Source: an uncultured Gemmatimonadota bacterium (GTDB lineage Bacteria; JAAXHH01). Taken from it: a DNA stretch of 64,000 nt. Positions within the stretch are counted from its first letter, which is position 1, and each line of letters opens with the position of its first letter. Where the stretch lies: positions 2,272,001 to 2,336,000 of the forward strand of contig OX638340.1 in NCBI GenBank assembly GCA_951812955.1. The letters are read 5' to 3'. The translations under genes were made by a program, and so were the position numbers. The notes below the pieces were generated by a model, which saw only the letters and a program-made list of their open reading frames with translations, did no database searches and was not told the DNA's origin. Shown here piece after piece: positions 1 through 64,000 of the stretch.

Positions 1-362
1 TGTATCGTGGCCGGATCGATCACGATGGTAGCGCCGGGGGAGGGCGCCGCGTCCTCGGCCTGTTCGTCCATAGCCTGTTCGGCCACGGCCTGCTCTTCCG
101 CTTCGGCCGTGTTTTTCATCGGCGTAAGATTCATCCCGCAGATCGGACACTGGCCCGGTTCTTCCGTAATTACGTTCGGATGCATACCGCACGTCCACAA
201 CTGAACCTGCGCCGTATCACCGCTATCGGAAGTGGTCGTCGACTCCGGATCGCCACAGCCCGTTAACAGCACCAGCGGCGCGGCGGCCAGCAGCATGACG
301 GCCAGCAACCTGGAGGCCAGTGACCGGAATGCACGCCCGCGTAGTCTCTTGACGATGTTCAT
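1..362 (-). CDS. Partial RND efflux membrane-fusion protein (CusB/CzcB-like). Only the N-terminus lies in the window: a lipoprotein signal and a CxxC heavy-metal-binding domain.
   Basis: Reverse-complement translation from the ATG at 362 reads MNIVKRLRGRAFRSLASRLLAVMLLAAAPLVLLTGCGD...WTCGMHPNV...PGQCPICGMNL. It has a lipobox (LTGC). The paired CxxC motif resembles the N-terminal heavy-metal-binding domain of metal-efflux membrane-fusion proteins. A GGAGG ribosome-binding site lies 8 nt upstream. The gene sits immediately downstream of a TolC-like gene on the same strand and runs off the window edge. Confidence 0.55.
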   Translation of the reverse strand, partial: MNIVKRLRGRAFRSLASRLLAVMLLAAAPLVLLTGCGDPESTTTSDSGDTAQVQLWTCGMHPNVITEEPGQCPICGMNLTPMKNTAEAEEQAVAEQAMDEQAEDAAPSPGATIVIDPATI

Positions 363-378
363 GATTTACCTCCTGTGT

Positions 379-1647
379 CTACGGGAGCGATCCCCCGGCG
401 GCCCGTTCCAGCCGGCTGAGATACTTTCGGTAGTTGGCCGTTTCGGCCACGTACCCGAGCCGGGTACGCAGCACCATGCGTTCCGCGTCGAGCAGGTCGA
501 GGAAGTCCATCTGCCCCGACTGGAAAGCGGCCAGTGTCGCCAGCACGCTGTTTTCCGCCTGGGTGATGAGGCCTTGCTCATAGACGTCGAGAGCCCGTCC
601 GGAATGACGCAGGCGCCCGTATGCCTCCGCGACCTCCGCCGCGACGGTGTCCCGGATGCTCCGCCTGGCATATTGGCTTTCTTCCACGCGTGCCATGGCC
701 TCCTGCACCCCGGCCCGCGTGCGTTTCCTGAACAGGGGCAGATTCACGCTCAACATGACGCCGAAGGCGTCTTTCCCGGCGTCGGATGCCGGGTTCCCTT
801 CGAGCTTCGGAACGGTGATATAAGAAGCCTGCACCATGAAATCCGGCCGGTTGCCGAGGCGCGCGAGCCGGAGACCCAGTTCGTTTTGCCGGATCCGTGC
901 GTCGACCGCCTCCAGTTCCTGCCGGACGGCCAGTGCTTTCTCAACCACCAGGGATTCGGGCTGTGTGTATCTCGTGGTATCAATGGCCGCAACCCGGTCG
1001 ACAGGCGTATCGGACGGACGGCTCAGCGCGCCGTTGAGGCGGGCAACGTGGGCGCTCCGCTCACCTTCCAGCGTAATGCGCTGTTTCAGTATCTCCGAAG
1101 CTTCCACGTGCGACTTGAGTACGTCTGCCTGGGAACCGCTCCCGGTGGCGTACTTCTCCTCCGCGGCGCCGGTGAAGGTCTCCAGCAGGACGAGATAGTC
1201 TTCAAGGATGCGCAGGGACCGGTCTACCCGGAAGAGATCATAGTAGACCGACTTCACTTCGTAGGTGATATCGCGCGCAATCGATTGGATCCCGGCCGTT
1301 TCGACCGCTGTTTCTTCCCCGGATATGTCGCCGCGCAGGCTCAGCTTGCCCGGATATGGAATCTGCTGTCCGAAGGCCAGCACGTTCCTCTGCGGTCCGA
1401 CACGCGTTTCCGGAGAGGATAGCCAACGCGTGTACATTAATACCGGATCCGAGTAGGAAGCGACCTGCGGCCGTCGTTGCGTGACCGCGGTCCGACGGTG
1501 ACGCGCTGCCTGCAGGACGGGGTTGCGGTCCAGGGCCTCGGCGACCAGCGCCTCGAGTCGCGGCGTCTGCGCCCGGGCCGGCAGAACGGCGAAAACGAGG
1601 GCGAAAGACATGATCAGAAAACCCGCGTATCGTGAAAAAACGGACAT
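379..1647 (-). CDS. Outer membrane efflux protein, TolC/CusC-like outer membrane factor of an RND system.
   Basis: 422-aa ORF with an N-terminal signal peptide (MSVFSRYAGFLIMSFALVFAVLPARAQ). The composition (QQIPYPGKLSL, many Leu/Ala/Arg coiled-coil stretches) is typical of the outer-membrane-factor family. It is adjacent to the membrane-fusion protein gene. Confidence 0.8.
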   Translation of the reverse strand: MSVFSRYAGFLIMSFALVFAVLPARAQTPRLEALVAEALDRNPVLQAARHRRTAVTQRRPQVASYSDPVLMYTRWLSSPETRVGPQRNVLAFGQQIPYPGKLSLRGDISGEETAVETAGIQSIARDITYEVKSVYYDLFRVDRSLRILEDYLVLLETFTGAAEEKYATGSGSQADVLKSHVEASEILKQRITLEGERSAHVARLNGALSRPSDTPVDRVAAIDTTRYTQPESLVVEKALAVRQELEAVDARIRQNELGLRLARLGNRPDFMVQASYITVPKLEGNPASDAGKDAFGVMLSVNLPLFRKRTRAGVQEAMARVEESQYARRSIRDTVAAEVAEAYGRLRHSGRALDVYEQGLITQAENSVLATLAAFQSGQMDFLDLLDAERMVLRTRLGYVAETANYRKYLSRLERAAGGSLP

Positions 1648-1893
1648 GGCCTGTTCCTCGGGTTGATATGAATTGATCGTTACAGTTGAATACGGCCTGG
1701 AGAGCGGATGTGGCGGTCCCTTGCGGGATGGCGCTTCGCATCATCGGCGCGCAGTATCGTTAGGCGTTACGCATCGTCCCGGGACGCGCAGGCTGCCGGA
1801 CGGACAAAACCTGGAAGTCCGGATACACGATGCCTTCTACGCGTCGCGTGTTACGCTCACGGCCCGTTGGTGCCCAGTGTTTTCAGGTGGGTA

Positions 1894-2331
1894 TTAGATG
1901 AGGTACGTGCAGAAGAGTGCGCGCAATGGGGGTGGGGACCGGTCGGTATTCGATTCCGGAGAAATCCGTGAGACATGGACCGCCGGTTCAACCAGGTGTA
2001 ACCCCCGCAGCGGCGTCGATAGGACCAGCTGATCGGGTTGAACGGAAGCGGCTGGAAGCAGCGCACCCACCCCGGATTGCCGGTATGGCGCCGGATCGAC
2101 GCTGCAGCAGGACATGGCCAGCGTGCCCGTCGCGCATGTTTCCGTCGCGTGGCCCGTGGCGCATGTTTCCGGAGTCTTGGCCGTCGAGCAACAAGCGTGC
2201 TCGCTCCCGGACGAAGATGCGTCCGGCGACGAAGACTTTGCCATCATGCACACGCCGTCCGCTGCCGTGCCCGCCAGGGACGGAGACGACAAGGAGAGGA
2301 AAAGGATGAGAACGGTGAATCGCCTGATCAT
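1894..2331 (-). CDS. Small secreted Cys/His-rich protein, a possible periplasmic metal-binding protein.
   Basis: 145-aa ORF with a signal peptide (MIRRFTVLILFLSLSSPSLAG). It contains a Cys/His cluster HACCSTAKTPETCATGHATETCATGTLAMSCC with a repeated ETCATG motif. It lies next to the Cu-type efflux genes. The C-terminal third looks low-complexity, so the true stop and the reality of the gene are uncertain. Confidence 0.3.
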   Translation of the reverse strand: MIRRFTVLILFLSLSSPSLAGTAADGVCMMAKSSSPDASSSGSEHACCSTAKTPETCATGHATETCATGTLAMSCCSVDPAPYRQSGVGALLPAASVQPDQLVLSTPLRGLHLVEPAVHVSRISPESNTDRSPPPLRALFCTYLI

Positions 2332-2478
2332 GACCGGATCTCCGGGGAATCAACCTGGCTCGATATATAACAATCTACCCGCATACCGGGAGAAACACAA
2401 TCGAATTCGGGACACCCGCGACGCCTGCCGCGTCGGACCGCACTCCGCCCTGGCCTACCAGTCCGTATCGGATCCGCG

Positions 2479-2703
2479 CTATTTTCCCCGCCTTCGCTGG
2501 CGCCTGACGAGCTTTACTACTTCCTTCACCGAGAGGTTCGTCTTGACCGTTGGTATATCCAGCGGAGACGCTGGAGGCAGTTCGGGGACGACGGCATATC
2601 TCCTGCCATCCTTTCTGCGTATGATTACTTTTCCGGTCGATTCCGCTTCGTCGAGCAAACTCGACAGATGCTGCCTCGCTTCAGTATAGGTATAGACGTC
2701 CAT
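2479..2703 (-). CDS. Phd/YefM-family type II antitoxin.
   Basis: Translation from the internal Met reads MDVYTYTEARQHLSSLLDEAESTGKVIIRRKDGRRYAVVPELP, which matches the Phd/YefM N-terminal fold. It begins 7 nt downstream of the VapC stop, so the two are likely co-transcribed. The longer ORF beginning at 2751 overlaps vapC and is less likely. Confidence 0.65.
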   Translation of the reverse strand: MDVYTYTEARQHLSSLLDEAESTGKVIIRRKDGRRYAVVPELPPASPLDIPTVKTNLSVKEVVKLVRRQRRRGK

Positions 2704-2710
2704 GACGCAG

Positions 2711-3118
2711 TCACTCCCCTTGAAATTCCAGACGCACAACGTCAATGCCAAGCGACTCCGCGGCGCGGGCCAATGACCGGTCCAGGGTCAGCAGAGGCGC
2801 ATTGTACCTGATGGCGGTCTCCAGAAAAAAAGCGTCGGCCGCCACTCCCTTCATTCGAGACGCGATCGAAAGGATCTGGGCCATGTCCACGTCCACGTAA
2901 CGTAGCGGGATGTTGCCCAGGATCTCCATGCCTCTGCGCGCCTCCTCGGCGTCGATCCCTTTCTGCCGGATCATGACGGAGAAGGCATGGCAAATCTCCC
3001 ATCGAACGAAATCCGGCGCGATGAGGACGTGACCCGAAGCCGCTTCGGCCAGGGCACCGCGTTCCGGACCCTGCATTACGGATGCAATAATCGCCGATGT
3101 ATCGATGACCATATTCAC
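2711..3118 (-). CDS. vapC: PIN-domain toxin VapC.
   Basis: The ORF begins at a GTG (ORF-track protein MNMVIDTSAIIA...) and contains acidic PIN residues. It is 135 aa long. A GGGAGG ribosome-binding site lies 7 nt upstream of the GTG start. Confidence 0.8.
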   Translation of the reverse strand: MNMVIDTSAIIASVMQGPERGALAEAASGHVLIAPDFVRWEICHAFSVMIRQKGIDAEEARRGMEILGNIPLRYVDVDMAQILSIASRMKGVAADAFFLETAIRYNAPLLTLDRSLARAAESLGIDVVRLEFQGE

Positions 3119-3138
3119 GCTGAAACCTCCCTTTTAAT

Positions 3139-3166
3139 ATTGTACAATTGTACATCATTATGTCAA
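3139..3166 (-). promoter_or_regulatory. Sigma70-like promoter (TTGACA, 16-nt spacer, TACAAT) for vapC. It overlaps a perfect 14-bp palindrome, TGTACAATTGTACA (3141-3154), that is probably the autoregulatory operator.
   Basis: On the minus strand the sequence reads TTGACAtaatgatgtacaattgTACAAT directly upstream of the vapC ribosome-binding site. The perfect palindrome spans the -10 element. Confidence 0.4.
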
Positions 3167-3490
3167 CAAAAATAACGAAACCCCGTATTTACAGGCCTTT
3201 AGGGGTTGCCGCCGACTTGGCGGCATTGACCAGCGGAGATCACCACAGATGCAATTCATGGTACGTGCGGCCGGCCGATTCAAAGGATTATGACGCAAGA
3301 CGTTCGCGCAATTACCCTTTTTCAGCGGCCATTGTTCACACACCGGTCACACTTATTTCGTTATATTTGAATGGAATGGGCGTTTTTTTAGATACCTTCC
3401 TATTGCCTACGTATCCGGTTGACTTCATGCGGGCTTGGATCCGTCGATCGTAACAGCAGTACGTTAATCACTTCTACGGGGATAGCGATC

Positions 3491-4003
3491 ATGAACGGCA
3501 CATTGAGTGAAGGAAGCAGGCGGGAGTTGACGGACAGGTTCGTTTGTGCGGTGCAGCACCTGGGCCGATTGATGCACAACGGACGGCTTGGCGAACTGAA
3601 GAAACTCGACCTGAACGCCCACCAGGCGGATACCCTGATGTTGCTGTATCATCACGGGCCCACCCGGATGGGGACCCTGGCGAACTACCTGGGGAGTAAA
3701 CTGCCGCACATGTCCCTCATTGTAGGTCACCTGGTCAACAAGGGTTACATTCAACGAAGTTCGGATCCAAAGGACCGGAGAGTGGTTATCTGCGAATTCA
3801 CTGCAAAAGGCAGGAAGGCTGCGCAACAGATCATACAACATACGAGGATACTCGTGAACGAGGTGGCCGAAAAGTGGGATTTCGAACAGTTCGAATCCGT
3901 GGTCGAGTCGCTGGAATCGTTTTGGGACCCAGAATCGGGAGTTCCCGGATCAGCCGTTTCTGGGCAGCGCCAGTCCAGAGACAGGTTGTTGGAAGAGATG
4001 TAA
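3491..4003 (+). CDS. MarR-family transcriptional regulator (paralog 1).
   Basis: MNGTLSEGSRRELTDRFVCAVQHLGRLMHNG...LDLNAHQADTLMLLYHHGPTRMGTLANYL...DPKDRRVVICEFTAKG. This has the MarR winged-helix pattern, with DRR near the wing. The start is taken at the internal ATG at 3491. Confidence 0.8.
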   Translation: MNGTLSEGSRRELTDRFVCAVQHLGRLMHNGRLGELKKLDLNAHQADTLMLLYHHGPTRMGTLANYLGSKLPHMSLIVGHLVNKGYIQRSSDPKDRRVVICEFTAKGRKAAQQIIQHTRILVNEVAEKWDFEQFESVVESLESFWDPESGVPGSAVSGQRQSRDRLLEEM

Positions 4004-4283
4004 TCCCAGATATGGCAGGCCAGTTCAATGCAGGGTGAAGCAGCCGGCGATCCGACTGTTGCCATTGCGCCCGAAGCCGGATCTGCGTGACCGGCGTCAG
4101 TTGGAACTACTTCGGCAATAAATAGTCCGCCAGAACATCGAGGTCGATTGGGGCGTCCCGCCCTAATTCTCCGACCCGCCCCTACATCCGACCCGCCCTT
4201 ACCACCGACCCGCCCACACCCCCGGCCCAACCGGGAGAGTACAGATTCCTACCATATCCTTGGCCATCCGGCACTGCTCGGCT

Positions 4284-4405
4284 GGCCGTCCATTTCCGCC
4301 GCCGAGACGGCTGTCCGCTTTCGCCCCAGTCGGCCGTCCATTTCCGCCGCCGAGACGGCTGTCCGCTTTCGCTCCAGTCGGCCGTCCGCTTTCGCCCCAG
4401 TCGGA
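4284..4405. repeat. Tandem direct repeat: a 48-bp unit present twice plus a truncated third copy. Upstream at 4160-4250 there are also three copies of a CCGACCCGCCC motif with a period of about 16 nt.
   Basis: Units at 4284-4331 and 4332-4379 differ by one mismatch. A partial third copy with an internal deletion lies at 4380-4405. The repeats sit in the intergenic region between the two MarR paralogs. Confidence 0.9.
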
Positions 4406-4698
4406 TCGCGGAACGGCACGCCTGCGGCAATAAAGTTTAATTTGACAAATGTTATTTTACTGGATAGTTTCCATACAGTTTTGTTCGAACTTTGTTTGGA
4501 ACTTCGGTTTATCTCCAGGGCATTCCCCGCCCCGGAGCATTCAACGTGAATTTACACACGTAAAACCGGTTCGATTCAAGGGACTACAACAAGCGGTTTC
4601 CAGACAGGGCCGAGCGTCCCGTGGCATTACCAGAAACACGGAATCGCGGGGTCCCGCGGAAAGCGTGCCGATCCAACCACTCTCATGGTTCTGGGTGA

Positions 4699-5181
4699 AT
4701 GAACGTGGAGAACGAATTCAGGCAGGACATCTCGAACCGCTACTTGAAGTCCGTGGAAGAAATCAACCGGATCATGTACAGCGGCCGTCTGCATGAGTGG
4801 CAGGGGATGGATCTATCGATTTCCCAGTTCAATACCCTTGTCATGCTGAAGCAGATGGGACCGATGCGCATGGGTATGATTTCCTACTATCTGAAGAACA
4901 CGCTTGCCGCCACCACATCGATCGTAGACCGTCTGGAGAACAAGGACCTGGTGATTCGGACCAAGGATCCCGAAGACAGAAGAGTGGTCATCTGCGAATT
5001 GACGGAACACGGGCAGAAAGCAACGGAGCGATTCTGGCGAGTCGCGCGGGAGGCGGCCTTGAGGGTAGCCAGCAAGTGGGACCTGAAGCAGTTCGAATCA
5101 GTGGTCGAGGCGCTGGAACTGGTCTTGCAGACCCATAAGGAGATCGTTCAGTCCGGCACATCTACAAAGCCTGCCGAATAA
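4699..5181 (+). CDS. MarR-family transcriptional regulator (paralog 2).
   Basis: 160 aa. ...DLSISQFNTLVMLKQMGPMRMGMISYYL...DPEDRRVVICELTEHGQKA...KWDLKQFESVVEALE is co-linear with the upstream MarR, including the C-terminal KWDFEQFESVVESLE motif. Confidence 0.8.
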   Translation: MNVENEFRQDISNRYLKSVEEINRIMYSGRLHEWQGMDLSISQFNTLVMLKQMGPMRMGMISYYLKNTLAATTSIVDRLENKDLVIRTKDPEDRRVVICELTEHGQKATERFWRVAREAALRVASKWDLKQFESVVEALELVLQTHKEIVQSGTSTKPAE

Positions 5182-5223
5182 CCCACGCAACAATCTACTA
5201 AGCCTGCCAAATAACCACTGACA

Positions 5224-6194
5224 TCAAGATGAAGAAGAACAGGTAAGCATGAAGTGCCGCGCAGCGCCGATGATGCCGGCGTCGTCGCCGAGTTTGGCAG
5301 GCACGATCCGCAGTATGCCGGCCGACCACTTGTAGGCCCGCCGCGCCACCTCGGCGCCGATGGGATTGAAGATTAGATCGCCCGCCTTAATCACGCCGCC
5401 TCCAATAACGATCAATTCGGGATTCAGCAGGTTGGTGAGGCTGGAAACGGCCGTACCGAGCAGCGTGGCGGACCGGTGCATCACTTCCCGCGCCGTATCG
5501 TCGCCCTGGCCGGCGGCCTCGGCGACCATGGCCGCATCGATTCGGTCCAGGTTGCCCCCGCTCATTTCCCTTAATACGCTCTTCCGGCGACCGTGCACCA
5601 GTTCCCGCGCCTGTTCGGCGATGGCCGTCGCCGAAGCATAGGCTTCCAGGCATCCCGGCGCGCCGCAGCCACACATCCTGCCGTTCTCCACGACGGTCAT
5701 ATGGCCGATCTCGCCGCCCGCGCCGTTGGAGCCGCGCCAGACTTCGTTGTTCATGATGATCGCGCCGCCCACGCCCGTCCCCAGGGTAATACATATGACG
5801 TTCGCCTTGCCGGCGGCGGCGCCTACCCAGTGCTCCCCGATGGCCGCGGCGTTGGCGTCGTTCTCGATCGTCACCGGCAGTCCCAGGCGTTCACGGAGGA
5901 TCGACTGGAGCGGAAGATCCACCCATTCCGGCACGTTCGGCGCGTATACCACGATCCCTGAATCCTCCGGAATCAACCCGGGCGTACCCACGCCCACGCC
6001 GGCCACGCGGCCCCTTCCGCAGGAGTCCATGGTCATCTCGACGCAGGTCACCAGCCGGTCGATCACCTCGCCGGCGGTGCGGCTGCCCGATATGGATTGC
6101 CAGGCCCTGTGGGATATGCGGCCGCCGTCGTCCACTACGGCGCTGTTGACATTGGTCCCCCCCAGGTCCACGCCTATGACCAGGTCTCGCTTCA
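5224..6194 (-). CDS. glk: ROK-family glucokinase.
   Basis: MKRDLVIGVDLGGTNVNSAVVDDGG...ENDANAAAIGE...GTGVGGAIIMNNEVWRGSNGAGGEIGHMTV...CGCGAPGCLEAY. This is the ROK signature, including the CxCGxxGC zinc motif. Its ATG overlaps the gpmI stop in an ATGA arrangement. The 808-aa ORF in the track is an antisense or read-through extension. Confidence 0.8.
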
Positions 6195-7754
6195 TGCCCG
6201 TTCCCTGCTTCCGGCCAGGTCCACGCCCGACATCGGCTCCGGAGCGGGTATGCCTATCATGGACAGCACGGTCGGCGCCACGTCCGCCAGCCGGCCACCG
6301 TCGCGAAGACGCGCGTTTCTCCCGGAATCGTCGACAAGGATGAGCGGCACGGGATTCGTAGTGTGTGCGGTATGGGGCGTGGAGGTGACGGGATCCACCA
6401 TCATCTCCGCGTTGCCGTGGTCCGCCGTGACGATCGCCCCGCCGCCGGCCGACCCGACCGCGTCCATTACCTCTCCCAGGCACCGGTCGACCGTCTCCAC
6501 GGCCGCAACCGCCGCGGGGAGCGAACCCGTATGGCCCACCATGTCCGGATTGGCGAAATTCACCAGCACGAAATCGTATTCCCCGCCGCGAAGGGCGCCG
6601 GCCACGCGGGATGCGACCTCGGGCGCGCTCATTTCGGGCTTCTCGTCGTAGGTGGCCACGTCCCGCGGAGAGGGGACCATTAACCGGTCCTCGCCGTCGA
6701 AAGGCCGCTCGTCGCCTCCGTTGAAGAAATAGGTGACGTGGGGGTATTTCTCCGTTTCCGCCACGCGCAGTTGCCTCCGTCCGGCACGGCTGATCGTTTC
6801 CCCCAGAATACAGGCCATGGGCTCGGGTGGACGGAAGGCGCAAGGCACATCGAAACGTGCATCGTAGGGCGTCATGGTGGCGACGCGTACGTCCGGCACG
6901 GTTCCGCGGCAGAAACCGTCGAAGTCCTCCTCGATGAAGGTCCGGACGATCTGGCGTCCTCGGTCCGCCCGGTAATTGAAGACGATCACCGCGTCGCCAT
7001 CCGCCATCGTCCCGGCGGGGCCGTCCCGCGTCGCCCCGATCACGGTGGGCGATACGAATTCGTCGGTTTCGCCCCGGTCGTAAGCCGCCTGGATCGCCTC
7101 CGCCGCGGAACCGGCCCGGTTCCCCTTTCCCGCGGTGAAGAGATCGTAGGCCCTGCGCACCCGATCCCACCGGTTGTCCCGGTCCATGGCGTAGAAACGT
7201 CCGGTCACGGTGGCGATGCGGCCCGTACCGAGCCGTTCGATAGTCTCCTGCAGCGTCCGCAGATAGGCCGGCGCGCTTCGGGGCGCCGTATCGCGGCCGT
7301 CCACGACTGCGTGCACCAGGACGCGGTCTCCTGTGAATCCCTGGCGGGAGGCCAGTTCCAGTAGCGTCAGGTAGTGTTTTTCGGCGCTGTGGACCAGTCC
7401 GTTCGATGTGAGTCCCAGCAGGTGCAGCCTGCCGCCCGTTCCACGGAGCCGTTCCAGGATTGCGGCAAACGCCGCGTTCTCGAAGAACCTGCCGTCGTCG
7501 ATGGCCTCGTTGATCCGGGTGACTTCCTGCCGCACCACCCGCCCGGCGCCCAGGTTGAGGTGGCCGACTTCCGAGTTGCCCATGATACCGGGAGGAAGAC
7601 CCACGTCTACACCCGATGCACTCAGCATGGTGTGAGGATACCGTTGCCACAGCCTGTCGAAGTTCGGCGTCTCCGCCAGCAAAACGGCGTTGGCGTCGCC
7701 GCGGGGGGCGATGCCCCAGCCGTCCAGGATGACAAGCGCGACGGGAGGATTCAT
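6192..7754 (-). CDS. gpmI: 2,3-bisphosphoglycerate-independent phosphoglycerate mutase.
   Basis: MNPPVALVILDGWGIAP...NSEVGHLNLGAGRVV...TVTGRFYAMDRDNRWDRV...YFFNGG...VTADHGNAEMM. These are the diagnostic iPGM motifs. The start is at the ATG at 7754. Confidence 0.9.
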   Translation of the reverse strand: MNPPVALVILDGWGIAPRGDANAVLLAETPNFDRLWQRYPHTMLSASGVDVGLPPGIMGNSEVGHLNLGAGRVVRQEVTRINEAIDDGRFFENAAFAAILERLRGTGGRLHLLGLTSNGLVHSAEKHYLTLLELASRQGFTGDRVLVHAVVDGRDTAPRSAPAYLRTLQETIERLGTGRIATVTGRFYAMDRDNRWDRVRRAYDLFTAGKGNRAGSAAEAIQAAYDRGETDEFVSPTVIGATRDGPAGTMADGDAVIVFNYRADRGRQIVRTFIEEDFDGFCRGTVPDVRVATMTPYDARFDVPCAFRPPEPMACILGETISRAGRRQLRVAETEKYPHVTYFFNGGDERPFDGEDRLMVPSPRDVATYDEKPEMSAPEVASRVAGALRGGEYDFVLVNFANPDMVGHTGSLPAAVAAVETVDRCLGEVMDAVGSAGGGAIVTADHGNAEMMVDPVTSTPHTAHTTNPVPLILVDDSGRNARLRDGGRLADVAPTVLSMIGIPAPEPMSGVDLAGSRERA

Positions 7755-7888
7755 ATGGAAGTACGTACTCCGGACGTATCGATTCGGGTACCCATTACCC
7801 TTCTGGCGAAGGGCCAATTATGAAGAAAACGCGGAAGTCACTCCGCGTTTTCTGATGTGTCGATCGATATTCCGTAGATCAATTTGTG

Positions 7889-9370
7889 TTATTCTTCGGG
7901 GATCCGCAGGCCGATAAGAAACTGCGCATTGCCCCGCTGTATCCTGAATCGGATGGCCTGGCCGGGTTCGAATTCTCGGACGATGCCTAGGAATTCCTGT
8001 ACGCTGGACACCGACTCGCCGTTCACCTCGCGGATCAGGTCGCCCCGTTGCAGTCTCTTGTCCTCGGCCACGCTGCCCGCGCGAACCTGGGTGATCACCA
8101 CGCCCGAACCCGCCTCGTAGAAACGAGACCACTCCCGCGTCACATCCATGACGTCGATGCCGAGGTTGGTCGCGGGGCTCCTTCTGGGTTCGCTCGTCGA
8201 CGCGACGCGGGTCGGATCTCCATCGGGTAACTCGCCAAGTTCCAGCGCGATCGTCACCGGCGATCCTTCCCGTACGACCTCGATCTCAATTTCCGTCCCC
8301 GGAGCGATATCCGCGATCCGTTTCCGCAGGTCGTCCACGTCTTCCACGTCTTCCCCGTCGACCGCGACGATGACATCCTCCACCTGGAGATCGGAGTCGA
8401 TCGCCGGTCCGTCATCCACGATGTTGCTTATGAGCGCTCCCGCCTTGCTGTCCAGGCCCATGGATTCGGCCACGATCTCATCCAAATCTGCGATTTCCAC
8501 CCCCAGGTACCCGCGGCTCACGCGTCCGTCCTCGACCAGCCGGGTCATGATGTCCCGGGCCATGTTGGCCGGAACCGCGAAGCCGACGCCCTGGTACCCG
8601 CCGGTCCGGGTGGAAATGGCGGTGTTGATGCCCATGAGGTTCCCTTCCAGGTCGACCAGCGCGCCTCCGCTGTTCCCCGGATTGATGGCGGCGTCCGTCT
8701 GGATGAAGTTCTCGTAAGAGTTCGGTTCCAGTACGCGTCCCCGGCCCTTGGCGCTGACGATGCCCGCCGTGACGGTATGGTTCAGTCCGAAGGGATTGCC
8801 CACGGCCAGCACCCACTCGCCGACCCTCAACTTGTCCGAATCGCCAAAGGCCAACACGGGAAGATTATCGAAATCGATCTTGATGACGGCAAGATCTGTA
8901 CGGGGATCCAGTCCGACGATCTCCGCCTCCGTCTCCCGTTCGTCCGACAATTGAACGGTCAGTTTCTCCGCGTTTTCCACCACGTGGTTGTTCGTCACGA
9001 TGTAGCCGTCTTTCGACACGATCACCCCGGACCCCAGACCCTGGAACGGCCGCGGCCGTTGATTTCCCGGCGGTCCGCCGCCGAAAAACTCTTCGAAGGG
9101 ATTCCTGAACCGCTGCTGCGTCTGCGCGACCGCGCGTTTGCTCGTGATGAGTACAACGGAAGGCTTGACCCGCTCCGCGATGGTGGCGAAGGTCTCGCTG
9201 AATTCCTGCATCGACCGCTGGTCAGCGGCGACGACCGGTGTTATCGACCTGTTCTCGTCCTGTTCGACAATGGAGGCGTCCCAGTTGGAAATGAACAGGC
9301 CGCCGAGTACCATGCCCGTGATGAGCAGCGCCGCGCCGGCGAAGCCTCCTATATTCCTTTTCTCCGTCAT
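7889..9370 (-). CDS. htrA: HtrA/DegP/DegQ-family periplasmic serine endoprotease with two PDZ domains.
   Basis: 493 aa with an N-terminal transmembrane/signal segment. The trypsin-like core reads GSGVIVSKDGYIVTNNHVV...DLAVIKI...GNSGGALV. Two PDZ-like regions follow. Confidence 0.9.
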   Translation of the reverse strand: MTEKRNIGGFAGAALLITGMVLGGLFISNWDASIVEQDENRSITPVVAADQRSMQEFSETFATIAERVKPSVVLITSKRAVAQTQQRFRNPFEEFFGGGPPGNQRPRPFQGLGSGVIVSKDGYIVTNNHVVENAEKLTVQLSDERETEAEIVGLDPRTDLAVIKIDFDNLPVLAFGDSDKLRVGEWVLAVGNPFGLNHTVTAGIVSAKGRGRVLEPNSYENFIQTDAAINPGNSGGALVDLEGNLMGINTAISTRTGGYQGVGFAVPANMARDIMTRLVEDGRVSRGYLGVEIADLDEIVAESMGLDSKAGALISNIVDDGPAIDSDLQVEDVIVAVDGEDVEDVDDLRKRIADIAPGTEIEIEVVREGSPVTIALELGELPDGDPTRVASTSEPRRSPATNLGIDVMDVTREWSRFYEAGSGVVITQVRAGSVAEDKRLQRGDLIREVNGESVSSVQEFLGIVREFEPGQAIRFRIQRGNAQFLIGLRIPEE

Positions 9371-9542
9371 GCTCGATCTCCCTTTCTATGCTGTTTTTGC
9401 CCTGCCATTTACAACTATGCATAATACCGGGCACGCGTCCCGGCGTCAAACGATTACGGTCTATCTGCGACTGCCTCTTCCCCTTCCCATCCGGTTTCGC
9501 CAAGCGTCAGTCCGCCGGCCACACCCCGCGCTTCGAGCAATT

Positions 9543-9636
9543 CCTGCCTCAGTTCAGATTCGCGTCCCGGGTCGAAACGGTCACGCCGTCCTGCCTCAGT
9601 TCAGATTCGCGTCCCGGGTCGAAACGGTCACGCCGC
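9543..9636. repeat. Perfect tandem duplication of a 47-bp unit that contains the lon stop codon and last 13 codons.
   Basis: Copy 1 is at 9543-9589 and copy 2 at 9590-9636, with one terminal mismatch. The lon stop codon (minus strand, 9596-9598) lies in copy 2, so copy 1 is a duplicate lying downstream of the gene. Confidence 0.9.
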
Positions 9637-12049
9637 CTTGCATGGACTCCACCCAGGTCCCGTCGCTTTCCGGGGTGTCGGCGGGTTCATCCATGAGCGC
9701 CAGTTCCAGGACCTGGTCGATATGGTCGACCAGGCAGAACCCGAGCTTCTCCTTAACGGCCGCGGGGACGTCGTCCAGGTCTTTCTCGTTCCGGCGGGGC
9801 AGGATGATGGTGGTGATACCGGCCCGCATCGCGCCGAGGACCTTCTCCTTGACGCCGCCGACCGGCATGACCTTCCCGCGCAGAGTGACCTCGCCGGTCA
9901 TGGCCAGATCGTTTCGTACCGGCCGGCCCGTGAGCAGGGAGGTCAGCACCGTCACGAGCGCCACGCCGGCGGACGGACCGTCCTTGGGGATAGCACCCAC
10001 GGGCAGATGGATATGTATGTCGTGCCGACCGAAGAACGCCGGGTCGATCTGCCATTCCTCGGCGTGCGACCTGACGTAGGTCATTGCGGCCCGGGCGGAT
10101 TCCTTCATCACGTCGCCCAGTTGGCCCGTAAGCGTCAGCCCCTTTCTGCCGGGCATCTTGCTGGCTTCGACAAACATGATCTCGCCGCCGGCCGGGGTCC
10201 AGGCCAGCCCGATCGCCACGCCGGGGTCTCCGGTGCGTTCCGCGGTCTCGGAGAAGTACTCGGGCGGACCCAGGTGCCGGTGCAGGTCACCTTCGGAAAT
10301 CTGGAAGGGTGGAGCCTGCCCTTCGGCGACCGAACGGGCCGATTTGCGGGCGACTGTGCGGATCTTCCGCTCCAGGTTGCGCAGGCCCGCCTCCCGGGTA
10401 TAATCGGAGATGATCCGGGCGATCGCCCGGTCGTCAAGACGCAGGTCATCCGTGGACAACCCGTGCGACTCCAGTTCCCTGGGAACGAGGTAGCGCCGCG
10501 CGATTTCGACCTTCTCCTCTTCCGTGTATCCCGACAGCTCGATGATCTCCATGCGGTCGCGCAGCGGCTCCGGTATGCCGGCCAGCATATTGGCAGTGGT
10601 CACGAACATGACGTTGGACAGGTCGAAGGGCAGATCGATGTAGTGATCGGTAAAGGTGTCGTTCTGTTCCGGGTCGAGCACTTCGAGCAGCGCGGAGGAG
10701 GGGTCTCCCCGGAAATCCCGGCCGAGCTTGTCGATCTCGTCCAGCATGAAGACCGGGTTGTTGGTGCCCGCCTTGCGGATGCTCTGGATGATGCGTCCCG
10801 GCAACGCGCCGATGTAGGTCCTGCGGTGTCCCCTGATCTCAGCCTCGTCATGCACACCGCCCAGCGATATGCGCACGAACCGTCGGCCCAGGGCGCGGGC
10901 GATCGACTTGCCGAGCGAGGTCTTGCCCACCCCCGGCGGACCCGCGAAACACAGGATGGAACCCTTCAGGTCCGGCTTCAGGCTCCGCACGGCCAGGTGT
11001 TCGAGGACGCGGTCCTTGATCTTCTCGAGGCCGTAGTGGTCTTCGTCCAGGATTTCCCGGGCCCGCTCGATGTCCAACTGATCATCCGATGAAACGGACC
11101 AGGGCAGCTCCGACAGCCACTCGAGATAGGTCCGCAGTGTCGAATACTCCGGAGAGACGGTCGGAATGCGCTCCAACCTTTTGAGTTCGCGCTCCGCTTC
11201 CGCCCGGGCCTCGCCAGGCAGGCCGGCTTCCTCGATCTTCTCGCGCAGGTCGGACAGGTCCTCGCCCTGTCCTTCGCCGTCTTCTCCGAGCTCCCGTTGT
11301 ATGGCCTTCATCTGCTCGCGGAGATAGTACTCGCGCTGTGCCTTGCCCATCTTGTCCTCGACCTGCGACTGGATGCGGCTGCCCGTCTCCGCCACTTCGA
11401 TCTCCCGGGTTATCAGGAATGTCAGCGCCTTCAGCCTTCCCTTGACATCGCTCAATTCCAGCATGGCCTGCTGGTCTTCGAGGGAAATCTTCAGATTGAA
11501 GGCGATGAAATCGGCCATTTTGGATGGCTGGTCCTCCAGGTTGAGCAGGGGGATGCGCAGCTCTTCGGACATGGTCGGGACCAGTTCGATCAGCCGCTGG
11601 AACTGCTCCGCCAGGTTGTGGGCCAGTGCCTTGCCTTCCATGGACTCATGTTTCTGCTCAGCCTGGAGTTCCACCCGGACGCGCATGATCGGCTCGGTTT
11701 CGAGCACGTCCAGTACACGTGCGCGGGCCACCCCGTGGACCACCGCGTGGAGGCTGTCTTCCGGCAGCTTCATCATCTTGTATATCCGAACCAGCGTACC
11801 GAATTTGTAGAGATCTTCGGGCGACGGCTGGTCCGTGTCCGGGTCCCGCTGCGCCAGGACCATGACCATCTTGTCCTGTTGTAGCGCCTCGTCCAGCGCC
11901 TTGACAGAACCCGTCCGGTCGGCTACCAGCGCGGCCGCCATATGGGGATACACGATCAGGTTGCGCACCGGCAGCACGGCGATGGACTCGATTACCGAGT
12001 TCTCCTGCAGGTTCAACGGTACTTCCTGGAGCGCCTTGATTTCAGCCAT
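9596..12049 (-). CDS. lon: ATP-dependent Lon protease (La).
   Basis: 817 aa. It has the LON N-domain, AAA+ Walker A (GPPGVGKTSLGKSIARAL), and the proteolytic Ser-Lys dyad region (PKDGPSAGVALVTVLTSLLTG...). Confidence 0.95.
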   Translation of the reverse strand: MAEIKALQEVPLNLQENSVIESIAVLPVRNLIVYPHMAAALVADRTGSVKALDEALQQDKMVMVLAQRDPDTDQPSPEDLYKFGTLVRIYKMMKLPEDSLHAVVHGVARARVLDVLETEPIMRVRVELQAEQKHESMEGKALAHNLAEQFQRLIELVPTMSEELRIPLLNLEDQPSKMADFIAFNLKISLEDQQAMLELSDVKGRLKALTFLITREIEVAETGSRIQSQVEDKMGKAQREYYLREQMKAIQRELGEDGEGQGEDLSDLREKIEEAGLPGEARAEAERELKRLERIPTVSPEYSTLRTYLEWLSELPWSVSSDDQLDIERAREILDEDHYGLEKIKDRVLEHLAVRSLKPDLKGSILCFAGPPGVGKTSLGKSIARALGRRFVRISLGGVHDEAEIRGHRRTYIGALPGRIIQSIRKAGTNNPVFMLDEIDKLGRDFRGDPSSALLEVLDPEQNDTFTDHYIDLPFDLSNVMFVTTANMLAGIPEPLRDRMEIIELSGYTEEEKVEIARRYLVPRELESHGLSTDDLRLDDRAIARIISDYTREAGLRNLERKIRTVARKSARSVAEGQAPPFQISEGDLHRHLGPPEYFSETAERTGDPGVAIGLAWTPAGGEIMFVEASKMPGRKGLTLTGQLGDVMKESARAAMTYVRSHAEEWQIDPAFFGRHDIHIHLPVGAIPKDGPSAGVALVTVLTSLLTGRPVRNDLAMTGEVTLRGKVMPVGGVKEKVLGAMRAGITTIILPRRNEKDLDDVPAAVKEKLGFCLVDHIDQVLELALMDEPADTPESDGTWVESMQGGVTVSTRDANLN

Positions 12050-12830
12050 GTCTTACCTCGCTTTCCCTGCCCTTGTGCCGCGTCCTCGGGCGTCCTCAAG
12101 AGGTGGCCGTCGCGAGACTCGGTTAGCCCTCGACCGTCAGTGAACGTCGCCGGGCCTGTTTCCATTCGCATGGCCATGGGAAGCGCCTCGCGGCTGCTTG
12201 ATTCATTATACGCACCAACCGGCCAATACGCTTCATTTGGCCTGGATTTCTACCGTACTACAGCAACATAGGGTGCAAACTCCATGCCACGATGATTCCG
12301 TGTCGACGACTTGATGATTCCGTGCCTCCTTCACGATGCTTCTGGGCCGACGGCATGGTAAATTCGCGCCACGCCAGGATTCTATTCGCGTATATGTGCC
12401 AATTTGGCATATCAGGTCGCACAAACTGCCATTTTAGCATGTGGCTTACTACAGAATCTCACACTATTTGGTCGGCAACTTCATCCCTCCGCTCGAATCC
12501 GTGTATGCCACGGCCTTCGCATAGCTATTCCGAACCGCGCCGGAGGTTTTTCTGCCCAGACCGTACTGCGCCTGTGTGATCTGCTGTCCGGACCGCGCTG
12601 CGCCAGTGTAATTTGCTACCCGGACTGCGATACGCCTTGTGTGTTCTACTTCCATCGAAACAGGTTGACAATTCGACGGTTCGGGTTACCATGTCGAGAA
12701 ATGATCGGCCTGCGTGTCCGTACTTAAACAGAGCGGTCTGTTCAGCCTGTTCCGGGGCAATCACGCGCCTGTTTTCGACGGAAACAGCCGCGACATTTCT
12801 CTGTCTACTGTCTCCATACGAGGAATACCC

Positions 12831-13298
12831 ATGAAACGTCCTTTCATTCGGATCTTGACGACCACGCTGTCATGCTTTCTTATCGCGGGATTGGCCATGG
12901 CGGGTTGCGGCGGCGAAGGCGGCGGAAGCCAGGACCATGCCGAAGAACCGGCCGAAAGCGAGGCGCCCGACCCGAACACCGAGGCGCGCCAGGAGTACAT
13001 GAGAGAGATCGCGCAGCTCTGCGAAGGGATCGCCCTGGCGATCGAGGAAGGATCCGTGGGGACGATCGGCGCCGACGTGTCGAATCTCAAGGGGGTCATG
13101 GAGGAAGTGTCTACGATGCCTCCGCGATACGATTCTTCGAGATTCGGGTTCTACGCCTCCGACTTCCAGATACGCGCCGACACGCTCATCGCAGCTGCGG
13201 AGACCGGTTCGGCCATCGAGGCCGACTCCGCGATGCAAGCCCTCGCGATCACCTGCGGCGTTTGCCATTACAACTGCAAGTTCCCGGCCGATCCGTAA
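12831..13298 (+). CDS. Lipoprotein c-type cytochrome, cytochrome c-prime / class II cytochrome c-like, with a C-terminal CxxCH.
   Basis: MKRPFIRILTTTLSCFLIAGLAMAGCGGEG... has a lipobox. The roughly 150-aa length, Ala/Glu-rich helical body and heme-binding motif (ITCGVCHYNC) 10 residues from the C-terminus match the four-helix-bundle class II cytochromes. A GAGGA ribosome-binding site lies upstream. Confidence 0.5.
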   Translation: MKRPFIRILTTTLSCFLIAGLAMAGCGGEGGGSQDHAEEPAESEAPDPNTEARQEYMREIAQLCEGIALAIEEGSVGTIGADVSNLKGVMEEVSTMPPRYDSSRFGFYASDFQIRADTLIAAAETGSAIEADSAMQALAITCGVCHYNCKFPADP

Positions 13299-13360
13299 TT
13301 CGCGGTTAGTTCCCGGCCGACCCGTAAATATCCGGCAAGTTCCCGGCCGATCCGTAATTC
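13278..13360. repeat. Three tandem copies (period about 30 nt) of AAGTTCCCGGCCGATCCGTAATTC. This is the last 6 codons plus stop of the cytochrome gene repeated twice downstream.
   Basis: Copies lie at 13278-13301 (includes the real TAA stop at 13296-13298), 13307-13330 (two mismatches) and 13337-13360 (identical to copy 1). Confidence 0.85.
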
Positions 13361-13376
13361 CCGCCAAGGAGGAACC

Positions 13377-14360
13377 ATGATACGTCAATTCACCGCGGCG
13401 CTCGTCTGCGCCGCGCTCATAGCCGCGGCGTGCAGTGATTCCGAAGGGCCCGCGCCGTCCGAAGAGGAGCCCGCAACCGTGAACCCGATGAATGAATACG
13501 GCATGACGGCCAGCAACGTATTCCTGTACTACGCCGACGTAGAAGCGGCGACGGAGTTCTACACCCGGACCCTGGGCTTCGCCGTTGCGGCAGATTACGG
13601 GTTCGCCAAGATCCTCCGCGTCGCCCCGAGTTCCTTCATCACCCTCGTCGACGAAGAGATGGGCATGCACAGCGCCAGCGATCCCAAGACCGTGGCCATC
13701 GCCCTCATCACGGACCAGCTGGACGAGTGGTGGGACTACATGAAGGACCAGGAAGTAGAGATGCGGTCCACCTCCTACAACCCGGTCGAGGGACGTCCCC
13801 ATCACGGATTCGTCGCCATCGATCCGGAGGGTTACCTCCTGGAGTTCGAGCGGTTCAACGAACACGCCGAGAACGAGATGCTGGTCCCGGTGCTGAACGA
13901 GACCGAGACGATCTATCCCGCCGAAGGCACGTCCAATGTGCCTCCGGGACTGGGTTTCAAGGCGACGGTGGTGTGGTTCTACTACAAGGACATGCCCGCG
14001 ATCCAGGCCTTCTACGAAGAGGTCATGGGCTTCGACCTGATCGTGGACCAGGGGTGGACCAAGATCTACCGCATCTCGCCATCGGGCTACATGGGCCTCG
14101 TGGACGAGCAACGCGGCATGCACAACTTCACGGAGAAGAAGGCCGTCACCATGTCCTTCTGGACGGACCGTATCGACGACTGGTACGCCTACGTCAGCGG
14201 CCACGGCGACTTTGAAATGCGCTCCGAGAAGGTCGAGGAAACGGACCGGTACCGCGCCTTCGTCGCCTACGATCCGGAAGGCTACTTCCTTGAATGGAAC
14301 GTCTTCAAGGACGCGCCGGACAACGAGACGCTCCACAGAATGCTGCGGGGCGAAGAGTAG
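13377..14360 (+). CDS. Lipoprotein with two tandem VOC (glyoxalase / bleomycin-resistance / dioxygenase) domains.
   Basis: It has a signal and lipobox (LIAAACSDS). An AAGGAGG ribosome-binding site lies upstream. Two internally repeated halves, each about 130 aa, end in ...PEGYLLEFERF and ...PEGYFLEWNVF. Confidence 0.65.
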   Translation: MIRQFTAALVCAALIAAACSDSEGPAPSEEEPATVNPMNEYGMTASNVFLYYADVEAATEFYTRTLGFAVAADYGFAKILRVAPSSFITLVDEEMGMHSASDPKTVAIALITDQLDEWWDYMKDQEVEMRSTSYNPVEGRPHHGFVAIDPEGYLLEFERFNEHAENEMLVPVLNETETIYPAEGTSNVPPGLGFKATVVWFYYKDMPAIQAFYEEVMGFDLIVDQGWTKIYRISPSGYMGLVDEQRGMHNFTEKKAVTMSFWTDRIDDWYAYVSGHGDFEMRSEKVEETDRYRAFVAYDPEGYFLEWNVFKDAPDNETLHRMLRGEE

Positions 14361-14371
14361 AAGGAAGAAAC

Positions 14372-15607
14372 ATGCCGACCATCAGGCCCTACGACCCGGA
14401 ACGCGATCGAGACGCGATCATCCGGGTCTGGCGCGAAGTACATTGGATCACCAGCGACGTGCAGGCCAAGTGGGCGCCGCTGTTCATGGAGAAAACCCGG
14501 ACCGACGTGGCGGAGGTGAACGGCGAAGCGGAGTGCCAGGCTTCATCGACCGACGGGACGTTCCGCTACCAGGACGAAGACCTGGCCATGTCCGCCATCG
14601 TGGGCGTGACGACCAGCCGCGTCGCCCGCAAGCAACGTCTCGCCCAGCGGGTTACGGCGCACCGCATTGCCGAAGACGCCGCCCGGGGGGCGGAGATCTG
14701 CATGCTGACCATGTTCGAGCAGGGATTCTACGACCTGATGGGATTCGGCACGGGTCCCTACGGACACAGGGTGCGGTTCGATCCCGCCGACCTCACGATC
14801 GACCGGCCCTTCCGGGTGCCCAGGCGCCTGACCGCCGACGACTGGGAAATGATCCATTCCGCCATGGTAAACCGCAGGTTGACCCACGGTGGCTGCAGGC
14901 TGTATCCGGCGGAGTTGCTGCAGGTCGAACTGAATCACTCGGAGAAATCCTTCGTGCTGGGCTACTGCGATGGTCCAGGCGGCGAGCTGACCCACTTCTT
15001 CTGGGCGAGCGACAATGAAGAGCACGGTCCCTGCTATGTCTACATGATGGCCTACCAGGATCATTCCCAGCTCATGGAACTGCTCGCGCTCATGAAATCT
15101 CTCGGAGACCAGATTCGGCTCTTCCAGATCGTCGAACCCCCCGACGTGCAAATCCAGGACCTGATCAGGCAGCCCTTTCGGGCCAGGATCGTATCCGAAA
15201 AAGGTCCCTTCAACACACTGATTCGGGGTGATGGGTACTGGCAGGCCCGGATCTGCGACCTGGAAGCCTGCATGGCCAAGACCCGCCTGCACGGCCCGTC
15301 GACGCGGTTCAATCTTTCCCTGAGCGATCCCATCGAGAAGTACCTGGACGCCGGCGCGTCCTGGCGAGGTCTTAGTGGGGAGTACGTGGTCACGCTGGGT
15401 CCCGAGTCCCAGGCTGAACCCGGCGCCGACCCCGCACTACCTACGCTGGCCGCCTCCGTCGGCGCCTTCACCCGTCTCTGGCTCGGCGTTCGTCCCGCCA
15501 CCGGCCTGGCCGTCACCGACGACCTGTCCGGTCCCCCCGAACTGCTGTCCGCGCTGGATCGCACCCTGCGCCTGCCCGTGCCGGGGATGTGCGGGTGGGA
15601 GTTTTAG
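14372..15607 (+). CDS. GNAT-family N-acetyltransferase with a C-terminal sterol-carrier-like domain (Eis-like architecture).
   Basis: MPTIRPYDPERDRDAIIRVWREVHW... is the GNAT fold, followed by a roughly 100-aa C-terminal domain. Total length is about 411 aa. The ribosome-binding site AAGGAAG lies 6 nt upstream of the ATG at 14372. Confidence 0.6.
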   Translation: MPTIRPYDPERDRDAIIRVWREVHWITSDVQAKWAPLFMEKTRTDVAEVNGEAECQASSTDGTFRYQDEDLAMSAIVGVTTSRVARKQRLAQRVTAHRIAEDAARGAEICMLTMFEQGFYDLMGFGTGPYGHRVRFDPADLTIDRPFRVPRRLTADDWEMIHSAMVNRRLTHGGCRLYPAELLQVELNHSEKSFVLGYCDGPGGELTHFFWASDNEEHGPCYVYMMAYQDHSQLMELLALMKSLGDQIRLFQIVEPPDVQIQDLIRQPFRARIVSEKGPFNTLIRGDGYWQARICDLEACMAKTRLHGPSTRFNLSLSDPIEKYLDAGASWRGLSGEYVVTLGPESQAEPGADPALPTLAASVGAFTRLWLGVRPATGLAVTDDLSGPPELLSALDRTLRLPVPGMCGWEF

Positions 15608-15723
15608 ATTTCCGCGACTTTTCCTACTAATGCTATAACTGCATTTCCCGGCGGTTCTTCACGATTCGATGAACCCCTGCCGCGAACGTACTGCTCGGTC
15701 GAGCTAACTTTAAGAGGTTCGTG

Positions 15724-15965
15724 ATGGTTCTCAAGATCAATTCAAAAAGCAAATCACCTTACCGACAAGTGTTCTGGATGCCCTCGGTGTGGATCCCGGT
15801 GACCAGATTGAAATCATCGAGGGACCTGATGGATTCATCCTCAGGCCCCGGAAAATTGACTATTCAAGTCTGGGGACATTGAAGGAGAAAACTCGACGCG
15901 GTCACGACACCTTCGATATCCAGGTCTTCCGCGAGCAGCCCTATAGCCCATCGCTAAAGGAATGA
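15724..15965 (+). pseudogene. AbrB/MazE/SpoVT-family antitoxin gene interrupted by a -1 frameshift in an A5 run (15744-15748).
   Basis: From the ATG at 15724 the frame reads MVLKINSK, then shifts. The adjacent frame reads QFKKQITLPTSVLDALGVDPGDQIEIIEGPDGFILRPRK...KE*. One extra A in the homopolymer would give a clean 80-aa AbrB-fold protein. The downstream 15962-16120 region has only short decayed ORFs and no recognisable toxin. Confidence 0.5.
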
Positions 15966-16165
15966 TACCTCGGTGCTTGCCGAAATCAAGGAAGTGCAGG
16001 ATCGTGCGGGTTTCTGCGTAGGCAGATTTTGGAGATCCATCGGTAAATGCGTTGAAAGTTGGAGTGGTGGAGATGGGGTTCCTCAAGCCACACTTGAAGA
16101 ATACAAACATTAGTTGGTGTGTCCGTGATTGTGTCCTCATTACATTGCGGAACCAGACTGAATAG

Positions 16166-16183
16166 TATATCATACTCGATATA
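16166..16183. promoter_or_regulatory. Inverted repeat TATATC-N6-GATATA about 107 nt upstream of hicB. It is a possible operator.
   Basis: Sequence tatatcatactcgatata in the AT-rich leader of the hicBA pair. Confidence 0.25.
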
Positions 16184-16289
16184 CATTTGGATCTTACGAT
16201 CCAGTGGAAGGAAGAGTTCCCAGGACCAACCCAATCTTGGATTTGTGGATCTTATACAAGCGTTGCGACGATCAGTGGAGCGAACAACG

Positions 16290-16505
16290 ATGAAAAACGA
16301 GTTCACTGCGATTATCGAAAGGGACGAAGAAATATACATTGCTTTTTGTCCCGAAATACCGGAAGCGAATGGCCAAGGCGCGACCAAGGATGAAGCCTGC
16401 GAGAGCTTGGCAGAGGCCATTGCCCTTGTATTGGAAGATCGCCGGGAAGAGGGGCTTCGCGGAGCAGCCCCTGGAGCTATTCGAGAAAGAGTCACCATTT
16501 CGTGA
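16290..16505 (+). CDS. hicB: HicB-family antitoxin (short N-terminal-domain-only form).
   Basis: MKNEFTAIIERDEEIYIAFCPEIPEANGQGATKDEACESLAEAIALVLEDRREEG matches the HicB/UPF0150 N-terminal fold. Its stop overlaps the GTG start of hicA (GTGA). Confidence 0.6.
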   Translation: MKNEFTAIIERDEEIYIAFCPEIPEANGQGATKDEACESLAEAIALVLEDRREEGLRGAAPGAIRERVTIS

Positions 16506-16690
16506 AACGGAGGAGTTTAATCCGACATCTCCAAAGACACAACTGTCAACTCAAACGCGAAGGACGTTCGCATTCATTGTGGTGTAATTCGATAACGGGG
16601 GCTGTCGAAACAATTCCTCGTCATACCGAGATTTCTAACCGTCTGGCGCGTAAGATATGCCGAAATCTCTCAGTTCCTGATATACTGTAA
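16502..16690 (+). CDS. hicA: HicA-family mRNA interferase toxin.
   Basis: (GTG)KRRSLIRHLQRHNCQLKREGRSHSLWCNSITGAVETIPRHTEISNRLARKICRNL has the HicA dsRBD-like fold, with a conserved GSH motif and the 'TIP.H' region. Confidence 0.75.
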   Translation: MKRRSLIRHLQRHNCQLKREGRSHSLWCNSITGAVETIPRHTEISNRLARKICRNLSVPDIL

Positions 16691-16839
16691 CCATGACTAA
16701 TCGTCTTGTGATTTGATCAACAAAGTTGTTTGCAGAATTACCTGTTCTCCAGAAGTACCCCTCCCATCTGAAACAGCACTCCTCAAAGGCAATCTGAGTC
16801 AGCGTTACGACGTCAAGATGACGTTTATCTTCGAAGTAC

Positions 16840-18084
16840 TCAGCGCATGAAGCACGGAAGCGCCTGGCTGACCGCCGGTGGATGAACGATGCGCTTGACC
16901 AGACTGCCTGATCCGTCGTCCTGCCACTGGATCTGTATGCCCTTCAGGTCGCGCTGGGCGCCGGCCTGGGCGTCGCCGATCGGATAGACACCGAACGGTC
17001 CCAGGACAGTCAGTTTGGAGGTCGCAAACAGAAAGTTGCGTATTGACGCCCGGTCGATTTCCCCGGTGGGCGTAGCGGCCCGGTTGATGCCCTCCGCGAG
17101 CAGCTCCACGGCGCCGAAACCTGCGGCGGCCTGGTAGTCCGGCATCCTGTGGTAGGCCGCTTCGTAGCGTCGTACGAACATCTCGTTCGTGGCGATGTAC
17201 CCCTCCGTGCGGATCGTTGGATCCCAGGCCGCGTTGCTGATGACGCAGCGACCAACCGCGCCTACCTCGTTGATGAAGGTTTCCCCGCTCGCCAGGAGGA
17301 GGGACGTCAGGAGCGGTCTGTATTCCACGGCGTCCACGGCCCGCGCGAACGCGATCGCGTCGTCCGAGTATCCTCCGCCGATGAACAGATCGGCGCCCGC
17401 ATCCCGCGCCATGGCCGCCAGTGCCTCGTGGTCCACGCTGCCCAACGCGTAGGCCTGCTCCATAACGATGTCGAGCCCACTGTTCCGCGCCGCGTCGCGT
17501 ATGCCCTGGGCCACCGCAGTGGGAAAGGCCGTATCCTCCCACACCAAAGCCACCGTGCGGGCGCCGGACTGCGCGGCCAGTTCCACCGATCCCTCGAGAT
17601 AAGTCGGGGCCGGATTCGTCACCTGCACGCTCCACTGCCGTCCCCGGTTCGCCCAGATCACGGGAGCCGCCGCCGCCGAGGAGACGAGCGGGATGCCGGC
17701 TGCTTCCGTCACGCCGATCACGGGTTCGGTGATCCCGCTGCTGTAGGGGCCCAGAAAGGCGGTGATCGAATCCGATGCGATCATCTCCTGATAGAGGCGA
17801 ACGCTCGCATCCGCGTCGCTCCCATCGTCGCGTATCACCAGCTGCACCTTCCGCCCGCCGATGCCGCCCTTCTCGTTCAGCATTTCGACGGCGAGCCTAT
17901 AGCCGCGGCTGACTTCCTCCCCGGGCGTGCTGAGGCGGCCGGTCTCCGCCACGGCCGCCCCAAGCGTGATGGGTTTCGGCGCCGGCGCCGGCGTTGACTC
18001 CGGCCCCATCGGATCTTCGTTGCCGCACGCGGCCAACGACATTGCCAGCGCCATTGCCAGCGCGCCAAGCCATCTTTGTCTCAT
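16840..18084 (-). CDS. ABC transporter substrate-binding lipoprotein, branched-chain amino acid (LivJ/LivK) family.
   Basis: It has a lipobox (LAACGNE). A type-I periplasmic-binding-protein pattern follows (RKVQLVIRDDGSDADASV...GPYSSGIT...). Length is 414 aa. Confidence 0.8.
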   Translation of the reverse strand: MRQRWLGALAMALAMSLAACGNEDPMGPESTPAPAPKPITLGAAVAETGRLSTPGEEVSRGYRLAVEMLNEKGGIGGRKVQLVIRDDGSDADASVRLYQEMIASDSITAFLGPYSSGITEPVIGVTEAAGIPLVSSAAAAPVIWANRGRQWSVQVTNPAPTYLEGSVELAAQSGARTVALVWEDTAFPTAVAQGIRDAARNSGLDIVMEQAYALGSVDHEALAAMARDAGADLFIGGGYSDDAIAFARAVDAVEYRPLLTSLLLASGETFINEVGAVGRCVISNAAWDPTIRTEGYIATNEMFVRRYEAAYHRMPDYQAAAGFGAVELLAEGINRAATPTGEIDRASIRNFLFATSKLTVLGPFGVYPIGDAQAGAQRDLKGIQIQWQDDGSGSLVKRIVHPPAVSQALPCFMR

Positions 18085-18114
18085 GATAACACCTCATTGA
18101 TCAGAATTGTCCCA

Positions 18115-18435
18115 TCACAACTTCGGATCCGGATCCCCGGTATTCACGCCGCCTTCCTGTATCAGCAGGTAATTCATCGTCGATGCGGCCTGGCGAAACT
18201 TCATCGCCTCCTGGTAGGCCGGATCGTTGTACCATGCCTCGGCCTGCGCCTTGCTGGAAAATTCCAGAATTACCATCCTCCCGTCGTAATCATTGCCCTC
18301 GACGCAGGCGATCTCCTCGCCCCGCGTCAGGAACTTCCCCCCGTACTTCTTGACGATGGGAGGCGTCCGGTCGGTGTATTTACGGTAGATGTCAGGGTCG
18401 TGGATGGACATCATGGAGATGACATAAGCAGGCAT
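18115..18435 (-). CDS. DUF1330-family protein.
   Basis: 106 aa beginning MPAYVISMMSIHDPDIYRKY..., which is characteristic of the DUF1330 / dimeric alpha-beta barrel family. Confidence 0.65.
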   Translation of the reverse strand: MPAYVISMMSIHDPDIYRKYTDRTPPIVKKYGGKFLTRGEEIACVEGNDYDGRMVILEFSSKAQAEAWYNDPAYQEAMKFRQAASTMNYLLIQEGGVNTGDPDPKL

Positions 18436-18578
18436 TGAAGGTGCTCTCCTGTCTGGTTGGCGTGACCTGGTATGGACTCACTTCAGGGTAGTTCAGCAAG
18501 AGCCGACTTGGCTTCCCAAAACACACGCTGAGCCACAAAGGATGCTTTGGAGGCGGAAGCACCTGTGGCGTCATGGCG

Positions 18579-20246
18579 TCAATCGACCTCGTCCGGATGG
18601 TCCCCTTCCACAATCCGCTCCGCCCGGTGGGTCTTTCCATCCTGGAGAAAGAGGAAATGGTCCACGTTTCCCATCTCGTCCCGGACGAAGGTGATCCGGG
18701 CGTCCTCTACTTCCAGGTAGAAGTCCCCTGAAGATTCGAGGATCAGTTCGCTTCGGGGCTGGCCGGGGGGCTGGCCGTAGAGCTTTCCGTCGCTGTAGGT
18801 GATGTCCACGGTAAACTCGGGGGAGAACGTGTAGGTTCCGGTGCATGCCTCGTAGGCGTCCTCGCTCAGGCGTACGGTCTTCATTGGGGGCGGCGCCAGG
18901 GGATTCCGGGCGCTCAGCAGGTGGAAGCCGATGTCCTCGACGTTGGCCGAGCTGTTGGACAGGACCACGACGCCCTTTCGCCACGCCTTGAGGAAGGCGG
19001 CGAATGCGTAGAACCCGTTGGTCCGGCCGGTGAGCCAGTGGATTTCTCGGCCTTGTTCGTCCTGGCGCACCTTCCAGCCCAGCGCGGTCCGGACGCCCTC
19101 TTCGTCAGTCGGTTCCCTGGCCACGATGAGGCTGTCGAAGGACGCGTGGTAGCGGGTCGAATCGTCTTCGGTGAAGTCTTCCGGCAACGCGTAGATGATA
19201 CCCATGTTGGCCGACACCAGGGTCATCATGTCGTGGAGATTGGACCGCAGCCCCGTGCCGCCCACGAGGGTCGTATCGGACCAGGCGTGCACGGGGCGGC
19301 GGGCTTCGTCGTGTCCGGTCGCCAGATACGTCCGCATGGACTGCGAAGGCGCGTTGGCCGTGTTGGCCAGCTTGATAGGATCGCCGAGCATCTCCCGGAC
19401 CAGGTCGTCGTATGATTCGCCGGTAGCCCGTTCCAATACGTGTCCCAGGAGTCCCATTCCGAGATCTGAATAGGCATAGGGGGCGTCCGTCGAGTAGCGG
19501 TCTTCCGTCTCGAAGGGATCGTCTCCTACCGGATCCTGTCCTTCCGGATCATCTCTCTCCAAAACGTTGTAACCAAACTGGGCCCCAAGCCCGTCGCGCT
19601 GCGCGTCCGTGTACCCGGCGAGGTATTCGTACAGCAACTCCACCGAATATCCCTTCAACGGATCGTCCGGATCGTCCGAAACCAGGTTGTCCGGCACGCG
19701 GGGCAGTCCCGAGGTGTGGGTGGCGAGGTGCTCAATCAGGATGGGGCGTCCGGCGGGTGTCGCCGGCACGGTCACCGTATCCGGGAGATAGACGGACACC
19801 CGGTCGGTCAGGTTCAGGTCGCCCCGCTGGACCAGGAGGGACAGCATGGCCGTCGTATACAGGCTGCTCAACTGGCCGATCTCGAAGACCGTCATGGCGC
19901 TCGCGCGCCGTATCGTGCCGCGGTTAAACGTGCCGTGGGCGTAGACGTACCGGTTGATGCCTCGGATGATCCCGGCGACGATGCCCACCGTCTGGCCGTA
20001 TTCATCGACGCGTTCGCGAAGCACGCGCTGTACGGGGTCCTCTTCCTCGACCTCTTCCGCACCGGAGCTTCCCGCGCTGCTGGGCGTATTGCTCCTCGCG
20101 CCCTGCGCATAGGCCGAGTCCTGCGCATAGGTCGTGCCCTGCGCATATGCCGAGCCCAGCGCGCGCGCCGGTGTGGACACGGCGAGCGTATAACAGATGC
20201 CGAAACAACACAACCACATGAGAAAACGGCCCGTGAATGACCGCAT
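18579..20246 (-). CDS. Secreted serine hydrolase of the beta-lactamase / transpeptidase superfamily, with a C-terminal accessory domain.
   Basis: 555 aa with a signal peptide. Residues about 100-430 resemble class C beta-lactamase-like esterases (...GTIRRASAMTVFEIGQLSSLYT...HLATHTSGL...). In the expected SxxK position the Lys appears to be replaced (SSLY). The N-terminus carries three in-frame 18-nt tandem repeats (SAYAQ GTTYAQ DSAYAQ). Confidence 0.65.
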   Translation of the reverse strand: MRSFTGRFLMWLCCFGICYTLAVSTPARALGSAYAQGTTYAQDSAYAQGARSNTPSSAGSSGAEEVEEEDPVQRVLRERVDEYGQTVGIVAGIIRGINRYVYAHGTFNRGTIRRASAMTVFEIGQLSSLYTTAMLSLLVQRGDLNLTDRVSVYLPDTVTVPATPAGRPILIEHLATHTSGLPRVPDNLVSDDPDDPLKGYSVELLYEYLAGYTDAQRDGLGAQFGYNVLERDDPEGQDPVGDDPFETEDRYSTDAPYAYSDLGMGLLGHVLERATGESYDDLVREMLGDPIKLANTANAPSQSMRTYLATGHDEARRPVHAWSDTTLVGGTGLRSNLHDMMTLVSANMGIIYALPEDFTEDDSTRYHASFDSLIVAREPTDEEGVRTALGWKVRQDEQGREIHWLTGRTNGFYAFAAFLKAWRKGVVVLSNSSANVEDIGFHLLSARNPLAPPPMKTVRLSEDAYEACTGTYTFSPEFTVDITYSDGKLYGQPPGQPRSELILESSGDFYLEVEDARITFVRDEMGNVDHFLFLQDGKTHRAERIVEGDHPDEVD

Positions 20247-20270
20247 GAGTCTGATCCTCTCCGAGTGTGC

Positions 20271-21086
20271 TTAGTGCCGCGGTACCAGCACTTCGTTGGC
20301 GCTGTCCAGCCGGACGGGTTTCGCGTAGTGATACACGTTGACGCCCTCGGCGACCGGCGTGGGCACCCGGACGATGAACTCCACCCAGTCAGGTGTATTA
20401 AACGCGGCGAAGGCCAGTTCGATCCCTTCCATCATGTCTTCCGGGTCGCGGGTCAGGTCCGGCAGCAGTACCGGGCCCGTGTCCGGCTGGTAGATCCAGT
20501 CCCGCTCGTTGGCATTGATCGTCTTGACCGGGTATTCGAGCACCGCGGCGTACCGGTCGTTCCCGATGGTCGTCCGGGCGTTCAGGGGGACGTTGCCGAG
20601 GACGGCCTCGACGATGGTCCGCGGCGTCTCCAGAAGGCGGCCGTCCACGCGGGACAGGTCGATCCGGACGTCGTCGAAGGTCTCCGCGATGGCGACGATC
20701 TGCCGCTCGGGCTGCTCTCCCAGGGAGGGCGGGTAGAGCGTGGCGCCCCGGTTCGCCACCTCGTAGGTCTTGATGGCCATGAAGGTGTCCGACGAGAAGA
20801 TCGGCTTGAAGTCCGCGCTGGGGATGTGCCAGATATCCCGCTCCACCCCGACCTGTTCGGTCTTGCAACTCACCCCCAGGACGTATTCTTCCCGGAACCC
20901 GCCGTCCTTCCCGGTCACGGTCAGGGTGGCCTCTATGGGAATGCGGGCGTTATTCAGGGAATAGGGCACCTTCTGGGTCACGGTCTTCGGCGGTTTCTTC
21001 TCGGAATCCACGCGAAAGGTAAAATAGGAACGCGCGAAATCGATGGTCTGCATGGGCATGGGCACTCCTGAAAGGTTCTGCAGCAA
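20271..21086 (-). CDS. Hypothetical cytoplasmic protein. No family was recognised.
   Basis: 271-aa ORF with several alternative Met starts (M1/M10/M12) and no signal peptide. Its codon usage is typical for the genome. It lies 25 nt upstream of the hydrolase gene on the same strand. Confidence 0.45.
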   Translation of the reverse strand: MLQNLSGVPMPMQTIDFARSYFTFRVDSEKKPPKTVTQKVPYSLNNARIPIEATLTVTGKDGGFREEYVLGVSCKTEQVGVERDIWHIPSADFKPIFSSDTFMAIKTYEVANRGATLYPPSLGEQPERQIVAIAETFDDVRIDLSRVDGRLLETPRTIVEAVLGNVPLNARTTIGNDRYAAVLEYPVKTINANERDWIYQPDTGPVLLPDLTRDPEDMMEGIELAFAAFNTPDWVEFIVRVPTPVAEGVNVYHYAKPVRLDSANEVLVPRH

Positions 21087-21091
21087 CCGGC

Positions 21092-21266
21092 TATGGACTA
21101 CTTGATCCAGATGCAGCCTACAAATGGTTTTTCAACATCTGATTATGGACTACTTGACGCGACTGATTATGGACTACTTGTGATTATGTACCTTCTGTTC
21201 CAGACGCAGATTAAAATGGGTCCTGGACACGGTTATTCATACCTTCTGGACACGGTTATTCATACC
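21092..21266. repeat. Intergenic short direct repeats. TATGGACTACTTG occurs three times, and a 22-bp unit occurs twice; the second copy contains the stop codon of FtsX-1.
   Basis: The three-copy motif lies at about 21092, 21145 and 21169. The 22-bp copies ggacacggttattcatacct lie at 21221-21243 and 21245-21266. The minus-strand TAA of FtsX-1 is at 21256-21258. Confidence 0.85.
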
Positions 21267-23718
21267 TCAATGCATGCACAGGGTCGGACAGCGTGGTCTT
21301 CAACGTATGATACATCACAGTCAGCAGAGCGATCATCGTGACGAAAGCCCCTACGAGACCGAAGATGCCAAGATTGACCACGGCGTGATACGCAAACTCC
21401 TGAATCCACGTCATCATCATCGTGTACGCAATTGGCCAGGCTATGGCGTTTGCGATGAGTGACAAAATGACCACCTCGCGGCATTGCAGGGTTAACAGAC
21501 TCAGAAAAGTCGCTCCCAGTGCCTTTCGTATCCCCACTTCCCTGATGCGTTTTCTTGTCGTGTATGAAACAAGGCCGGTCAGGCCCAGGCAAGCGATAAG
21601 AACCGCTATCAGCGAAAAACTGCCGAGTATCGTAATCAGTCTGTTCTCTTCGTTATAGAACTGTGCGGTGTCTTCATCCAGGAAGTAGTAGGCAAATGCG
21701 AAGTCCGGATTGATGTCCCTCCATGTCTCCTCGATGAATGCCAGGGTTTCCTCGTAGTTCTCCGAACCGAGTTTAATGGACACATTCCAGAATTCATCTG
21801 ATGCGAGCATGGCGAGCGGTTCGATTTCCGACCTTAAGCTATTGTAATGAAAGTCATTTACTACCCCGATTACCGTTCTGAAGGATTCAGCGGCCTCCCC
21901 GGACGCTGACATGCCGCGGGGCGCAATCCACCTTATCCTTTCTCCCACGGCTCCTTCAGCAGAATCCCAGCCGGCTTTCGCGGCCGCGCGCTCGTTGAGA
22001 ATGATTGAACGCCTGTCTTCCGCCGCCAGGGTACTCGAGAAAAAACGTCCTGCTTTCATGGTCATGCCAAGCGTACGGAGGTAGTCGGCGTCGACCCAAA
22101 AGGTCCTTACCTGGATTTGCCCTCCGTCGTCTGCGGTTATCGGCCGTATGGTCGTTTGTAGCGGCGGTCTTCCCGGGGGCATGTCGGACCCGGAAACACT
22201 GAGTACGCTATGGTGTTCAAGCAGTCTTTCTTTCAGGGCCGAGAATGTATTTACGACAGGAGTGAATGTGAGCGGAATGACGACTATCCGTTGGTTGTCA
22301 TAGCCCAGGTCCTTGTCCCGGATGTAATCTATTTGCTGATACACGATGCAGGTAGCGATTATCAGAACAGTCGATATGGTGAATTGAAACACGACCAGCG
22401 TTTGACGCAGCGACGCCTTTTTTATCCCTCTGCTAATCCCGCTTTTAAGTACGTCAATCGGTTTGTAAGATGAAAGCAGGAGGGCGGGGTAAATGCCGGA
22501 GACAAGTCCAACCATCAGCGAAGTGCCGAGTAACGCCGGTATCAACTCGGAGATATCATAACTGATCTGGTCTGCTGACGCTGTCATCATACTGCTGAAC
22601 ACGGGAAGCAGGAACTCGATCATTCCCCAAGCGATAGGCAAGGCGATGATGGCGATAAACACAGACTCTCCGATATGCTGTGCCATCAGTTGGGCTCGTT
22701 GCGCTCCCAGCGTTTTACGCAGTCCTATTTCACCTGCACGGCCGCTCGAGTACGCGGTAGCGAGATTGATGAAGTTCACACAGGCAATCATCAGTATCAG
22801 TACCGCTACGGCGCCGTAGAGGAAAACAGTTGAAATACTGCCGTTTGGTTCCAACTCACCCATGCGACTAGAGTAAAGATGAATGGATGTCAGGGGTTGC
22901 AGAGTGAGGTCAAAAGTAATTTGCTCACTTTCAAACCGGGGATTCACGTGCCTGGAAACAAACTCGGGAAACTTGGTGGTCAATTCACCGGGGATGGAAG
23001 CCGGTGTGAGCAACAAGTAAACATGGCTGCGGTTCCAAAGATCCCAGGTGTACCGCTCATCCGGCCTAAAACTGACCGATGATTCACGTTGATGTGCGAG
23101 AAAATCATAATTCATGTGCGAGTTTGGTGGCAGGTCTCGCATTACCCCCACGATACGATAGTCCCAGGTATCTTCGGCGCGAATCGTTTTACCTATGGGA
23201 TCGGCATCCTTGAAGTACTTCAGCGCCATGGATTCGGACAAAACGACCGTAAAGGCGTCTTTCAGCGCGGTTTCGGGGTTTCCTTGAACGAATTCGACCG
23301 AAAAAACATCGAAAAACGTGGAGTCCGTGTGATAGAACCCCTTTTCATAGAATCGATTTTCGCCGTGGGCTATCATGTAGGAAGAACCCGGTTTCAGAAC
23401 GGTCACCGACGCTTGAATTTCCGGGAACTCCTCTTTCAGGACGCTGACCAGGGGGGTCAAGGCAGCAGCGGTTTCCGTGGTGCTGTTCGGACTGTGTATG
23501 TCCATCGCCACGCGGTATATTCTGTCTGAATTCACATTGAACCGATCGAAACTCAGTTCGAACCGCATGTAGAGCATAATCATCACGAAACATGTTACGC
23601 CAATTGTAAGACCCACTACATTGATGGATACATAAGCCTTATTGTTCCACAGGTGGCGAACAGTAGTCCTTAAAATGTTACTGATCAGCGACGCAGGAAG
23701 AAACCCGGTAGCGGCCAT
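21256..23718 (-). CDS. ABC-transporter permease with two FtsX domains and MacB-like periplasmic domains. No ATPase partner is present (FtsX-1).
   Basis: About 820 aa from MAATGFLPASLISNILRTTVRHLWNNKAYVSINVVGLTIGVTCFVMI.... It has the N-terminal transmembrane helix, large periplasmic domains and two 4-TM FtsX blocks. It is a paralog of the genes at 32238 and 37170. Confidence 0.85.
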   Translation of the reverse strand: MAATGFLPASLISNILRTTVRHLWNNKAYVSINVVGLTIGVTCFVMIMLYMRFELSFDRFNVNSDRIYRVAMDIHSPNSTTETAAALTPLVSVLKEEFPEIQASVTVLKPGSSYMIAHGENRFYEKGFYHTDSTFFDVFSVEFVQGNPETALKDAFTVVLSESMALKYFKDADPIGKTIRAEDTWDYRIVGVMRDLPPNSHMNYDFLAHQRESSVSFRPDERYTWDLWNRSHVYLLLTPASIPGELTTKFPEFVSRHVNPRFESEQITFDLTLQPLTSIHLYSSRMGELEPNGSISTVFLYGAVAVLILMIACVNFINLATAYSSGRAGEIGLRKTLGAQRAQLMAQHIGESVFIAIIALPIAWGMIEFLLPVFSSMMTASADQISYDISELIPALLGTSLMVGLVSGIYPALLLSSYKPIDVLKSGISRGIKKASLRQTLVVFQFTISTVLIIATCIVYQQIDYIRDKDLGYDNQRIVVIPLTFTPVVNTFSALKERLLEHHSVLSVSGSDMPPGRPPLQTTIRPITADDGGQIQVRTFWVDADYLRTLGMTMKAGRFFSSTLAAEDRRSIILNERAAAKAGWDSAEGAVGERIRWIAPRGMSASGEAAESFRTVIGVVNDFHYNSLRSEIEPLAMLASDEFWNVSIKLGSENYEETLAFIEETWRDINPDFAFAYYFLDEDTAQFYNEENRLITILGSFSLIAVLIACLGLTGLVSYTTRKRIREVGIRKALGATFLSLLTLQCREVVILSLIANAIAWPIAYTMMMTWIQEFAYHAVVNLGIFGLVGAFVTMIALLTVMYHTLKTTLSDPVHALRYE

Positions 23719-23852
23719 GGCGGATCTCCAGCAGCTTAAAACGGGATTTCGTACAGGAAGCAGAAGCCACCCCAACCTTATGCGGACAATATAGTGTTCC
23801 CCTCGACTTTTCGGTACGACATTACAGGCGTAACGCGGCAACCAGGAGCACC

Positions 23853-25697
23853 ATGTCAAGCGAACTGACCAGGACCTACCGCCCGTTCTCGGACTCCCGC
23901 CCCTACACCCGCTGGTGGTGGTTCTACGATGACATCAGGGCGGTGGACATCCGGACGCAGTTGCGATGGGTGCGGGACCAGGGATTCGGTGGCGTGGAGA
24001 TCGCCTTCATGTATCCGCAGCCAGGGTCCGGTGAAGGGCCCCACTGGCTGAGCGAGGCGTGGACCGACTTGGTCGCCTTCGCCAAGGAAGAGGCGGACCG
24101 GCTCGGGATCGGATGCGACTTCACCTTCAGCACGTCCTGGCCCTTCGGTGGGTCGATCGTTCCCGAGGAGGACGCGGGACAGGTATTCGGCGGGCCGGCG
24201 ACCCAGCGCCTGGAAAAGTCGTGGGAACTGTCCTATTTCGGCCGCGGCCGGATCCTGAACCACCTGGACACGGGCGCGTTCAGCCGTTACGCCGAGCAGG
24301 TAGGTGGCGCACTGAAACCCGCCCTGCGCGGTACGACCTCGGGAATGTTCTCCGATTCGTGGGAGGTTTTCCCGGAGGGCCTCTGGAGCGCCCACCTGGA
24401 CCCCGTCTTCAGGGATCGTTTCGGGTACGACCTGGAACCGTTCAAGGCATGTATCGACCAGCATCCCGACGTGCGGTACGATTACCGGAAGATCCTGTCG
24501 GATGCGGCGATCGAGGGCTTCTTCAGGCCCTATGCCGAGGTTTGCCACCGCCTCGGCGCCGTGAGCCGCGTGCAGTGTCACGGGGCGCCGACGGACCTGC
24601 TGGCCGCTTTCGCGCTCGTGGACGTCCCGGAATCGGAGGCCCTGCTGTTCGAGACGTTCTTCTCGGCCATACCGGGTTCGGCCGCGGCCCTGGGCTCTCG
24701 GCCCGTGGTGACCTGCGAGACGTTCACCTGTATCTACGGCTACGCGCCATGGCCCGCGCCGTCACCCCATCACGGCGAGGAGAAGGTGGAGGACATGAAG
24801 CTCATGGCGGACGCGGTGTTCGCCAACGGCGTCAACCACATCGTCTGGCACGGCATGCCCTACAACGCGCCGGGCGGGAACAACACCTTCTACGCGACCA
24901 CGCACGTCGGTCCGGGCAGCGGATTCGCCGGCCGGCTTCCGGCCTTCAACGCCTACATGGCCGAGGCCTCCGATTTCGTCAAGCAGGGCAGAACGTATAC
25001 GGACGTGGCCGTGTACCTCCCACTGGAAGACCACTGGATGTGCCATACGCTGCCCGAGGAACGGCGCGGACCGGCCGCGAACTATTACTGGGAACTGCAA
25101 ACCGTCGAACGGCCCGGTGCCTTGCTTGGGTACCATCCCCTCTGGATATCGACGCCTTTTCTGGAGGAAGCGGAGGTGGAGGACGGCCGCGTTCGATATG
25201 GAGAGGCAGTCTTTTCCGTATTGTATGTGGACGTGGAATGGCTGGACGGCGAAGCCCTGTCGGCCCTGCAGCGGCTGGCAAGGGAAGGTGCGCATATCGT
25301 CATTCCGCGCAGGCCTGCCGCGCCCGGCCACCGTCCGCCTGCGGATTACGAGGATCGCCTGAAACAACTGATGAGCCAACCAGCGGTTACCACTGATCCG
25401 GGTGAGGCGCTGCGGCATCCTCCCCTCGTGAGCGGCCTGGACACGCCGGAATTCTGGTGCAGGGAGGTCGACGGCGACTACCACCTATACTTCGCCCATC
25501 CCGATACGAAGCGCATCCGGTACCCCATGGCCTACGAGGGCTGGCGTTCCACGGGCCTGGTCGAGCGGGAAGTAGTCCTGCATGTCAACAGCCGGGAGCG
25601 GACGGTGCGCCTGGCCTTCGAGCCCGAAGATGCCATGCTGGTCAGGGTATCGGCCACGGGCGCGGTGGACGTGGAACCGGGGCGTGTTGATGAGTGA
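23853..25697 (+). CDS. Putative glycoside hydrolase. The family is uncertain, possibly GH106-like.
   Basis: 614 aa. The N-terminal motif RPYTRWWWFYDD and TIM-barrel-like acid-residue spacing point to a glycoside hydrolase. No signal peptide is present. Assignment is from memory of GH N-terminal motifs only. Confidence 0.35.
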   Translation: MSSELTRTYRPFSDSRPYTRWWWFYDDIRAVDIRTQLRWVRDQGFGGVEIAFMYPQPGSGEGPHWLSEAWTDLVAFAKEEADRLGIGCDFTFSTSWPFGGSIVPEEDAGQVFGGPATQRLEKSWELSYFGRGRILNHLDTGAFSRYAEQVGGALKPALRGTTSGMFSDSWEVFPEGLWSAHLDPVFRDRFGYDLEPFKACIDQHPDVRYDYRKILSDAAIEGFFRPYAEVCHRLGAVSRVQCHGAPTDLLAAFALVDVPESEALLFETFFSAIPGSAAALGSRPVVTCETFTCIYGYAPWPAPSPHHGEEKVEDMKLMADAVFANGVNHIVWHGMPYNAPGGNNTFYATTHVGPGSGFAGRLPAFNAYMAEASDFVKQGRTYTDVAVYLPLEDHWMCHTLPEERRGPAANYYWELQTVERPGALLGYHPLWISTPFLEEAEVEDGRVRYGEAVFSVLYVDVEWLDGEALSALQRLAREGAHIVIPRRPAAPGHRPPADYEDRLKQLMSQPAVTTDPGEALRHPPLVSGLDTPEFWCREVDGDYHLYFAHPDTKRIRYPMAYEGWRSTGLVEREVVLHVNSRERTVRLAFEPEDAMLVRVSATGAVDVEPGRVDE

Positions 25698-25702
25698 AGC
25701 AG

Positions 25703-25845
25703 CGCATGGATTCATTGCCACATAGGCGCATTGAGGCGTCGCATCAGCACATTGCCGCAAAGATGCATTGGAGCGCCGCGTAAACTCATTGTCGAACAGG
25801 CGCAATGAAGCGGCGCATAGATTTACTGCCGCAAAAGCGTATCGA
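25703..25845. repeat. Degenerate direct repeats of about 30 bp (GCGCAT..ATTGCCGCAAAG motif). They start 6 nt after the glycoside-hydrolase stop and fill the leader of the aminopeptidase.
   Basis: The unit aagcagcgcatggattcattgccacatagg at 25703 recurs as aagcggcgcatagatttactgccgcaaaag at 25808. Intermediate degenerate copies lie between them. Confidence 0.6.
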
Positions 25846-25871
25846 AAACCAACCACGGAGACTTAACACCC

Positions 25872-26987
25872 ATGCACGACCCACGATATGGTGACCTGGC
25901 GAAGGTGCTTACCGGACACTCGACGAAGATCCAGCCGGGAGACCGGGTACTCATCGAGGCCTTCGACGTGCCCGATGAAATGGTTATCTCGCTCATCCGG
26001 ACGATCCGGGAAGCGGGCGGCGTTCCGCTGGTCTCCATCAAGCACCAGCGCGTCATGCGGGAACTGGTCCATGCCGGGGACGAGGCCGCGATGGAAGCCG
26101 CCGGCGCCTTTGAATCCCATCGCATGGAGCGGGTGCAGGCCTACATGGCCCTGCGCGGCAGCCGGAACGTGATGGAGATGTCGGACGTGCCTGGCGAAGC
26201 CATGCGGCTCTACGAGCAACGCTGGCTCAAGCCCGTGCACTTCGATATCCGCGTGCCAAAGACCCGGTGGGTGGTGCTGCGCTGGCCGACCCCGTCCATG
26301 GCGCAGCAGGCCGGCACGAGCACCGAGGCCTTCGAGGACTTCTTCTTTGACGTGTGCACCCTGGATTATGGGAAGATGGAAAGGGCCCTCGCGCCGCTGA
26401 AGGAGCACATGGACCGCACCGACCGTGTCCGGCTCACAGGTCCGGGTACCGACTTGAGCTTCAGTATAAGGGACATCCCCACCGTCGGATGCTCGGGCGA
26501 CCGTAACATTCCCGACGGCGAGTGCTTTACCGCGCCGGTGCGCGATTCGGTCAATGGCGTCATTACGTTCAACACGCCGACGCTGTATCACGGCGTGACG
26601 TTTACGGACGTGCAGTTGAGATTCGAAGACGGCAAGATAGCGGAGGCGAGCGGCAACCGGACGGAGAAGCTCAACGAGATCTTCGACACCGATGAGGGGG
26701 CGCGCTACATCGGCGAATTCGCCATCGGCTTCAATCCCCACATCACCGCGCCCATGCTGGACATTCTCTTCGACGAGAAGATCGCGGGTTCCTTCCACTT
26801 CACGCCCGGACAGGCCTACGAGGAAGCGGACAACGGCAATCGATCCGCCGTGCACTGGGACATGGTCATGATCCAGACGCCGGAATACGGCGGCGGGACC
26901 ATCGAGTTCGATGGGGAAGTAATCAGGAAAGACGGGATATTCGTCGTTCCGGAACTCGAGGGCCTGAATCCGGAACGATTGAGGTGA
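25872..26987 (+). CDS. M29-family aminopeptidase (AmpS/PepS/aminopeptidase T-like).
   Basis: 371 aa. The text ...[16 protein letters not shown]...[12 protein letters not shown]...HWDMV has the same length and metal-binding pattern as thermophilic M29 aminopeptidases. Confidence 0.75.
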
Positions 26988-27029
26988 AACAGGCGCGCTA
27001 CGACGACGCGGAGAAGATCGAAGAAAGTC

Positions 27030-29555
27030 CTACTGTTCCAACAGCATGAAGCTGGTCGTCCTGGTTGCGCGCTGCCCGGAATGCCGGTCCTCAAGCGTCA
27101 CCGCGAGCACATACACACCGGCCGTCAGGTCCGTGGTATCGATCGCCGTGTACTCGGCTTCCTCGGACGTATCGCCCTCGCCCTCATACGACAGAACGAC
27201 GGTCTGCAGGTCGCCGGACCGATCAACCGGACGGCCGCCCGTATCCGGCATGCCCTCGGGTTTGATCTCGTAGTAGGTCTGGTAGGAGGTCCGTCCCGCT
27301 TCGTCTCTGTCCAGGTTATAGATCTCGTAATACACGTACACCAACTGGCCCCGCCCATATGCGCGCAACGGATGCGGCACGATGTTCAGCCCTTTCCTGA
27401 CGAACGATCCGGTCTGGTCGGTCGGCGTTATACCGGTAGACATCTTGAGGCCGCTGATCATCAGATCGCGTCCCTGGTAATCGGGGATGGAAACCGGTTT
27501 CCTGTAGACGCCGATGCGCTGGGAGGTTTCATCCTGCATCTCCACGGCCGCCGTGAACTGTCCCGAAGGCACCAGGACATCGACGGCCAGCGTGTAGGCC
27601 GATACCCGGGCCTGTTCGGAGCTTATCATCCGCTTCGGCCGTTCGATGGGACCGAAGCGGAACTTCTGATTAAGCACCGGCTTGTTTACCGTATCGCGCA
27701 GCGTGGCCTGGTTTCTCAGGAAAGTTTCGTTTCCAAGGCCGTCGGTGACGTCTCCGAACTGCCAGACTGGAAGGCTGTAGACCAGTTCCATTACCGTTTT
27801 CTTGCCGTTCCCCCGGAAAGTGGTGATGTCGAAGGCATAGTCCAGGCCGTCGCCTCCGAAATCGTGCTCGTAGTCTTCCGGGCTACGCTCGATCAGCTGT
27901 TCGGCGATCCGCTGGGGATGATGCATTTCCTCCTTCTGAATTTCGTTGAATGCAGCGTTGTTATCGGGTTCCGTGGAGATCATCAGCGTGCGCAGGGGGT
28001 AGTCGAACCGGCCCCCTCCCATCTGGTCGACGAAGAACAATTCCATGTCGTGCGCCGCGTATACCCAGCTCTCCGACCTGTAAGACGGCCCCATCGCCCG
28101 TCTTTGAACGATCCTGGTTTCGTAGTTGACCTCGGATTGATCATTTAATGAAGACTCTTCTGTGGCTACGTTGTCCGCGGTGAGGTTGTTCACGGTCAGA
28201 AGTGATGCAGCGCCGAAGCCCGCGCGATTCTTCGTGTCCTGTTCCAGCTGGACGGACACCTGTCCCCGGTCCACTTTCAAGCGGTAACCGAACTGCCAGT
28301 TCTTTTCGCGAATGGCGTCCACGGCCGGATTGCCGGTGGGCATGTAGATATCTCTTGGGTCCTCGTATGAGCGGAAGAGAAACCGTCGGCGGTCGTCGGG
28401 CTCGCCATAGCGGACGTATATCTCCCCACGACGGTCGTAGGGGAACCGAGCCGAGGAAAAGTGTATACGTGCATACATCACCCGCTTGTAATGTTCGACC
28501 AGGCGTTCGTTCTCGACCGTGGCTGGATTCGGGTCCCGGGCATTCCAGAAGTCCTGCCACAACCTGTCGCGGGCCGGTCCTTTCGCGGCCTCCCAGGCCG
28601 CCAGCTCGTCGGGAGAAGCCACGTGGGCCAGGTCCCAGTAAATCTCCTGTTCCTCGGACTCAAGCCCCTTGATGTAGGTCTCCAGCGACCGCTGCAGCAG
28701 GTCGTACTGTTTCTTCGAACTCATGGACAGCGCTTCGAACTGCGTCAGCATGGTCCGGATCAGGTCGGGCGTGATACCCTCCATCTCCTCCGCCATCTTC
28801 CGGAGCTGTTCTGCGCCCCGCTCGTAATATTCGAACCGGTGACAGATGCCGGCGAATTTCCGAAGCGTCTCGGGATGGTCCGGATTGACCTGGTACTGTC
28901 TCAGGTAATTAGTCAGCGCCTTGATGTAGTCGTCGTAACGGTCCCTGACGCGCTTCCCGTGGTCCGCCAGCTTCAGTTCCTCGTAACAACGGCCGAGTTG
29001 ATAGAATGCGTCCGGATGCTCGGGATCCAATTCTACAGTCCGCTCAAAGTACGCCCGGCCATCCTGATGACTGCCGATCAGCCAGGCGGTATCGACCTGG
29101 TCCATGTACGTCAGGCCCATGATGTACTGGATCTGGGCGTTTTCGGGATCCAGTCTCATGGCGGTGCGCAACGCCTTCCGGGCATCGAGGCGCCGGTGCG
29201 GCATGCGATTGTATACGAGCCCCAGGCCCATATGGCCAGGTGCCCATTTCCTGTCTCTCCTGACCGCGTGCTTGAAGGCCTTGAGCGCTTCTGCGTCCCT
29301 GTTCAGTGCGAACAGGGCCATGCCGAGCCAGTAGTGGCCGGAAGCACTGTTCTTATTATCCAGTACCGCCTGCTGCAACGGAGGCAGCGCTTCACGGTAC
29401 ATGCCCAGTTCGTAGTAGCGTTTGCCTTCTTCAAGCGATGACTGGCTTGCCAGCCCTGCATCCGGCGGCAAGGCGGACTGGGCCTGCGAGCGACCGAATG
29501 GGACCCACACGGTCAGAATCAGTGCGGCGGTTGAAATGAAACGGAGTGTAGTCAT
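27030..29555 (-). CDS. Secreted TPR-repeat protein with a conserved C-terminal domain resembling the GWxTD family (TPR-1).
   Basis: The start is at the internal MTTLRFISTAALILTVWVPFGRSQAQ signal. It has about 6 TPR units (YWLGMALFAL..., YIMGLTYM...). The C-terminal domain contains FWNARDPNPATVENERLVEHYKRVMYARIHF...PYDRRGEIYVRYGEPDD. This matches the remembered GWxTD-domain pattern with the GWxTD residues substituted. Confidence 0.6.
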   Translation of the reverse strand: MTTLRFISTAALILTVWVPFGRSQAQSALPPDAGLASQSSLEEGKRYYELGMYREALPPLQQAVLDNKNSASGHYWLGMALFALNRDAEALKAFKHAVRRDRKWAPGHMGLGLVYNRMPHRRLDARKALRTAMRLDPENAQIQYIMGLTYMDQVDTAWLIGSHQDGRAYFERTVELDPEHPDAFYQLGRCYEELKLADHGKRVRDRYDDYIKALTNYLRQYQVNPDHPETLRKFAGICHRFEYYERGAEQLRKMAEEMEGITPDLIRTMLTQFEALSMSSKKQYDLLQRSLETYIKGLESEEQEIYWDLAHVASPDELAAWEAAKGPARDRLWQDFWNARDPNPATVENERLVEHYKRVMYARIHFSSARFPYDRRGEIYVRYGEPDDRRRFLFRSYEDPRDIYMPTGNPAVDAIREKNWQFGYRLKVDRGQVSVQLEQDTKNRAGFGAASLLTVNNLTADNVATEESSLNDQSEVNYETRIVQRRAMGPSYRSESWVYAAHDMELFFVDQMGGGRFDYPLRTLMISTEPDNNAAFNEIQKEEMHHPQRIAEQLIERSPEDYEHDFGGDGLDYAFDITTFRGNGKKTVMELVYSLPVWQFGDVTDGLGNETFLRNQATLRDTVNKPVLNQKFRFGPIERPKRMISSEQARVSAYTLAVDVLVPSGQFTAAVEMQDETSQRIGVYRKPVSIPDYQGRDLMISGLKMSTGITPTDQTGSFVRKGLNIVPHPLRAYGRGQLVYVYYEIYNLDRDEAGRTSYQTYYEIKPEGMPDTGGRPVDRSGDLQTVVLSYEGEGDTSEEAEYTAIDTTDLTAGVYVLAVTLEDRHSGQRATRTTSFMLLEQ

Positions 29556-29575
29556 GATCTCTATGTGATAAACCG

Positions 29576-29630
29576 GGTACGGTATGGCCTGCAAGGTACG
29601 GTGTAGCCCGCATGGTACGATATGGCCTGC
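29576..29630. repeat. Three tandem 19-bp direct repeats (GGTACGGTATGGCCTGC-like) about 20-75 nt upstream of the TPR-1 start.
   Basis: Copies lie at 29576-29592, 29595-29611 and 29614-29630, with 2-3 mismatches between them. Confidence 0.8.
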
Positions 29631-29704
29631 GAACAAACTGAACCGTCGATCAAAGCGGCTGTTTCCCCACACGTTCGGCGACGCGGGGAAGACCGAAGAA
29701 AGTC

Positions 29705-32125
29705 CTACCGTTCCATGACCAGGAAGTTGGCTGATTTGGAAACGGTACTTCCCGCGTGCAGGTCGGTAAGCCTGACAGTAAGTATATACTCACCCGCCGG
29801 CAGACCCGAAGTATCCAATGAAGTATACTCACGGTCCTCGGCTGAAGACCCTTCTCCCGCGAAGGCCATCATTACCGTCTGCATGTCTCTTTGCCTGCGG
29901 GCCGACCAGCCACGCCTTTCAGTAACCTCCAGGGGGCTGATCTCGTAGTGGAATTCGTACGCTGTTCTCTTCTCCCTGTCCAGGCTGAGGTTGTATATCT
30001 CGCAGTAAACGTAAACGGGGTTTCCCCGAAGGTAGAGCCGTCCCGGATTGGGCGTGATGTTCAATCCCTTGCGCACAAAGGGGCCCTGTACGCCTGTCGG
30101 AGCGATGATGGTGGCCAACTTGAGATCGCTGATGAGTAATTCTTCGCCGCTGTAATCAGACAGGGTGACTGGCTTGCGATACACTCCGATCCGGCTCGTC
30201 GTCTCGTCCTGCACCTGGACCGCCAGCGTGAAGCGTCCCGCCGGCGCCACGACGCTAGCGGGCAACGAATACACCGGGACATTCACTTGGCTTTCGGCCA
30301 TCGGCCCCTTCGGCCGGTCGAAGGGGCCGAAACCGAACTCGTGGGTGAACTGCGGGCTCATGGTCGAATCACGCAGGGTGACCAGGTGCGCGAGCCGGGT
30401 CCTGATCCCTCTGCCGTCCGACACCTCACCGAACTGCCATATGGGTATGCTGTAGGACAGATCCAGTTCCGTTGCACCGTTGTCCGCCCTGAAACTTACG
30501 GCGTCGAAGGCGTACTCGAGCGGCTCTCCGCCGTAGTCGTGCAGGTATTCCTCCGGGGCTTTGGCGATCAGTTCTTTGGCGAGCCGCCGGGGACTGAACC
30601 TTTCCTGCCGGGCCATCGCCTGCGGGTTGGTAAGCAGGTTGCCCTGGGGGTAATCGAATCGGCCCCCGCCGAACTGGTCGACGAAGAACAGTTCCAGGCC
30701 ATGCCGGACGTATACCCAGCTCTCGGTAGTGTATCCCGCACCCATTTCCTTTCTCTCCCTCTGCAGGTCAAAGACCGCGGATGATGCAACGATTCCGTCG
30801 GCCAGCGTTCCGCCAAGGGAGTCCAGTTCTGCTACAGTTACCCCCTCGGGCGGGACGATCGTCAAATTGCCCCGGTCGACACGCAATTGATAGCCAAACC
30901 GGTTATTCTGCTCTCGGATCGCGTCCACTGCCGCGTCATCGGAAATCGTAGCACTTTGATAGGCAATCCGATCTGCGTTATAGACGTTGCCGCGGCGGTC
31001 TTCCGGTTCACCGTAACGGACGTACATCTCGCCGCGGCGGTCATAGGGGTGCTGTCCCTGTGAAAAATGGTACCGGGCATACATTACGCGACGGTAATGC
31101 GCTACGAGGCGTTCGTTGGTCACGGTGGCGGGATTCGAATCCCTGGCATTCCAGAAGGCATGCCAGCGCGCATCGCGTTCGAGTCCGCCGGCTTCCTTCC
31201 AGGACGCCAGCTCGTCAGGAGTAGCCACGTGCGCCAGATCCCGGTAAACGCGCTGTTCGTCAGGGCCAAGAAGGGAAATGTACGTTTCAAAAATCCCATG
31301 CAGCACATCCGGCCGTGATTTCGAGTCTTCGGAAAGCGTGCTGAATTGCGTAAGCAGGGTCTGGACGATAGCTGAACCCGAATCTTCAAGTTCTGCTCCG
31401 GCATGTTCCAGTAACTCAACGGCCAGACCATACCTTTCGGAAAGAAGGGCCAGATAGACGAAACGGCCGAGTGCGTCGTAATGGCCGGGATTTACCTTGA
31501 ACTGCGAGATATATGCCGCCATCGCCTTGTCGAATTCGGGCGACTCGGGCCGTTCAAAACAACGGCCGATCTGAAAATACGCATCGGGATGGGAAGGATC
31601 CAATACCGCCGCTTTGAGGAAATAGTTCCGGCCGTCCCGGCCGCCACCCAGAATCCGGTCGGTCTTTCGCGGATTCATATGGGCGATTCCGATATGGTAC
31701 TGGATTTCCGGGTCGTCAGGCGCCAGCCTGGCCGCCATACGCAAGGCGTGACGCGCGTCCAGTCTTCGGTATTTCAACTGAATGTAGGACTTGCCCAGCC
31801 CCACGTAGCCTAACGCCAACTTCTCGTCCAGTTCGACTGAACGCTTGAACGAACTTACCGCCTTCCGGTATTGCTCCAACCCGTATTGAGCCATGCCGAG
31901 CCAGTAGTGGGCGGGCGCCGAACCCCCATCAGCCTCGACGGCCTGATTAAAGTACGGCAATGCTTCCGCGAACTTTTCCTGGTCGAATAGCGTCCGGCCC
32001 GCTTCCAGGGGAGTCCGCTGGCCGGTTTCAGCGACTGTATCCGTTGCGGAGGATTGGGCCTGTAGGCGACCCTGCATGAGTAAAACGAGCAGCACCGCTA
32101 CCAGAAGAACAGGGTATCTGGTCAT
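29705..32125 (-). CDS. Secreted TPR-repeat protein with a GWxTD-like C-terminal domain (TPR-2, paralog of 27030..29555).
   Basis: Signal peptide MTRYPVLLVAVLLVLLMQGRLQAQS, then TPR repeats. The C-terminal domain (FWNARDSNPATVTNERLVAHYRRVMYARYHF...PYDRRGEMYVRYGEPED) is co-linear with TPR-1. Confidence 0.6.
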   Translation of the reverse strand: MTRYPVLLVAVLLVLLMQGRLQAQSSATDTVAETGQRTPLEAGRTLFDQEKFAEALPYFNQAVEADGGSAPAHYWLGMAQYGLEQYRKAVSSFKRSVELDEKLALGYVGLGKSYIQLKYRRLDARHALRMAARLAPDDPEIQYHIGIAHMNPRKTDRILGGGRDGRNYFLKAAVLDPSHPDAYFQIGRCFERPESPEFDKAMAAYISQFKVNPGHYDALGRFVYLALLSERYGLAVELLEHAGAELEDSGSAIVQTLLTQFSTLSEDSKSRPDVLHGIFETYISLLGPDEQRVYRDLAHVATPDELASWKEAGGLERDARWHAFWNARDSNPATVTNERLVAHYRRVMYARYHFSQGQHPYDRRGEMYVRYGEPEDRRGNVYNADRIAYQSATISDDAAVDAIREQNNRFGYQLRVDRGNLTIVPPEGVTVAELDSLGGTLADGIVASSAVFDLQRERKEMGAGYTTESWVYVRHGLELFFVDQFGGGRFDYPQGNLLTNPQAMARQERFSPRRLAKELIAKAPEEYLHDYGGEPLEYAFDAVSFRADNGATELDLSYSIPIWQFGEVSDGRGIRTRLAHLVTLRDSTMSPQFTHEFGFGPFDRPKGPMAESQVNVPVYSLPASVVAPAGRFTLAVQVQDETTSRIGVYRKPVTLSDYSGEELLISDLKLATIIAPTGVQGPFVRKGLNITPNPGRLYLRGNPVYVYCEIYNLSLDREKRTAYEFHYEISPLEVTERRGWSARRQRDMQTVMMAFAGEGSSAEDREYTSLDTSGLPAGEYILTVRLTDLHAGSTVSKSANFLVMER

Positions 32126-32630
32126 GCCAAACCAACTTGTAGGGGGAAATGACGAAAAGAGATGGAACCTGCTTTAACAGATCCAGGTAATGCCTGCAAC
32201 CTACCCTTATTCGCGGCCACAGTCAAACAAAAGCGGCCTAATCTCGCCGCAGGGTGTCCGCCGGGTTGAGCATGGCGCTTCGGAAGGTATGCACGCTCAC
32301 GGTGAGCAGGGCGGTGGCCAGGACAACCAGTCCCGCCGCGACGAAAGGCGCAGCACCGATCTCCGTCCGGTAGGCGAAGTCCGCCAGCCACTCGTTCATG
32401 AGCCACCAGGCGGCCGGCCAGGCGAGGACGTTGCCGATCACCACGAGGACGACGAACTGCCTCGACAGCAGGCCGACTATATCTGAGACCGCGGCGCCCA
32501 TCACCTTGCGGATGCCGACTTCCCGCGTGCGGCGCGCGATGTCCAGCGACACGAGTCCATATACACCCAGGCAGGCGATCAGCAGGGCGAATACCGCGGA
32601 ATAGGTGAAAATGCGCGCAAGGTTGGCTTC
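31970..32630. repeat. Segment about 97% identical to 36903..37565. It covers the TPR-2 5-prime end, the intergenic region and the FtsX 3-prime end.
   Basis: Direct alignment of the two stretches shows only scattered mismatches across 660 bp. Divergence begins upstream of about 32630 and 37565. Confidence 0.85.
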
Positions 32631-34610
32631 ACCCTCGTAGAATCGGGCGATGTCGTCATCAAGGAAGGAATACTCGAAAAGCGATTCCGGGGCGATCTCC
32701 ATCCATGCCGCTCTCAACAGATCCAACGTGGCAGGCAGGTCCCGCCCGCTGACGCGTACCAGGAGGAAATTAACACCACCCTGGGTTTCCTCCCCGAAGG
32801 AAGCGGGATTCATCGTCAGGATTACCGGCTCTATTTCTTGATGCATCGACTGGTAGTGGTAGTCCTCCAACACGCCGATGACCGTATATCCGTGGGGCAG
32901 GGTCCGTCCGAGGGGGTCGTCCCATTCCATCACCCTGGCCGCGGCTTGGTTGATTATACATGACCCGGATTCGTCGTTGCCGAACTCCCGGGAAAAATCT
33001 CGTCCTGAGACCAGGTTCAGCTCTAGCGCCTTCACGTAATCGTAATCCACCGTGAACATATATGCTTCAAGCTTGTTCCCGTCCTTATCTGTATAGGCGG
33101 ACTGACCCAGGCCCCGACCGAAGGTGTTGGAAGCTCCCGTCACCAGGATTACGTTCTCATACGAGTTTATCCTGGATTTATAGACGTCCGCGGAGTTGGA
33201 ATTGGGCCCCATGTGGATGACGATGACGTTTTCCTTGTTGTATCCCAGATCTGTGTTCATGACGAAGTCCAACTGTCGGGTCATGACGAGTATGGAAACA
33301 ACGAGTAAGGCAGACAGGCCGAACTGGACGACCATCAGGCCGCGGATAACCAGGTTTGGGCTCCCGATCCGAACCTGATGTCTGAATACGGCAACGGGAT
33401 TGAAACGGGAGAGGATCAGGGCGGGATAGCTCCCGGACGCCAGGGCAACCAGGCCAGTCAACACTAGTAGCGCGGCGATCGTAGAGCCGTTGGAGAGATA
33501 ATCTAGGACGTATGAGCTTCCCGCCAGCGTGTTGAATACAGGAAGAAACAGGTGGGCCAGGATAACGCCTAAGATGAGGGCGAAGCAACTCAACACCGCG
33601 GTCTCACCCAGGAACTGTTTCATGATCTGGGTTTTCTGCGCACCGAACACCTTCCGCAGTCCAACCTCCCTGGCGCGCGAAGACGATCGGCAGAAGGCCA
33701 GGTTCATGAAATTCACGCAGGCGATGAAAAGAACGAAAAGCGCCGTGCAAATCAGTATGTAAGACCTGTTGGGATCGCTCGTGGTACCCTGGCCAAACCT
33801 CACACCCTGAGCAAGATACATGTCCGTTAAAGGCTGCAATTCCAGGTATGGCGATCCCATCTGTGAAAAATGAGTCTCGACAAAACCCGGCAACTGGTTT
33901 TCAAGCATGTCTGCCATTTCCGGATCCGACAGCTCGACGTAGGTTGAGGAGACACTGTAGTTCCAATTGCCGATCGCCTGATTCGTCCAGTTGTCGATAG
34001 CAAACATTTTGTCGAAGGGGATCAGGAAATCGAACCGTATGCTGGAATTAACCGGAGTGTTCTCTGCTACCCCGGCCACCAAAAACGGTTCACCTCGTAT
34101 CGTGAGTTGCCTGCCCAGGGGGCTTCCCGTCCCAAAATACTTCTCGGCGGCGGACTGGCTGATCACCACCGAGTTCAGTTCGTTCAGGACCGTCCCGGGA
34201 TCACCTTCGATCAATGGGAAGGAGAACACGCTGAATATCGATGGATCGCTATACAGAACGTGTTCTTCCCGGAACACATCATTACCAACACGGACTTCCG
34301 CCCCTCCGGTGGTTCGTATTCGCACGGTCTGTTCGACGCCGGGATACTGTTCCTTAAAGGCAGCGGCAAGTGGAAGAGGGGTAATCCCACTGGTATATAA
34401 GTTATCCTCGAAACCTGATCCACCGACGTTGACCCGGTAGATCCGGTCCGCCTTCTCGTGAAAGGCGTCGTAGGTCCACTCCTGGCGCACGAAGAGAAAT
34501 ACGAGGAGGCTGCAGGCGATGCCGGTGGACAGGCCCAGCGTGTTGATGAAGAAGTAGCCCTTGTTGCCGAACAGGTGCCGAAACGCGATGACAAGGTGGT
34601 TTTTCAGCAT
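32238..34610 (-). CDS. ABC-transporter FtsX/MacB-type permease (FtsX-2).
   Basis: 790 aa beginning MLKNHLVIAFRHLFGNKGYFFINTLGLSTGIACSLLVFLFV.... It has two FtsX blocks. Its last roughly 130 aa are identical to FtsX-3. Confidence 0.85.
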   Translation of the reverse strand: MLKNHLVIAFRHLFGNKGYFFINTLGLSTGIACSLLVFLFVRQEWTYDAFHEKADRIYRVNVGGSGFEDNLYTSGITPLPLAAAFKEQYPGVEQTVRIRTTGGAEVRVGNDVFREEHVLYSDPSIFSVFSFPLIEGDPGTVLNELNSVVISQSAAEKYFGTGSPLGRQLTIRGEPFLVAGVAENTPVNSSIRFDFLIPFDKMFAIDNWTNQAIGNWNYSVSSTYVELSDPEMADMLENQLPGFVETHFSQMGSPYLELQPLTDMYLAQGVRFGQGTTSDPNRSYILICTALFVLFIACVNFMNLAFCRSSSRAREVGLRKVFGAQKTQIMKQFLGETAVLSCFALILGVILAHLFLPVFNTLAGSSYVLDYLSNGSTIAALLVLTGLVALASGSYPALILSRFNPVAVFRHQVRIGSPNLVIRGLMVVQFGLSALLVVSILVMTRQLDFVMNTDLGYNKENVIVIHMGPNSNSADVYKSRINSYENVILVTGASNTFGRGLGQSAYTDKDGNKLEAYMFTVDYDYVKALELNLVSGRDFSREFGNDESGSCIINQAAARVMEWDDPLGRTLPHGYTVIGVLEDYHYQSMHQEIEPVILTMNPASFGEETQGGVNFLLVRVSGRDLPATLDLLRAAWMEIAPESLFEYSFLDDDIARFYEGEANLARIFTYSAVFALLIACLGVYGLVSLDIARRTREVGIRKVMGAAVSDIVGLLSRQFVVLVVIGNVLAWPAAWWLMNEWLADFAYRTEIGAAPFVAAGLVVLATALLTVSVHTFRSAMLNPADTLRRD

Positions 34611-34686
34611 GATCGTTTTGCCTCCTGTCGCTTACGAGCTGTAAGCCGGAAAACGTTCCTGAGGAAACACGATCTTGGAATGGCAA

Positions 34687-34719
34687 AGGGGATCTACGGT
34701 TTCGACCCGTCGATCCCCT
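34687..34719. other. Hairpin with an 8-bp stem (AGGGGATC / GATCCCCT) and a 17-nt loop, between Big_2-1 and FtsX-2. It is repeated at 39617-39649 with a 9-bp stem.
   Basis: Sequence aggggatctacggtttcgacccgtcgatcccct. There is no strong U-tract, so it could be a weak terminator for the Big_2 gene or a regulatory element for the FtsX gene. Confidence 0.35.
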
Positions 34720-34779
34720 GAAAAGTTGCATGTTGGTAACTATTGCGATGCCGGAACTTACGTAGTGCATTCCCGACTG

Positions 34780-36381
34780 TCAGTCAACGACAAACGTGTT
34801 TTCACTACGGCGAAAACTCCTATCATCGCCAAACGAAACATCATAAACCAGTCTATACTCACCGGCGACTTCCGGATCGTATGGGCAAGCGTCGAATTCC
34901 ACCCGTGTGGCCTCGATGTCTTCCCATGTACTGCCCATATCGTCGCTTCGCTGCCATACGGAGTAATGGACCGTCATGGGGATACCTAACGGCTGAGTTG
35001 GGTAGTTGTTTAGTTCAGCACGAAAGAGTGAACTTGCACAGTATTCTATAGTTATAGGAGTATATCCTGGTCCCGTGAATATCAACTTACCGGGCTCGAC
35101 CTTCCAACCTTCCCACGGGACATAGACTATCTCGTCGACTGGCTCGTCGACGCCTTCGCCGCCATCCCCGCCATCCCCGCCTTCACCACCTTCCCCTTCA
35201 GTCGGAACCATGACCGTGATACTCACCATGGCCGACACGTCGCCGGACGCGGCCGTGACTACGGCCATGCCGTTGCCCACCGCTTCTACCAATCCATCCT
35301 CGTCCACGGTGATCACGTTTTCGTCACCGCTCGTCCACGTGACGGCCGGTTCGGCAATGGCATTGTCGTTCCCGTCGCTGACGGAAACCATGAGTTGCAG
35401 GGTCTGTTCGATCTCGGTCAGCGTGGTGGCATCGGGTGCGACCTCGATGCTGATGCCGGCCGGAACCTGGGCGACGGTGATCGACGCAGTCCCCATAGCG
35501 TCTCCGGCCTGTGCCGTGATCTCCGCCATGCCGTTGTCCACCGCGGTCACAAGCCCGTTCTCGTCCACGGTGGCCACGGCGTCATCGGCGCTTGACCAGG
35601 TCACCATCACGTCCTCCATCGCGTTTTCGTGCTGGTCCAGCACGACGGCCGCGAGTTCCACGGTGTCGCCGATCGCTTCCAGCGTGTGCGCAGCGGGCTC
35701 GATCGTCAGGCTCGTCGGCACGGATACGGATACCGTGATGGACGCACTGGCGGACAGGCTGCCGGATGTGGCCGTGATCTCAGCCATCCCGTTACTCACC
35801 GCCGTTACAAGGCCCGCCCCGCTCACGGTCGCCACGGCGTCGTCGCCGCTCGACCAGGTGATGGACTGGCCGGACATGATGTTGTTCCGCTGATCCCGCA
35901 CCGTAGCCGACAACTGTACCGTTTCCCCGATCGCCTTCAGCGTATGGGACGTCGGTGCGACCGTGATCCGGGTCGGCACCGGCTCGGCCACCGTGATGTT
36001 CGCAGTGCCCGTCGCGTTGCCGGACTGCGCCCTTATTTGCGCGGCGCCGTTGGCCACGGCCGTCACCAGGCCATTTCCGCTGACAGTCGCCACCGCGGTA
36101 TTGCTGCTCGACCAAGTCACCGCCTGGCCGGTCATCGGATTGTTGTTCTGGTCCCTCACCATGGCCATCAGTTGCACGGTCGCGCCAATCGTCGCCAGCG
36201 TGTGCGAAGACGGCGTGACAGAAATGCTCGTCGCAACGGGCGCAGGCGGTGGAGCAGGCGGGGTCGGTGTGGACGGCTCGGGACTCGTCGGGCTGCTGTC
36301 CCCGCCACCGCATCCCGCCAGAAAAACCAGGTACAAGGATGCCGTGATCTTGGCGAACACGCGACTGTATGGACCAAACAC
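34780..36381 (-). CDS. Surface lipoprotein with four Big_2 (bacterial Ig-like group 2) domains, a Gly/Glu/Asp linker and an unclassified roughly 125-aa Cys-containing C-terminal domain (Big2-1).
   Basis: GTG start with an AAGGAG ribosome-binding site. It begins MFGPYSRVFAKITASLYLVFLAGCGGGDSS (lipobox), followed by a Pro/Thr linker. Four repeats carry the Big_2 signature (..TVQL.A.V.DQ.NN.M.GQ..TWSS....VATV...GLVTAV.NG.A.I.A..). The C-terminal domain reads VPWEG...CASSL...VHYSVWQRSDDMGSTWEDIE...DACPY.PEVAGEYRLV. Confidence 0.8.
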   Translation of the reverse strand: MFGPYSRVFAKITASLYLVFLAGCGGGDSSPTSPEPSTPTPPAPPPAPVATSISVTPSSHTLATIGATVQLMAMVRDQNNNPMTGQAVTWSSSNTAVATVSGNGLVTAVANGAAQIRAQSGNATGTANITVAEPVPTRITVAPTSHTLKAIGETVQLSATVRDQRNNIMSGQSITWSSGDDAVATVSGAGLVTAVSNGMAEITATSGSLSASASITVSVSVPTSLTIEPAAHTLEAIGDTVELAAVVLDQHENAMEDVMVTWSSADDAVATVDENGLVTAVDNGMAEITAQAGDAMGTASITVAQVPAGISIEVAPDATTLTEIEQTLQLMVSVSDGNDNAIAEPAVTWTSGDENVITVDEDGLVEAVGNGMAVVTAASGDVSAMVSITVMVPTEGEGGEGGDGGDGGEGVDEPVDEIVYVPWEGWKVEPGKLIFTGPGYTPITIEYCASSLFRAELNNYPTQPLGIPMTVHYSVWQRSDDMGSTWEDIEATRVEFDACPYDPEVAGEYRLVYDVSFGDDRSFRRSENTFVVD

Positions 36382-36463
36382 TGCTGTCTCCTTTCGGCTA
36401 ATTACTGAAAAGCGGTTCGTTGTAATCTACCGTTCTTGATCTCGATGAACAGATTATCTGACT

Positions 36464-37057
36464 TCATGCACGCAGGCCCTTCATACTCTCCCGGGCCGCT
36501 TCGAGGGTCCGGTCGATGTCTTCTTCGGTATGGGCCAGGGACACAAACCCCGTTTCAAGGCGCGAAGGCGCCAGGTAGACGCCCCGGTCCAGCATATTCC
36601 AGAAGTATCGCCCGTACGTATCCGCGTCTGACGTGGAAGCTGCATCGAAATTGTTGACGGTCTGATCTGTGAAGAAGGTACACATCATGGAGCCCACACG
36701 GGTCAGGCAGGCCGGGACGCCGGCCGCTTCCGCCGCGGCGCGAAGGCCGTCGCCGAGGCGGGCGGCCAGGGATTCCAGCCGGTCGTAGACCCCGGGTTCC
36801 TGAAGCTGCCGCACCGTTTCATATCCAGCGGTCATGGCAAGCGGATTGCCGGACAGCGTGCCGGCCTGGTAAACCTCACCGGCGGGCGCCACGGTTTCCA
36901 TGAACTTTTCCTGGTCGAATAGCGCACGTCCCGCTTCCAGGGGAGTCCGCTGGCCGGTTTCAGCGACTGTATCATCTGCGGTGGATTGGGCCTGGAGGCG
37001 ACCCTGCATGAGAAAAACGAGCAGGACCGCTACCAGAAGTACAGGGTATCTGGTCAT
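36464..37057 (-). pseudogene. Chimeric in-frame ORF. The TPR-2-type promoter, ribosome-binding site and signal peptide (50 codons) are fused to the C-terminal 147 codons of hemL. It is the junction product of the tandem segmental duplication.
   Basis: The N-terminus MTRYPVLLVAVLLVFLMQGRLQAQSTADDTVAETGQRTPLEAGRALFDQEKF equals the start of the 29705..32125 gene. The remainder, METVAPAGEVYQAGTLSGNPLAMTAGYETV...MKGLRA, equals the end of the 41855..43144 hemL gene. The breakpoint is at about 36903. Confidence 0.7.
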
Positions 37058-37169
37058 GGCAAACCAACTCGTAGGGGGAAATGACGGAAAGAAATGGAAC
37101 CTGCTTTAACATATGCAGGTAATGCCTGCAACCTACCCTTATTCGCGGCCTCAGTCAAACAAATGCGGC

Positions 37170-39541
37170 CTACTCGCTCCGCAGGGTGTCCGCCGGGTTG
37201 AGCATAGCGCTTCGGAAAGTATGCACGCTCACGGTGAGCAGGGCGGTGGCCAGGACAACTAGTCCCGCCGCGACGAAAGGCGCAGCACCGATCTCCGTCC
37301 GGTAGGCGAAGTCCGCCAGCCACTCGTTCATGAGCCACCAGGCGGCCGGCCAGGCCAGGACGTTGCCGATCACCACGAGGACGACGAACTGCCTCGACAG
37401 CAGGCCGACTATATCTGAGACCGCGGCGCCCATCACCTTGCGGATGCCGACTTCCCGCGTGCGGCGCGCGATGTCCAGCGACACGAGTCCATATACGCCG
37501 AGGCAGGCGATCAGCAGGGCGAATACCGCGGAATAGGTGAAAATCAGCGCCAGGTTGTTCTCATCCTGGTAGAACCGTTCTATATCGTCTTCCATGAAGA
37601 AATACTCGTAGGGCGTCTCAGGCGCTGTCCCCTTCCACGCGTCCTCGAGCAGGGAAAGCGTGGTTGGCAGATCCCTGCCGCTGACCCGGACCAGGAGGAA
37701 GCCGTAACTGACCGAAGTGTTACCCATGGATGTGGGATTGAGGGAGAGTATAATCGGATCGATCTCCTGGTGCAGCGACTGGAAATGGAAGTCCTTGACT
37801 ACGCCGATTACCGTATACCCATGGGGCAGTTTGCGCCCGATCGGATCTTCCCATTCCAGCTTCTTTGCCGCGGCCTCGTTGATGATGCACGATTGGAACT
37901 CGTCGTTTACGAATTCGCTGGAAAAATCACGGCCACGGACGAGGTTCAGTTCAAGCGTCTCCAGGTAATCGCGGTCCACGGTCGCCATGAACGCTTCCAG
38001 CTTGTTTCCGTCCGGTCGGTGTAGGCAACCTGGGGCAAGAAATGCCCCTGACCAAAGGTGCTGGAAGTGCCGGAAACCAGGAGTATGTCTTCGTACGGTA
38101 TCACTTTGCTGCGAAAGATCTCCAGGTCGTTTGAATTGAAGGGGGCCTGGATGACTACCACGTTGTGCGGGTTGAACCCCAAATCCCCCGTCCGCACAAA
38201 GTCCAGCTGCCGGGTCATGATGAGAATTGAAATGACGAGCAACGCGGACAACCCGAACTGCACGACCATCAAGCCGCGCACGAAGAGATTCGGCCCTCCG
38301 ATCTGAACCTGTTGCCGGAAGATGGTGACGGGGTTGTAGTGTGAGAGCACCAGGGAAGGATAACTGCCGGAAACCAGGGCGACCAGCACGGTCAAACCCG
38401 TCAGCGCGGCCAGCGTGGATCCGTTCGTCAGGTAGTCCAGCACGAGGGACTTTCCCGCCAGCATATTGAAAACCGGAAGGAACAGGTGGGCCAGGGCCAC
38501 GCTCAGCACCAGGGCGAAGCAGCACAGCGCCGCGGTTTCGCCCAAGTGCTGTCCCATGATCTGGGTTCGGCGCGCGCCGTAAACTTTCCTGACACCGACC
38601 TCTTTCACACGCGAAGACGAACGGCAGACGGCCAGGTTCATGAAGTTGACGCAGGCGATGAATAGTACGAGCAGCGCCGTGCAAATCAGGATGTAGGACC
38701 GGTTGGGATCGCTGGTGGGACCCAGCCCGAATTTGACTTCCTGATCCAGGTAGATATCGGTGATGGGTTGCAGGATCAGATAGGGCGACGAGTAGGCCGG
38801 GAAATGGGTTTCGACGAATTCCGGCAGTTGACTGAGGAGCGATTCTACTCGATCCGGATCCCCGAGTTCGATGAAAGTGGCCGTGGACGAATAGTTCCAC
38901 TTTCCGATGGCATTCGATATCCAGGGGTTTATTTCCGGCGCCTTGTCAAAGGGTATGAGCAGGTCGAACCGAATACTGGAGTTATCCGGTCCGTTCTCCG
39001 CGACGCCGGTTACGGTCAGCGGAATGCCCTGTACCAGGAGCGTCCTGCCCGTCGGAGACTCCTGGCCGAAGTACTTCGCCGCGGCGGATTTGCTGACGAC
39101 CACTGAATTCGCCTCGCCGAGGGCCGTACCGGGATCGCCTTCGATCATCGTGAAGGAGAACATCTCGAAGAAGGACGGATCGCAGAAAAGGGCGTTCTCC
39201 TTGCGGAACGTATCTTCTCCGATGCGAATATCGGATGGATATTCCGTTATGCGCACGGTCCGGACCACGTCGGGATATTGCTGCTCCAGGGTAGCCGCGA
39301 GCGGGAGGGGAGTTCTCGCGCTTATGAACGGGTTGTCGTCGAAATCCACTCCACCGGCTGCGACCTGGTAGATCCGGTCCGATTTCTCGTGGAAGGCGTC
39401 GTAGGTCCACTCGTGGCGGACGAAGAGAAAGATCAGGAGGCAGCACGCGATACCGGTCGACAGGCCAAAAGTATTGATGAAGAAATAACCCTTGTTGGCG
39501 AACAGGTACCGCAACGCGATGACGAGGTTGTTTTTCACCAT
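37170..39541 (-). pseudogene. FtsX/MacB-type permease paralog (FtsX-3) disrupted by a single-nucleotide deletion near 38012.
   Basis: The N-terminal 531-aa ORF (37946..39541) and the C-terminal ORF (37170..38900) overlap in different frames. Restoring one G in cgggac (expected AYTDRDGNKLEA, as in FtsX-2 AYTDKDGNKLEA) gives a continuous roughly 790-aa protein. This could be a real pseudogene or a homopolymer sequencing error. Confidence 0.7.
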
Positions 39542-39708
39542 GATCGTATTGCCTCCTGTCGCTTACGCATGCAAGCAGGAAAACGCACCTGGGGAAAGAC
39601 GATCCTGCAATGGCAAAGGGGATCTACGGTTTCGACCCGTCGATCCCCTTAAAGGTTGCATGTTGGTAACTATTGCGATTGGGAACTTACGTTGTGCATT
39701 CCTGACTG

Positions 39709-41772
39709 TCAGGGGATGACAAACGTATTCTCACTACGGCGAAAACTCCTATCATCGTCAAGCGAAATATCACCAACCAGTCTATACTCACCGGCGACTT
39801 CCGGATTGTATGGGCAAGCGTCGAATTCCACCCGTGTGTCCTCGATGTCTTCCCATGTACTGCCCATATCGTCGCTTCGCTGCCATACGGAGTAATGGAC
39901 CGTAATGGTGACACCTAACGGAGTTGGGCGGTTGTTTAGTTCTCCACCTAAGAGTGAACTTGCGCAGTTTACTATAGGTATTGTAGCAAGTCCTGGGACC
40001 GTAAAAACCAACCGACCGGGCTCGACCCGCACACCTTCCCACGGGACGTAGGTGACTTCATCCACCGTAATGGTCACCGTGATGCTCACCATGGCCGACA
40101 CGTCGCCGGACGCGGCCGTAACTTCGGTCATGCCGTTGCCCACAGCTTCTACCAACCCATCCTCGTCCACGGTGACCACGTTCTCGTCACCGCTCGTCCA
40201 CGTGACGGCCGGTTCGGCAATGGCATTGTCGTTCCCGTCGCTGACGGAAACCATGAGTTGCAGGGTCTGTTCGATCTCGGTCAGCGTGGTGGCATCGGGT
40301 GCGACCTCGATGCTGATGCCGGCCGGAACCTGGGCGACGGTGATCGACGCAGTCCCCATAGCGCCTCCGGCCTGGGCCGTGATCTCCGCCATGCCGTTGT
40401 CCACCGCGGTGACCACGCCGTTCTCGTCCACGGTGGCCACGGCGTCGTCGCCGCTCGACCAGGTCACCATCACGTCCTCCATCGCGTTTTCGTGCTGGTC
40501 CAGTACGACGGCCGCGAGTTCCACGGTGTCGCCGATCGCTCCCAGCGTGTGCGCGGCTGGCTCGATCGTGATGCTCGTTGCCACGGGCTCGGATATCACC
40601 ATGACCGTGATACTCACCATGGCCGATACGTCGCCGGATGCGGCCGTAACTGCGGCCATGCCGTTCCCCACCGCTTCTACCAAACCATCCTCGTCCACGG
40701 TGGCCACGTTTTCGTCACCGCTCGTCCACGTGACGGCCGGTTCGGCAATGGCATTGTCGTTCCCGTCGCTGACGGAAACCATGAGTTGCAGGGTCTGTTC
40801 GATCTCGGTCAGCGTGGTGGCATCGGGTGCGACCTCGATGCTGATGCCGGCCGGAACCTGGGCGACGGTGATCGACGCAGTCCCCATAGCGTCTCCGGCC
40901 TGTGCCGTGATCTCCGCCATGCCGTTGTCCACCGCGGTCACAAGCCCGTTCTCGTCCACGGTGGCCACGGCGTCATCGGCGCTTGACCAGGTCACCATCA
41001 CGTCCTCCATCGCGTTTTCGTGCTGGTCCAGCACGACGGCCGCGAGTTCCACGGTGTCGCCGATCGCTTCCAGCGTGTGCGCAGCGGGCTCGATCGTCAG
41101 GCTCGTCGGCACGGATACGGATACCGTGATGGACGCACTGGCGGACAGGCTGCCGGATGTGGCCGTGATCTCAGCCATCCCGTTACTCACCGCCGTTACA
41201 AGGCCCGCCCCGCTCACGGTCGCCACGGCGTCGTCGCCGCTCGACCAGGTGATGGACTGGCCGGACATGATGTTGTTCCGCTGATCCCGCACCGTAGCCG
41301 ACAACTGTACCGTTTCCCCGATCGCCTTCAGCGTATGGGACGTCGGTGCGACCGTGATCCGGGTCGGCACCGGCTCGGCCACCGTGATGTTCGCAGTGCC
41401 CGTCGCGTTGCCGGACTGCGCCCTTATTTGCGCGGCGCCGTTGGCCACGGCCGTCACCAGGCCATTTCCGCTGACAGTCGCCACCGCGGTATTGCTGCTC
41501 GACCAAGTCACCGCCTGGCCGGTCATCGGATTGTTGTTCTGGTCCCTCACCATGGCCATCAGTTGCACGGTCGCGCCAATCGTCGCCAGCGTGTGCGAAG
41601 ACGGCGTGACAGAAATGCTCGTCGCAACGGGCGCAGGCGGTGGAGCAGGCGGGGTCGGTGTGGACGGCTCGGGACTCGTCGGGCTGCTGTCCCCGCCACC
41701 GCATCCCGCCAGAAAAACCAGGTACAAGGATGCCGTGATCTTGGCGAACACGCGACTGTATGGACCAAACAC
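39709..41772 (-). CDS. Surface lipoprotein with six Big_2 domains and a diverged copy of the same C-terminal domain (Big2-2).
   Basis: The first roughly 410 aa are identical to Big2-1. Two extra Big_2 domains from an internal tandem duplication (about 40060-40600 versus 40600-41160) follow. The C-terminal domain is about 75% identical to that of Big2-1. Confidence 0.8.
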   Translation of the reverse strand: MFGPYSRVFAKITASLYLVFLAGCGGGDSSPTSPEPSTPTPPAPPPAPVATSISVTPSSHTLATIGATVQLMAMVRDQNNNPMTGQAVTWSSSNTAVATVSGNGLVTAVANGAAQIRAQSGNATGTANITVAEPVPTRITVAPTSHTLKAIGETVQLSATVRDQRNNIMSGQSITWSSGDDAVATVSGAGLVTAVSNGMAEITATSGSLSASASITVSVSVPTSLTIEPAAHTLEAIGDTVELAAVVLDQHENAMEDVMVTWSSADDAVATVDENGLVTAVDNGMAEITAQAGDAMGTASITVAQVPAGISIEVAPDATTLTEIEQTLQLMVSVSDGNDNAIAEPAVTWTSGDENVATVDEDGLVEAVGNGMAAVTAASGDVSAMVSITVMVISEPVATSITIEPAAHTLGAIGDTVELAAVVLDQHENAMEDVMVTWSSGDDAVATVDENGVVTAVDNGMAEITAQAGGAMGTASITVAQVPAGISIEVAPDATTLTEIEQTLQLMVSVSDGNDNAIAEPAVTWTSGDENVVTVDEDGLVEAVGNGMTEVTAASGDVSAMVSITVTITVDEVTYVPWEGVRVEPGRLVFTVPGLATIPIVNCASSLLGGELNNRPTPLGVTITVHYSVWQRSDDMGSTWEDIEDTRVEFDACPYNPEVAGEYRLVGDISLDDDRSFRRSENTFVIP

Positions 41773-41854
41773 TGCTGTCTCCTTTCGGCTAATTACTGAA
41801 AAGCGGTTCGTTGTAATCTACCGTTCTTGATCTCGATGAACAGATTATCTGACT

Positions 41855-43144
41855 TCATGCACGCAGGCCCTTCATACTCTCCCGGGCCGCTTCGAGGGTC
41901 CGGTCGATGTCTTCTTCGGTATGGGCCAGGGACACAAACCCCGTTTCAAGGCGCGAAGGCGCCAGGTAGACGCCCCGGTCCAGCATATTCCAGAAGTATC
42001 GCCCGTACGTATCCGCGTCTGACGTGGAAGCTGCATCGAAATTGTTGACGGTCTGATCTGTGAAGAAGGTACACATCATGGAGCCCACACGGGTCAGGCA
42101 GGCCGGGACGCCGGCCGCTTCCGCCGCGGCGCGAAGGCCGTCGCCGAGGCGGGCGGCCAGGGATTCCAGCCGGTCGTAGACCCCGGGTTCCTGAAGCTGC
42201 CGCACCGTTTCATATCCAGCGGTCATGGCAAGCGGATTGCCGGACAGCGTGCCGGCCTGGTAAACCTCACCGGCGGGCGCCACGGTTTCCATGATTTCCC
42301 TGCGACCGCCATAGGCCCCCACGGGAAGTCCTCCCCCGATGATCTTGCCCAGGCAGGTCATGTCGGCCGAGATGCCGAATCGTTCCTGCGCTCCGCCGAA
42401 TGCGATCCTGAATCCCGTGATGACCTCGTCAAAAATCAGAATGATCCCCCGCTTCTCCGTCTCTTCCCGAATGGTTTCGAGAAAGCCTTCGGCCGGAGGG
42501 ATCATGCCCATGTTGCCGGCGACCGGCTCTACGATCACGCAGGCGACGTCGCCGCCCCGCTCCGCCAGGGTGCGCCGGACGGCCTCGACGTCGTTGTAGG
42601 GTAGATTGATGGTCATCTTCGCCAGGTCCGCAGGCACGCCGGGACTGTCGGGGATGCCGAATGTCGCGGCGCCGGAACCGGCCTGGATGAGAAAGCTGTC
42701 TCCGTGGCCGTGGTATCCCGCCTCGAATTTGACCGCCAGGTCGCGCCCCGTGTATCCGCGGGCGACGCGCAGGGCGCTCATGGTCGCTTCCGTGCCGGAG
42801 TTGACCATGCGTATCAGGTCGATGGACGGGAAGGCGGTCCTGACCAGTTCCGCCAGCCTGATCTCGGCTTCGGTGGGCGTGCCGAAACTCGTACCCCGTT
42901 CACAGGCCTTCTTCAGGGCCTCGACCACGGCGGGATGGCCGTGGCCCAGGATCAGCGGTCCCCAGGATCCCAGGTAATCGATGTACTCGTTGCCGTCCAC
43001 GTCGTAGACCCTGGAACCCGCGCCCCGGTCCATGAAGACGGGGCTTCCTCCAACCCGCCCGAAATTCCGCACGGGGCTGTTCACCCCGCCGGGCATGGAT
43101 CGCTGGGCCTGGTCGAAGAGGGTACTGGATCGGGAACGGTTCAT
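41855..43144 (-). CDS. hemL: Glutamate-1-semialdehyde 2,1-aminomutase.
   Basis: 429 aa. MNRSRSSTLFDQAQRSMPGGVNSPVR...GSWGPLILGH... is an aminotransferase class III protein with the typical HemL N-terminus. Confidence 0.9.
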   Translation of the reverse strand: MNRSRSSTLFDQAQRSMPGGVNSPVRNFGRVGGSPVFMDRGAGSRVYDVDGNEYIDYLGSWGPLILGHGHPAVVEALKKACERGTSFGTPTEAEIRLAELVRTAFPSIDLIRMVNSGTEATMSALRVARGYTGRDLAVKFEAGYHGHGDSFLIQAGSGAATFGIPDSPGVPADLAKMTINLPYNDVEAVRRTLAERGGDVACVIVEPVAGNMGMIPPAEGFLETIREETEKRGIILIFDEVITGFRIAFGGAQERFGISADMTCLGKIIGGGLPVGAYGGRREIMETVAPAGEVYQAGTLSGNPLAMTAGYETVRQLQEPGVYDRLESLAARLGDGLRAAAEAAGVPACLTRVGSMMCTFFTDQTVNNFDAASTSDADTYGRYFWNMLDRGVYLAPSRLETGFVSLAHTEEDIDRTLEAARESMKGLRA

Positions 43145-43159
43145 ACGATTTATTCCATT

Positions 43160-44128
43160 TCAGAGTCTTCGGGCGACATCCATCGCGAAATAAGTGAGGA
43201 TCATGTCGGCGCCGGCGCGTTTTATGGCGGTCAGCGACTCCAGGACGATCCGTTCTTCGTCGATCCAGCCTTTCTGTCCTGCCGCCTTGATCATGGCGTA
43301 TTCCCCGCTCACGTTGTAGGCGGCCACCGGCACTTCAAAGGCCGATTTGACTCGTTGTATCACGTCGAGATAGGCCAGGGCCGGCTTGACCATGACGATA
43401 TCGGCGCCTTCCTCAAGGTCGAGTTCTACTTCCCGCAGCGCTTCGGTGGCGTTCGCCGGGTCCATCTGGTAGGAACGGCGGTCGCCGAATTGCGGGACCG
43501 AGTCCGCGGCGTCGCGAAAGGGCCCGTAATACGCCGAAGCGTACTTGGCGGAATAGGCCAGGATCGGGACATGCCCGAGGTGTTCGCCGTCCAGACCCTC
43601 CCGGATCGCACGCACGCGGCCGTCCATCATGTCCGACGGCGCAACCAGGTCCGCGCCGGCGCGGGCCTGCGAGAGCGCGGTCCTGACGAGCAGGCGAAGC
43701 GTGGCATCGTTCTCCACGTCGCCGTCCCGGATCACGCCGCAGTGCCCGTGATCGGTGTACTCGCAGAGGCATACGTCGCCGATGACGGTCAGTTCCGGTA
43801 CCGCTTGCTTGATCGCGCCAATGGCCCGTTGCACGATGCCGTCGTCCGCATAGGCTCCGGAACCGTAGGCGTCCTTGCTCTCCGGGATGCCGAAGAGCAT
43901 GACGGCCGGGATACCCAGGTCCACGACTTCACGGCAGGCCTCCACGGCCTGGTCAACCGACTGCCGGTCCACGCCGGGCATCGAATCTACCGGGGAACGT
44001 ACGCCTTCGCCCGGGCAGATGAACATGGGATAGACCAGGTCGTCCACGGAGAGCCGGGTCTCGCCGATCATGGCGCGCAGGCTTCCGGTCCGCCGCAGGC
44101 GCCGTAGCCGATGTACGGGAAATGCCAT
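43160..44128 (-). CDS. hemB: Porphobilinogen synthase (delta-aminolevulinic acid dehydratase).
   Basis: 322 aa. [36 protein letters not shown]..., with the active-site Lys region (YNVSGEYAM). Confidence 0.9.
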
Positions 44129-44154
44129 GAGTTATCCTGCCCGCCGCCGGGACA

Positions 44155-44772
44155 TCAGTACCCCCCGCAGTTGGCGCAACCGCCGCTGTCAAATCCGTTC
44201 AAAGCACTGCAGCGTTCACACTGGAACAGGAGATGCCCGGCGTCTATGGACCGTGACGCCATCAAATTCAGCGCCGTCGCCCGGAGTTTCGAGGGCACGA
44301 TGATCCTCGCCGACTCGTCCGAACATGGACCGGTAAGCAGGCCGGAGTCCTGCTTGGTCGAGAACACCCGGCTGTCCACACCCTGCTGTGCGAGGAAACG
44401 CTGGTAGCTCAGCGCTTCACGGTCTTCGGCCCGATAGAGGATTTCCTCCTTCGGAAACTCTTCTACCAATCCATGTCTTTCACAGAAATACCGGCCATGA
44501 CGGCGTATCCCGCAGTCCTCGCACACGTGCCGTCCGCAGACGACGCACAGGCCGTGCGCAGGTCCGGCCGGATGGTTCAGGCATCGAAGATCGTCGATGA
44601 ATACTGTGCCGCAGACCGGGCAGGACCCCAGGTCGCCCGGGATCTCCTCCTTGCACTCGTCGCAAACCCACGTCGACACCTCATTCAGGGCGTTAACCAG
44701 GGTGGACGCGCAGATAGGGCATTTTTCCTCGCCGCGGGCGTATTCACATTCGCATTCCGGGCAGAAAGGCAT
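44155..44772 (-). CDS. Multi-zinc-ribbon (CxxC-rich) protein of unknown function, embedded in the heme operon.
   Basis: 205 aa with at least 8 CxxC pairs (MPFCPECECEY...CPICAS...CDECKEE...CPVCGT...CVVCGRHVCEDCG...CERCSA...CANCGGY). It lies 26 nt upstream of hemB and 195 nt downstream of cobA/hemD. Confidence 0.5.
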   Translation of the reverse strand: MPFCPECECEYARGEEKCPICASTLVNALNEVSTWVCDECKEEIPGDLGSCPVCGTVFIDDLRCLNHPAGPAHGLCVVCGRHVCEDCGIRRHGRYFCERHGLVEEFPKEEILYRAEDREALSYQRFLAQQGVDSRVFSTKQDSGLLTGPCSDESARIIVPSKLRATALNLMASRSIDAGHLLFQCERCSALNGFDSGGCANCGGY

Positions 44773-44967
44773 AGAAGTCCGCTCATATCAACAGGATGGT
44801 GCCATGACGGGCGCGGTGAAGCCACTGGCCCGATGCCGGAAAGTATACGAACCCGATGCCGGATAGTTTACTGGTCCAAAGTCGGCCGCGCGTCGTATTT
44901 CACACGGATATGTCCCTTATTCACGGACCCGACAAATATACACCGGGCCGCAAAGTCATGGCAATCG

Positions 44968-46539
44968 TTATTCCGTGTGCTGCTTTCCCGCGGCCAGCCG
45001 GTCGCGCACGATCGCGGCCACGAGCGCTGAGACGGTGGCCTGAGCGGGCACAATGTCCACGGACAGGCCTGCTTCCGCGGCGGTTTTGGCCGTGGCCGGA
45101 CCTATGCAGGCGATGCGGACGCCCCCGGCCAGCCGCTTAAGGCGATCCGGCCCCGCGGCCTTCGTAAACGCCGACACGGCCGACGAACTCGCGAATACGG
45201 CGAGATGGATCTTCCGGTCTTCCAGCATGGACGCGATGCCGTCCGGCAACCTCTCTTCCATGACCGTTCGATAGACCGTTATCCTCGTCACGGACGCACC
45301 GGCGCGGGCAAGTCCCTCCACGACGGCTGGCCCCGCGATATCCGCCGCGGGAAAGAGGATCCGTGCATCCAGCAGGTCGCGGTTTCCGGCCAGGGTTTCC
45401 ACCAGGTTTTCGGCCCGGAAGACATCGGGTTGGCAGTCCGCTTCAATCCCGCAGTTTCGCAGCGCGCCGGCCGTGGCCCGGCCTACCGCGGCGACGCGAA
45501 CTCCGCCCAGGGCCCTGGCGTCCAGGCCCTGTTCGACTAAACGCGAGAAAAACGCCTTCACGGCGTTACCGCTGGTGAAAACCACGTAATCGAATCCGGA
45601 AAGGTCGGACAGCGCGGCATCGGTTTCCGACCAGTCATCGGGCGCTTCGATCCGTATCAGCGGAGCTTCGACCGGCTCCGCGCCCTGCCGGACGAGAGAT
45701 TCCGACAGTTCGCCGGCCTGGTCGCGGGCGCGTGTTACCAGTGCTCGGACCCCGAAAAGCGGTTTCGATTCGAACCAATCGAGCTGCGAACGCAGCGAAA
45801 CGACTTCGCCCACGACGATCAGTACGGGCGGGGTGAAGGAAGCCGGACGGGACCTGGATACGATATCGTCCAAAGTGCCGACGAGGGTCCTTTGCTTCGG
45901 CGTCGTGCCCCACTGGATCAGCGCGATGGGCGTATCCTTCGGCCGCCCGTGTTCGATCAACCGTTCCACGATGAAGGGCAGGTTCCGCGCGCCCATGTAG
46001 AAGATCAGCGTGCCGATCCGTTTGGCGAAAGCCTCCCAGTCTAGATCCGTCCGGGACTTGTCCGGCGATTCGTGGCCGGTGACCACGGTCATCGTCGAGG
46101 TGATCTCACGATGGGTCACCGGTATGCCGGCGTAGGCCGGGACCGCGACGGCCGCCGTGACGCCGGGAACGACCTCGAATGGGATTCCGTGGCGTTGCAG
46201 GTGCAGTCCTTCTTCGCCTCCCCGGCCGAACACGAATGGGTCGCCGCCCTTCAACCGGACCACGGTCTTCCCGGCCTCGCTGTGACGCACCAGCAGGTTG
46301 TTGATCTCCTCCTGCCGTCCGGGACGCCAGGGAACGCGGATGCGCACGGCCTGTGAAGGCGCCTCCGCCACCAGCCGGTCATCGGCGAGGAAATCGGCAA
46401 CGACGACGTCGGCCCGGCGCACGCATTCCAGGCCCTTCACGGTAATCAGTCCGGGGTCGCCGGGACCCGCGCCCACCAGGTAAACGATTCCTGCGGACCG
46501 CGGGGTGGATACGCGCTTGGTCGGGGATTCGCCGTTCAT
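44968..46539 (-). CDS. cobA/hemD: Bifunctional uroporphyrinogen-III C-methyltransferase / uroporphyrinogen-III synthase (CobA-HemD fusion).
   Basis: The N-terminal half (IVYLVGAGPGDPGLITVKG...VVRLKGGDPFVFGRGGEE) is a SUMT. The C-terminal roughly 250 aa has the HemD fold. A 4-nt overlap with hemC follows. Confidence 0.85.
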   Translation of the reverse strand: MNGESPTKRVSTPRSAGIVYLVGAGPGDPGLITVKGLECVRRADVVVADFLADDRLVAEAPSQAVRIRVPWRPGRQEEINNLLVRHSEAGKTVVRLKGGDPFVFGRGGEEGLHLQRHGIPFEVVPGVTAAVAVPAYAGIPVTHREITSTMTVVTGHESPDKSRTDLDWEAFAKRIGTLIFYMGARNLPFIVERLIEHGRPKDTPIALIQWGTTPKQRTLVGTLDDIVSRSRPASFTPPVLIVVGEVVSLRSQLDWFESKPLFGVRALVTRARDQAGELSESLVRQGAEPVEAPLIRIEAPDDWSETDAALSDLSGFDYVVFTSGNAVKAFFSRLVEQGLDARALGGVRVAAVGRATAGALRNCGIEADCQPDVFRAENLVETLAGNRDLLDARILFPAADIAGPAVVEGLARAGASVTRITVYRTVMEERLPDGIASMLEDRKIHLAVFASSSAVSAFTKAAGPDRLKRLAGGVRIACIGPATAKTAAEAGLSVDIVPAQATVSALVAAIVRDRLAAGKQHTE

Positions 46540-47516
46540 TGGGATTCCGTGGTCCGCCTGGTCGGCCCGGACGACTTGGACTGCGTGTTACCTTCGGCCT
46601 GCTCGGCCTGCTCGGCTTGTTCGGCCCGTGCCATCACCGCTTCCGCCAGCCGGCGGCCCAGTTCCGGTCCTTCTTCCGGCAGTCCCCGCAGGCCGTGGCG
46701 CGCGATCCAGCTGCCGTCATCGGCGGCCAGCACGGCGTCCAGCTCCAGGCAATCGTCCCGGATTCTCCCCCAGGCGCCAACCGGGGTATGGCAACCGCCG
46801 CCTATACGATAGAGAAAAGACCGCTCCGCCATCACCGCCTGCCTGGCCGGGAGGTCCTCGATTCGCCTTGCCGCTTCCAAGGTGGGATGATCGTCCTTAC
46901 GGGTTTCAATCGCGAGCGCCGCCTGGCCGACGGCCGGCATGCAGACCTCCGGCGGCAATATCTCGGATATGCGGTCATTCCAGCCCAGTCGCTGCAATCC
47001 CGCCACGGCCAGCACGATGGCGTCCGGACCGTCCGGTTCTTCCAGTTTCTTCAACCTGGTGTCTATATTCCCTCGAATGCCCGAAAAGCGCAGATCCGGC
47101 CGGTAATGTTGAAGCTGCGAGCGCCGCCTCGGACTCCCCGTGGCGACCAGGGCGCCCGATGGGAGCTCGTCGAGTCTGGCGCTGTCGCGGCTGATCAGGG
47201 CGTCCCGCACGTCCACGCGCTCCGGCACCGCGGCGATCGCCAATCCATCGGGAAGGGACGTGGGCAGGTCCTTGAGACTGTGTACGGCCATGTCGATCTC
47301 TCCCGAGACCAGGGCCCGTTCCAGTTCCTTGACGAAGACGCCCTCGCCGCCGAAGGTGTCCAGGGAAGCGCTTCTGTCAGAATCGCCCTTCGTCTTGATG
47401 ACGCGCACCTGTACGGACAGGCCGCCCTGGCCCGCTTCCAGGTCCTTGGCCACCGAATGGGCCTGGACGAGGGCCAGCCTGCTGCCGCGGGTGCCTATGA
47501 TCAATGAAGAAGCCAT
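46536..47516 (-). CDS. hemC: Hydroxymethylbilane synthase (porphobilinogen deaminase).
   Basis: MASSLIIGTRGSRLALVQAHSV...LKGNIDTRL... The C-terminus carries an AEQAEQAEQAE repeat from 9-nt tandem repeats. Confidence 0.9.
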   Translation of the reverse strand: MASSLIIGTRGSRLALVQAHSVAKDLEAGQGGLSVQVRVIKTKGDSDRSASLDTFGGEGVFVKELERALVSGEIDMAVHSLKDLPTSLPDGLAIAAVPERVDVRDALISRDSARLDELPSGALVATGSPRRRSQLQHYRPDLRFSGIRGNIDTRLKKLEEPDGPDAIVLAVAGLQRLGWNDRISEILPPEVCMPAVGQAALAIETRKDDHPTLEAARRIEDLPARQAVMAERSFLYRIGGGCHTPVGAWGRIRDDCLELDAVLAADDGSWIARHGLRGLPEEGPELGRRLAEAVMARAEQAEQAEQAEGNTQSKSSGPTRRTTESQ

Positions 47517-47555
47517 GGGAAGGGATCGACGTCCCGGACGCCTGGACTCGCCGCG

Positions 47556-48854
47556 CTATTCGTTTCCGGCGCCGTTCTTTTCGTTCCCGTGTTCGTCGAG
47601 TCCGAAGAGGTGTCGCAGGCTGTAGAGGTGGTAGTCCTTGTGCTCCGGATCGGTAGTGTTTCTGAGCTGGACCGTCGGTTGATGCAGCAGCTTGTTTACG
47701 ATGGCGCGGGTCATCTTGTCCACGGTCTCGCGGTCCTCTTCGGAAAGATGACCGAGTTGCGCGAAGGCGCGGCCGACTTCCTGGTGCCGGACGTCGTCCG
47801 CGAAGTGGCGGAGTTGGGCAATGGTGGGCGTGATGGAGAGATTCTGGTACCATGCGAGTAGCCGTTCTACCTCTGTCTCGACAATCGCCTCCACCTTCTG
47901 CGCTTCCACCTTACGCGCCTCTGCGTTGTCGTCCACCACCGATTGCAGGTCGTCCATGTCGTAAAGGATCACATTATAGAGATCACGCACGCGGGGGTCG
48001 ATATCCCGTGGCGCGGCGATGTCGATCAGGAAAATGGGCCGGTTATGACGATCGTGCATGATGTCGATCATCCGGTCCCTTCCCAGCACCGGTTCGGTGG
48101 CGCCGGTGGAACTGATGACGATATCGACATCGGAGATCATCTGCAGTCCGTCGTGCAGGGAAACGGCGATCCCGTCGAAGCGGTGGGCCAGGTCGGCAGC
48201 CCGGTCGTAGGTCCTGTTGGCGACGATGAGCCGCTTCACGCCCTGGTCGACGAGGTACTCCGCGGTGCGTTCGCCGGTCTCTCCCGCCCCGATCAACATG
48301 GCCGTATGCTGCCGCAGATCCTTGAAGATCTTCCGGGCGAGTTCGACCGCCACGGAACTGACGGAAACCGAACCCGACCCGATCTCCGTTGTCTCCCGCA
48401 CCTGCTTGCCCACGGCCAGCGCCTTTTCAAACAACCGGTTGAGGACCAGTCCCGTGGTCTTCGTATTCAGCGACTGCATGTAGGCCTCTCTGACCTGGCC
48501 GAGGATCTGCTGTTCCCCGACGACCATCGAGTCCAGGCTGGAGACGACCCGGAACAGGTGCCGGATGACCGCCTCGTCCCTCCGGTGATAGAGGTAAGGA
48601 GACAGTACGCCTTTGTCCACGCCGTGGATCTCGTGAAACCACGCTTCGATCGGACCGGGATCGGTATGTTCCTCATCGGTGGTCGCGTACATTTCACTGC
48701 GGTTGCACGTGGAAAGCAGTACCGCTTCCAAAATGCCGGTCGAAGTCTTCACGAAGGAAAGGGCCTTATCCTGGAGCGACTTCGTCAGTACCGCCTGGTC
48801 GCGTACATCCACAGGCGCGGTATGGTGACTCAGTCCGACGAGTGTAAGATGCAT
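47556..48854 (-). CDS. hemA: Glutamyl-tRNA reductase.
   Basis: Taken from the internal start MHLTLVGLSHHTAPVDVRDQ...STCNRSEMY..., which has the HemA catalytic Cys motif. It is followed by an NAD-binding region (LIGAGETG). The longer 530-aa ORF is an upstream extension overlapping sirC. Confidence 0.9.
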   Translation of the reverse strand: MHLTLVGLSHHTAPVDVRDQAVLTKSLQDKALSFVKTSTGILEAVLLSTCNRSEMYATTDEEHTDPGPIEAWFHEIHGVDKGVLSPYLYHRRDEAVIRHLFRVVSSLDSMVVGEQQILGQVREAYMQSLNTKTTGLVLNRLFEKALAVGKQVRETTEIGSGSVSVSSVAVELARKIFKDLRQHTAMLIGAGETGERTAEYLVDQGVKRLIVANRTYDRAADLAHRFDGIAVSLHDGLQMISDVDIVISSTGATEPVLGRDRMIDIMHDRHNRPIFLIDIAAPRDIDPRVRDLYNVILYDMDDLQSVVDDNAEARKVEAQKVEAIVETEVERLLAWYQNLSITPTIAQLRHFADDVRHQEVGRAFAQLGHLSEEDRETVDKMTRAIVNKLLHQPTVQLRNTTDPEHKDYHLYSLRHLFGLDEHGNEKNGAGNE

Positions 48855-49507
48855 GACTCCACCCTGTCGCGTGCTTCTTCCGCGCGTCCGGCGCGTATGA
48901 GATCGAGGAGGTCGGAATCTACCAGGGACGTCCACAACCTCGCGCGTGTTTCGATTTCGTCGGGGTGCCTGTCCTTCATCCGGGGACGGAACTCCCCCAG
49001 CAGGTCGAGCAGGACGGCGTACTCGGCCCCGAATGCCTCTTCCAGCTGCCCACGGATCTTCTTCGCCAGCGCGGGGCTCTTGCCCCCTGTGGATATGGCG
49101 ATGCACAGGTCGCCCTGTCGAACGATGGATGGCACGATGTACCTGCACAGTTCGGGCACGTCCACCACGTTGACCATGATGCCTTCCGTCTCGGCATCCA
49201 CGTAGACCCGCTCGTTGACTTCCGCGGAGTCGGTCGCGGAGATGACCAGCCTGAAATCCCGGACGTCGCCGGGTTCGTACCGCCTTGCGAGCCAGCGCAA
49301 TTCGCTATTGTCCGCCCGGTCACGCAGTTCCTCCGTCAGATCGGGGCTGATCACGGTTACAACCCCTCCGCATTCGAGCAACGATCCAGCCTTCTCAGCC
49401 GCGATCGCGCCGCCGCCTACCACCAGGCACGGCTGTCCTTCGATGTCAACGAAAGCGGGGTAGTATTTCTTCATGGCCTTTCTTCCATCTTTCACCGGAT
49501 CGGTCAC
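48830..49507 (-). CDS. sirC: Precorrin-2 dehydrogenase / sirohydrochlorin ferrochelatase (siroheme synthase N-terminal domain, SirC/Met8-like).
   Basis: ...PAFVDIEGQPCLVVGGGAIAAEKAGSLLECGGVVTVISP... matches the CysG N-terminal Rossmann domain. It overlaps the hemA start. Confidence 0.7.
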   Translation of the reverse strand: MTDPVKDGRKAMKKYYPAFVDIEGQPCLVVGGGAIAAEKAGSLLECGGVVTVISPDLTEELRDRADNSELRWLARRYEPGDVRDFRLVISATDSAEVNERVYVDAETEGIMVNVVDVPELCRYIVPSIVRQGDLCIAISTGGKSPALAKKIRGQLEEAFGAEYAVLLDLLGEFRPRMKDRHPDEIETRARLWTSLVDSDLLDLIRAGRAEEARDRVESCILHSSD

Positions 49508-49537
49508 CGAAATCTCTCGCCGGCATCAGGCTTCGGA

Positions 49538-50359
49538 TCAGTCGAATATATGCAGGTTGGTCCATAGTCCGGCGCCGAGATAGGCCAGCAGCACGGACGC
49601 GAACCCGGCCATGGAAATGATGGCCGCCCTTTCGCCCTGCCAACCCGCGGTATAGCGCGTAATCAGCTGGGAAGTGTAGATAACCCAGGTCAGCATCACG
49701 CACAGTACTTTCGGATCCAGCAGCCAGGGCATTATCGAATCCCACGCGGCCGTCGCCCACCAGATCCCCGTTGCGATACCCGCGGACAGGAATACCCATC
49801 CGATGAGCGTTGCCTTCAGGTTCATCTCGTCCAGCATGCCCAGCGCGGGCAGCCGCGAAAACACCAGGCCCACGCGCCGGTGGTGGATGTAGTACATCTG
49901 CATGACGTACAACAGCCCGGTGATGAATGTGAAGGAAAACGCCGCGTATGCCAGGAAACTCGCCGTTACGTGGAAATTGAACCATGGGCTCTGGAGGAGT
50001 GGCGGCAACGGATCGACTGGACTCATGAACGCCGTGGAGGCTGTCTGCGCCGCCAGGATCAGGGGCAGGACGAACACCCCCAGCGACCGGTCGTGGAAAC
50101 GGCGCTCCAGGAACAGGTAGACCACGGCGATGAGCCATGCGAAGAAGCTCATCGACTCGTGAAGGCCGACGAAAGGCGCGTGGCTGGATTCGACGGCGCG
50201 GGCGATCAGAAAGGCGCTGTGGCAGGCCAGCGCCAGCACCAGGCACAGGCTGGCGTAGAACCCTGACCTGGGTTGCTTCGTCCAGAAATGGCGGAAGTAG
50301 ATCACCGTGGCGACCGCGTAACCCGCCAGAATCAATCCATGCAGAATATAGATGCCCAA
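49538..50359 (-). CDS. CcsA/ResC-family cytochrome c assembly-like membrane protein, in the HemX position of a hemAXCDBL-type operon.
   Basis: 273 aa with 8 predicted transmembrane helices and a Trp-rich region (TGIWWATAAWDSIMPW). It is the first gene of the heme cluster, as in Bacillus hemX. Confidence 0.65.
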   Translation of the reverse strand: MGIYILHGLILAGYAVATVIYFRHFWTKQPRSGFYASLCLVLALACHSAFLIARAVESSHAPFVGLHESMSFFAWLIAVVYLFLERRFHDRSLGVFVLPLILAAQTASTAFMSPVDPLPPLLQSPWFNFHVTASFLAYAAFSFTFITGLLYVMQMYYIHHRRVGLVFSRLPALGMLDEMNLKATLIGWVFLSAGIATGIWWATAAWDSIMPWLLDPKVLCVMLTWVIYTSQLITRYTAGWQGERAAIISMAGFASVLLAYLGAGLWTNLHIFD

Positions 50360-50507
50360 GGATGTAACCTCGAAGTGATACCGCCTCGATAATTCAGACC
50401 CGATAAGATACCGTAAAATACCGTCCTATCATGTATTTATCAAGTCGAAAGGGGTGCGGGCCGGGTCGCCTGGGTCGCACGCGCCTGGATCGCCTCGCTA
50501 GGGTCGC

Positions 50508-51425
50508 CTAGTCCACGTTTCTCATTTGTGCCAGTATATCCATGCCTACGCTTCGGCCCCACGCCTCCATGACCCGCGCGAACAGTGGGCCGGGCTTGCC
50601 GTCGCCGATGGGCGTGTTGTTGATGCGCGTACAAGGCGCGAGACAATACGGCGTACTCGTCAGCCACGCCTCGTCGGCATTGACGGCGTCGTATGGCTGA
50701 AGATCCTTCTCGACCCAGTCCAGCCCCAGGTCGGGCGCTAGTTCCCGCAGCGTGACCAGACTTACGCCTTCGAGGATGTTCCGGCTGGTGGGCGTATAGA
50801 TAGTATCATTTTCCACCACGACGAAGTTGGCCCCCGAGCACTCGGTGAGGTTGCCGTCCAGGTCGAGCAGCAGCGAGGTGGCGGAGGGGTCGACGGACTG
50901 CGTCTGCCGATCGGCCAGCCAGTAGTGCAGGCGCGAGCGGTTTTTCGTCTTGGGATCGACGCACTGGGGCGGTACGTGCCGGATGGAGGGTGTGACCACG
51001 TGGACGCCCTGCTCGAAGAAGGGGCGCCACACGGTGAAGGGCAGCGGAAAGGAGTGGATGCACAAGGTAGGCGAAAGGCGCACCGGCTTACCGGCGCTGC
51101 CCGCGTAGATCTGGTTTTCCCCGGGGGTTACGAAGTGGACGACGCCCAGGTCCTGCTCCGGGCCGATCAGCCTGCAGTTGGTCTCGATGAGGCTTCGTGT
51201 GCGTTCGACCAGGCCATCGTGGTCCGTATCCAGCTCGAAACCGGCGTATTTGCACGACCGCAGGAGCCGCCGCACATGCTCTTCCAGGCGAAACGGCGCA
51301 TGCCCGAAAGTGCGGGTCATTTCGGTCACGGTGGCCCCCAGGACAATCCCCAGGTCATAGATATTCAAATGGGCCTCGGAAGCTGGGACGAATCCATCGT
51401 TGAGATAGACGACCGGTTCATTCAT
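50508..51425 (-). CDS. Class IV (branched-chain / D-amino-acid) aminotransferase-family protein.
   Basis: 305 aa with the fold-type IV PLP pattern (...LNIYDLGIVLGATVTEMTRTFG...EAWLTSTPYCLAPCTRIN...). Confidence 0.7.
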   Translation of the reverse strand: MNEPVVYLNDGFVPASEAHLNIYDLGIVLGATVTEMTRTFGHAPFRLEEHVRRLLRSCKYAGFELDTDHDGLVERTRSLIETNCRLIGPEQDLGVVHFVTPGENQIYAGSAGKPVRLSPTLCIHSFPLPFTVWRPFFEQGVHVVTPSIRHVPPQCVDPKTKNRSRLHYWLADRQTQSVDPSATSLLLDLDGNLTECSGANFVVVENDTIYTPTSRNILEGVSLVTLRELAPDLGLDWVEKDLQPYDAVNADEAWLTSTPYCLAPCTRINNTPIGDGKPGPLFARVMEAWGRSVGMDILAQMRNVD

Positions 51426-51491
51426 AACGCGTTTTTCTCCTGTCTATAAAACCGTAACTCATGGGTCTTCAGTGCAACGGGTCCACGCCGG

Positions 51492-51545
51492 ATGGCGCCT
51501 TTCGTTCGCCGCGCCAGATGGCGCCTTTCGTTCGCCGCGCCCCGT
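51492..51545. repeat. Two tandem 27-bp units, each able to form a GGCGC-N12-GCGCC hairpin. They lie in the leader of the aminotransferase gene and the divergent era promoter region.
   Basis: gatggcgcctttcgttcgccgcgcca is repeated directly. Further GCCGTAAC(A/T)G and CGTGACAGG direct motifs lie at 51590-51720. Confidence 0.75.
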
Positions 51546-51862
51546 ATTCACGTCGCATTCGAAATACAAACTACACCCTCGGCCGTGACAATTAAACAGC
51601 GAATGATAAAAACATCCGGTTCACGGTCGCGCGGGCAGCCGTAACAGGCCGTTCGCGGGCAGGCCTTCAGTGGCCTGTACACGGGAAGGCCGTAACTGCC
51701 CGTGACAGGCCGATACTGGCAATTATCGGGCATGTCCCACCTGTTCCCGTCGTGCGGCCAACAGTCTTTTCTCTTTTGTTAAATCATAGTATTACGTATA
51801 AAGAACGTTCCAGTCCTATCTTGACTCATCGTACGCCCCTGGCTGTCAAACGGCAGTTTCTC

Positions 51863-52792
51863 ATGGCACCCACTGAACATATGGAAAGCACGGACAGCGC
51901 CGGATCGCATCGCGCAGGCTTCGTCGCCCTGGTCGGGAAACCGAATGTGGGCAAGTCCACCCTGATGAACGCGTTCCTTCAGCACCGGCTTTCCATCGTC
52001 ACCCCCAGGCCCCAGACCACCCGTCAACGGGTGCTTGGCATTCTGACGAAGGATACCTGCCAGGTCCTGATCCTGGATACGCCCGGGTTGCTCGAACCCG
52101 GCTACCGGCTCCAGGAATACATGCTGCAGTCCGCGGTCCATACGCTGCACGACTCCGATGCGGCCGTGGCCATCGTCGACGCCACCCGTTTCGAACGCGA
52201 TCTCGACGACCGCGTCGTCGGGTTCCTCGAGCATAGCCGCGGACCGGTGATCCTGGCCATAAACAAAATCGACAGGGCATCCAGAACTTCCCTGCTTCCC
52301 ATGATCGACCGGGCCGCAGGCCGTTTCCCCTTTGCCGAGATCGTACCCGTGTCCGCCCTCAAGGGAGACGGTCTCGACCCTTTGCTCTCCGCCGTCATCC
52401 GCCTGCTCCCATCCGGGCCGGCACTGTATCCCGCCGACATGCTCACCGATCAACCGGAACGGTTCTTCGTGGGTGAAATCATCCGGGAGCACCTGTTTCT
52501 GGCCCTGCACGAGGAACTGCCCTACGCATCGGCCGTGATCGTGGAGGACTTCACGGACCGGCCCAACGGCACAGCCTTCATACAGGCGGGTATCATTATC
52601 GAGCGGACATCCCAGAAGGGCATCATCATCGGCAGGAACGGCCGCATGCTGAAGCGCATCGGCACGTCCGCGAGGAAGGCAATCGTCGAATTCCTCGACC
52701 GTCCCGTCTATCTCGACCTGCGGGTCAAGGTCAGGCCGTCCTGGCGTAAGAAAGAACAGGATCTGAAGCGTCTGGGCTACACCACGAGGTGA
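51863..52792 (+). CDS. era: GTPase Era.
   Basis: The G1-G4 motifs are present (GKPNVGKST, DTPG, NKID) and a C-terminal KH domain follows. The start is taken at the internal Met (MAPTEH...). Confidence 0.9.
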   Translation: MAPTEHMESTDSAGSHRAGFVALVGKPNVGKSTLMNAFLQHRLSIVTPRPQTTRQRVLGILTKDTCQVLILDTPGLLEPGYRLQEYMLQSAVHTLHDSDAAVAIVDATRFERDLDDRVVGFLEHSRGPVILAINKIDRASRTSLLPMIDRAAGRFPFAEIVPVSALKGDGLDPLLSAVIRLLPSGPALYPADMLTDQPERFFVGEIIREHLFLALHEELPYASAVIVEDFTDRPNGTAFIQAGIIIERTSQKGIIIGRNGRMLKRIGTSARKAIVEFLDRPVYLDLRVKVRPSWRKKEQDLKRLGYTTR

Positions 52793-52860
52793 GCGTCGCC
52801 GAGGCGAGCATCTGGGCTACACCGCGAGGTGAGTGTCGCCGAGGTGAGCGTCGCCGCAGG
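52772..52860. repeat. Tandem duplication of a roughly 40-bp unit comprising the last 7 codons and stop of era.
   Basis: Copy 1 at 52772-52811 contains the real TGA at 52790-52792. Copy 2, ctgggctacaccgcgaggtgagtgtcgccgaggtgagcgtcgcc..., starts at 52812. Confidence 0.85.
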
Positions 52861-52864
52861 GACC

Positions 52865-53953
52865 TTAAACCGGTCCCCGCAGCGCTGTGCCTAGTCTCTT
52901 GCCGGCGAGCCCGGCGTACCGTTCCAGATCCTCCCACAACGCCTCCAGCGGCCGGAGTTCGTTCCAGGGCCGGACTGCCTGACGGTCGTATCCTTCGATC
53001 AGGGACAGGATCCGCACGCACCACTGCACGGGCAGGATGGCTTGGTATACGTCCATCTTCTCGAAGGCGTGGGGATCGGCGCTTTTTTCGCAGTAAACCG
53101 CGATCATCTCTTCCCGCAAACCAGACGCCAGCGCCGCGCTCTCCGGATGCCAGAAAAAACCGGCGATCTCGTAAAAAGGGTCCATGATCCCCGCGTGTTC
53201 CCAGTCTACCAGCCCGACGACGTCCCGTTCCGCCTTGATCACATTGGCCGGCCGTAAATCTCCATGACACAGGCGTGGCGGGGCATCTGCCCATAACGCG
53301 GGCTGCAGGTCCGCCATGGCCAGGCACCGCCTCAGGTCGAGCAACCTGTCCACGGTCCGGCAGAAAGACGGATCGTTCATGGCGGGCGATGCGGACATGG
53401 CGCGCATTGTCTCGTCCATATACGCGAGGCAGTCAGCGGGACGGGACGGCCCCGCCGGTGGGGCCAGTAAGGGATCTCCGGGATCCCTATGGCCATGCAC
53501 CGCGACCGCGATTCCGAGGAGCAGGGCCAGGTCCTCCCTGGTCATGCTTGCGGGTACCACCGCCGACCCCGGTAGTTTATCGTAGATCAGCACGGGGGCG
53601 TTCAGAACCGCTGCCAAGGAATCCGCAAAAACGGCATTCGGCACTTCTTCCAGGCTGGCAAGCCGGGTCAACGCCGCAAACTCCCGTTCGAGGCGCCGTG
53701 CGCGATCACCCGGATATACCTTAAGGAGAAAGATGCCTGCGGATGTATCTACTTCGTATATAAGGTTGTTGAATCCGCCGGCCAGAGACCGGACACGGCG
53801 TGGGCCCATGGCGAACCCGTGCCCTTCCTCGGCCAGCCGCCGGAGGTAGCGCGATACGGCCGCCAGGTCCGCGGACTCACCTTCACGGAGCGGCGGCGTT
53901 CCCCGATCGTCCCTGGATTCAGTCATCATCGAGCGATACATAGGACGATACAT
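52865..53953 (-). CDS. Phosphotransferase (APH / choline-kinase-like protein-kinase fold) family protein.
   Basis: 362 aa. ...LCHGDLRPANVIKAE...VGLVDWEHAG... has the catalytic HGD and DWE motifs of the APH family. Confidence 0.65.
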   Translation of the reverse strand: MYRPMYRSMMTESRDDRGTPPLREGESADLAAVSRYLRRLAEEGHGFAMGPRRVRSLAGGFNNLIYEVDTSAGIFLLKVYPGDRARRLEREFAALTRLASLEEVPNAVFADSLAAVLNAPVLIYDKLPGSAVVPASMTREDLALLLGIAVAVHGHRDPGDPLLAPPAGPSRPADCLAYMDETMRAMSASPAMNDPSFCRTVDRLLDLRRCLAMADLQPALWADAPPRLCHGDLRPANVIKAERDVVGLVDWEHAGIMDPFYEIAGFFWHPESAALASGLREEMIAVYCEKSADPHAFEKMDVYQAILPVQWCVRILSLIEGYDRQAVRPWNELRPLEALWEDLERYAGLAGKRLGTALRGPV

Positions 53954-54109
53954 GACCGGCTGTTCCCTCCTGGCCTTTTCCGATTGCCCGCGGGTCTGCC
54001 CGTTCGTATCTTCATTACTCGGAACCCATCATCCGGCGCACCCCGGAACACAGGTTTCCGAGTGTCCCGTTCCACGTCCGGCTCATCCCTTATACCGGTG
54101 TGATGCAAG

Positions 54110-55012
54110 ATGAAACCCCTTTGCCGGCTCCGGTTTGCCGCAAAGAACCTGTCCCGGTACCTGTCGCTCCTGTCGCTCAGACAGGCCACCGCGTCGATCT
54201 CCGTCCTGCTGCTGACGACCCTGGGTTGCGGAAGCGCCTTCCAGAATATCAACGTCCTCAGCGAGTCGGATGAAATAGCGCTCGGCCGCGAGTTTTCGAG
54301 AGAAATCGAAAGAGAGATCAAACTGTTCACGGACCCGGAGGTGGTCCGCTACGTCGACGAACTGGGGCAGACCCTCGTCCGGCATTCCAAACGGTCCAAT
54401 TTACAATACTACATAAAAGTCGTGGATACGGATGAAGTCAACGCCTTTGCCCTTCCCGGCGGCTTTCTCTATGTCAATCGGGGCCTCATCTCCTTAGCGA
54501 ACACCGAATCGGAACTGGCGGGGGTGATCTCCCACGAAATCGGGCACGTGGTGGGGCGTCACGGCGCCAAGGCCCTGACCCGGCAACTCGGGCTGGAGAT
54601 CGTGCTGGGCATGATATCGGGAAGGAACTCCACCGGCGTCCAGCGCGTCGCTTCGCAACTGGCGGGAATCGGCGGCATCCTCTCCATGTTGCACTACTCC
54701 CGGGAAGCGGAACGGGAAGCGGACGCCCTAGCGGTCGAGAACCTCCGGGAGGCCGGCTACGATCCCGATGGCGTCTCGGCGTTCTTCGAGAAGCTCCTGG
54801 AAATCAACGACCGTGAACCCGGCGCGCTGGCCCTGCTGTTCTCGACTCATCCACCGAGCAGGGAACGCATCGATCAAACCAGGAAACAGATCGCCGGACT
54901 ACCGGTCCTGGACGGACTGATTACCGATTCGGAACGGTTTCATCAGATCAAGAGCCGGCTGCCGCCGCTTAAGAAGAACCCGCTGGACAATGAAGTACCA
55001 ACTGGACAATAA
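54110..55012 (+). CDS. M48-family zinc metallopeptidase lipoprotein.
   Basis: It has a lipobox (LTTLGCGS). HEIGHVVGRH is the HExxH motif, and a downstream Glu (REAEREAD) is present. Confidence 0.8.
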   Translation: MKPLCRLRFAAKNLSRYLSLLSLRQATASISVLLLTTLGCGSAFQNINVLSESDEIALGREFSREIEREIKLFTDPEVVRYVDELGQTLVRHSKRSNLQYYIKVVDTDEVNAFALPGGFLYVNRGLISLANTESELAGVISHEIGHVVGRHGAKALTRQLGLEIVLGMISGRNSTGVQRVASQLAGIGGILSMLHYSREAEREADALAVENLREAGYDPDGVSAFFEKLLEINDREPGALALLFSTHPPSRERIDQTRKQIAGLPVLDGLITDSERFHQIKSRLPPLKKNPLDNEVPTGQ

Positions 55013-55050
55013 GGAATAAGCGCAACCGCTCCGCACGCACCGATCAGCCC

Positions 55051-56244
55051 ATGCCGCCATCAAACCTCGAAAACAGCCCTGGCCTCCTCCTGCGTGGGGG
55101 GACCGTCGTGGACCCGTCGCAGGATCTGAACCGGGTATGCGATGTCTCCATTTGCGGCGGTTCGATTTCGGCCGTAGGCGACGGCCTGCCAGTGGAGGGC
55201 CGACGCGTCCTCGACGTATCCGGCCGCTACGTCTTTCCCGGACTGGTCGACCTGCACGCCCACATCTGCTGGGGATTCACCGACATCGGCCTGGTTCCCG
55301 ACGACGTCTGTCCCTCCACCGGCGTAACCGCTATCGTGGACGCCGGAAGCTCTAGCTGGCCCAGCCAGGAGGCCTTCCGCCGCAACGTTGCGGAACCTTC
55401 CAGGACCCGGGTTTTCGGCTTCTCCAACATCTCGAGCGTGGGCATCCCGACGGCGGGCACTCCCGAACTGGCCAGCCTGCGGTTCGTGGACGTGGACCGT
55501 TCCGTGACCGCCGTAGCCGGCAATCGGGACCTGATGACCGGTATCAAGGTAAGACAGGGCCGGCACCTGGTGGGCGACAATGGCGTCGAGCCGACGCGCC
55601 TGGCGGTAGAGGCCGCCGAACAGCTCGGCGTCCCGGTCATGGTCCACGTGGGCAATACGCCGTGTCCCCTCGGCGGCATTATGGACCTGCTTCGGCCAGG
55701 CGACATCATCACGCACGCCTATCACGGCCATCCCCACGGCATTCTGGACGACCACCGGGCCATTTGGGAGGACGTCATCGAGGGACGTTCCCGGGGCATC
55801 CTGATGGACGTGGGACACGGCGCAGGCAGTTTCAGCTTCGACGTGGCCAAAGCGGCCTTCGAGCGGGGGTTCTTCCCGGACGCCATCAGCACGGACCTGT
55901 ACACCGTAAACGTCAATGGCCCGGTTTTCGACTTGCCGACCACCATGTCCAAGATGCTTAACCTGGGCATGCCCCTCACGGACATCGTGGAGAGTACGAC
56001 CACCATACCGGCCGCGGCGATCGGGCGCACGGAACTCGGCACGCTCCGGCCGGGCGCGTCGGCCGACGTGGCGGTCTTCGTAAAGGAGGAGGGCGAGTTC
56101 GAATTCACCGATTCGCACGGGGAACGCCGGATATGGCCGCGGCGCCTGGCCTGTGAAATGACCCTGCTGGACGGGGAGATCGTATTTGACCGGGAACGAT
56201 CCGCACGTCCGTCATTGGACGTCAACAACGGGGAAAACGCGTAA
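55051..56244 (+). CDS. Amidohydrolase-superfamily metallohydrolase (dihydroorotase / D-aminoacylase-like).
   Basis: ...GLVDLHAHI... is the HxH metal ligand, followed by a downstream His/Asp pattern. Length is 397 aa. Confidence 0.7.
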   Translation: MPPSNLENSPGLLLRGGTVVDPSQDLNRVCDVSICGGSISAVGDGLPVEGRRVLDVSGRYVFPGLVDLHAHICWGFTDIGLVPDDVCPSTGVTAIVDAGSSSWPSQEAFRRNVAEPSRTRVFGFSNISSVGIPTAGTPELASLRFVDVDRSVTAVAGNRDLMTGIKVRQGRHLVGDNGVEPTRLAVEAAEQLGVPVMVHVGNTPCPLGGIMDLLRPGDIITHAYHGHPHGILDDHRAIWEDVIEGRSRGILMDVGHGAGSFSFDVAKAAFERGFFPDAISTDLYTVNVNGPVFDLPTTMSKMLNLGMPLTDIVESTTTIPAAAIGRTELGTLRPGASADVAVFVKEEGEFEFTDSHGERRIWPRRLACEMTLLDGEIVFDRERSARPSLDVNNGENA

Positions 56245-56879
56245 TGAAAACCAGATACTGGGTGGGCGGTTGTCTATCCGCGATCATTCTGCTCGCCGTA
56301 ATCGCAGGCGCAACCTACTATTTTCTCCTCCAGGCGAGCGATGAACTGGTCGAGACTTACACGAGTCCGGAGCCCCGCGATTTCTCCCGCACTGAGTCCC
56401 GTGTAGAGAAGGGTCGGGAAGAAGCGCTGTCGGCAATCGAACGGTTCAGGGATTTCATCTTTGCGCTTGAGACGGGCGAAGATACCGAAAGCTTTTCGCT
56501 GTCTGCGGACGATATCAATGCCCTCCTCGAGCAAGAGGATCTGTTCAAAGAAATCCACGGGATGGCGCGCGTGGACATCCAGGATGACAAGCTTCAGGCC
56601 GAGATCAGCGTGCCCCTCGGCTTGTTCAACGATCGATTCGAAGGCCAATACCTGAACGGTACAGGCGAACTCTCCATCGAGATGAAGGACGACCGGCTGG
56701 AGGTCACCATCGACCGGCTGGAGGTCGGCGGCAGAGACATTCCTGCAGAATTCATGAATGAAATCCGTAAAAACAACCTGGTGGAAACCCTGTACCGGGA
56801 GCCGGCTCTGGATCGATTTCTACAAATGGTGAAGGACGTGAAGATCGAAGACGGCCGGCTCGTTATCCAACCCAGGTAG
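56244..56879 (+). CDS. Hypothetical membrane-anchored protein.
   Basis: It has an N-terminal transmembrane helix (GGCLSAIILLAVIAGATYYFLL). Its start overlaps the amidohydrolase stop (TAATG). No family was recognised. Confidence 0.5.
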   Translation: MKTRYWVGGCLSAIILLAVIAGATYYFLLQASDELVETYTSPEPRDFSRTESRVEKGREEALSAIERFRDFIFALETGEDTESFSLSADDINALLEQEDLFKEIHGMARVDIQDDKLQAEISVPLGLFNDRFEGQYLNGTGELSIEMKDDRLEVTIDRLEVGGRDIPAEFMNEIRKNNLVETLYREPALDRFLQMVKDVKIEDGRLVIQPR

Positions 56880-56911
56880 GATCCGGACCCTCGCGCCGTG
56901 GAAACAACGCC

Positions 56912-57757
56912 ATGCCCATCCTCCTCGCCATCGCCCTGCACGCGGAAGCGCGGCCTGTGATCGAGCGATTCCGATTGAAGCAGGACGCATCCTTCGACCT
57001 GCCCGTTTTCCGGCGGGACGAGGTCTGGCTTACCGTGACCGGTACGGGACGCATGAAGTCCGCCATCGCGACCACCTGCCTGGTCACCCGGATTGAAAGA
57101 GATGAGCGAACGGTCATCTTCAACCTCGGCGTCGCCGGCCATACGCAGAAGGCGGAGGAGGGACCCGTCAAGGTCGGGGACCGGTTCCTCGCGAACAAGA
57201 TCACGGAGCAAAGCACCGGCCGATCCTTCTATCCCGACCTGCTGGCGAGGACGCCCCTGGCGGAATCCGCGGTCACGACCGTGGAACGTCCCCTGGACCG
57301 GGCGGACGCCGGCGCCGTCGAGCCGGGCCTGGCCGACATGGAAGCGGCCGGATTCTTCCAGGCGGCGGCGACCTTCCTCCCGCCCCACCGGATCGGCTGC
57401 GTCAAGGTCGTTTCCGACCACCTGGAAACGAGACGCTTCGACAAGGACTGGATAAGTGAACTGATCGCGGGATCCCTGGACGATTTCGAGGCAGCGATCG
57501 CGGCTTACAGGACGATCTCCGACGGGGAACCGGACGCGTTGACCGACGCGGACGTGCGCGTCGTGGAAGACATCCGCGACCGGCTGCGACTGACGGCCAG
57601 CCGGCACCGGATGCTGTCCGACCTGGTGCGGTCTTACAAGCTACACACCGGCTCGGACCTGCCTGACCTCACACGGATCTCCCAGGTCTCCGTCAAGACG
57701 AAACAGGAAGGCGATGCAGAATTTGAAAGACTACGCGGCATCCTCTCGGTGGAATAA
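56912..57757 (+). CDS. PNP_UDP_1-family nucleosidase (MTA/SAH/5-prime-deoxyadenosine nucleosidase or futalosine-hydrolase-like).
   Basis: MPILLAIALHAEARPVIERF... and ...NLGVAGHT... match the Pfs/MqnB-type nucleosidase fold by pattern. Confidence 0.5.
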   Translation: MPILLAIALHAEARPVIERFRLKQDASFDLPVFRRDEVWLTVTGTGRMKSAIATTCLVTRIERDERTVIFNLGVAGHTQKAEEGPVKVGDRFLANKITEQSTGRSFYPDLLARTPLAESAVTTVERPLDRADAGAVEPGLADMEAAGFFQAAATFLPPHRIGCVKVVSDHLETRRFDKDWISELIAGSLDDFEAAIAAYRTISDGEPDALTDADVRVVEDIRDRLRLTASRHRMLSDLVRSYKLHTGSDLPDLTRISQVSVKTKQEGDAEFERLRGILSVE

Positions 57758-58754
57758 CTTCTCCCACCTCTATGTCGAGCGCGGCGCAGACGAATACTCG
57801 CTCACCCGGCGCATACGGGATCGTTTTTCGAAAGCCCGCGTGGTGGAGATCGACGACTACAAGGCGGTCTTCGCCCGGCCGCGTCAGCGGTTCCAGGCAC
57901 AAAAGGAGACCATGAAACTGATCCTGGCCGTGAAGAAGGACCGGTTCCTGTACGAAGGGTCGGGGAACAGCCAGAACTTCAACCTCGAGGATTTCTACTA
58001 CAACACGCTTATGTTCAATTGCGTGTACAACTGCGACTACTGCTACCTGCAGGGCATGTATCCATCGGCGAATATCGTGGTTTTCGTGAACCTGGAGGAC
58101 TACTTTAAGGCGACGCGCAGGGCCATACGCGAGAGGTCGAACCCCTCGCAGCCGTTTTACCTGTGTATCTCTTACGACACCGACCTGCTCGCTTTCGAGT
58201 CGGTCGTGCCCTATTGCCGCGCCTGGATAGAATTCGCCCGCGAGGAGCCGGACCTGCTCGTTGAAATCCGTACCAAGAGCGCCGCGTACCGCGCCATCGG
58301 GGACCTGTCGCCTTCAGAACGCGTCATCCTGGCGTGGACCCTGTCCCCCGAACCGGTCGCCGCACGCTTCGAACACGGGACGGCGCCGCTCAATCAGAGG
58401 CTGGACGCCGCCCGGTCGGCCATTGACGACGGCTGGCCGGTCCGTCTCTGCTTCGACCCGGTCCTCGCCGTTCCGTCCTGGGAGTCCGTTTACGGAGACC
58501 TGGTCGAGGAGGTCGTCCGGCGGATCGAGCCGGCCGCCGTTCGAGACGTGACCGTGGGCGTCTTCCGATTGTCGAAGATCCATTATCAGCGCATGAGACG
58601 TTTGCGGCGGGATACGCCGCTTCTGTACGACGAATACGTACAGGAGGGCACGACCGTGACCTACACGGCCGAACGGCGGGAGGAGATGACCGCCTTCATG
58701 CGGCAGCGCCTGGGAGACCACTTCGAAGAGGAGCGAATCGTCACATGGACGTAG
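57714..58754 (+). CDS. Radical SAM enzyme of the spore photoproduct lyase (SplB) family.
   Basis: The CxxxCxxC motif sits in the context FNCVYNCDYCYLQG; the B. subtilis SPL has the comparable motif. The N-terminus (MQN...) and overall length are also SPL-like. Confidence 0.65.
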   Translation: MQNLKDYAASSRWNNFSHLYVERGADEYSLTRRIRDRFSKARVVEIDDYKAVFARPRQRFQAQKETMKLILAVKKDRFLYEGSGNSQNFNLEDFYYNTLMFNCVYNCDYCYLQGMYPSANIVVFVNLEDYFKATRRAIRERSNPSQPFYLCISYDTDLLAFESVVPYCRAWIEFAREEPDLLVEIRTKSAAYRAIGDLSPSERVILAWTLSPEPVAARFEHGTAPLNQRLDAARSAIDDGWPVRLCFDPVLAVPSWESVYGDLVEEVVRRIEPAAVRDVTVGVFRLSKIHYQRMRRLRRDTPLLYDEYVQEGTTVTYTAERREEMTAFMRQRLGDHFEEERIVTWT

Positions 58755-59464
58755 CACTGGTCACCGGCGCTTCATCCGGAATCGGCCTGGCCATCGCCGC
58801 GCGCCTGGTCGAGTCGGGCTACAACGTATACGGGTATGCCCGCGACCACGGGAAGACCTCCTACCGCCACGCCCGGTACAAACCCGTCGAATGTGACGTG
58901 ACCGATACCCGGGTGCTGCTGGATCGCACCGAGGATTTGCTCAAGGAAACCGGGGGACTGAAGGTCCTGGTCAACAACGCCGGTGTGGGGTTCTTCGGTC
59001 CCCATGCCACCATGGCGCCCGGGCGGATAGAAACCATGGTGCGGACCAACCTGATCGCGCCCATGGTCCTGACCCGGGCGACCCTGCGGCACCTGGAGGC
59101 CTCGCGGGGGTATGTCGTCAACATCGCTTCCACCGCCGCGTTGAATCCCGGTCCCTTCGGCGCGGCCTACGGCGCCACGAAGGCCGGCCTCCACCAGTTC
59201 GGCCAGGCGCTCTTCAGCGAGGTGCGGAAGAGCGGCGTCCGGGTGGTGACCCTGTACCCGGACATGACACGGACGCCGTTTTACGACGGGGCCGACTTCG
59301 AACCCGGCGAGGAACCCGGCACCCACATCACGCCCGAGTGCGTGGCCGACGCCGTTGCACAGGCCGTGGACCAGCGGGAGGGGACGGTGATCACGCAGAT
59401 CGTCATCAGGCCTCAGCGGACGCAAGTCGTCCGCAAGGGAAAGCCGCGGCGGGAGAAGGATTAA
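58745..59464 (+). CDS. SDR-family short-chain dehydrogenase/reductase.
   Basis: TGASSGIG is the Gly-rich NAD(P)-binding motif and YGATKAG is the catalytic YxxxK. It overlaps the upstream gene stop. Confidence 0.85.
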   Translation: MDVALVTGASSGIGLAIAARLVESGYNVYGYARDHGKTSYRHARYKPVECDVTDTRVLLDRTEDLLKETGGLKVLVNNAGVGFFGPHATMAPGRIETMVRTNLIAPMVLTRATLRHLEASRGYVVNIASTAALNPGPFGAAYGATKAGLHQFGQALFSEVRKSGVRVVTLYPDMTRTPFYDGADFEPGEEPGTHITPECVADAVAQAVDQREGTVITQIVIRPQRTQVVRKGKPRREKD

Positions 59465-59632
59465 GCGTCCGTCGGCTCAAGCAGCGGAATGGACTGCCCC
59501 GTGAAACCGCGCGAAACCATGCCAACGAATCCGCGCAAACGAGATTCCGCAAACGAACGAAATCCCCTGGCCCGGTGTTTTGGCACATGAATGAATTGCC
59601 CATCCGGTAGCTCATTTGCGAAAGGAACATTC

Positions 59633-60445
59633 ATGCCCTACATATCCTCCCTCCACGTCTATCCCATCAAGTCCTGCGCCGGACACGAGGTAAATCGGGC
59701 GGAGCTTGACGCCCGGGGGATCCTCTACGACCGGTCGTGGATCGTCGTCGGCAGTGGCGGCGGAATGCTCACCCAGCGCGACACGCCCGCCCTGGCGCTC
59801 GTTCGGCCTGCCGTGGAAAACGGCGGGCTGGTCCTTTCGGCACCGGGGATGGAGGACCTCGCGGTGCCGCGAACCGAGGAGGGCAATATACGGAACGTGG
59901 AAGTATGGGGAGATGCCTGCGACGGGATCGACCAGGGCGACGACGCGGCGGACTGGTTCAGCTCGTACCTAGACACTGCCAGCCGCCTGCTGTATTTCAA
60001 ACCGGGCTTCGTGCGTCCCGTAGACCCGGATTACGCGACCCGGCCAGGCGACCAGGTGGGCTTCGCGGACGGCTTTCCGCTGTTGATGATCTCCGAAGCC
60101 TCCCTGGCGGACCTGAATGCGCGGCTCGCATCGCCTGTCCGCATGAACCGCTTCAGACCCAATGTCGTCGTGGCAGACTGTCCGCCCTACGCGGAGGACA
60201 CGTGGAAGCACGTTCGCGCAGGGAACCTGGAACTCGACCTGGTAAAACCCTGCGGCCGGTGCGCCACGATCCTAGTGGAGCAGGAGAGCGGGACACCGGG
60301 CAAGGAACCGCTGCGCACGCTGGCGACCTACCGCAAACTCGGTCGGCCAACCCCGTCTTTCGGCCATAACGCCGTGCACCGGTCGCCCGGCGTGTTGGAA
60401 GCGGGCATGGCCATTCAGATTCTCGACATGCGGCAGAGCGCATAA
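59633..60445 (+). CDS. MOSC-domain protein (YcbX-like, with an N-terminal beta-barrel plus MOSC domain).
   Basis: MPYISSLHVYPIKSCAGHEV... is the typical MOSC N-terminal start, and the conserved Cys context LVKPCGRCA lies near the C-terminus. Confidence 0.75.
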   Translation: MPYISSLHVYPIKSCAGHEVNRAELDARGILYDRSWIVVGSGGGMLTQRDTPALALVRPAVENGGLVLSAPGMEDLAVPRTEEGNIRNVEVWGDACDGIDQGDDAADWFSSYLDTASRLLYFKPGFVRPVDPDYATRPGDQVGFADGFPLLMISEASLADLNARLASPVRMNRFRPNVVVADCPPYAEDTWKHVRAGNLELDLVKPCGRCATILVEQESGTPGKEPLRTLATYRKLGRPTPSFGHNAVHRSPGVLEAGMAIQILDMRQSA

Positions 60446-60465
60446 TAGTCAAGGAGGAGGACCCT

Positions 60466-61911
60466 TTGAGTCAGCGTGTAATCGCCATGCCGGCCGGCCG
60501 TTGCGATCTGGGCTTCGCACGGATCGATATCACCCCGCCCGAGGGGATATACCACCGCAGCTGGGGCGCGGCGAAGCATGACGCGTCCACGGGCGCACAC
60601 CGGGAACTGACCGCTTCCGCGCTGGTCTTCGTGGATCCCGGTTCGGGGGTGGAACACGCCCTCGTCGTCCTCGAACTGGGCTGGCTGCAGGCCGTCGACC
60701 TGCAGCGTCTTTCGGATACCGTCTCTTCCGGTTCGGGCCTGCCCGCCGAACGCGTCGTCATCACCTTCTCCCATACCCACGCCGCGGGCAACTACGATCC
60801 GGATCGACTGGAGCACGAGGGCGGCGCGCTGATCCCGGGATACCTGGACGAACTCGGCAAGGGACTGGCCGGCCTCGTGGAAGATGCCAGGGCCGCCGTG
60901 CTGCCGGTCGACCTGGCCTTCGGGCTCGGCCGCTGCGACCTGGCGTTTAACCGTGACTACTGGGACGCGGAAAACCGGCTGTATGCCTGCGGGACCAACC
61001 CGGAACGAGCCGCCGACGACACGGTCGTGGTCACGCGCGCCAGCGACCGGGAAGGCGGGTTGGTCGTCACCCTCGTCAACTATGGCTGCCATCCCACGAC
61101 CCTGGCCTGGGACAATACGCTGATCAGCCCCGACTACCCCGGCGCCATGCGGGAGGTCGTGGAACGGGAAACCGGCGCGCCCTGCGTGTTCATGCTGGGC
61201 GCAAGCGGCGATCTCGGTCCGCGGTACGGGTTCGTGGGCGAAACGGCGGCGGCGGACCGGAACGGCCGTCAGCTGGGCTATGCCGCGCTGTCGGCCATGG
61301 AGTCCCTGCTGCCTGACGGCTCAGAAATGCATTACGACGGCCCCGTGATATCGGGCGCCACCATAGGGGTCTGGCTACACAGCCCCATGGATGCCGGACG
61401 CGCCCGGCGGCTCGAAACCTTCGACTCCTCCGTGATGACGCTGGACCTGCCCCTGCTGGACCTGCCCACGCAGGCGGAACTGGACCGGCAGCTTGCCGAA
61501 TGGATGTCCCGCGAAGAAACCGCCAGGCGGGACGGGCGAAACCGGGAAGCCGCCGATTGTCGCGCCCGCATTGAACGGGTTCGGCGGACCATGCGGCGCG
61601 TCGAAAGCATTCCGCCGGACAGAAAGTCCGCCCCCTACGGTGTCACGCTCTGGCGCATCGGCGAAAGCGTCCTCGTGCTGGTCAGCGGCGAACCCTACAG
61701 CGTGTTCCAGCGCGAACTCAGGGCGCGCTTTCCGGCTACCGCCATCGTCGTGGTCGTCCTGTGCAACAGGGGAACGGGCGGTTACCTGCTGCCCGCGGAC
61801 GACTACGGCAAGGGCCTCTACCAGGAAGAGGCCGCGTCGATCGGTCCGGGCGGGCTCGAAGCGGCGACCGACGCGATTGCGCGGCAGCTTGCAGCCTGGG
61901 GCCTGAAGTAG
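60466..61911 (+). CDS. Neutral/alkaline ceramidase-like superfamily hypothetical protein.
   Basis: 481 aa. ...LVFVDPGSGVEHALVVLELGW...TFSHTHAAGN...NYGCHPTTL... weakly matches the bacterial ceramidase-like N-terminal domain. Low confidence. Confidence 0.4.
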   Translation: MSQRVIAMPAGRCDLGFARIDITPPEGIYHRSWGAAKHDASTGAHRELTASALVFVDPGSGVEHALVVLELGWLQAVDLQRLSDTVSSGSGLPAERVVITFSHTHAAGNYDPDRLEHEGGALIPGYLDELGKGLAGLVEDARAAVLPVDLAFGLGRCDLAFNRDYWDAENRLYACGTNPERAADDTVVVTRASDREGGLVVTLVNYGCHPTTLAWDNTLISPDYPGAMREVVERETGAPCVFMLGASGDLGPRYGFVGETAAADRNGRQLGYAALSAMESLLPDGSEMHYDGPVISGATIGVWLHSPMDAGRARRLETFDSSVMTLDLPLLDLPTQAELDRQLAEWMSREETARRDGRNREAADCRARIERVRRTMRRVESIPPDRKSAPYGVTLWRIGESVLVLVSGEPYSVFQRELRARFPATAIVVVVLCNRGTGGYLLPADDYGKGLYQEEAASIGPGGLEAATDAIARQLAAWGLK

Positions 61912-62048
61912 CAGGATGCCCGTCCCCGAGGGCGTCTACGGCCGGGACGGGGCGCAACCAATCGGAACCTGGAACAGGATGCAGATCAGACAGGAGCGGT
62001 GACATGGCAGCAGGCAACACGGTAGAAGGCAACACGGCAGAAGGCAAC

Positions 62049-63146
62049 ATGACAACAGGCAACTTACGTATCGGGCTCATCGGGCTCGGAACGGTGTGCG
62101 AATACGTGCATTACCCTGGGTTCTCCCGTATTCCGGGCGTGGAAATCGCCGGGCTGTGCGAGGTGGACGGGGATCTGCTGGCCCGCAGACAGGCACAGTG
62201 GGGCGTCGCGGATGGTTTCACGGACGTGGACCGGTTCCTGGCCACCGTCAAACCGGACGCCGTGGCCGTCGCCGTGCCGAACGTGTATCACCGCGATATC
62301 GTGATTAAATCCGTCGAGGCGGGTTGTCACGTGCTCTGTGAAAAACCCATCGGCATGACCGTAGCGGAGACCGTGGATATGTACGTATCCGCCAGAAACG
62401 CAGGCGTTCGCCACATGACCGCCTTTACCTACCGGTTCGTACCGGGCATGCGCTACCTGAAGCACCTGGTCGACGAAGGGCAACTCGGCGAGATACGCCA
62501 CGCGCGCTTCCAGCGCCTCCAGGACTGGGGCGAACATTCCGTGGGATGGCGCCAGTACCGGCGCATGGCCGCCACGGGGGAACTCGGGGACATGGGCATA
62601 CACCGCATCGACTTCGCCGAGGACCTGCTCGGTCCGATCAAGTCGGTGTGCGCGTCACTGAAGCAGGTCATTCCCCGGGACCGGACGGAGGACGGAAGGC
62701 CCTGCGAACCGCAGGACGTGGAGGACTGGGTCGCCTGGATCGCCGAATTCGAATCGGGGACCACGGGCGTATTCGAGATGGGAAAACTGACCAAGGGCCA
62801 CGGGCCCGGGGGTGATCACGACATCTGCGAGTTGAACGGGACCATCGGATCCGCCGCCTACCGGCTTCACACGCCCTGTGCCATCCTGGCCGGTCCGCGC
62901 CGCGCCAGATACCGGAGACGCCGTGTGCCTGCGGGCTTCCTCACCGTGCCCGGTTCTCCCCGCGACCCGAAAGAAGGCGATCCTGCACAGACTTTTCGTT
63001 TCGACCAGGCCTGGGAGTTCGTCTGTGCCATCCGCGAGGAACGGGACTGCGTGCCTTCCTTCTACCACGGCATGCGCGCACAGGTCGTCGCGGAGGCTAT
63101 CCTCGAGGCGGCCGAGTCCCGGAGGTGGGTGGACGTGCCGGCTTGA
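62049..63146 (+). CDS. Gfo/Idh/MocA-family NAD(P)-dependent oxidoreductase.
   Basis: MTTGNLRIGLIGLGTVCEYVHYPGF... is the Rossmann start, and ...EKPIGMTVAE... follows. Four tandem 15-nt repeats (61997-62056) precede and overlap the start. The alternative upstream start at 62004 would add GNTVEGNTAEGN. Confidence 0.8.
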   Translation: MTTGNLRIGLIGLGTVCEYVHYPGFSRIPGVEIAGLCEVDGDLLARRQAQWGVADGFTDVDRFLATVKPDAVAVAVPNVYHRDIVIKSVEAGCHVLCEKPIGMTVAETVDMYVSARNAGVRHMTAFTYRFVPGMRYLKHLVDEGQLGEIRHARFQRLQDWGEHSVGWRQYRRMAATGELGDMGIHRIDFAEDLLGPIKSVCASLKQVIPRDRTEDGRPCEPQDVEDWVAWIAEFESGTTGVFEMGKLTKGHGPGGDHDICELNGTIGSAAYRLHTPCAILAGPRRARYRRRRVPAGFLTVPGSPRDPKEGDPAQTFRFDQAWEFVCAIREERDCVPSFYHGMRAQVVAEAILEAAESRRWVDVPA

Positions 63147-63372
63147 ACCGGTATCGGGCCGGTCCGCCTGCCGGACAGGCTGAAATCCCACACCACCGAA
63201 TTTTCATTTCATCGTCATGGTTTCGTCATACTTGGCCCTTATCTTACGACCGTTCTGACGATGGGACACATAGTCCCGGCACAAGCCGGGCATAGTGACC
63301 ACAGATATCGCAGGGTGCCCGTGACCGTTGGGTACCCGATTGTCCTGACGGGTCAATTTTGGAGGAGAAGCC

Positions 63373-64000
63373 GTGAAAGCTCTGAGCTACCTGTTCATCG
63401 CAACGCTACTGGTTTTACCGGTCCAGCGGTCCCAGGCCGGCGTCGGTCAGGCCGGCGGACTGTTCCTGCAGATCGCGCCCGACGCGAGGTCCACGGCCAT
63501 GGGCGAGACCGGCGTTGCCCACGCCCGCGGCGCACAGGTCCCTGCGTGGAATCCCGGCGGACTGGGATACCTCGAGTACAACGGGCTTTCGGGAACCTAT
63601 TTCAAATGGCTGCCTTACCTGGCAGACGATCTCTACTACCTGCATTTCTCCTACGTGCGCCCGGTCGAAGGCATAGGCACATTCGGCGTCAGCGTTCCCT
63701 ATCTTTCATTGGGAGAACAGGAAAGAGTCAATGCGGCAGGGGACAGCCAGGGCACGTTCAGCAGTTCGGACATGGCGGTGTCCCTTTCTTACGGAACCCT
63801 TCTCAACGATCGCCTGGGAATCGGTTCCAATCTGAAGCTCATACGCAGCGCCCTGTCCGATGAGGACAATGGGGTGGGGACGAGTTTCGCCCTGGATATC
63901 GGAGTGACCGCCCGCGTCCTGCCTCGACTCACCTTGGCCGGCGTCGTGCAGAACCTGGGCAAGGATATCAAATATGTTGATCCGGACCAGGGAGATCCGC
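63373..64000 (+). CDS. PorV/LptO-like (FadL-like) outer-membrane beta-barrel protein, 5-prime partial.
   Basis: GTG start with a GGAGGA ribosome-binding site. It has a signal peptide (VKALSYLFIATLLVLPVQRSQA). ...GGLFLQIAPDARSTAMGETGVAHARGAQVPAWNPGGL is the conserved N-terminal motif of the PorV/UPF0164 family. The gene runs off the window. Confidence 0.55.
   Translation, partial: MKALSYLFIATLLVLPVQRSQAGVGQAGGLFLQIAPDARSTAMGETGVAHARGAQVPAWNPGGLGYLEYNGLSGTYFKWLPYLADDLYYLHFSYVRPVEGIGTFGVSVPYLSLGEQERVNAAGDSQGTFSSSDMAVSLSYGTLLNDRLGIGSNLKLIRSALSDEDNGVGTSFALDIGVTARVLPRLTLAGVVQNLGKDIKYVDPDQGDP

Follow-up and report, generated by a model that had tools for sequence, protein, structure and literature searches.

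Repeated gene tails in a bacterial clade with a high load of short tandem duplications

The stretch of DNA analysed here (64,000 nt from an uncultured bacterium, hereafter the window) contains five genes, MarR-2, lon, cytochrome c', FtsX-1 and era, whose last 3-13 codons and stop codon are repeated just 3' of the gene. We consider it likely that short tandem duplications occur at a high flux throughout the lineage and that these tail copies are their neutral remnants; they look like a mutational signature, not a functional device. Tandem duplications are in clear excess in the window, they recur and are polymorphic among its relatives, and those lying inside genes have passed a reading-frame filter. 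The unusual part is the load carried by the whole clade; a special device acting at stop codons is not indicated.

Results

Stop-codon tail copies in the window

Repeats were located in the 64,000-nt window with TRF, by reading of the coding strand and by a local direct-repeat search. The features found at or next to gene 3' ends are the following.

5160-5183 and 5193-5216, plus strand: MarR-2 tail with TAA, 24-nt copies, 2 mismatches
9434..9458, minus strand: older lon-tail copy, 76% identical, present in all relatives
9542..9635, minus strand: exact tandem duplication at the lon 3' end, 47 nt x2.0, 100% identical (TRF)
13276..13368, plus strand: cytochrome c' tail with TAA, three copies, ~30-nt units, 81% matches (TRF)
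21223..21267, minus strand: FtsX-1 tail, 23-nt unit x2, 22/23 exact
52767..52856, plus strand: era tail with TGA, 40-nt unit x2.1, 90% matches, 15-nt sub-repeats
54973..55010, plus strand: 3' end of the M48 peptidase gene, 19-nt unit x2, inside the last codons
59465..59560, plus strand: degenerate AACGAA/CCGCG-type repeats after the SDR stop, stop not included

The lon unit of 47 nt consists of 12 codons, the TGA and 7 nt, with positions 9589-9635 being part of the gene and 9542-9588 the downstream duplicate. The older lon-tail copy overlaps a -35-like TTGACG of the htrA-like gene. At cytochrome c', copies 1 and 3 are identical across 26 nt, which indicates that the triplet arose by a nested re-duplication of 59 nt. 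The two MarR-2 copies are separated by a 9-nt spacer (33-nt spacing); they were missed by TRF and are plain in the sequence and in the direct-repeat search. The FtsX-1 unit comprises 3 codons, the TAA and 10 nt, and occurs as 22-nt exact copies with one base between them.

An earlier sequence-only reading of this DNA had proposed that at least six genes have their last codons and stop codon duplicated downstream. The five genes listed above bear this out. A sixth, the M48 peptidase gene, was overlooked by that reading and is added here as a near-stop case: its final 6 codons lie in the second copy, whose frame is shifted because 19 nt is not a multiple of three, and the stop codon arises at the copy boundary. 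The C-terminus of this protein has thus been rewritten by the 19-nt duplication. The degenerate repeats reported after the SDR gene do exist, as a weak array (TRF 59524-59557, score 43), but they lie past the stop codon and do not straddle it.

Pfam backs the identification of Lon, MarR, MacB/FtsX, Era, SDR, hemC, Gfo/Idh/MocA, Big_2 and a beta-lactamase-family protein. The cytochrome c' match is sub-threshold (22.5 bits, for a cut-off of 26.5), and the putative protein carries a CXXCH motif (CGVCH) near its C-terminus.

Other tandem repeats in the window

Tandem repeats are found well beyond gene 3' ends, both inside genes and between them. All of the in-frame coding repeats reported earlier (in a hydrolase, hemC, Gfo/Idh/MocA and Big2-1) were recovered by TRF.

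2120..2190, unstranded: intergenic, 27 nt x2.7 (TRF and direct-repeat search)
4170-4215, unstranded: intergenic, 17 nt x2.7 (TRF and direct-repeat search)
4284-4404, unstranded: intergenic, 48 nt x2.2 (98%), with 23-25-nt sub-units (TRF and direct-repeat search)
12288..12625, unstranded: intergenic, 22 nt x3 and 32 nt x2.3, upstream of cytochrome c'
20100..20162, minus strand: in-frame, 18 nt x3.5, N-terminal part of the beta-lactamase-family protein (TRF, Pfam)
21071..21191, unstranded: degenerate 24-52-nt repeats (CTGATTATGGACTACTTG), between FtsX-1 and the gene at 20271-21086
29576..29630, minus strand: 19 nt x2.9, 5' leader of a TPR gene (likely start ATG 29554)
35151..35196, minus strand: in-frame, 9 nt x5, Big2-1 (TRF, Pfam)
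46594..46626, minus strand: in-frame, 9 nt x3.7, near the hemC C-terminus (TRF, Pfam)
51486..51541, unstranded: intergenic, 26 nt x2.2, divergent region upstream of era
62002..62063, plus strand: 15 nt x3-4, in-frame units with AACATG, straddling the Gfo/Idh/MocA start

By class, the window therefore contains five stop-straddling repeats, one near-stop repeat (M48 peptidase), one start-straddling repeat (62002-62063) and about ten purely intergenic ones (2120, 4170, 4284, 12288, 12552, 21071-21191, 29576, 44829, 51486 and 59524). Unit length varies continuously across loci from 9 to 103 nt, most copies abut, and copy identity spans 100% down to ~65-75% (TRF, direct-repeat search). The G+C content of the window is 61%.

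The start ATG of Gfo/Idh/MocA used by L081 and L082 (ATGCGCATCGGG) reads TTACGTATCGGG in the window (62040-62075); judging from this difference, the gene in the window probably starts at an ATG within an upstream copy of the 15-nt repeat, which would add about 20 residues. In addition, 3-4 degenerate CTGATTATGGACTACTTG copies lie upstream of the unannotated gene at 20271-21086, and could be either decayed duplications or operator-like sites.

Comparison with chance expectation and with other bacteria

After merging, and counting loci with a period of at least 12 and a score of at least 50, the window contains 20 tandem-repeat loci, while 30 block shuffles of it contained 0.57 on average and never more than 4. 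The resulting density of 3.1 loci per 10 kb is about 4.5 times the value pooled over 77 unrelated lon-containing loci (0.69).

For every called gene, the final 50 nt were compared with the 150 nt that follow it, a match being retained when it included the stop codon and scored at least 12. Such a copy follows 5 of the 43 gene ends in the window, compared with 3 of 1449 in 113 unrelated loci (p = 8e-7), which are mostly metagenome assemblies, many of them with MEGAHIT- or SPAdes-style contig names. Stop-containing copies mark about 10% of the gene ends of the clade and about 0.2% elsewhere.

The predicted enrichment at stop codons is thus strong relative to other bacteria, but it is modest relative to neutral placement in the window and the clade loci. 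Given the gene map, random placement of the observed unit lengths predicts that, of the placements that are not internal to genes, 78% should be intergenic, 10% at stops and 10% at starts. Five of the 16 non-internal repeats of the window are at stops (p = 0.02, rising to 0.15 if the true intergenic fraction is smaller than gene calls suggest). Pooled over the clade, stops take about 10 of 30 (p = 0.0006-0.03), and stop-straddling events outnumber start-straddling ones by 10 to 3 (p = 0.046). The stop-codon excess over other non-coding placement, about 3-fold, is real but modest. It may result from start-side events being more harmful, together with a slower decay of the selected in-gene copy.

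Relatives and clade pattern

Relatives of the window were obtained by a Lon scan of genomes, which gave the syntenic loci L001 and L002 (85-89% nucleotide identity), by an Era scan of metagenomes, which gave L081 and L082 (94-95% identity) and L083 and L084 (~80%), and by protein look-ups, which gave L162 (96% in lon), L161, L165, long-read L163, L164, L166 and the more distant L167. In the lon tree, the window, L162, L161, L002 and L165 form one clade, and L001, L163 and L164 form its sister clade.

Repeat load follows this division. The window's clade carries 2.4-4.5 tandem-repeat loci per 10 kb (the value of 2.4 being that of the short locus L162), compared with 0.9-1.8 in the sister clade and 2.2 in L166; the more distant relatives L003, L167, L085 and L086 have no tandem-repeat locus, and none of their 66 gene ends has a stop copy. 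Gene ends with a stop-containing copy number 9 of 98 in the window's clade and 1 of 75 in the sister clade, L166 and L169 included. High-repeat loci are mostly short-read assemblies and low-repeat loci long-read ones, a confounding of clade with assembly type which is only partly broken by the long-read locus L169 and by diverged copies shared between assemblies.

Public labels of the clade conflict, being either Latescibacterota or Gemmatimonadetes. L081 (MKWU01004298.1) is an Illumina-only SPAdes assembly from a metagenome of the sponge Aplysina aerophoba; as it is 94-95% identical to the window, the window's organism is probably sponge-associated or near a sponge symbiont. In the closest relative, L162 (3378-5830), lon is divided into two ORFs of 637 and 170 aa, through either an assembly frameshift or pseudogene formation.

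Histories of single sites

The comparison with close relatives suggested by the sequence-only reading reveals differences in both the presence and the number of copies (window versus L081, L082 and L162). The clearest case is lon, for which the relatives span 85-96% identity and the tail is single-copy in L162 (96% identical), L001, L002 and L163. The 83-nt segment downstream of the lon duplicate of the window is already present in L162, which has a single tail, so that the duplication in the window is recent: an exact 47-nt event without junction microhomology. The 83 nt are for the same reason excluded as part of that event. This segment (9459-9541, from the lon duplicate to the htrA-like promoter) is common to the window and L162 only, and no source for it was found in the window and about 160 loci. 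L161 has its own exact 44-nt lon-tail copy, ending in TGA and located 103 nt downstream, with a 59-nt spacer between the copies. A link between the lon tail and this L161 filler through a recurring CGTTTCGAYCSGGG motif was considered and dropped, the motif not being enriched. The lon-htrA spacer is different in every lineage.

The cytochrome c' tail is present as a single copy in L001, L163 and L164 and as the same three copies in L162 and the window, and it has undergone different, independent expansions in L161, L002, L165 and L166, always directly before the AAGGAGG site of the next (glyoxalase) gene. The era duplication is common to the window, L081 and L082, which differ by 15-nt units and substitutions, and is absent from L083 and L084; L081 and L082 possibly come from one project and are then not fully independent of each other.

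Other sites have also changed among these relatives. The M48 peptidase unit of 19 nt has two copies in the window and four in both L081 and L082, the region downstream of SDR is longer in the window by 10 and 18 nt than in L081 and L082, and the 15-nt units of Gfo/Idh/MocA differ in copy number among the three. L081 has three more units of the hemC 9-nt repeat, and it shares the repeat at 51486 with the window, with an additional 32-nt unit. The MarR-2 ortholog of L002 has a 3' end remodelled in a different manner. Private events include a 62-nt unit at the stop of a glyoxalase-family gene in L002 and, in L168, one of 33 nt at a CusB-like stop. The ATGA stop/start overlap of iPGM and ROK is parted in L161 by a 53-nt unit (x2.4). 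Finally, a 20-nt unit x3.2 is found at the mutS stop in the sister-clade locus L169, a long-read contig of 4.2 Mb.

In-frame expansions occur across the clade in protein linkers as well, namely of EPVD type in the C-terminal linker of Lon (P0003, P0009, P0013 and P0019; 817-838 aa) and of DGVDGA type in the MutS linker (L168 10001-12763; 920 versus 872 aa).

Rate, reading frame and junctions

Over 16.9 kb aligned at 95.4% identity, the window and L081 differ by 12 indels of at least 10 nt. At least seven of them pass an automated tandem test, and most of the others are, by inspection, repeat gains or losses. This test under-calls events whose gap length differs from the period (lon scores 0.35), so that the counts are lower bounds. 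Copy-number differences between the two sequences are located almost only at gene boundaries. By comparison, the sister-clade pair L163/L164 (92.5% identity, 22.2 kb) shows 8 indels of at least 10 nt, of which 3 are tandem-like. Tandem-like indels per substitution are thus roughly 3-6 times as frequent as in the sister-clade pair, the factor varying with the scoring of borderline events.

Units in genes are multiples of three (9, 12, 15, 18, 21, 24, 39 and 87 nt, the exceptions being weak TRF rows), whereas units outside genes mostly are not.

With a criterion of at least 4-5 nt for microhomology, junctions of clean events show 0-6 nt, other junctions being obscured by later mismatches. The values are 0 nt for lon, 3 nt for both a 23-nt event in L163 and a 17-nt event in L002, 4 nt for both a 19-nt event in L081 and the repeat at 51486, and a plausible 6 nt (CCCGGC) for cytochrome c'. 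These junctions fit low-homology template switching or slippage, and fill-in of staggered breaks may also be compatible with them. A one-base junction filler, considered as a signature of end joining, was discarded, as comparison with L081 identifies the odd base at 51486 as a later substitution.

Larger rearrangements and gene neighbourhood

The window also contains a tandem segmental duplication of ~5.4 kb (31970-42294, 95-99.5% identity). The duplicated block consists of a hemL 3' fragment, a Big_2 protein and a MacB/FtsX permease; its by-products are a truncated aminotransferase fragment (36464-37057) and a copy of FtsX that is now spread over two overlapping frames (37170-38900 and 37946-39541). 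Big2-2 has an internal tandem duplication of 528 nt (40076-40578 and 40604-41106). The hemL gene itself (41855-43144) is located beside a contiguous tetrapyrrole biosynthesis cluster (43160-50359) that comprises hemB, a hemD/cobA fusion, hemC, hemA, a sirohaem synthase-like gene and a cytochrome c assembly protein gene.

The FtsX-1 gene (region 21087-23859) has a G+C content of ~0.52, whereas the window averages 0.61. L001 and L002 lack it, and in these loci the divergent genes flanking the site are ~240 nt apart. From this arrangement, FtsX-1 would be either a lineage-specific insertion in the window or a loss in the relatives.

Discussion

A probable high flux of short tandem duplications

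The view that this genome acquires many small tandem duplications and keeps only those that are neutral or in-frame is supported by the excess, the rate and the frame rule described above. Under the explanation that we favour, duplications would start anywhere in the genome, most with units of 9-100 nt and occasionally as events of 0.5-5 kb, and those that shift the reading frame would be purged by purifying selection. Only units that are multiples of three would persist in genes, chiefly in linkers and termini, while any length could persist outside. A segment running from the last codons past the stop could be duplicated with the protein left unchanged, since translation ends at the first stop, and the second copy would then be free to decay. 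The copies themselves would have no function. As for the molecular route, replication slippage or template switching is probably responsible; the low junction microhomology of the cleanest recent events (0-4 nt) points to a possible contribution of end joining or fill-in.

Such a passive model requires added assumptions, because stop events exceed both neutral placement (~3-fold) and start events (10 versus 3). Moreover, the lon-htrA and cytochrome c'-glyoxalase spacers have expanded independently in several lineages and could be hotspots or targets of selection. Loss of mutS, which had been put forward as a possible cause, is not supported for the clade, because a full-length MutS is found in the high-repeat relative L165: its lon locus lies on a contig (JAPPBT010000065.1) that encodes a MutS of 920 aa comprising domains I-V as well as the C-terminal domain. 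Similar MutS proteins are encoded on contigs that correspond in length to those bearing Lon proteins of other members of the high-repeat clade. Separately, a role of the copies as terminators or RNA structures was rejected, the fold of the lon region having z = +1.4 and terminator-like sites not being enriched.

Alternative explanations

A first alternative is that mutational input is ordinary and that duplications are purged less efficiently, owing to small effective population size or weak deletion bias, perhaps in a host-associated bacterium. We regard it as unlikely. The sponge origin of L081 is in keeping with it, the truncated hemL fragment and the frameshifted FtsX copy of the 5.4-kb duplication suggest relaxed purging, and copies persist at many stages of decay. 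Nevertheless, exact events are absent from relatives that are 95-96% identical, which indicates ongoing input, and the excess of tandem-like indels per substitution is several-fold over the sister-clade pair; coding density, in addition, is still about 84% or more.

It is improbable that some of the duplications were selected, whether for uncoupling overlapping stop and start codons, for providing a promoter or RBS, or for supplying spacer or regulatory sequence. Three sites are suggestive in this respect: the old lon-tail copy, whose -35-like TTGACG is conserved, the L161 53-nt unit, which separates a stop and a start that would otherwise overlap, and the cytochrome c'-glyoxalase spacer, which grew independently in five lineages just upstream of AAGGAGG. 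However, the old lon copy is the sole conserved second copy. Elsewhere the presence, unit length and sequence of copies vary between close relatives and the copies decay, and convergent pairs (era/APH) and regions without a downstream gene have also been hit.

An artefact of assembly or polishing that duplicates short sequences, a possibility raised by the sequence-only reading, is refuted as a general cause, and we consider it very improbable overall. It could be suspected from the lon and FtsX-1 copies, which are exact and seen in this assembly only, and from the predominance of short-read assemblies among high-repeat loci. Against it, the era and cytochrome c' duplications recur in separate assemblies, where they differ by substitutions and in their units, many copies have diverged to 75-95% identity, the long-read contig L169 carries a stop-straddling triplet of a 20-nt unit, and the 113 control loci, produced by like assemblers, yielded just three stop copies.

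Equally implausible is a footprint of mobile DNA, in the form of a dispersed minisatellite (MIRU-like), of target- or att-site duplications or of diversity-generating retroelement repeats: copies do lie at gene 3' ends and between co-directional genes, and the L161 spacer does separate two exact lon-tail copies, but self-BLAST of the window revealed neither cross-locus similarity between units nor a MIRU/REP-like consensus shared between loci, lengths are not fixed and most copies adjoin directly, without an intervening element, a scan of roughly 50 ORFs of the window gave no reverse transcriptase, integrase or transposase domain, and the copy differences at era and cytochrome c' are not adenine-specific in alignments read by eye.

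Significance

The preferred reading, a high flux with neutral or in-frame survivors, can be carried one step further. Tentatively, the clade may possess an active, lineage-specific DNA transaction that yields tandem duplications of 15-100 nt with little or no microhomology and that is its chief source of new intergenic DNA. If so, candidate processes would be a slippage-prone replisome, or end joining with fill-in at staggered breaks. The process would separate genes that overlap and reshape C-termini as well as disordered linkers (Lon, MutS, M48 peptidase). Having marked ~10% of gene ends with stop-containing copies, it would be the equivalent, on a bacterial chromosome, of the Borg tandem repeats.

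If the pattern is genome-wide, this clade would constitute a natural record of how small tandem duplications make intergenic DNA, pull stop/start junctions apart and rewrite protein C-termini and linkers. Many of the events can be polarised against close relatives, and the relatively repeat-free sister clade offers a contrast for finding the replication or repair factor responsible. In practice, repeated gene tails are to be expected in these genomes, and pipelines for annotation and variant calling should not dismiss them as misassemblies.

Comparison with known systems

We found nothing specific in the literature on stop-codon-straddling duplications in bacteria, but several known systems share some of their properties. 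Bacterial VNTRs or minisatellites form by slipped-strand mispairing, and mycobacterial MIRUs are intergenic units of 40-100 bp in operons, with small ORFs that overlap the flanking stop and start codons. The arrays described here resemble both in their head-to-tail units of tens of nt, their position at gene boundaries and their copy-number polymorphism in close strains. They show the features expected of VNTRs, namely local head-to-tail copies, copy variation between relatives and conservation of frame in coding units. MIRUs, in contrast, constitute a dispersed family with a consensus, whereas each locus here has its own unit, derived from the local gene tail.

The filling-in of staggered breaks during end joining also produces tandem duplications, and these show hardly any microhomology or none, as in the repair of paired nicks in plants and in mycobacterial Ku/LigD repair of ends with 5' overhangs. 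By analogy, the blunt junctions observed here, and possibly the single extra base between the FtsX-1 copies, might be reminiscent of this process.

Microhomology-mediated tandem duplications have been described in fission yeast (PMC8639346). The case presented there is similar in that short tandem duplications are frequent, and some events in our data are likewise flanked by short repeats (CCCGGC at cytochrome c', 3-4 nt at several others); unlike that case, the cleanest recent event (lon, 47 nt) has 0 nt.

The nearest described phenomenon is that of the Borg elements of Methanoperedens, in which the propensity for tandem-repeat formation is a property of particular genomes and is almost lacking in related ones (PMC9879509). 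Borg repeats have independent origins and evolve fast; their units are divisible by three in ORFs and mostly not in intergenic regions, and those in ORFs create repeat or disordered protein segments (PMC9879509). Borg repeats are perfect, multi-copy (regions of at least 50 nt) and A-rich, and they are carried by an archaeal linear element, whereas the arrays reported here have mostly 2-3 copies of 65-100% identity, are G+C-rich and lie on a bacterial chromosome. The class of repeats that contain a stop codon is outside the main focus of the Borg paper (PMC9879509). What the two systems have in common is a genome-specific abundance of tandem repeats, an independent origin at each locus and genic units divisible by three.

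Follow-up and report, generated by a model that had tools for sequence, protein, structure and literature searches.

How a segment of markedly low GC content has come to lie between a GNAT gene and a binding-protein gene, and what has become of the toxin-antitoxin (TA) genes that it carries, are the questions raised by a 1232-bp islet in the stretch of 64,000 nucleotides analysed here (the window), which derives from an uncultured Gemmatimonadota bacterium (contig OX638340.1). At a GC content of 0.479, against 0.644 in the GNAT gene and 0.666 in the binding-protein gene, the islet represents the minimum among all 1232-bp segments of the window (mean 0.608, sd 0.038) and falls about 3.4 sd under the mean, showing the deviant composition of a genomic island; the GC3 of hicBA (0.40-0.49) is similarly low when set against that of the flanks (0.65-0.81). 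The low-GC islet of about 1.2 kb reported in a preliminary description of this DNA is thus present, and we consider it very likely to be a long-standing TA slot that combines a dead vapBC-type module with an apparently intact Class 2 hicBA module (Table 1). Throughout a clade of uncultured bacteria this slot would follow an Eis-like GNAT gene, and here it would contain two type II modules in tandem that differ in how far they have decayed. For comparison we used related loci (numbered L001 onwards) from MAGs of uncultured bacteria labelled Ca. Latescibacterota or Gemmatimonadetes, in which each gene was scored as intact, truncated or absent at the slot.

Table 1. Features of the islet and its flanks (coordinates are positions in the window).
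Feature	Position	Strand	Basis or content
GNAT gene, 5' flank of islet	14372-15607	+	Pfam
Low-GC islet	15608-16839	.	Composition; TA genes occupy the same slot in L001-L015, L023-L030
AbrB/SpoVT-fold (VapB-type) antitoxin pseudogene	15724-15965	+	PF04014 and TIGR01439 after repair; DNA alignment
PIN (VapC) toxin gene remnant, first 12 codons only	15943-15978	+	Alignment with L001:5186-5584, L012:7588-7986
135-nt stretch in frame with PIN remnant, no assigned origin or family	15979-16113	+	ORF fragment ...AEIKEVQDRAGFCVGRFW...EEYKH-stop
hicBA leader	16114-16289	+	Two inverted repeats, Shine-Dalgarno
hicB, 71-aa antitoxin	16290-16505	+	Pfam, homologues, PDB match, AlphaFold2
hicA, 62-aa toxin, GTG start	16502-16690	+	PF07927, homologues, alignment, AlphaFold2
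AT-rich tail, 149 nt, between convergent hicA and binding-protein genes	16691-16839	.	No feature identified
Peripla_BP_6 binding-protein gene, 3' flank of islet	16840-18084	-	Pfam

The first module is broken in both of its genes. As sequenced, the window lacks the intact antitoxin ORF of a vapBC operon: the gene, which is preceded by a Shine-Dalgarno sequence (AAGAGG, 7 nt upstream of the ATG), is split over two frames (ORFs 15721-15882 and 15789-15965), and its membership in the AbrB fold family is recovered only when one base is added. The repaired product of 80 aa then matches Pfam PF04014 (E 7.6e-11, 42.2 bits against a cutoff of 24.7) as well as TIGR01439, and it has intact homologues of 80-81 aa with up to 93% identity, confirming that the antitoxin is frameshifted. 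The repair initially proposed, the addition of an A to an A5 run, does not withstand alignment with the DNA of the relatives, which locates a 1-nt deletion at 15743/15744, directly 5' of the run (15744-15748), where the relatives read AATTC(T/G)AAAAAG and the window AATTC-AAAAAG. Since A5 is also what the closest relatives have, an A6 run that lost one A is not the explanation; most simply, the alignment would make the missing base the wobble base of the Ser codon that precedes the run. Programmed frameshifting or transcriptional slippage at this position was considered and rejected, given that the run is short, that in the relatives, whose A5 is identical, a single frame encodes the whole protein, and that a stimulatory structure was not found.

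Of the partner toxin, the window retains a remnant in which the start codon has changed from ATG to ATA and a TAA occupies codon 5; with the antitoxin 3' end it shares the overlap seen in the intact relatives. A PIN toxin gene directly downstream of the antitoxin gene, as in vapBC, is found in the orthologous loci L001 and L012 (Pfam PIN PF01850, 29.8 and 29.3 bits, respectively) and not in the window, where homology to their DNA stops at 15979 and 15977. The breakpoint is shared by L024, L027 and L029. A tblastn search of the window with the PIN protein of the relatives returned no match, in agreement with the original observation that only decayed fragments follow the antitoxin. Comparison of these fragments (15973-16110) with toxin families, a check suggested at the outset, revealed no MazF, Doc or other toxin family, nor any Pfam or NCBIfam match, and HMMER, run exhaustively against 1.84 billion protein representatives, returned only the same remnant ORF of a relative (P0187) together with repetitive junk.

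The antitoxin frameshift may instead be a sequencing or assembly error, in which case the orphan antitoxin would be intact and functional, for instance by regulating on its own or by conferring immunity to PIN toxins that act in trans, and we regard this as a serious possibility, if somewhat short of an even chance. All the closest relatives (L023-L029) carry an intact 80-aa gene, and among lineages that are all devoid of the toxin the orphan displays a dN/dS of 0.13-0.18, from which it follows that it has been maintained. Moreover, the window copy shows no extra non-synonymous divergence with respect to L023 when both are compared with L024 (dN 0.074 versus 0.068), and the indel abuts a homopolymer, a typical site of error. 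On the other hand, the absence of a T or G before an A5 run that the relatives share is not a simple homopolymer miscount; inactivation of this gene does occur in the clade, since L005 carries an in-frame stop that is independent of the frameshift in the window; and the window copy has accumulated lineage-specific changes at the conserved C-terminus (D75S and D80E). When JGI metagenome contigs were scanned for the sequence pattern of the gene in either frame, 0 matches emerged, and the GNAT and DUF1330 proteins of the window had no exact counterpart on record.

With or without this frameshift, the slot itself appears to be old. The composition of the islet had been read as a sign of horizontally acquired DNA, yet a recently transferred island is a very improbable explanation of what is found in the relatives. 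It is true that the islet is the segment of lowest GC in the window, that TA genes are typically mobile and that the cargo of the slot varies among relatives, comprising AbiEi, MNT-HEPN, DUF2283 and ORFs without known family. Nonetheless, the same genes follow the GNAT gene in the same order in more than 20 related MAGs, the islet occupies the corresponding position in L001-L005, L007, L010-L013, L015 and L023-L030, and its identity in the closest relatives (94-98%) equals that of the flanking core genes. Neither an integrase or transposase, nor a tRNA, nor a flanking direct repeat was found in or beside the islet (two weak 19-nt pairs in the GC-rich coding flanks are taken as chance), and no plasmid or phage DNA matched it. 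Conservation of the islet in relatives had been named beforehand as the outcome that would speak against acquisition, and the comparison of its boundaries has largely produced it. Synteny thus appears largely to refute a recent acquisition, and the variable content of the slot fits an old hotspot.

The tail beyond hicA is 81-88% identical to that of the closest relatives, and neither a terminator-like site nor an RNA family nor a significant repeat was found in it. A promoter scan found no sigma-70-like promoter on the plus strand of the islet, the terminator-like matches returned by a scan fall within genes or at the 3' end of the GNAT gene, and an Rfam scan of 15400-17000 with E values up to 1 gave no match. 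Two further ORFs, one antisense (15841-16173, 110 aa) and one at 16713-16850, belong to no family and were taken as chance ORFs.

The second module conforms to the initial reading of a hicB gene followed by a GTG-started hicA gene with a GTGA overlap (16502-16505). This layout, with a 4-nt overlap (GTGA or ATGA) and a hicB of 71-72 aa, recurs in seven other loci (L029-L035). The antitoxin consists of a partial RNase H-like N-terminal domain only and has no DNA-binding domain, as had been proposed: it aligns with positions 2-63 of the 123 in the Pfam profile HicB_lk_antitox (19.3 bits, under the cutoff of 27), and its 2697 homologues, mostly of 71 aa, are named HicB by NCBI and JGI. It also matches TTHA1756 (PDB 2yzt) by sequence (E 2.5e-5 over residues 1-59), and its AlphaFold2 model (pLDDT 86.6) describes a beta-beta-beta-alpha arrangement of three strands and one long helix, followed by a 14-residue tail, for which the N-terminal domain of HicB in 6g1c is the best match among PDB folds. 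The toxin exceeds the cutoff of PF07927 by a small margin (28.4 bits against 27) and its homologues are named HicA toxin. Among 27 of them G21 is invariant and H24 is at least 90% conserved; the window protein has both, in a G-R-S-H rather than a G-S-H motif. The equivalent residues of B. pseudomallei HicA, His24 and Gly22, are required, and in complexes HicB masks the His (PMC11594946).

Sequence searches of the PDB with HicA, alone or as a 27-sequence profile, gave no match, and a fold search was needed. The AlphaFold2 model (pLDDT 96.1) has HicA toxins as all seven of its best PDB matches, including 4p78_C, 1whz, 6hpb_A and 6g26_E/F (the latter with TM 0.82 and rmsd 1.3). Foldseek E-values for the two models are weak (about 0.02) because HicA and HicB are tiny, with a probability of 1.00 and TM scores of 0.6-0.8. 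Neither protein matched NCBIfam or PADLOC models, and the PADLOC defence models gave no match for the AbrB-fold product either. Both genes evolve under purifying selection (dN/dS 0.04-0.13 for hicB and 0.11-0.24 for hicA). Taken together, the agreement of the two models with solved structures of HicA and HicB, the conservation of His24 and this selection on both genes make it probable that the pair is functional. Among the relatives, L024-L028 have nevertheless lost 150 bp (window 16482-16631) that include part of the toxin gene, and in L002 and L015 that gene is cut off after 14 codons; toxins have thus been lost repeatedly at this slot, hicA by at least two deletions and the PIN gene by truncation. 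Selection to keep the toxin is therefore evidently not strong across the clade.

The leader of hicBA, with a Shine-Dalgarno GGAG 10 nt before the hicB ATG, contains the inverted repeat TATATC-N6-GATATA noted earlier (16166-16183), which extends to arms of 7 bp as GTATATC-N6-GATATAC (16165-16184) and lies 106-125 nt upstream of hicB, and a second, small repeat (TGGATC-N4-GATCCA, 16188-16203). A role as operator finds no support, in view of a HicB without DNA-binding domain and of a number of 7-bp-arm repeats (2 observed against 0.98 +/- 1.16 in shuffles) that is not rarer than chance. L027, L029 and L030 keep the first repeat at an unchanged offset, L024 has it with one mismatch and L031-L034 lack it; wider conservation of the leader is limited to about -65 to -1. 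A hand-read promoter candidate (TTGCGG-17-TATCAT) overlaps the inverted repeat; it lies under the scan threshold and is a guess only.

An alternative in which the retained AbrB-fold protein acts as a DNA-binding repressor of hicBA through these repeats, making the slot a single three-part arrangement instead of two independent modules, appears to us rather far-fetched. The AbrB gene has remained under purifying selection after the loss of its toxin and is, both in the window and in L024-L030, the immediate upstream neighbour of hicBA; wherever the two adjoin, the leader keeps the repeat (at about -125), including in L030, at 84-92% protein identity; and the regulation of Class 2 hicBA is an open question (PMC10865869). 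Yet L031-L035 have hicBA of the same family but neither an AbrB gene nor the repeat, L001 and L012 have AbrB and PIN but no hicBA, other genes separate AbrB from hicBA in L002, L003 and L015, the repeats are as frequent as chance would have them, and the AbrB gene is broken in the window itself. We would accordingly give little credence to the broader notion that selection kept the AbrB gene after PIN loss for another job, such as repressing a hicBA whose own antitoxin has no DNA-binding domain. Were it true, it would provide one concrete answer to how Class 2 hicBA is regulated, and a genuine frameshift in the window would amount to a natural knockout of the regulator.

Returning to the reading of a long-standing slot with two modules, the course of events may be envisaged as follows. 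The PIN gene would have been deleted after codon 12, before the lineage of the window diverged from its nearest relatives; the antitoxin of the AbrB fold would have survived as an orphan under purifying selection, and a 1-nt deletion would then have truncated its frame in this sequence. In the second module, HicA is predicted to be a small RNase with a dsRBD-like fold and a catalytic His24, for which RNA cleavage and growth arrest would be expected from its family, and HicB would mask its active site by analogy with solved HicAB complexes. The GTGA overlap and the weak GTG start would couple the translation of hicA to that of hicB and presumably keep toxin output at or below that of the antitoxin. 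Lacking a DNA-binding domain, HicB cannot autorepress the operon. The biological role of the pair might be phage defence or addiction to the locus.

With known TA types in a slot common to its relatives, the locus is ordinary, and in itself it matters little beyond correct annotation. Annotation does deserve attention, however, since a GTG-started hicA that overlaps the hicB stop is often overlooked by gene callers (e.g. in L029, L034 and L035), and hicB therefore seems solitary more often than it truly is. More generally, the slot provides a clean and well-sampled natural series of TA decay, in which toxins are lost first, and repeatedly, while antitoxins are kept under purifying selection and one of them is then hit by a frameshift or stop. 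As such it could serve to illustrate how TA loci turn over in host-associated bacteria that are uncultured.

Among known systems, mazEF can be set aside almost entirely as a model for the first module: although the best Pfam family of the AbrB-fold gene is named MazE_antitoxin, from which a MazE half with a decayed MazF could be envisaged, PF04014 covers the SpoVT/AbrB fold in general, similarity to MazF or PemK as toxin partner is seen nowhere, and the gene that overlaps the AbrB 3' end in L001 and L012, whose first 12 codons the window keeps, encodes a PIN-domain protein. The partner is thus PIN/VapC, the dead module is of vapBC type and the MazE-type label must be abandoned. The likeness to vapBC with an AbrB/SpoVT-type VapB and a PIN VapC extends to the antitoxin fold and to the antitoxin-first order, with the 3' end of the antitoxin overlapping the start of the toxin, as in L001 and L012. 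The window differs in its toxin of 12 codons and its frameshifted antitoxin, and its vapBC is therefore a pseudogene pair. Population-genomic surveys of Klebsiella and E. coli have reportedly found loss to be more frequent among toxin genes than among antitoxin genes, with solitary antitoxins persisting, and the loss of toxin before antitoxin at this slot is of the same kind.

The hicBA pair invites comparison first with the classical hicAB systems of E. coli K-12, B. pseudomallei and Y. pestis (Classes 3 and 4; 6hpb, 6g26 and 4p78). The HicA fold (TM 0.69-0.82), the conserved Gly/His active-site motif and the partial RNase H-like N-terminal domain of HicB are alike, whereas the gene order is reversed and the window HicB has no C-terminal HTH or RHH domain, so that the operator binding and conditional cooperativity of classical hicAB cannot apply. 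The closest solved sequence relative of HicB, TTHA1756 from Thermus thermophilus, is a stand-alone HicB-like protein of 67 aa with the same single-domain size and an uncharacterised function. A much closer counterpart is the Class 2 hicBA of Gerdes (2024, mBio), defined by hicB as first gene and a small HicB (63-103 codons) without DNA-binding domain, and no member of which has been experimentally tested (PMC10865869). As the commonest bicistronic structure, with genes that usually overlap (PMC10865869), this class also qualifies the earlier description of the gene order as non-canonical, which holds only relative to E. coli hicAB. The window pair shares with it a HicA domain with a catalytic His and nearby Gly, a HicA of 62 aa (60-85 in the class), an upstream hicB whose 71-aa product has no recognisable DNA-binding domain, and overlapping genes, which suggest translational coupling. 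It shares, too, the proximity to other TA loci and solitary antitoxin genes, TA loci being known to cluster with solitary hicB genes (PMC10865869). The intact pair is hence one more module of a class whose regulation without a DNA-binding antitoxin is still unexplained; it shows no structural difference from Class 2 hicBA, to which it contributes a new sequence from a marine lineage that is uncultured.

The locus between the GNAT gene and the Peripla_BP_6 binding-protein gene reads as a dead vapBC-type module followed by a Class 2 hicBA module that is probably still live, both lodged in an old and compositionally distinct toxin-antitoxin (TA) slot. The sequence observations of the preliminary description were confirmed (a low-GC islet, a frameshifted antitoxin with no intact toxin, an N-domain-only HicB, a GTGA overlap of hicB and hicA and an inverted repeat in the leader), but the interpretation placed on them is only partly supported.

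Features of the islet and its flanking genes, in window positions
Feature	Position	Strand	Description
GNAT gene	14372-15607	+	Pfam Acetyltransf_9, weak SCP2_2 match; Eis-like layout
Islet	15608-16839		1232 bp, GC 0.479; from stop of GNAT gene to stop of convergent binding-protein gene
AbrB gene	15724-15965	+	ATG at 15724, AAGAGG ahead of it; TGA at 15963-15965
PIN toxin remnant	15943-15978		First 12 codons kept; ATG to ATA, codon 5 TAA, GIDTSVL to RNDTSVL
Inverted repeat 1	16165-16184		GTATATC-N6-GATATAC
Inverted repeat 2	16188-16203		TGGATC-N4-GATCCA (spacer TTAC), right after repeat 1
hicB	16290-16505		71 aa; N-terminal half of Pfam HicB_lk_antitox, sub-cutoff (19.3 vs 27)
hicA	16502-16690		62 aa; Pfam score 28.4, above cutoff 27
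Binding-protein gene	16840-18084	-	Pfam Peripla_BP_6, E 2.8e-50

The islet has the lowest GC content of any 1232-bp stretch across the 64 kb (mean 0.608, sd 0.038), as against 0.644 for the GNAT gene and 0.666 for the binding-protein gene. Another low-GC stretch (~0.50), at about 21056-23850, contains an 867-aa ORF (21256-23859, minus strand) with the appearance of a putative FtsX/MacB-type permease; it has no counterpart among the related loci L001-L015, in which the sequence up to 21056 directly adjoins that from about 23850. The binding-protein gene and the adjacent DUF1330 gene (18115-18435, minus strand) stand in the same order in the closest relatives (L024-L028) and are swapped, with DUF1330 first, in L003, L005, L007, L013 and L015; the former gene is absent altogether from L002, L008, L010, L011 and L012. 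Elsewhere in the window, three 93-nt ARAGORN calls of tRNA-Gly(CCC) (35335-35427, 40198-40290 and 40726-40818) fall in repeats longer than 400 bp and 99% identical inside long minus-strand ORFs (34780-36381 and 39709-41772); a repeated coding domain has almost certainly produced false positives here.

The AbrB/SpoVT-fold gene encodes MVLKINSK before its frame shifts, the remainder of the protein lying in another frame. Once a single base is put back, the resulting 80-aa protein matches PF04014 (42.2 bits against a cutoff of 24.7, E 7.6e-11) as well as TIGR01439 AbrB (29 bits, cutoff 28.3). In a collection of 5.8 billion proteins it has 38 homologues, almost all of exactly 80-81 aa; the highest identity is 93%. 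DNA alignment with eight relatives reveals AATTC[T/G]AAAAAG in the closest ones versus AATTC-AAAAAG in the window. Since the A5 run is thus shared, the simplest reading is that the wobble base of the Ser codon just 5' of it was lost, rather than that A6 slipped to A5; the added A of the preliminary description restores the frame correctly, but the homopolymer slip it implies is less neat. The window copy carries no surplus of non-synonymous changes with respect to its nearest allele, in L023, which argues that the frameshift either arose very recently or reflects an error of assembly; the error reading we judge somewhat improbable.

The missing toxin can be recognized in L001 and L012, where the antitoxin gene overlaps by about 23 nt the start of a 132-aa gene matching Pfam PIN (29.8 and 29.3 bits, respectively; cutoff 23.6). 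This partner argues that the disrupted module is of the vapBC type, and not of the MazE type first proposed. DNA homology of the window stops at 15979 with L001 and at 15977 with L012, and the sequence past PIN codon 12 bears no relation to PIN. The closest relatives L024, L027 and L029 share this breakpoint and the ensuing 135 nt, and hence the deletion that removed the toxin is older than their divergence. The 135-nt continuation matched no family, whether in Pfam, in NCBIfam or by exhaustive searching with HMMER. Among lineages all devoid of the PIN toxin, AbrB dN/dS is 0.13-0.18 (dS 0.39-0.59), so the orphan antitoxin has been maintained. Over AbrB and the spacer 5' of it (15608-15965), identity to L024, L027 and L029 is only 71-87%, versus 94-98% in the flanking genes and elsewhere in the islet; the differences are mostly synonymous, and this excess divergence suggests that AbrB alleles have been exchanged locally by recombination.

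A search with the GNAT protein yielded 15 close loci in species-representative genomes, and 13 further loci came from looking up homologues of the antitoxin, HicA and HicB. The relatives are MAGs labelled Ca. Latescibacterota or Gemmatimonadetes, and isolate names suggest that they derive from sponge and coral metagenomes. This comparison, which the preliminary description had put forward as a check on itself, reveals that the slot 3' of the GNAT gene holds TA genes in nearly all related loci.

State of the TA genes in the window and in loci of related or comparison genomes (L numbers)
State	Loci
AbrB and intact PIN, hicBA absent	L001, L012
AbrB intact, PIN truncated or absent	L002, L003, L004, L015, L024-L030
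AbrB disrupted	window (frameshift), L005 (in-frame stop)
hicBA intact	window, L029, L030, L034, L035
hicA lost through 150-bp deletion (window 16482-16631)	L024-L028
hicA truncated after 14 codons	L002, L015
hicB degraded	L003, L007, L008, L013

This pattern, in which toxins go first and repeatedly and antitoxins linger, is usual in chromosomal TA decay. The 150-bp deletion takes the 3' end of hicB together with 43 hicA codons; its junctions differ slightly (L024 AGCTGTTTCT, L027 AAGCTATTTCC), and in the window a short CGAGA motif lies close to either end of the segment. Other TA-type cargo of the slot includes an AbiEi-like antitoxin gene (L002:7795-8601, minus strand) and a nucleotidyltransferase (MNT) and HEPN pair with a DUF2283 gene (L003:8182-9210, plus strand); the slot ORFs of L004 and L015 belong to no family. 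Identity to the closest relatives is 94.6-98.7% for the PIN remnant, leader, hicB and hicA 3' end, similar to the 94-96% of flanking core genes, which argues that the islet was inherited together with its flanks. No integrase, tRNA or flanking repeat was found at the islet, nor any plasmid or phage similarity, and the horizontal acquisition initially proposed is not borne out as a recent event.

Both genes of the second module are under purifying selection (dN/dS 0.04-0.13 for hicB and 0.11-0.24 for hicA). Beyond the sub-cutoff Pfam match, the HicB assignment is supported by 2697 homologues, annotated as HicB family and most of exactly 71 aa, by a match to TTHA1756, a 67-aa T. thermophilus protein (2yzt, E 2.5e-5), and by the AlphaFold2 model (pLDDT 86.6). 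In this model three strands precede a helix of 25 residues and a short tail; among PDB entries it best matches HicB chains, including the B. pseudomallei N-terminal domain (6g1c). No HTH or RHH domain is present. The HicA model (pLDDT 96.1) has an alpha-beta-beta-beta-alpha layout, and each of its seven best matches in the PDB is a HicA toxin, with TM reaching 0.82 and an rmsd of 1.3 to 6g26. G21 and H24, kept across the family, are the equivalents of Gly22 and His24, which B. pseudomallei HicA needs for toxicity, the His being buried by HicB in complexes (PMC11594946). Seven further loci retain the gene overlap, reading either GTGA or ATGA, among them an Acidobacteriota MAG and, in unrelated gene neighbourhoods, L032 and L033. 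Intact GTG-start hicA genes overlapping the hicB stop are uncalled in the source annotations at L029:2146-2334, L034:514-699 and L035:580-765. Such uncalled genes probably inflate the apparent number of solitary hicB, with 2697 hits for HicB versus 28 for HicA.

In the leader, repeat 1 is kept at equal offset in L027 and L029, and as AGTATAT-N8-ATATACT in the more distant L030; L031-L034 lack it, their conservation ahead of the ATG being limited to about 65 nt. Repeat 2 is kept in L027; of the imperfect copies, that of L029 has TAGATC as its left arm, that of L024 one mismatch and that of L030 arms of 5 bp. TGGAT-like motifs recur nearer hicB. Inverted repeats of such size occur in the islet at chance frequency. 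Repeat 1 cannot be a HicB operator, because this HicB has no DNA-binding domain; its role, if any, may be that of a promoter element or of a binding site for some other factor.

HicA contexts fall into 14 classes (Gerdes 2024, PMC10865869), and the window pair displays every sequence-level trait of Class 2, with hicB upstream of hicA and a small HicB devoid of a DNA-binding domain. Only in comparison with the E. coli model system is its order, earlier termed non-canonical, a reversed one; hicBA with such a HicB is the most common bicistronic structure, usually with overlapping genes (PMC10865869). TA loci also cluster, solitary hicB genes and vapBC being among the neighbours, and the regulation of these hicBA operons is an open question (PMC10865869). 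Mild novelty would attach only to a role of the retained AbrB protein in regulating the adjacent hicBA, whose HicB has no DNA-binding domain, and we deem this very improbable. Both modules belong to known kinds, to which the window contributes further members.

Follow-up and report, generated by a model that had tools for sequence, protein, structure and literature searches.

The repeated permease, lipoprotein and TPR modules found in the 64-kb stretch of DNA analysed here (hereafter, the window) appear to derive mainly from one very recent tandem duplication of about 5 kb (4.95 kb) at a locus that is otherwise single copy. In addition, the permease gene of this locus appears to be a hot spot at which homologous recombination replaces one allele with another, and the ATPase that works with the permease is likely supplied in trans; taken as a whole, we consider this account quite probable. 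A preliminary description had proposed an accessory array of repeated modules. Its inventory of three permeases, two TPR proteins and two Big_2 lipoproteins, as well as their positions, proved accurate, with one permease (FtsX_B) being split by a 1-nt deletion, and profile searches of the block proteins (Pfam and NCBIfam) agreed with the envelope families it had named. The array itself is not supported, as the gene trio is single copy in about 22 relatives and the repetition in the block results from one recent tandem duplication.

In these relatives, the trio is a single-copy envelope locus located downstream of the haem operon, and it encodes an Ig-repeat (Big_2) lipoprotein, an internally duplicated permease of the MacB/FtsX type with eight TM segments, and a secreted TPR-GWxTD protein. 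The operon, hemA-C-D-x-B-L, ends with hemL, the gene for glutamate-1-semialdehyde 2,1-aminomutase (41855-43144, minus strand; NCBIfam hemL, 620 bits). A neighbourhood comparison across a marine Gemmatimonadota-like clade (L001-L004, L013-L032 and L091, about 22 genomes) found that the order hemL-Big2-FtsX-TPR/GWxTD is kept in single copy within the longer series hemB-hemL-Big2-FtsX-TPR-M29-GH106-p260, with one FtsX gene in each genome.

The window contains two tandem copies of a 4.95-kb piece, which starts in the middle of hemL and ends at the 52nd codon of the TPR gene. Unit A (4.95 kb; 31964-36913, minus strand), delimited by self-blastn, contains a 3′ fragment of hemL, Big2_A, FtsX_A and a spacer, and it runs into the intact TPR gene, TPR806, as far as codon 52, while unit B (5.4 kb; 36896-42302, minus strand), delimited by self-blastn and sliding identity, contains the 3′ part of hemL, Big2_B and FtsX_B, followed by the spacer and the 52 initial codons of a TPR gene. 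The last 448 nt of hemL (41855-42302) form the upstream end of unit B. The two units are 100% identical across about 1.3 kb, which comprises the hemL fragment and the first four Big_2 domains; in self-blastn alignments, 35207-36913 matches 40598-42302 at 99.4%, and 31964-35125 matches 36896-40051 at 77.9%. For the non-functional hemL fragment, sliding identity to hemL is 100% over about 450 bp. The units are joined at 36902/36901 through a 2-bp microhomology, a shared TC at 36902-36903 (junction sequence AAGTTC|ATGGAAACC). Owing to this join, there is a chimeric ORF of 197 aa (36464-37057, minus strand), defined by its translation, by an Aminotran_3 match on residues 45-165 and by a three-way junction alignment, in which a TPR806-type signal peptide and about 28 further residues are in frame with the last 145 residues of HemL; this ORF is a useless by-product of the join. 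The order of Big2 followed by FtsX, noted twice in the preliminary description, is indeed present twice, but both instances are copies from one duplication event and thus do not constitute independent evidence.

The permeases are the part in which the units differ the most. FtsX_A (32238-34610, minus strand; two MacB_PCD and two FtsX matches in Pfam) is an intact 790-aa permease with eight TM segments and two periplasmic MacB_PCD domains, and it shares 92% aa identity with the permease of L001. FtsX_B (37170-39541, minus strand; the same Pfam matches) belongs to another allele class, shares no more than 79% identity with database proteins, and has lost 1 nt from a GGG run at 38012-38013, which splits it into the overlapping ORFs 37946-39541 and 37170-38900; when repaired, it encodes 790 aa, and its N-terminal fragment corresponds to the public protein P0041. 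Between the two, the body of the gene is 57-81% identical at the nucleotide level and 66% identical at the aa level across the N-terminal ~510 aa, with a dS of 1.34 and a dN/dS of 0.18, which indicates that the two classes split long ago under purifying selection. The 3′ ends, in contrast, are 92-99% identical, and from residue 661 to the end, the dS between A and B is 0.10, whereas that between FtsX_A and the L001 permease is 0.66 there and 0.13 in the body. Thus, the 3′ end of FtsX_A was overwritten by B-like sequence through gene conversion. The mosaic paralogs that the preliminary description attributed to recombination are therefore confirmed and can be stated more sharply, with 100% identity in the flank, 57-81% in the body and 92-99% at the 3′ end.

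Similar exchanges are visible between genomes. For instance, L001 and L026 are 97-100% identical at the nucleotide level in hemL, Big2 and the spacer, drop to 62-84% across FtsX, and return to 100% in the TPR gene, while L091 carries yet another permease allele class. In a neighbour-joining analysis, which is rough, the FtsX tree is discordant with the flank tree, and FtsX_B groups with P0034, P0035 and P0006 from other genomes and is not sister to FtsX_A. The two periplasmic domains are where the alleles differ most: pairwise aa identity averages 0.63 and 0.71 there, compared with 0.94 in TM2 and TM6. That the permease is swapped as very different alleles between closely related genomes is the one unusual feature of this locus, and the recombination hot spot indicated by these patterns explains why near-identical units carry different permease alleles.

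Two routes could have produced the arrangement, and both would fit the data. A sister or incoming chromosome fragment carrying the other allele could have been integrated through one homologous crossover and one illegitimate microhomology join; alternatively, a plain tandem duplication could have been followed by allelic replacement in one copy. The Big2 gene of unit B resembles that of L091, and the FtsX gene of unit A resembles that of L001. Merodiploid tandem duplications and homology-facilitated illegitimate recombination are known from DNA uptake in Streptococcus pneumoniae and Acinetobacter, where a homologous stretch combined with a microhomology join gives rise to a tandem repeat whose units may carry different alleles. 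In our case, the lineage is uncultured, and the mechanism is inferred from the end product only.

The lipoproteins also differ in length. Big2_A (34780-36381, minus strand; Pfam) has 533 aa, four Big_2 domains, an acidic Gly/Glu/Asp linker that contains a 9-nt repeat present five times (35151-35196), and a C-terminal Ig-like domain, and it is 81% identical at the aa level to the single Big2 of L001. Big2_B (39709-41772, minus strand; six Pfam Big_2 matches) has 687 aa, six Big_2 domains and a C-terminal Ig-like domain of 120 aa. The two, which share the lipobox LAGC, are set apart by an in-frame internal tandem duplication of 528 bp encoding two Big_2 domains in Big2_B (40070-40597, minus strand; 93% identical to 40598-41125), and the six-domain form is also present in L091. 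The C-terminal domain, which the preliminary description had left unclassified, has indeed no Pfam match; it is represented by 161 cluster representatives, mostly C-termini of Big_2 (+LRR) proteins, with weaker matches on Ig_3/I-set repeats.

A further question is whether the trio forms one dedicated envelope machine to which extra copies add capacity or variants, for example, with the permease extracting or displaying the lipoprotein and the TPR-GWxTD protein serving as a periplasmic adaptor. The three genes lie on one strand in constant order, separated by short gaps (82, 167 and 112 bp), and this holds across about 22 genomes with permeases that share only 60-92% identity; all three proteins carry export signals in their translations, and they diverge faster than the adjoining housekeeping genes (67-72% versus 86-93% aa identity to L002-L004). 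Nevertheless, the hem genes, the M29 peptidase gene and the GH106-like gene are as syntenic as the trio across the clade loci, so the adjacency is not specific, given that unrelated genes are equally well kept. The genes also part company: L024 lacks the TPR gene, orthologs of the second TPR protein, TPR840, are solitary in L011/L012, and the C-terminal part of Big2 is replaced by LRR in L002/L003. Moreover, the near-identical Big2 and TPR genes of L001 and L026 accompany divergent permease alleles, and partners therefore do not co-vary. In the neighbourhood check suggested in the preliminary description, the association of Big2, FtsX and TPR/GWxTD genes recurs in the clade. Outside the clade, permease homologs occur at 58 loci, and at none of these is a GWxTD or Big2 gene in the neighbourhood. 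For these reasons, a dedicated machine seems unlikely to us, and the permease-lipoprotein pair proposed earlier gains no support from the duplication. The conservation of order, strand and gaps may still reflect real functional coupling, a point that our preferred explanation, a recent duplication at a single-copy locus, leaves unaddressed.

The duplication could instead be ancient and have taken place in situ; the permease bodies would then have become divergent, and ongoing conversion (concerted evolution) would have homogenised the flanks. Conversion between copies does happen, as seen at the permease 3′ end, and dS in the permease body is above 1. Even so, we regard this scenario as improbable; it calls for independent loss in each of the ~22 relatives, even in L091, L001 and L026, which are the closest, and neither the clustering of FtsX_B with permeases of other genomes nor the perfect identity of a non-functional hemL fragment agrees with it. 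It is more improbable still that this is a contingency or surface-variation locus, as was proposed earlier, in which programmed gene conversion among cassettes yields antigenic variants. The mosaic identity of the copies, the variable number of Big_2 domains and the several permease allele classes in the population would fit such a locus, but a second copy exists in one genome only, relatives being all single copy; we found neither a silent cassette array nor inverted repeats of at least 40 bp, nor any phase-variable simple repeats, and Pfam and NCBIfam searches of the block yielded no recombinase or invertase gene. Furthermore, the most variable gene encodes an inner-membrane permease, not a surface protein, and a dN/dS of about 0.2 indicates purifying selection. 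Finally, an assembly artefact, in which two coexisting strains, each with its own permease allele, were combined into a spurious tandem repeat, is equally hard to credit: the sequence comes from a metagenome-assembled genome, identical stretches such as the 1.3-kb one here are well known to mislead assemblers, and the closest relative, L091 (a short-read assembly), is single copy, but a false join would not yield a novel in-frame TPR′::′hemL junction at a microhomology, the contig spans 3.81 Mb and was publicly deposited with the frameshifted gene (P0041), and the sister assemblies of the series are chromosome-level, which, as inferred from record names, suggests long reads.

The absence of a cognate ABC ATPase, noted in the preliminary description, holds for the whole window, where no ORF combines a Walker A motif with an LSGGQ-type signature, and the block contains no MFP or TolC partner. 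This absence does not point to a novel mechanism. In Bacteroidota, Latescibacterota and Gemmatimonadota, many non-clade permease loci (L008, L009, L033-35, L042, L045, L047, L058, L070, L076 and L087) are arrays in which permeases of the same family (30-54% aa identity) follow a single MFP gene and a single ABC ATPase gene. The array ATPase, which is 66-75% identical across phyla, serves up to eight permease genes, and most permease genes therefore have no ATPase of their own. Being ATPase-less is thus normal in this family, and an ATPase acting in trans is the likely arrangement for the hemL-linked permease. This permease differs from the array members in being solitary, far from any array and flanked by Big2 and GWxTD genes. 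A single search for such an ATPase returned only ATPases of a different lineage with 5-Mb genomes. We found no paper describing the MFP-ATPase-permease arrays.

From what is known of the family, each permease would supply the membrane-spanning half of an ABC transporter of type VII (MacB-like), forming a pseudo-dimer within one chain and requiring an ATPase encoded separately, and the variable periplasmic domains would then set the substrate or partner, either periplasmic or in the outer leaflet. MacB of MacAB-TolC (type VII; PDB 5lil, 5nik and 5gko) likewise combines an FtsX TM domain with a MacB-type periplasmic core, and it is the best solved sequence relative of the permeases (5lil for FtsX_A, E 4.6e-11). 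Both halves of the permease have a conserved loop after TM2 (R-x-R-E-[IV]-G-x-[RL]-K; R-x-R-E-V-G-[IL]-R-K in FtsX_A), and in MacB, this loop is the coupling helix, onto which the ATPase docks. However, MacB carries its ATPase fused at the N-terminus and is active as a pair of identical 4-TM chains, whereas here, two 4-TM halves share one 790-aa chain that has no ATPase domain. The Acidobacterial duplicated orphan permeases (ADOP, TIGR03434) have a similar build, with ~800 aa, duplicated FtsX/MacB_PCD domains, many paralogs and no adjoining ATPase gene. ADOP is the top full-length NCBIfam match, but at 283-293 bits (293 for FtsX_A), far below the 622-bit cut-off, and it is acidobacterial, while our permeases come from a Gemmatimonadota-like lineage; to our knowledge, no function has been assigned to it. 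LolCDE, to which the preliminary description likened the permease on account of the adjoining lipoprotein gene, belongs to the same superfamily, but LolC/LolE are single-domain proteins of ~400 aa encoded with the ATPase LolD, and their NCBIfam models matched no block protein at E <= 0.01.

The PorV-like ORF at the end of the window is real (63373-64000; PF19572, 59.8 bits), but the type IX secretion link drawn from it is not borne out, as the ORF sits at a distance of 21 kb and neither the Big2 nor the TPR proteins matched a T9SS C-terminal sorting domain (Pfam and NCBIfam). The two TPR proteins, TPR806 (806 aa, the third gene of the trio; 29705-32125, minus strand) and TPR840 (840 aa; 27030-29552, minus strand), are distant paralogs with 45% aa identity, and both exceed the NCBIfam GWxTD_dom (TIGR04514) cut-off of 28, with 49.8 and 55.0 bits, respectively; their database homologs P0145 and P0161 are so named. 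The GWxTD-like domain described earlier is therefore present in both, although it is central (~residues 294-440) and not C-terminal. In the AF2 model of the secreted TPR806 (mean pLDDT 72.8), it sits between a TPR-repeat region of ~260 residues and a C-terminal pair of beta-sandwich domains, which are similar to RbmA, a biofilm scaffold of Vibrio cholerae, and to arrestin-like folds. We found no literature on the GWxTD domain, and we know of no function for TIGR04514 proteins.

Two further differences in gene content, the second TPR-GWxTD gene and the third permease, are separate from the duplication and common to some relatives. TPR806 orthologs adjoin FtsX in relatives, while TPR840 lies outside the duplicated segment, its tandem position being common to L020, L021 and L091, and a 79% ortholog stands elsewhere in L011/L012. 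The third permease paralog, FtsX_C (21256-23718, minus strand; two MacB_PCD and two FtsX matches in Pfam), which like the other two has eight TM segments, has an ORF spanning 21256-23859 on the minus strand, with a probable start at 23718 that gives 820 aa, and is ~32% identical at the aa level to FtsX_A and FtsX_B. It was inserted between the GH106-like gene and a conserved 260-aa gene, and is also present in L001, L026, L028 and L091 but not at other clade loci, and its GC3 is 0.60, compared with ~0.8 in the adjoining genes, with a regional GC of 0.518.

All gene elements listed in the preliminary description exist in the window, as judged by Pfam, NCBIfam and ORF translation, and its observations stand, but its reading of them is only partly supported. 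The value of the present analysis is mainly corrective, in that what resembles a multi-module envelope system consists chiefly of a single recent segmental duplication and of ordinary paralogs. In the block at 21256-42294, a conserved locus has recently been duplicated in tandem, with a different allele in each copy, and is accompanied by older paralogs that belong to widespread and uncharacterised families, namely GWxTD proteins and orphan permeases of the MacB type that resemble ADOP. The window has a G+C content of about 60%, and its nearest database proteins are labelled Gemmatimonadetes or Gemmatimonadota bacterium, with a few labelled Latescibacterota. On the reverse strand, hemA, hemC, hemD/cobA, a zinc-ribbon gene and hemB lie in that order upstream of hemL (41855-43144), which is followed by the genes for the lipoprotein Big2_B (39709-41772), the permease FtsX_B (37170-39541), a chimeric ORF of 197 aa (36464-37057), the lipoprotein Big2_A (34780-36381), the permease FtsX_A (32238-34610) and two TPR proteins, TPR806 (29705-32125) and TPR840 (27030-29552). 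An M29 aminopeptidase gene and then a GH106-like gene come next, on the forward strand, before a third permease gene, FtsX_C (21256-23718), and a gene for a conserved protein of about 260 aa (20271-21086), both on the reverse strand, after which there is a beta-lactamase-family gene.

Comparison of the window with itself revealed two co-linear units, A at 31964-36913 and B at 36896-42302. The upstream unit starts inside hemL, the downstream unit stops 52 codons into the TPR806 gene, and at their join the TPR signal peptide is in frame with the last 145 residues of HemL. The parental sequences at this point (AAGTTC followed by GCGGAAGC in the TPR gene, and GAAATC followed by ATGGAAACC in hemL) have only TC in common, and the join, as read from them, is illegitimate and microhomology-mediated. 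A collapsed assembly would not yield such a join and is a very unlikely source of the repeat. The arrangement of a Big2 gene followed by an FtsX gene is indeed present twice, but both instances derive from a single tandem duplication and therefore constitute one observation rather than two.

The mosaic identity of the paralogs is also confirmed. Units A and B are 100% identical over about 1.3 kb, from the hemL fragment to the fourth Big_2 domain, 73-98% identical in the C-terminal part of the Big2 gene, 57-81% over the body of the permease, 92-99% in its last 300 bp or so, and around 90-93% in the spacer and the start of the TPR gene. FtsX_A is 92% identical at the amino acid level to its counterpart in the related locus L001, and FtsX_B is at most 79% identical to any protein found. 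Between the bodies of FtsX_A and FtsX_B, dS is 1.34 and dN/dS is 0.18; therefore, both have long evolved as functional genes. At the 3′ end, the dS between A and B falls to 0.10, while that between A and L001 is 0.66, against 0.13 in the body. The 3′ segment of FtsX_A is thus B-like, a pattern consistent with gene conversion between the copies.

The relatives compared were four loci reached through permease homologs (L001-L004), about 18 species-level genomes (L013-L032) and the closest relative, L091. In all of these, the order hemB-hemL-Big2-FtsX-TPR-M29-GH106-260aa is found with a single permease; therefore, the trio of Big2, FtsX and TPR genes is fixed in the chromosome of the clade, and the proposed accessory block of repeated modules is in fact a single-copy locus whose repetition in the window reflects one tandem duplication. 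A few variations exist. TPR840 adjoins the TPR806 ortholog also in L020, L021 and L091, L011/L012 have a solitary TPR840 ortholog (79%) among unrelated genes, and L024 is without the TPR gene.

Within this conserved order, the permease gene behaves differently from its flanks. L001 and L026 are 97-100% identical in nucleotide sequence through hemL, Big2 and the spacer and 100% identical again in the TPR gene, but identity falls to 62-84% over precisely the permease gene and to 59-64% in the spacer downstream of it. L091 shares gene content with the window but has a further permease allele, 53-81% identical to all others, and a neighbour-joining tree of the permeases shows at least four deep classes, the distribution of which conflicts with the tree of the flanking genes. 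These three observations make the permease gene a hot spot at which alleles are replaced by homologous recombination, and units A and B of the window are two such swapped alleles side by side. The state could have been reached through a single homologous crossover and a single illegitimate join with a fragment bearing another permease allele, or through a simple duplication, after which one of the copies had its allele replaced. The mean pairwise amino acid identity of the permeases is 0.63 and 0.71 in the two periplasmic domains, compared with 0.94 in TM2 and TM6. The trading of deeply divergent permease alleles by genomes with 97-100% identity elsewhere is the signature of frequency-dependent pressure and directs the search for the function to the periplasmic domains, and we regard this allele-swapping permease as the part most worth pursuing.

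One possible explanation is a balanced polymorphism of the hemL-linked permease, in which homologous recombination may shuttle at least four to five deeply diverged classes, differing mainly in the periplasmic domains, among genomes that are otherwise nearly identical. The bacteria concerned are uncultured and marine and may live with sponges or corals. As a plausible driver, the periplasmic domains would act as the entry receptor or target of a phage, a bacteriocin or a host antimicrobial peptide; an alternative and also plausible driver is that they fix specificity for a variable ligand. The tandem two-allele state may then be a captured heterozygote, and the Big2 and GWxTD neighbours may act with the permease as an envelope unit. 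Taken jointly, with driver, heterozygote and unit all correct, this explanation is quite improbable.

Three paralogous permeases had been described, and all carry the expected domains, with two corrections: FtsX_B is split, and FtsX_C shares only about 32% identity with FtsX_A and FtsX_B. FtsX_A and FtsX_C each contain two stretches of the FtsX domain (PF02687; 71-80 bits against a cut-off of 25.5), and every permease contains two stretches of MacB_PCD (PF12704; 113-134 bits against 27), located between TM1 and TM2. FtsX_B is homologous to the others over its full length, but the loss of one nucleotide from a GGG run (38012-38013) breaks its gene in two; the resulting N-terminal fragment of 531 aa is identical to a public protein, P0041, which is encoded on a contig of 3,813,436 bp, and the window therefore belongs to a nearly complete metagenome-assembled genome. 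Among the clade loci compared, FtsX_C occurs besides the window only in L001, L026, L028 and L091, between the GH106 and 260-aa genes. Its GC3 of 0.60, compared with around 0.8 in its neighbours (the region has 52% GC), suggests that it was acquired separately. A perfect 23-nt direct repeat in two copies (21223-21267), which includes part of the gene's end with the stop codon, may be the scar of an insertion.

The absence of a nearby ABC ATPase is upheld, since no ORF in the entire 64-kb window combines a Walker A motif with an LSGGQ-type signature. Pfam and NCBIfam likewise found no adjacent membrane-fusion protein and outer-membrane factor of a MacAB-TolC-type pump in the block. At the left edge of the window, there is a TolC-like outer-membrane efflux (OEP) gene (379-1647, reverse strand) beside the N-terminus of a CusB-like lipoprotein adaptor with a CGMHP...CPICGM metal-binding motif (1-362, reverse strand, cut by the window edge), which together look like a CusCBA-type heavy-metal efflux operon continuing past that edge. 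We considered whether this pair might supply the pump components that the block lacks, and rejected the idea, since the adaptor resembles CusB and shows no similarity to the membrane-fusion proteins of the permease arrays of other lineages.

Regarding the family to which the permeases belong, the closest solved relative in a PDB sequence search is MacB (5lil, E 4.6e-11), and the best family model is ADOP (TIGR03434). The likeness to ADOP lies in their internal duplication, their length of about 800 aa and the lack of a neighbouring ATPase gene, but they score 282.8 and 293.1 bits, less than half the curated cut-off of 622.3. They share both domains of the MacB/FtsX superfamily of type VII ABC transporter permeases, although the cognate ATPase is neither fused nor adjacent, and they differ from LolCDE in that there is no Lol model among the NCBIfam matches at E ≤ 0.01 and no ATPase in the window. 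In Latescibacterota, Bacteroidota and other Gemmatimonadota, homologs 30-54% identical to them are encoded in arrays in which a single gene for a MacA-like adaptor and a single gene for an ABC ATPase precede as many as eight permease genes; the ATPase is 66-75% identical across phyla. As each array has a single ATPase gene, having no ATPase gene of its own is the rule for a permease of this family. In addition, an R-x-R-E-V-G-[IL]-R-K loop after TM2 and TM6 is kept in both halves of each copy, and the corresponding loop in MacB is the coupling helix. By analogy, the most likely mechanism is that of a one-chain pseudo-dimer powered by a putative ATPase encoded elsewhere, with specificity set by the variable periplasmic domains. 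With the array ATPase of L042, a locus that is probably from a different lineage, as the query, none of the best 120 matches (at least 75% identity) was on the window's contig. The matches at 96-100% identity were mostly on contigs of 5-Mb genomes. The bin RHO2_bin_5 holds both a 3.9-kb contig with a clade-type hemL-linked permease (L022) and a 144-kb contig with a membrane-fusion protein, ATPase and permease array (L042), and it may be mixed because the two contigs seem to be of different lineages. Literature searches returned only passing mentions of the "duplicated orphan permease" and no paper tying sponge Gemmatimonadota to FtsX. The many-to-one relation of permeases to a single conserved ATPase and membrane-fusion protein gene, common in this family, offers a solution that can be tested for the long-standing puzzle posed by "orphan" duplicated permeases.

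Both Big2 proteins are, as described, lipoproteins, with an LAGC lipobox at the start and an end domain of 120 aa without a Pfam match. In a set of 1.84 billion proteins, this domain has 161 cluster representatives, in which it usually forms the C-terminal end of a Big_2(+LRR) protein, and it is most likely a further Ig-like domain because its weaker matches fall on Ig_3/I-set repeats. An AF2 model from two input sequences was all-beta, with a mean pLDDT of 54, too poor for a fold search. In L002/L003, the C-terminal part of Big2 is exchanged for LRR repeats, leaving a remnant ORF of 68 aa; thus, recombination has replaced not only permease alleles but also the 3′ half of the Big2 gene. The remnant (L002 9613-9819; at about 9617-9814 in L003, L013, L021, L028 and L029) lies just upstream of the permease in LRR-type relatives and is homologous to the window domain (46-64% aa). 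The Big2_A domain (34780-35181, reverse strand) contains a perfect Asp-box-like S-D-D-M-G-S-T-W and an Ig-type E-x-A-G-E-Y, and related modules occur in up to 16 copies in giant proteins (P0369, P0374). An in-frame 9-nt repeat in five copies (35151-35196) encodes a Gly/Glu/Asp linker in Big2_A that Big2_B lacks; slippage there would alter linker length only.

The two TPR proteins score above the NCBIfam cut-off of 28 for GWxTD_dom (TIGR04514; TPR840 55.0 bits, TPR806 49.8 bits), as had been proposed, but the stretch is central rather than C-terminal, with two beta-sandwich domains beyond it. At the presumed position of the eponymous motif, these proteins read H-P-Y-D-R-R-G. In an AF2 model of TPR806 (mean pLDDT 72.8), the TPR solenoid (40-300) and the beta-sandwiches (535-806) are confident, but residues 300-530, the GWxTD stretch, are poorly defined (pLDDT 45-70), so its fold could not be assigned. 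Foldseek matches came mostly from the TPR part; among solved structures, the predicted beta-sandwiches most resemble arrestin-like folds and RbmA, a biofilm scaffold protein of Vibrio. No solved structure matched the GWxTD part in a PDB sequence search, and a literature search on GWxTD gave no relevant paper. An imperfect 19-nt tandem repeat of 2.9 copies (29576-29630) lies in the 5′ leader directly upstream of the likely TPR840 start (29552).

An important question is whether the trio forms a genuine functional unit, which we consider unlikely. Its genes are conserved in order within the clade, on one strand and with short gaps, all three proteins carry export signals, and the trio outpaces its housekeeping neighbours (67-72% versus 86-93% amino acid identity to L002-L004). 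Nevertheless, unrelated neighbours are equally syntenic, and at 58 loci outside the clade that encode permease homologs, neither GWxTD nor Big2 genes adjoin the permease. The TPR gene is missing in L024 and solitary in L011/L012, and the end of Big2 can be exchanged for LRR (L002/L003). Moreover, Big2 and TPR genes that are 97-100% identical in nucleotide sequence are paired with very different permease alleles in L001 and L026, which, with the lack of Big2 neighbours outside the clade, argues against the dedicated permease-lipoprotein pair suggested earlier. A type IX secretion context is not supported: a PorV-family protein (PF19572, 59.8 bits) is encoded at 63373-64000 on the forward strand, where the window ends within its gene, but this lies 21 kb from the block, and Pfam and NCBIfam found no sorting domain of the Por_Secre_tail type in the Big2 or TPR proteins. 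The homolog is a T9SS-like component in a Gemmatimonadota-like genome, unlinked to the block. A contingency or surface-variation locus is not supported either, as the block has no inverted repeats of at least 40 bp, no recombinase domain (Pfam, NCBIfam) and only tandem repeats that are in-frame or intergenic, of few copies and not phase-variable, and the locus is single copy in relatives.

PADLOC defence models gave no match for six block proteins, an Rfam search gave none, and promoter and terminator counts in the block did not exceed those expected from shuffled sequence and thus gave no basis for drawing operon boundaries. Three 93-nt tRNA-Gly(CCC) genes called by ARAGORN on the forward strand (35335-35427, 40198-40290 and 40726-40818) are antisense within the Big_2 repeats and almost certainly false positives, because the repeated coding units create them. 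The zinc-ribbon gene (44155-44772, reverse strand) encodes a Cys-rich protein of 205 aa with a double zinc ribbon and lies between hemD and hemB in all relatives. Finally, the protein of about 260 aa is without a match in Pfam, NCBIfam or PADLOC, and at 91-96% identity across the clade, its conservation exceeds that of hemL and hemB.

Follow-up and report, generated by a model that had tools for sequence, protein, structure and literature searches.

Tandem duplications formed at microhomologies ('short-junction' duplications) are known from Salmonella and E. coli chromosomes, and replacement-type flexible genomic islands hold variable cassettes between conserved flanks, where they are swapped by homologous recombination. 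Displacement models have been described for Rhs C-terminal and Vibrio cholerae T6SS effector-immunity arrays, which are proposed to arise via homology-facilitated illegitimate recombination (PMC5361080).

The window analysed here is a 64-kb stretch of DNA from an uncultured bacterium of a sponge- or coral-associated lineage. Adjoining hemL, it contains a head-to-tail tandem duplication of ~5 kb, in which each unit holds its own allele of a cassette that is highly variable among strains (Table 1). We favour, at a probability of roughly 70%, a recent, lineage-specific heteroallelic tandem duplication, in which one illegitimate join was combined with the entry of a foreign allele by homologous recombination. 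As a rearrangement this is ordinary and of a known kind, and it shows one version of a gene added beside another.

Three-way comparison of the boundary sequences resolved the breakpoints to a single base. Self-BLAST of the region gave two matches: 35207-36913 against 40598-42302 (99.4% over 1707 bp) and 31964-35125 against 36896-40051 (77.9% over 3180 bp). A first-pass annotation had proposed a head-to-tail tandem duplication with GA microhomology, breakpoints at ~31970, 36903 and 42294, and a duplicated content of the 3' part of hemL, Big_2 and FtsX; these breakpoints align in both the self-BLAST and the boundary sequences, and feature mapping recovers the same content. On the minus strand, which carries all the genes, the order is hemL, Big_2-B, FtsX-B (with one frameshift), chimeric ORF, Big_2-A, FtsX-A and TPR-2. 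The copies are adjacent and in the same orientation, and the junction consists of the left side of the right boundary and the right side of the left boundary. This single new junction reads ...CACGGTTTCCATGA/ACTTTTCC..., with only the dinucleotide GA common to both sides, and is identical to the string quoted at first pass (...CACGGTTTCCATGA/ACTTTTCCTGGTCGAATAGCG). Exact sharing at the end points is limited to this GA, which sits inside an imperfect TTCC..GA..TTTCC similarity; self-BLAST of the window returned no other repeat at the end points, and they carry no IS element or long repeat.

Unit B is the longer by 459 bp, in agreement with the ~460 bp earlier ascribed to a repeat of two Big_2 domains: most of the difference is a 528-bp copy, partly balanced by an indel of ~63 bp. 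Identity between the repeated stretch and its template ranges from 83 to 100% among 66-nt blocks and is about 93% over the whole length.

Table 1 Features of the duplicated region, in window coordinates.
Feature	Position	Strand	Description
TPR-2	29705-32125	-	806 aa, TPR + GWxTD domain; first 154 nt copied into junction
Left breakpoint	31970-31971		GA in TPR-2 codon 52/53 (boundary sequences, translation)
Unit A	31972-36903	-	4932 bp: hemL 3' fragment, Big_2-A, FtsX-A, intergenic, start of intact TPR-2
FtsX-A	32238-34610	-	Intact, 790 aa, MacB_PCD + FtsX twice (Pfam); 'A-type' allele
FtsX 3' segment	32287-32612	-	A vs B 98.8% identical, 4 mismatches
Big_2-A	34780-36381	-	Putative lipoprotein, 533 aa, four Big_2 domains (Pfam)
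Perfect block	35314-36903 = 40705-42294	-	1590 bp, 100% (exact comparison); hemL 3' 440 bp, intergenic, Big_2 N-terminal part
Chimeric ORF	36464-37057	-	197 aa: TPR-2 aa 1-52 fused in frame to HemL aa 285-429
Novel junction	36902-36903		GA common to hemL mid-gene and TPR-2 5' region (boundary sequences)
Unit B	36904-42294	-	5391 bp: hemL 3' part, Big_2-B, FtsX-B, intergenic, TPR-2 5' fragment
FtsX-B	37170-39541	-	ADOP-like duplicated permease, divergent 'B-type' allele, frameshifted
Big_2-B	39709-41772	-	Putative lipoprotein, 687 aa, six Big_2 domains (Pfam)
Extra stretch of unit B	40070-40597	-	528 bp, two Big_2 domains; in-register tandem copy of 40598-41125
hemL	41855-43144	-	Full-length glutamate-1-semialdehyde 2,1-aminomutase, 429 aa
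Right breakpoint	42293-42294		GA inside hemL, codon about 284/285; end of unit B (boundary sequences, HemL translation)

A cluster for heme synthesis ends with hemL, and relatives show synteny with hemA, hemC, hemD and hemB. The hemL product scores 650 bits against NCBIfam NF000818 (cutoff 398) and 620 bits against TIGR00713 (cutoff 527), matches Pfam Aminotran_3 and carries the PLP-lysine motif LGKIIGGG. The duplicated piece, although 100% identical to hemL (exact comparison), comprises aa 285-429 without this motif and hence does not count as a second hemL gene. The chimeric ORF into which it is fused has a signal-peptide-like N-terminus from TPR-2, lacks LGKIIGGG and matches Aminotran_3 at profile positions 269-374 only; judged from its sequence, it is probably a non-functional by-product. 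The N-terminus of Big_2-B (...LVFLAGCGGG) contains a lipobox-like LAGC motif, and the Big_2 protein of the related locus L041 has the same length as Big_2-A. TPR-2 matches Pfam TPR families and TIGR04514 GWxTD (49.8 bits, cutoff 28), a domain that the first-pass description did not mention.

The permeases resemble ADOP/MacB-type FtsX permeases in having MacB_PCD and FtsX twice (Pfam), a length of about 800 aa and no adjacent ATPase gene: the neighbours are Big_2 and TPR genes, and the families listed within 10 kb in L040-L043 include no ABC ATPase. Unlike the ADOP family, however, the permease of this locus scores well below the curated cutoff of TIGR03434 (293.1 against 622.3 bits, with a match over profile positions 5-803 of 803), and it keeps a fixed place downstream of the heme operon, in synteny with a TPR/GWxTD protein and a Big_2 lipoprotein. 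A 1-nt deletion near 38012-38014 splits FtsX-B, with the frame switching at aa 509/510 (tblastn, alignment and translation). This frameshift does not appear in the earlier account. With the frame restored, FtsX-B has 790 codons, zero stop codons and no further defect. FtsX-A and the 531-aa ORF of FtsX-B are identical to the public proteins P0130 and P0041, respectively, both recorded on one 3,813,436-bp contig.

Identity between the units is a mosaic. Across the FtsX core they share 57-75% nucleotide identity, and the proteins share 66% over the first 509 aa, close to the ~65% given for the FtsX bodies by the first-pass annotation. This had been thought too much divergence for a simple recent duplication, a view that the analysis supports: the copies are not identical and ~3 kb of one unit come from a different allelic lineage, so the structure is not explained by duplication alone. 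Core dS is 1.43, dN/dS is about 0.17 and the B frame has no stop codon, so B was a constrained gene until recently. The flanks, earlier described as near-identical, fit that description in the perfect 1590-bp block, whereas the right arm is uneven, with 24 mismatches in the final 315 bp (31972-32286, 92% identity) and far fewer in the adjoining FtsX 3' segment. That segment reflects either conversion between the units or the retention of ancestral sequence. Within it, at ~32425-32560, both A and B are unlike all A-type relatives in the alignment, and by sliding identity A is 78-85% identical to L040 and L041 but 94% to L017. The tree of the C-terminal segment joins A and B as a sister pair (96% bootstrap), a status limited to aa 675-760, and some local homogenisation between the units may be real there. 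At the other end of unit B, the TPR-2 fragment has variants as near as 22 nt to the junction; the same variants occur in L042, and they fit with a donor-derived end.

All related loci that span hemL to TPR-2 (21 of 21: L001-L006, L008-L013, L017, L039, L040-L043 and L123) have a single unit with the same gene order. They include genomes about 95% identical in the flanks, and none has the junction. Since the relatives carry one copy, the duplication is the derived state. The unit A region is colinear with L041 (91.7% over 7.2 kb) and L040 (94.5% over 9.2 kb), and unit A is native-like. The FtsX-A core has 92-99% nucleotide identity to these two loci, and at least 15 public proteins are 93-96% identical to FtsX-A: the A-type allele is common in the closest relatives. 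FtsX-B, by comparison, has its nearest relatives at only 79% protein identity, and database searches found no donor above that value. The core tree places A with L040, L041 and L042 (100% bootstrap), inside the closest-relative clade, and B with P0034 and P0035 (93% bootstrap); the last node shared by A and B subtends 22 of the 27 orthologues, from different species. On this topology, the two permease cores stem from separate, deeply diverged allelic lineages, that of A being the allele of the closest relatives; the two permeases, not being each other's closest relatives in the core, are not in-situ paralogues.

The first-pass annotation had offered as one explanation an older duplication, in which the copies diverged in situ and the ends were later made identical by gene conversion. 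The perfect 1590-bp block could in principle be such a conversion tract, and exchange between the units is possible in the FtsX C-terminal segment, where the sister pair of A and B is unlike the A-type relatives. We nevertheless reject this explanation, which we regard as highly improbable, on the core tree, the single-unit relatives and dS. The A and B cores are not sisters, the former resembling its closest relatives and the latter grouping with distant proteins; none of the 21 related loci has a second unit or the junction; and the core dS between A and B exceeds that between A and the orthologue L001 from another species (0.55). The hemL fragment, moreover, is probably non-functional and still has not diverged from hemL at all.

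The other explanation on offer, replacement of the FtsX body by recombination with a third paralogue, was right in direction, but a third paralogue is neither needed nor seen in the 64-kb window. A recent exact duplication, with one core then overwritten by gene conversion from a third paralogue in the same genome, would be consistent with the nearest B-like proteins (P0034, P0035 and P0006), which lie on short contigs in a different neighbourhood, with degraded Big_2 remnants and a DUF772 transposase fragment, and show that B-like genes can lie outside the canonical locus in some lineage. Against it, the one other paralogue in the window (21256-23859) is only 33% identical, P0041 was alone on the 3,813,436-bp contig among the best 120 protein matches (P0130 being the one cluster member found there), and the related loci searched gave one copy of the orthologue group each. 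The same allele swap is also found in genomes with no second copy: between the single-copy loci L041 and L017, flanks of 99-100% identity surround FtsX genes that are 63-77% identical. As these alignments show it, allele swaps between near-identical flanks also occur in single-copy relatives. A divergent allele of this locus, carried by another lineage, describes the donor better. We consider a third paralogue quite unlikely.

It is also unlikely, if a little less so, that the organism really has a single unit and that the cassettes of A-type and B-type strains were stitched in series during assembly. A divergent core between near-identical flanks is what two falsely duplicated haplotypes look like, A-type and other alleles co-occur in closely related populations, and the FtsX-B frameshift may stem from a miscalled G run in the consensus. 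The support for the junction is the assembly sequence itself: no independent assembly with it was found, its 37-mer was absent from the JGI metagenome contigs searched, and a protein search found no record of the chimeric junction protein. Assemblers, however, join at long overlaps, so a false join should fall at a shared repeat, whereas the join of hemL mid-gene to TPR-2 shares 2 bp only and is a clean two-parent join with the fusion in frame. The single 3.81-Mb contig, furthermore, suggests a long-read assembly, with reads long enough to cross the 1.6-kb repeat and, probably, the whole 5-kb unit.

Under the favoured heteroallelic duplication, B-type cassette DNA from a conspecific or closely related donor would have recombined into the chromosome. 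The simplest route would take a single step, similar to homology-facilitated illegitimate recombination: the donor fragment would be anchored by a homologous crossover within hemL/Big_2 or upstream of it, and its far end, inside TPR-2, would join illegitimately to the resident hemL. This would leave the incoming cassette beside intact hemL and the resident one moved downstream behind a hemL fragment. In the sequence, the B core is foreign in the tree, adjoins intact hemL and has a 2-bp join at its far end; the anchor crossover is not locatable, and no donor was found. A one-step event needs a donor that equals the recipient over 1590 bp yet is ~8% different near the junction, which L041 and L017 make plausible, and the stretch at ~32425-32560, where A departs from the A-type relatives, calls for either a further event or a resident allele that already had a mosaic structure. 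Two steps, a sister-strand duplication at GA and then homologous core replacement in one unit, would give the same product. Later changes would include the exchange of a short stretch between the two units at the 3' end of FtsX (unless an ancestral segment was retained there), the 528-bp in-frame repeat in Big_2-B and, if it is not a consensus error, the 1-nt deletion inactivating FtsX-B.

Provided that the tandem is genuine, an uncultured symbiont here gives a natural example of a divergent allele entering a chromosome, with the new cassette beside a conserved anchor gene and the old one kept behind a fragment of that gene at a clean 2-bp join. Deeply diverged alleles (dS above 1, dN/dS about 0.17) of an ADOP-like permease beside hemL circulate among otherwise near-identical genomes, and this diversity is a lead on the interaction partners of an uncharacterised orphan permease family. 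For genome curation, the 1.6-kb perfect repeat and possible frameshift mark a spot needing care. A more tentative idea, which we think has less than an even chance, is that the genes after the heme operon (Big_2, ADOP-like permease and TPR/GWxTD) form a displacement-type hypervariable locus in this sponge- and coral-associated lineage, in which ancient allelic lineages of the permease's periplasmic domains would be kept in the population under balancing or frequency-dependent selection and moved between strains by recombination; the window would then capture a merodiploid stage, before the 1.6-kb repeats delete one copy.

Like short-junction duplications, the structure has two head-to-tail copies, one novel 2-bp join with a fusion ORF and no IS element or long repeat at its end points, and its long perfect direct repeats should make it unstable; it differs in that ~3 kb of one unit come from a different allelic lineage. 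With flexible genomic islands the locus has in common deeply diverged alleles at one orthologous position, flanks up to 99-100% identical and an allele tree that does not track the flanks. There, however, the variable part is a multi-gene glycosylation or O-antigen cluster, whereas here it is one gene and part of its neighbour, and this genome has two alleles in tandem. Compared with Rhs and T6SS displacement, the cargo is a lipoprotein and an ABC-type permease with no toxin/immunity pair, and one displacement step only is seen, with no array in any of the 21 relatives and no donor found. The likeness to displacement lies in the layout: a variable cassette comes after a conserved upstream gene, with the presumed incoming variant beside that gene and the resident one farther downstream, behind a fragment of the conserved sequence; one end would be homologous, the other is an illegitimate join, and plain homologous allele swaps occur at the locus in relatives.

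Self-comparison of the 27-47 kb region, which the first-pass annotation had suggested, shows two adjacent direct copies beside hemL: 35207-36913 matches 40598-42302 at 99.4% identity, and 31964-35125 matches 36896-40051 at 77.9%. This confirms the tandem duplication described in that annotation, and comparison of the three boundary sequences with one another shows that its breakpoints and quoted junction strings are correct. The junction, where GGCGCCACGGTTTCCATGA is followed by ACTTTTCCTGGTCGAATAGCG, is the product of two parents: the part to its left derives from the sequence ending at 42294, and the part to its right from the one starting at 31972. The only exact sequence common to the parents is GA (31970-31971, 36902-36903 and 42293-42294), which sits within a looser TTCC..GA..TTTCC likeness. 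As a tandem duplication it belongs to a known kind; what is less common is that its two units, A and B, carry different alleles.

Features of the duplicated region and of its surroundings, in window coordinates
Feature	Position	Strand	Size	Description
Second ADOP-like permease	21256-23859		867 aa	
TPR-1	27030-29672	minus		GWxTD domain
TPR-2	29705-32125	minus		TPR and GWxTD domains
Unit A	31972-36903		4932 bp	
FtsX-A	32238-34610	minus	790 aa	
Big_2-A	34780-36381	minus	533 aa	four Big_2 domains
Fusion ORF	36464-37057	minus	197 aa	
Unit B	36904-42294		5391 bp	
FtsX-B	37170-39541	minus		
Big_2-B	39709-41772	minus	687 aa	six Big_2 domains
hemL	41855-43144	minus		full-length match exceeding NCBIfam cutoffs
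Cysteine-pair ORF	44155-44772		205 aa	cysteine-pair motifs

The whole gene set of the region is transcribed from the minus strand in the order hemL, Big_2-B, FtsX-B, fusion ORF, Big_2-A, FtsX-A, TPR-2 and TPR-1. Translation shows the fusion ORF to be TPR-2 residues 1-52 joined in frame to HemL residues 285-429. Because it is missing the LGKIIGGG PLP-lysine motif, it appears to be a by-product rather than another hemL. Each permease contains the pair MacB_PCD + FtsX twice (Pfam) and matches the ADOP profile end to end, scoring 293 bits where the cutoff is 622: the permeases are ADOP-like by architecture and not members by the curated cutoff. The frame of FtsX-B switches at residue 509/510, where an arginine codon has lost one base, and with the frame restored 790 of 790 codons are open. 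This sole defect, in a short G run at 38012-38014 (GACCGGGAC to GACCGGAC), may reflect either real, recent inactivation of the gene or an error in the consensus.

A 94-aa ORF at 32122-32406, considered as a regulator, was dropped: it has no family match and overlaps the 3' end of FtsX-A. There is no Rfam match in the window, and promoter and terminator scans gave results at chance level. The cysteine-pair ORF lies in the heme cluster between a hemD/cobA-like gene and hemB and is kept in all relatives at 66-99% identity; it has no NCBIfam match in the window, and the relatives' records show only weak zinc-ribbon (DZR) Pfam matches. TPR-1 and TPR-2 are tandem paralogues (~43-47% protein identity, nucleotide matches of 63-73%). 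TPR-1 is found in the related loci L040, L010 and L013 and is missing from L041, L017 and most other relatives, and is therefore a presence/absence polymorphism.

Identity between the two units is a mosaic. They are perfectly identical over 1590 bp (35314-36903 and 40705-42294). Unit B has an extra 528 bp at 40070-40597, an in-register copy of the adjoining two Big_2 domains at ~93% identity; this is the internal two-domain duplication noted in the first-pass annotation, and it explains most of the 459-bp difference in length. The remaining Big_2 sequence and the Big_2-FtsX spacer are 72-98% identical and the FtsX core 57-75%, in line with the ~65% noted earlier for the FtsX bodies. There are 4 mismatches in the last 326 bp of FtsX and 24 in the final 315 bp before the junction, so the earlier description of the flanks as near-identical holds for the 1590 bp and not for this last stretch.

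Comparison with close relatives, which had also been proposed, covered 21 region-spanning loci, obtained by scanning species-representative genomes with FtsX-A and by look-ups of close homologues. The source MAGs bear the label Latescibacterota or Gemmatimonadota, and several are of sponge or coral origin. Phylum labelling is inconsistent for these host-associated MAGs: in the record titles for L001-L017 and L039 (70-95% identical at the locus), NCBI uses Candidatus Latescibacterota for some and Gemmatimonadetes/Gemmatimonadota for the rest. All 21 loci have the same gene order (heme cluster, hemL, Big_2, FtsX, TPR-2, in some cases TPR-1, peptidase M29, GH106 and a second ADOP-like gene) and a single unit with no junction. 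The flanks are ~95% identical in the closest relative, L040, 96% upstream and 93% downstream in the next-closest, L017, and ~92-94% in L041. The Big_2 protein adjoining hemL (gene at ~7470-9840 in L040, L042, L043, L044 and L123) ranges from 533 to 719 aa among relatives and additionally has LRR domains in L042-L044 and L123; the lipoprotein thus varies as much as the permease does.

A neighbour-joining tree built on core residues 30-660 from 27 orthologues places FtsX-A with L040, L041 and L042 (100% bootstrap) and FtsX-B with the database proteins P0034 and P0035 (93% bootstrap), and the common ancestor of A and B covers 22 of the 27. A and B are thus not paralogues that diverged in place. 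An old duplication with later homogenised ends, one of two earlier explanations for the divergent FtsX bodies, is contradicted by this tree, by the presence of one unit in every relative and by the still perfect hemL fragment. The other explanation, a third paralogue in the same genome as the source of the B core, is not suggested by database records, nor is one seen within the 64-kb window, where the only other paralogue, the second ADOP-like permease, is 33% identical to FtsX-A and has no sign of exchange with either unit. That gene lies downstream of the GH106 and peptidase M29 genes, a position kept in relatives. The original interpretation is supported in part: the tandem duplication and its breakpoints stand.

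Unit A is native-like and unit B carries an allele of a foreign lineage. Unit A is colinear with L040 (94.5% over 9.2 kb) and L041 (91.7% over 7.2 kb), its FtsX core is 92-99% identical to theirs, and at least 15 public proteins match the N-terminal 509 aa of FtsX-A at 93-96% identity. The FtsX-B core shares 57-75% identity with L040 and L041, and its nearest sequences are L123 (81-86% at the nucleotide level, N-terminal half) and the proteins P0006, P0034 and P0035 (79% protein identity). The best candidates for a B-type donor reached 66% protein identity in JGI metagenome contigs and 79% in a search of 5.8 billion proteins. We rejected B as the native allele, an option raised by L017, the closest species representative and slightly more B-like, because in L040 and L041 the A-type allele and the flanks are colinear. 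The FtsX-B-nearest proteins (79%) lie on short contigs with non-canonical neighbourhoods (L124:1-6259, L125:1-4388 and L126:1-3531), which have a ~170-bp repeat in common and broken Big_2 remnants upstream of the B-like genes; L126 has a DUF772 transposase-domain ORF downstream, and the neighbours in L124 have no Pfam match.

Between the A and B cores dS is 1.43 and dN/dS ~0.17 for each domain, and no stop codon occurs in B; B was thus under constraint until very recently. The two periplasmic domains diverge most (60-65% protein identity) and the transmembrane parts less. A tree of residues 675-760 makes A and B sisters (96% bootstrap) and sets them apart from the A-type relatives. At ~32425-32560 the alignment shows A equal to B, both unlike L040, L041, L042 and L016 and resembling L017 (94%) and L123 (91%), which may reflect a short inter-unit conversion or a resident allele that was already mosaic, this segment being a remnant of the original identity. 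In the last 315 bp B is often in the relatives' state and A is unique; B variants come as close as 22 nt to the junction, and L042 has some of them too. In the Big_2-FtsX spacer (34652-34744 and 39581-39674), unit B matches L041 and L017 at 97-100% and unit A at only 90-91%; the otherwise native-like unit A is thus the odd one there, adding a small recombination patch.

L041 and L017, independent chromosome-scale MAGs compared at the same coordinates (L041:5900-12800), are 99-100% identical from hemB through hemL to Big_2 and again from TPR-2 onward, with sharp identity boundaries near the FtsX ends. Between their FtsX genes identity is 63-77% (core dS 1.2, dN/dS ~0.18). This pair represents an allele swap at the locus without duplication, and such swaps, with breakpoints near the FtsX ends, therefore recur in the group. 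The deep, exchanged permease alleles are the part of this locus most worth following.

FtsX-A is identical to P0130 and the 531-aa FtsX-B ORF to P0041, both recorded on one 3,813,436-bp contig; the window is therefore from a chromosome-scale assembly. The gene-position index gave no exact-protein match for the chimeric ORF, FtsX-A or P0041, and JGI metagenome contigs gave none for the junction 37-mer. An assembly artefact merging two strains may account for the locus and would give the same divergent core and identical flanks, but a join that shares just 2 bp, lies within two genes and sits in a chromosome-scale contig speaks against it.

For one illegitimate 2-bp join that places a foreign allelic lineage beside a native-like unit, we infer that the most economical route is a single event akin to homology-facilitated illegitimate recombination. 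A donor fragment would extend from hemL, or further upstream, to TPR-2 codon 52; its upstream side would pair with the recipient and its free downstream end would join the resident hemL at GA. The product would be an intact hemL, the donor cassette, a TPR-2 fragment::hemL fragment and the resident cassette, matching the observed order. This would require donor and recipient to be identical across hemL and the Big_2 N-terminal region, which does occur, as the L041/L017 pair shows. Alternatively, sister-strand duplication at GA, with the core later replaced by homologous recombination, would give the same final structure; it would need a crossover at most 22 nt from the junction, or an extra exchange on the A side. 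A perfect direct repeat of 1.6 kb is expected to recombine readily, so the tandem is probably young, or maintained by selection or by drift in a small host-bound population. The single-event route proposed here is comparable to the displacement models proposed for Rhs C-terminal tips and T6SS effector-immunity arrays (PMC5361080).
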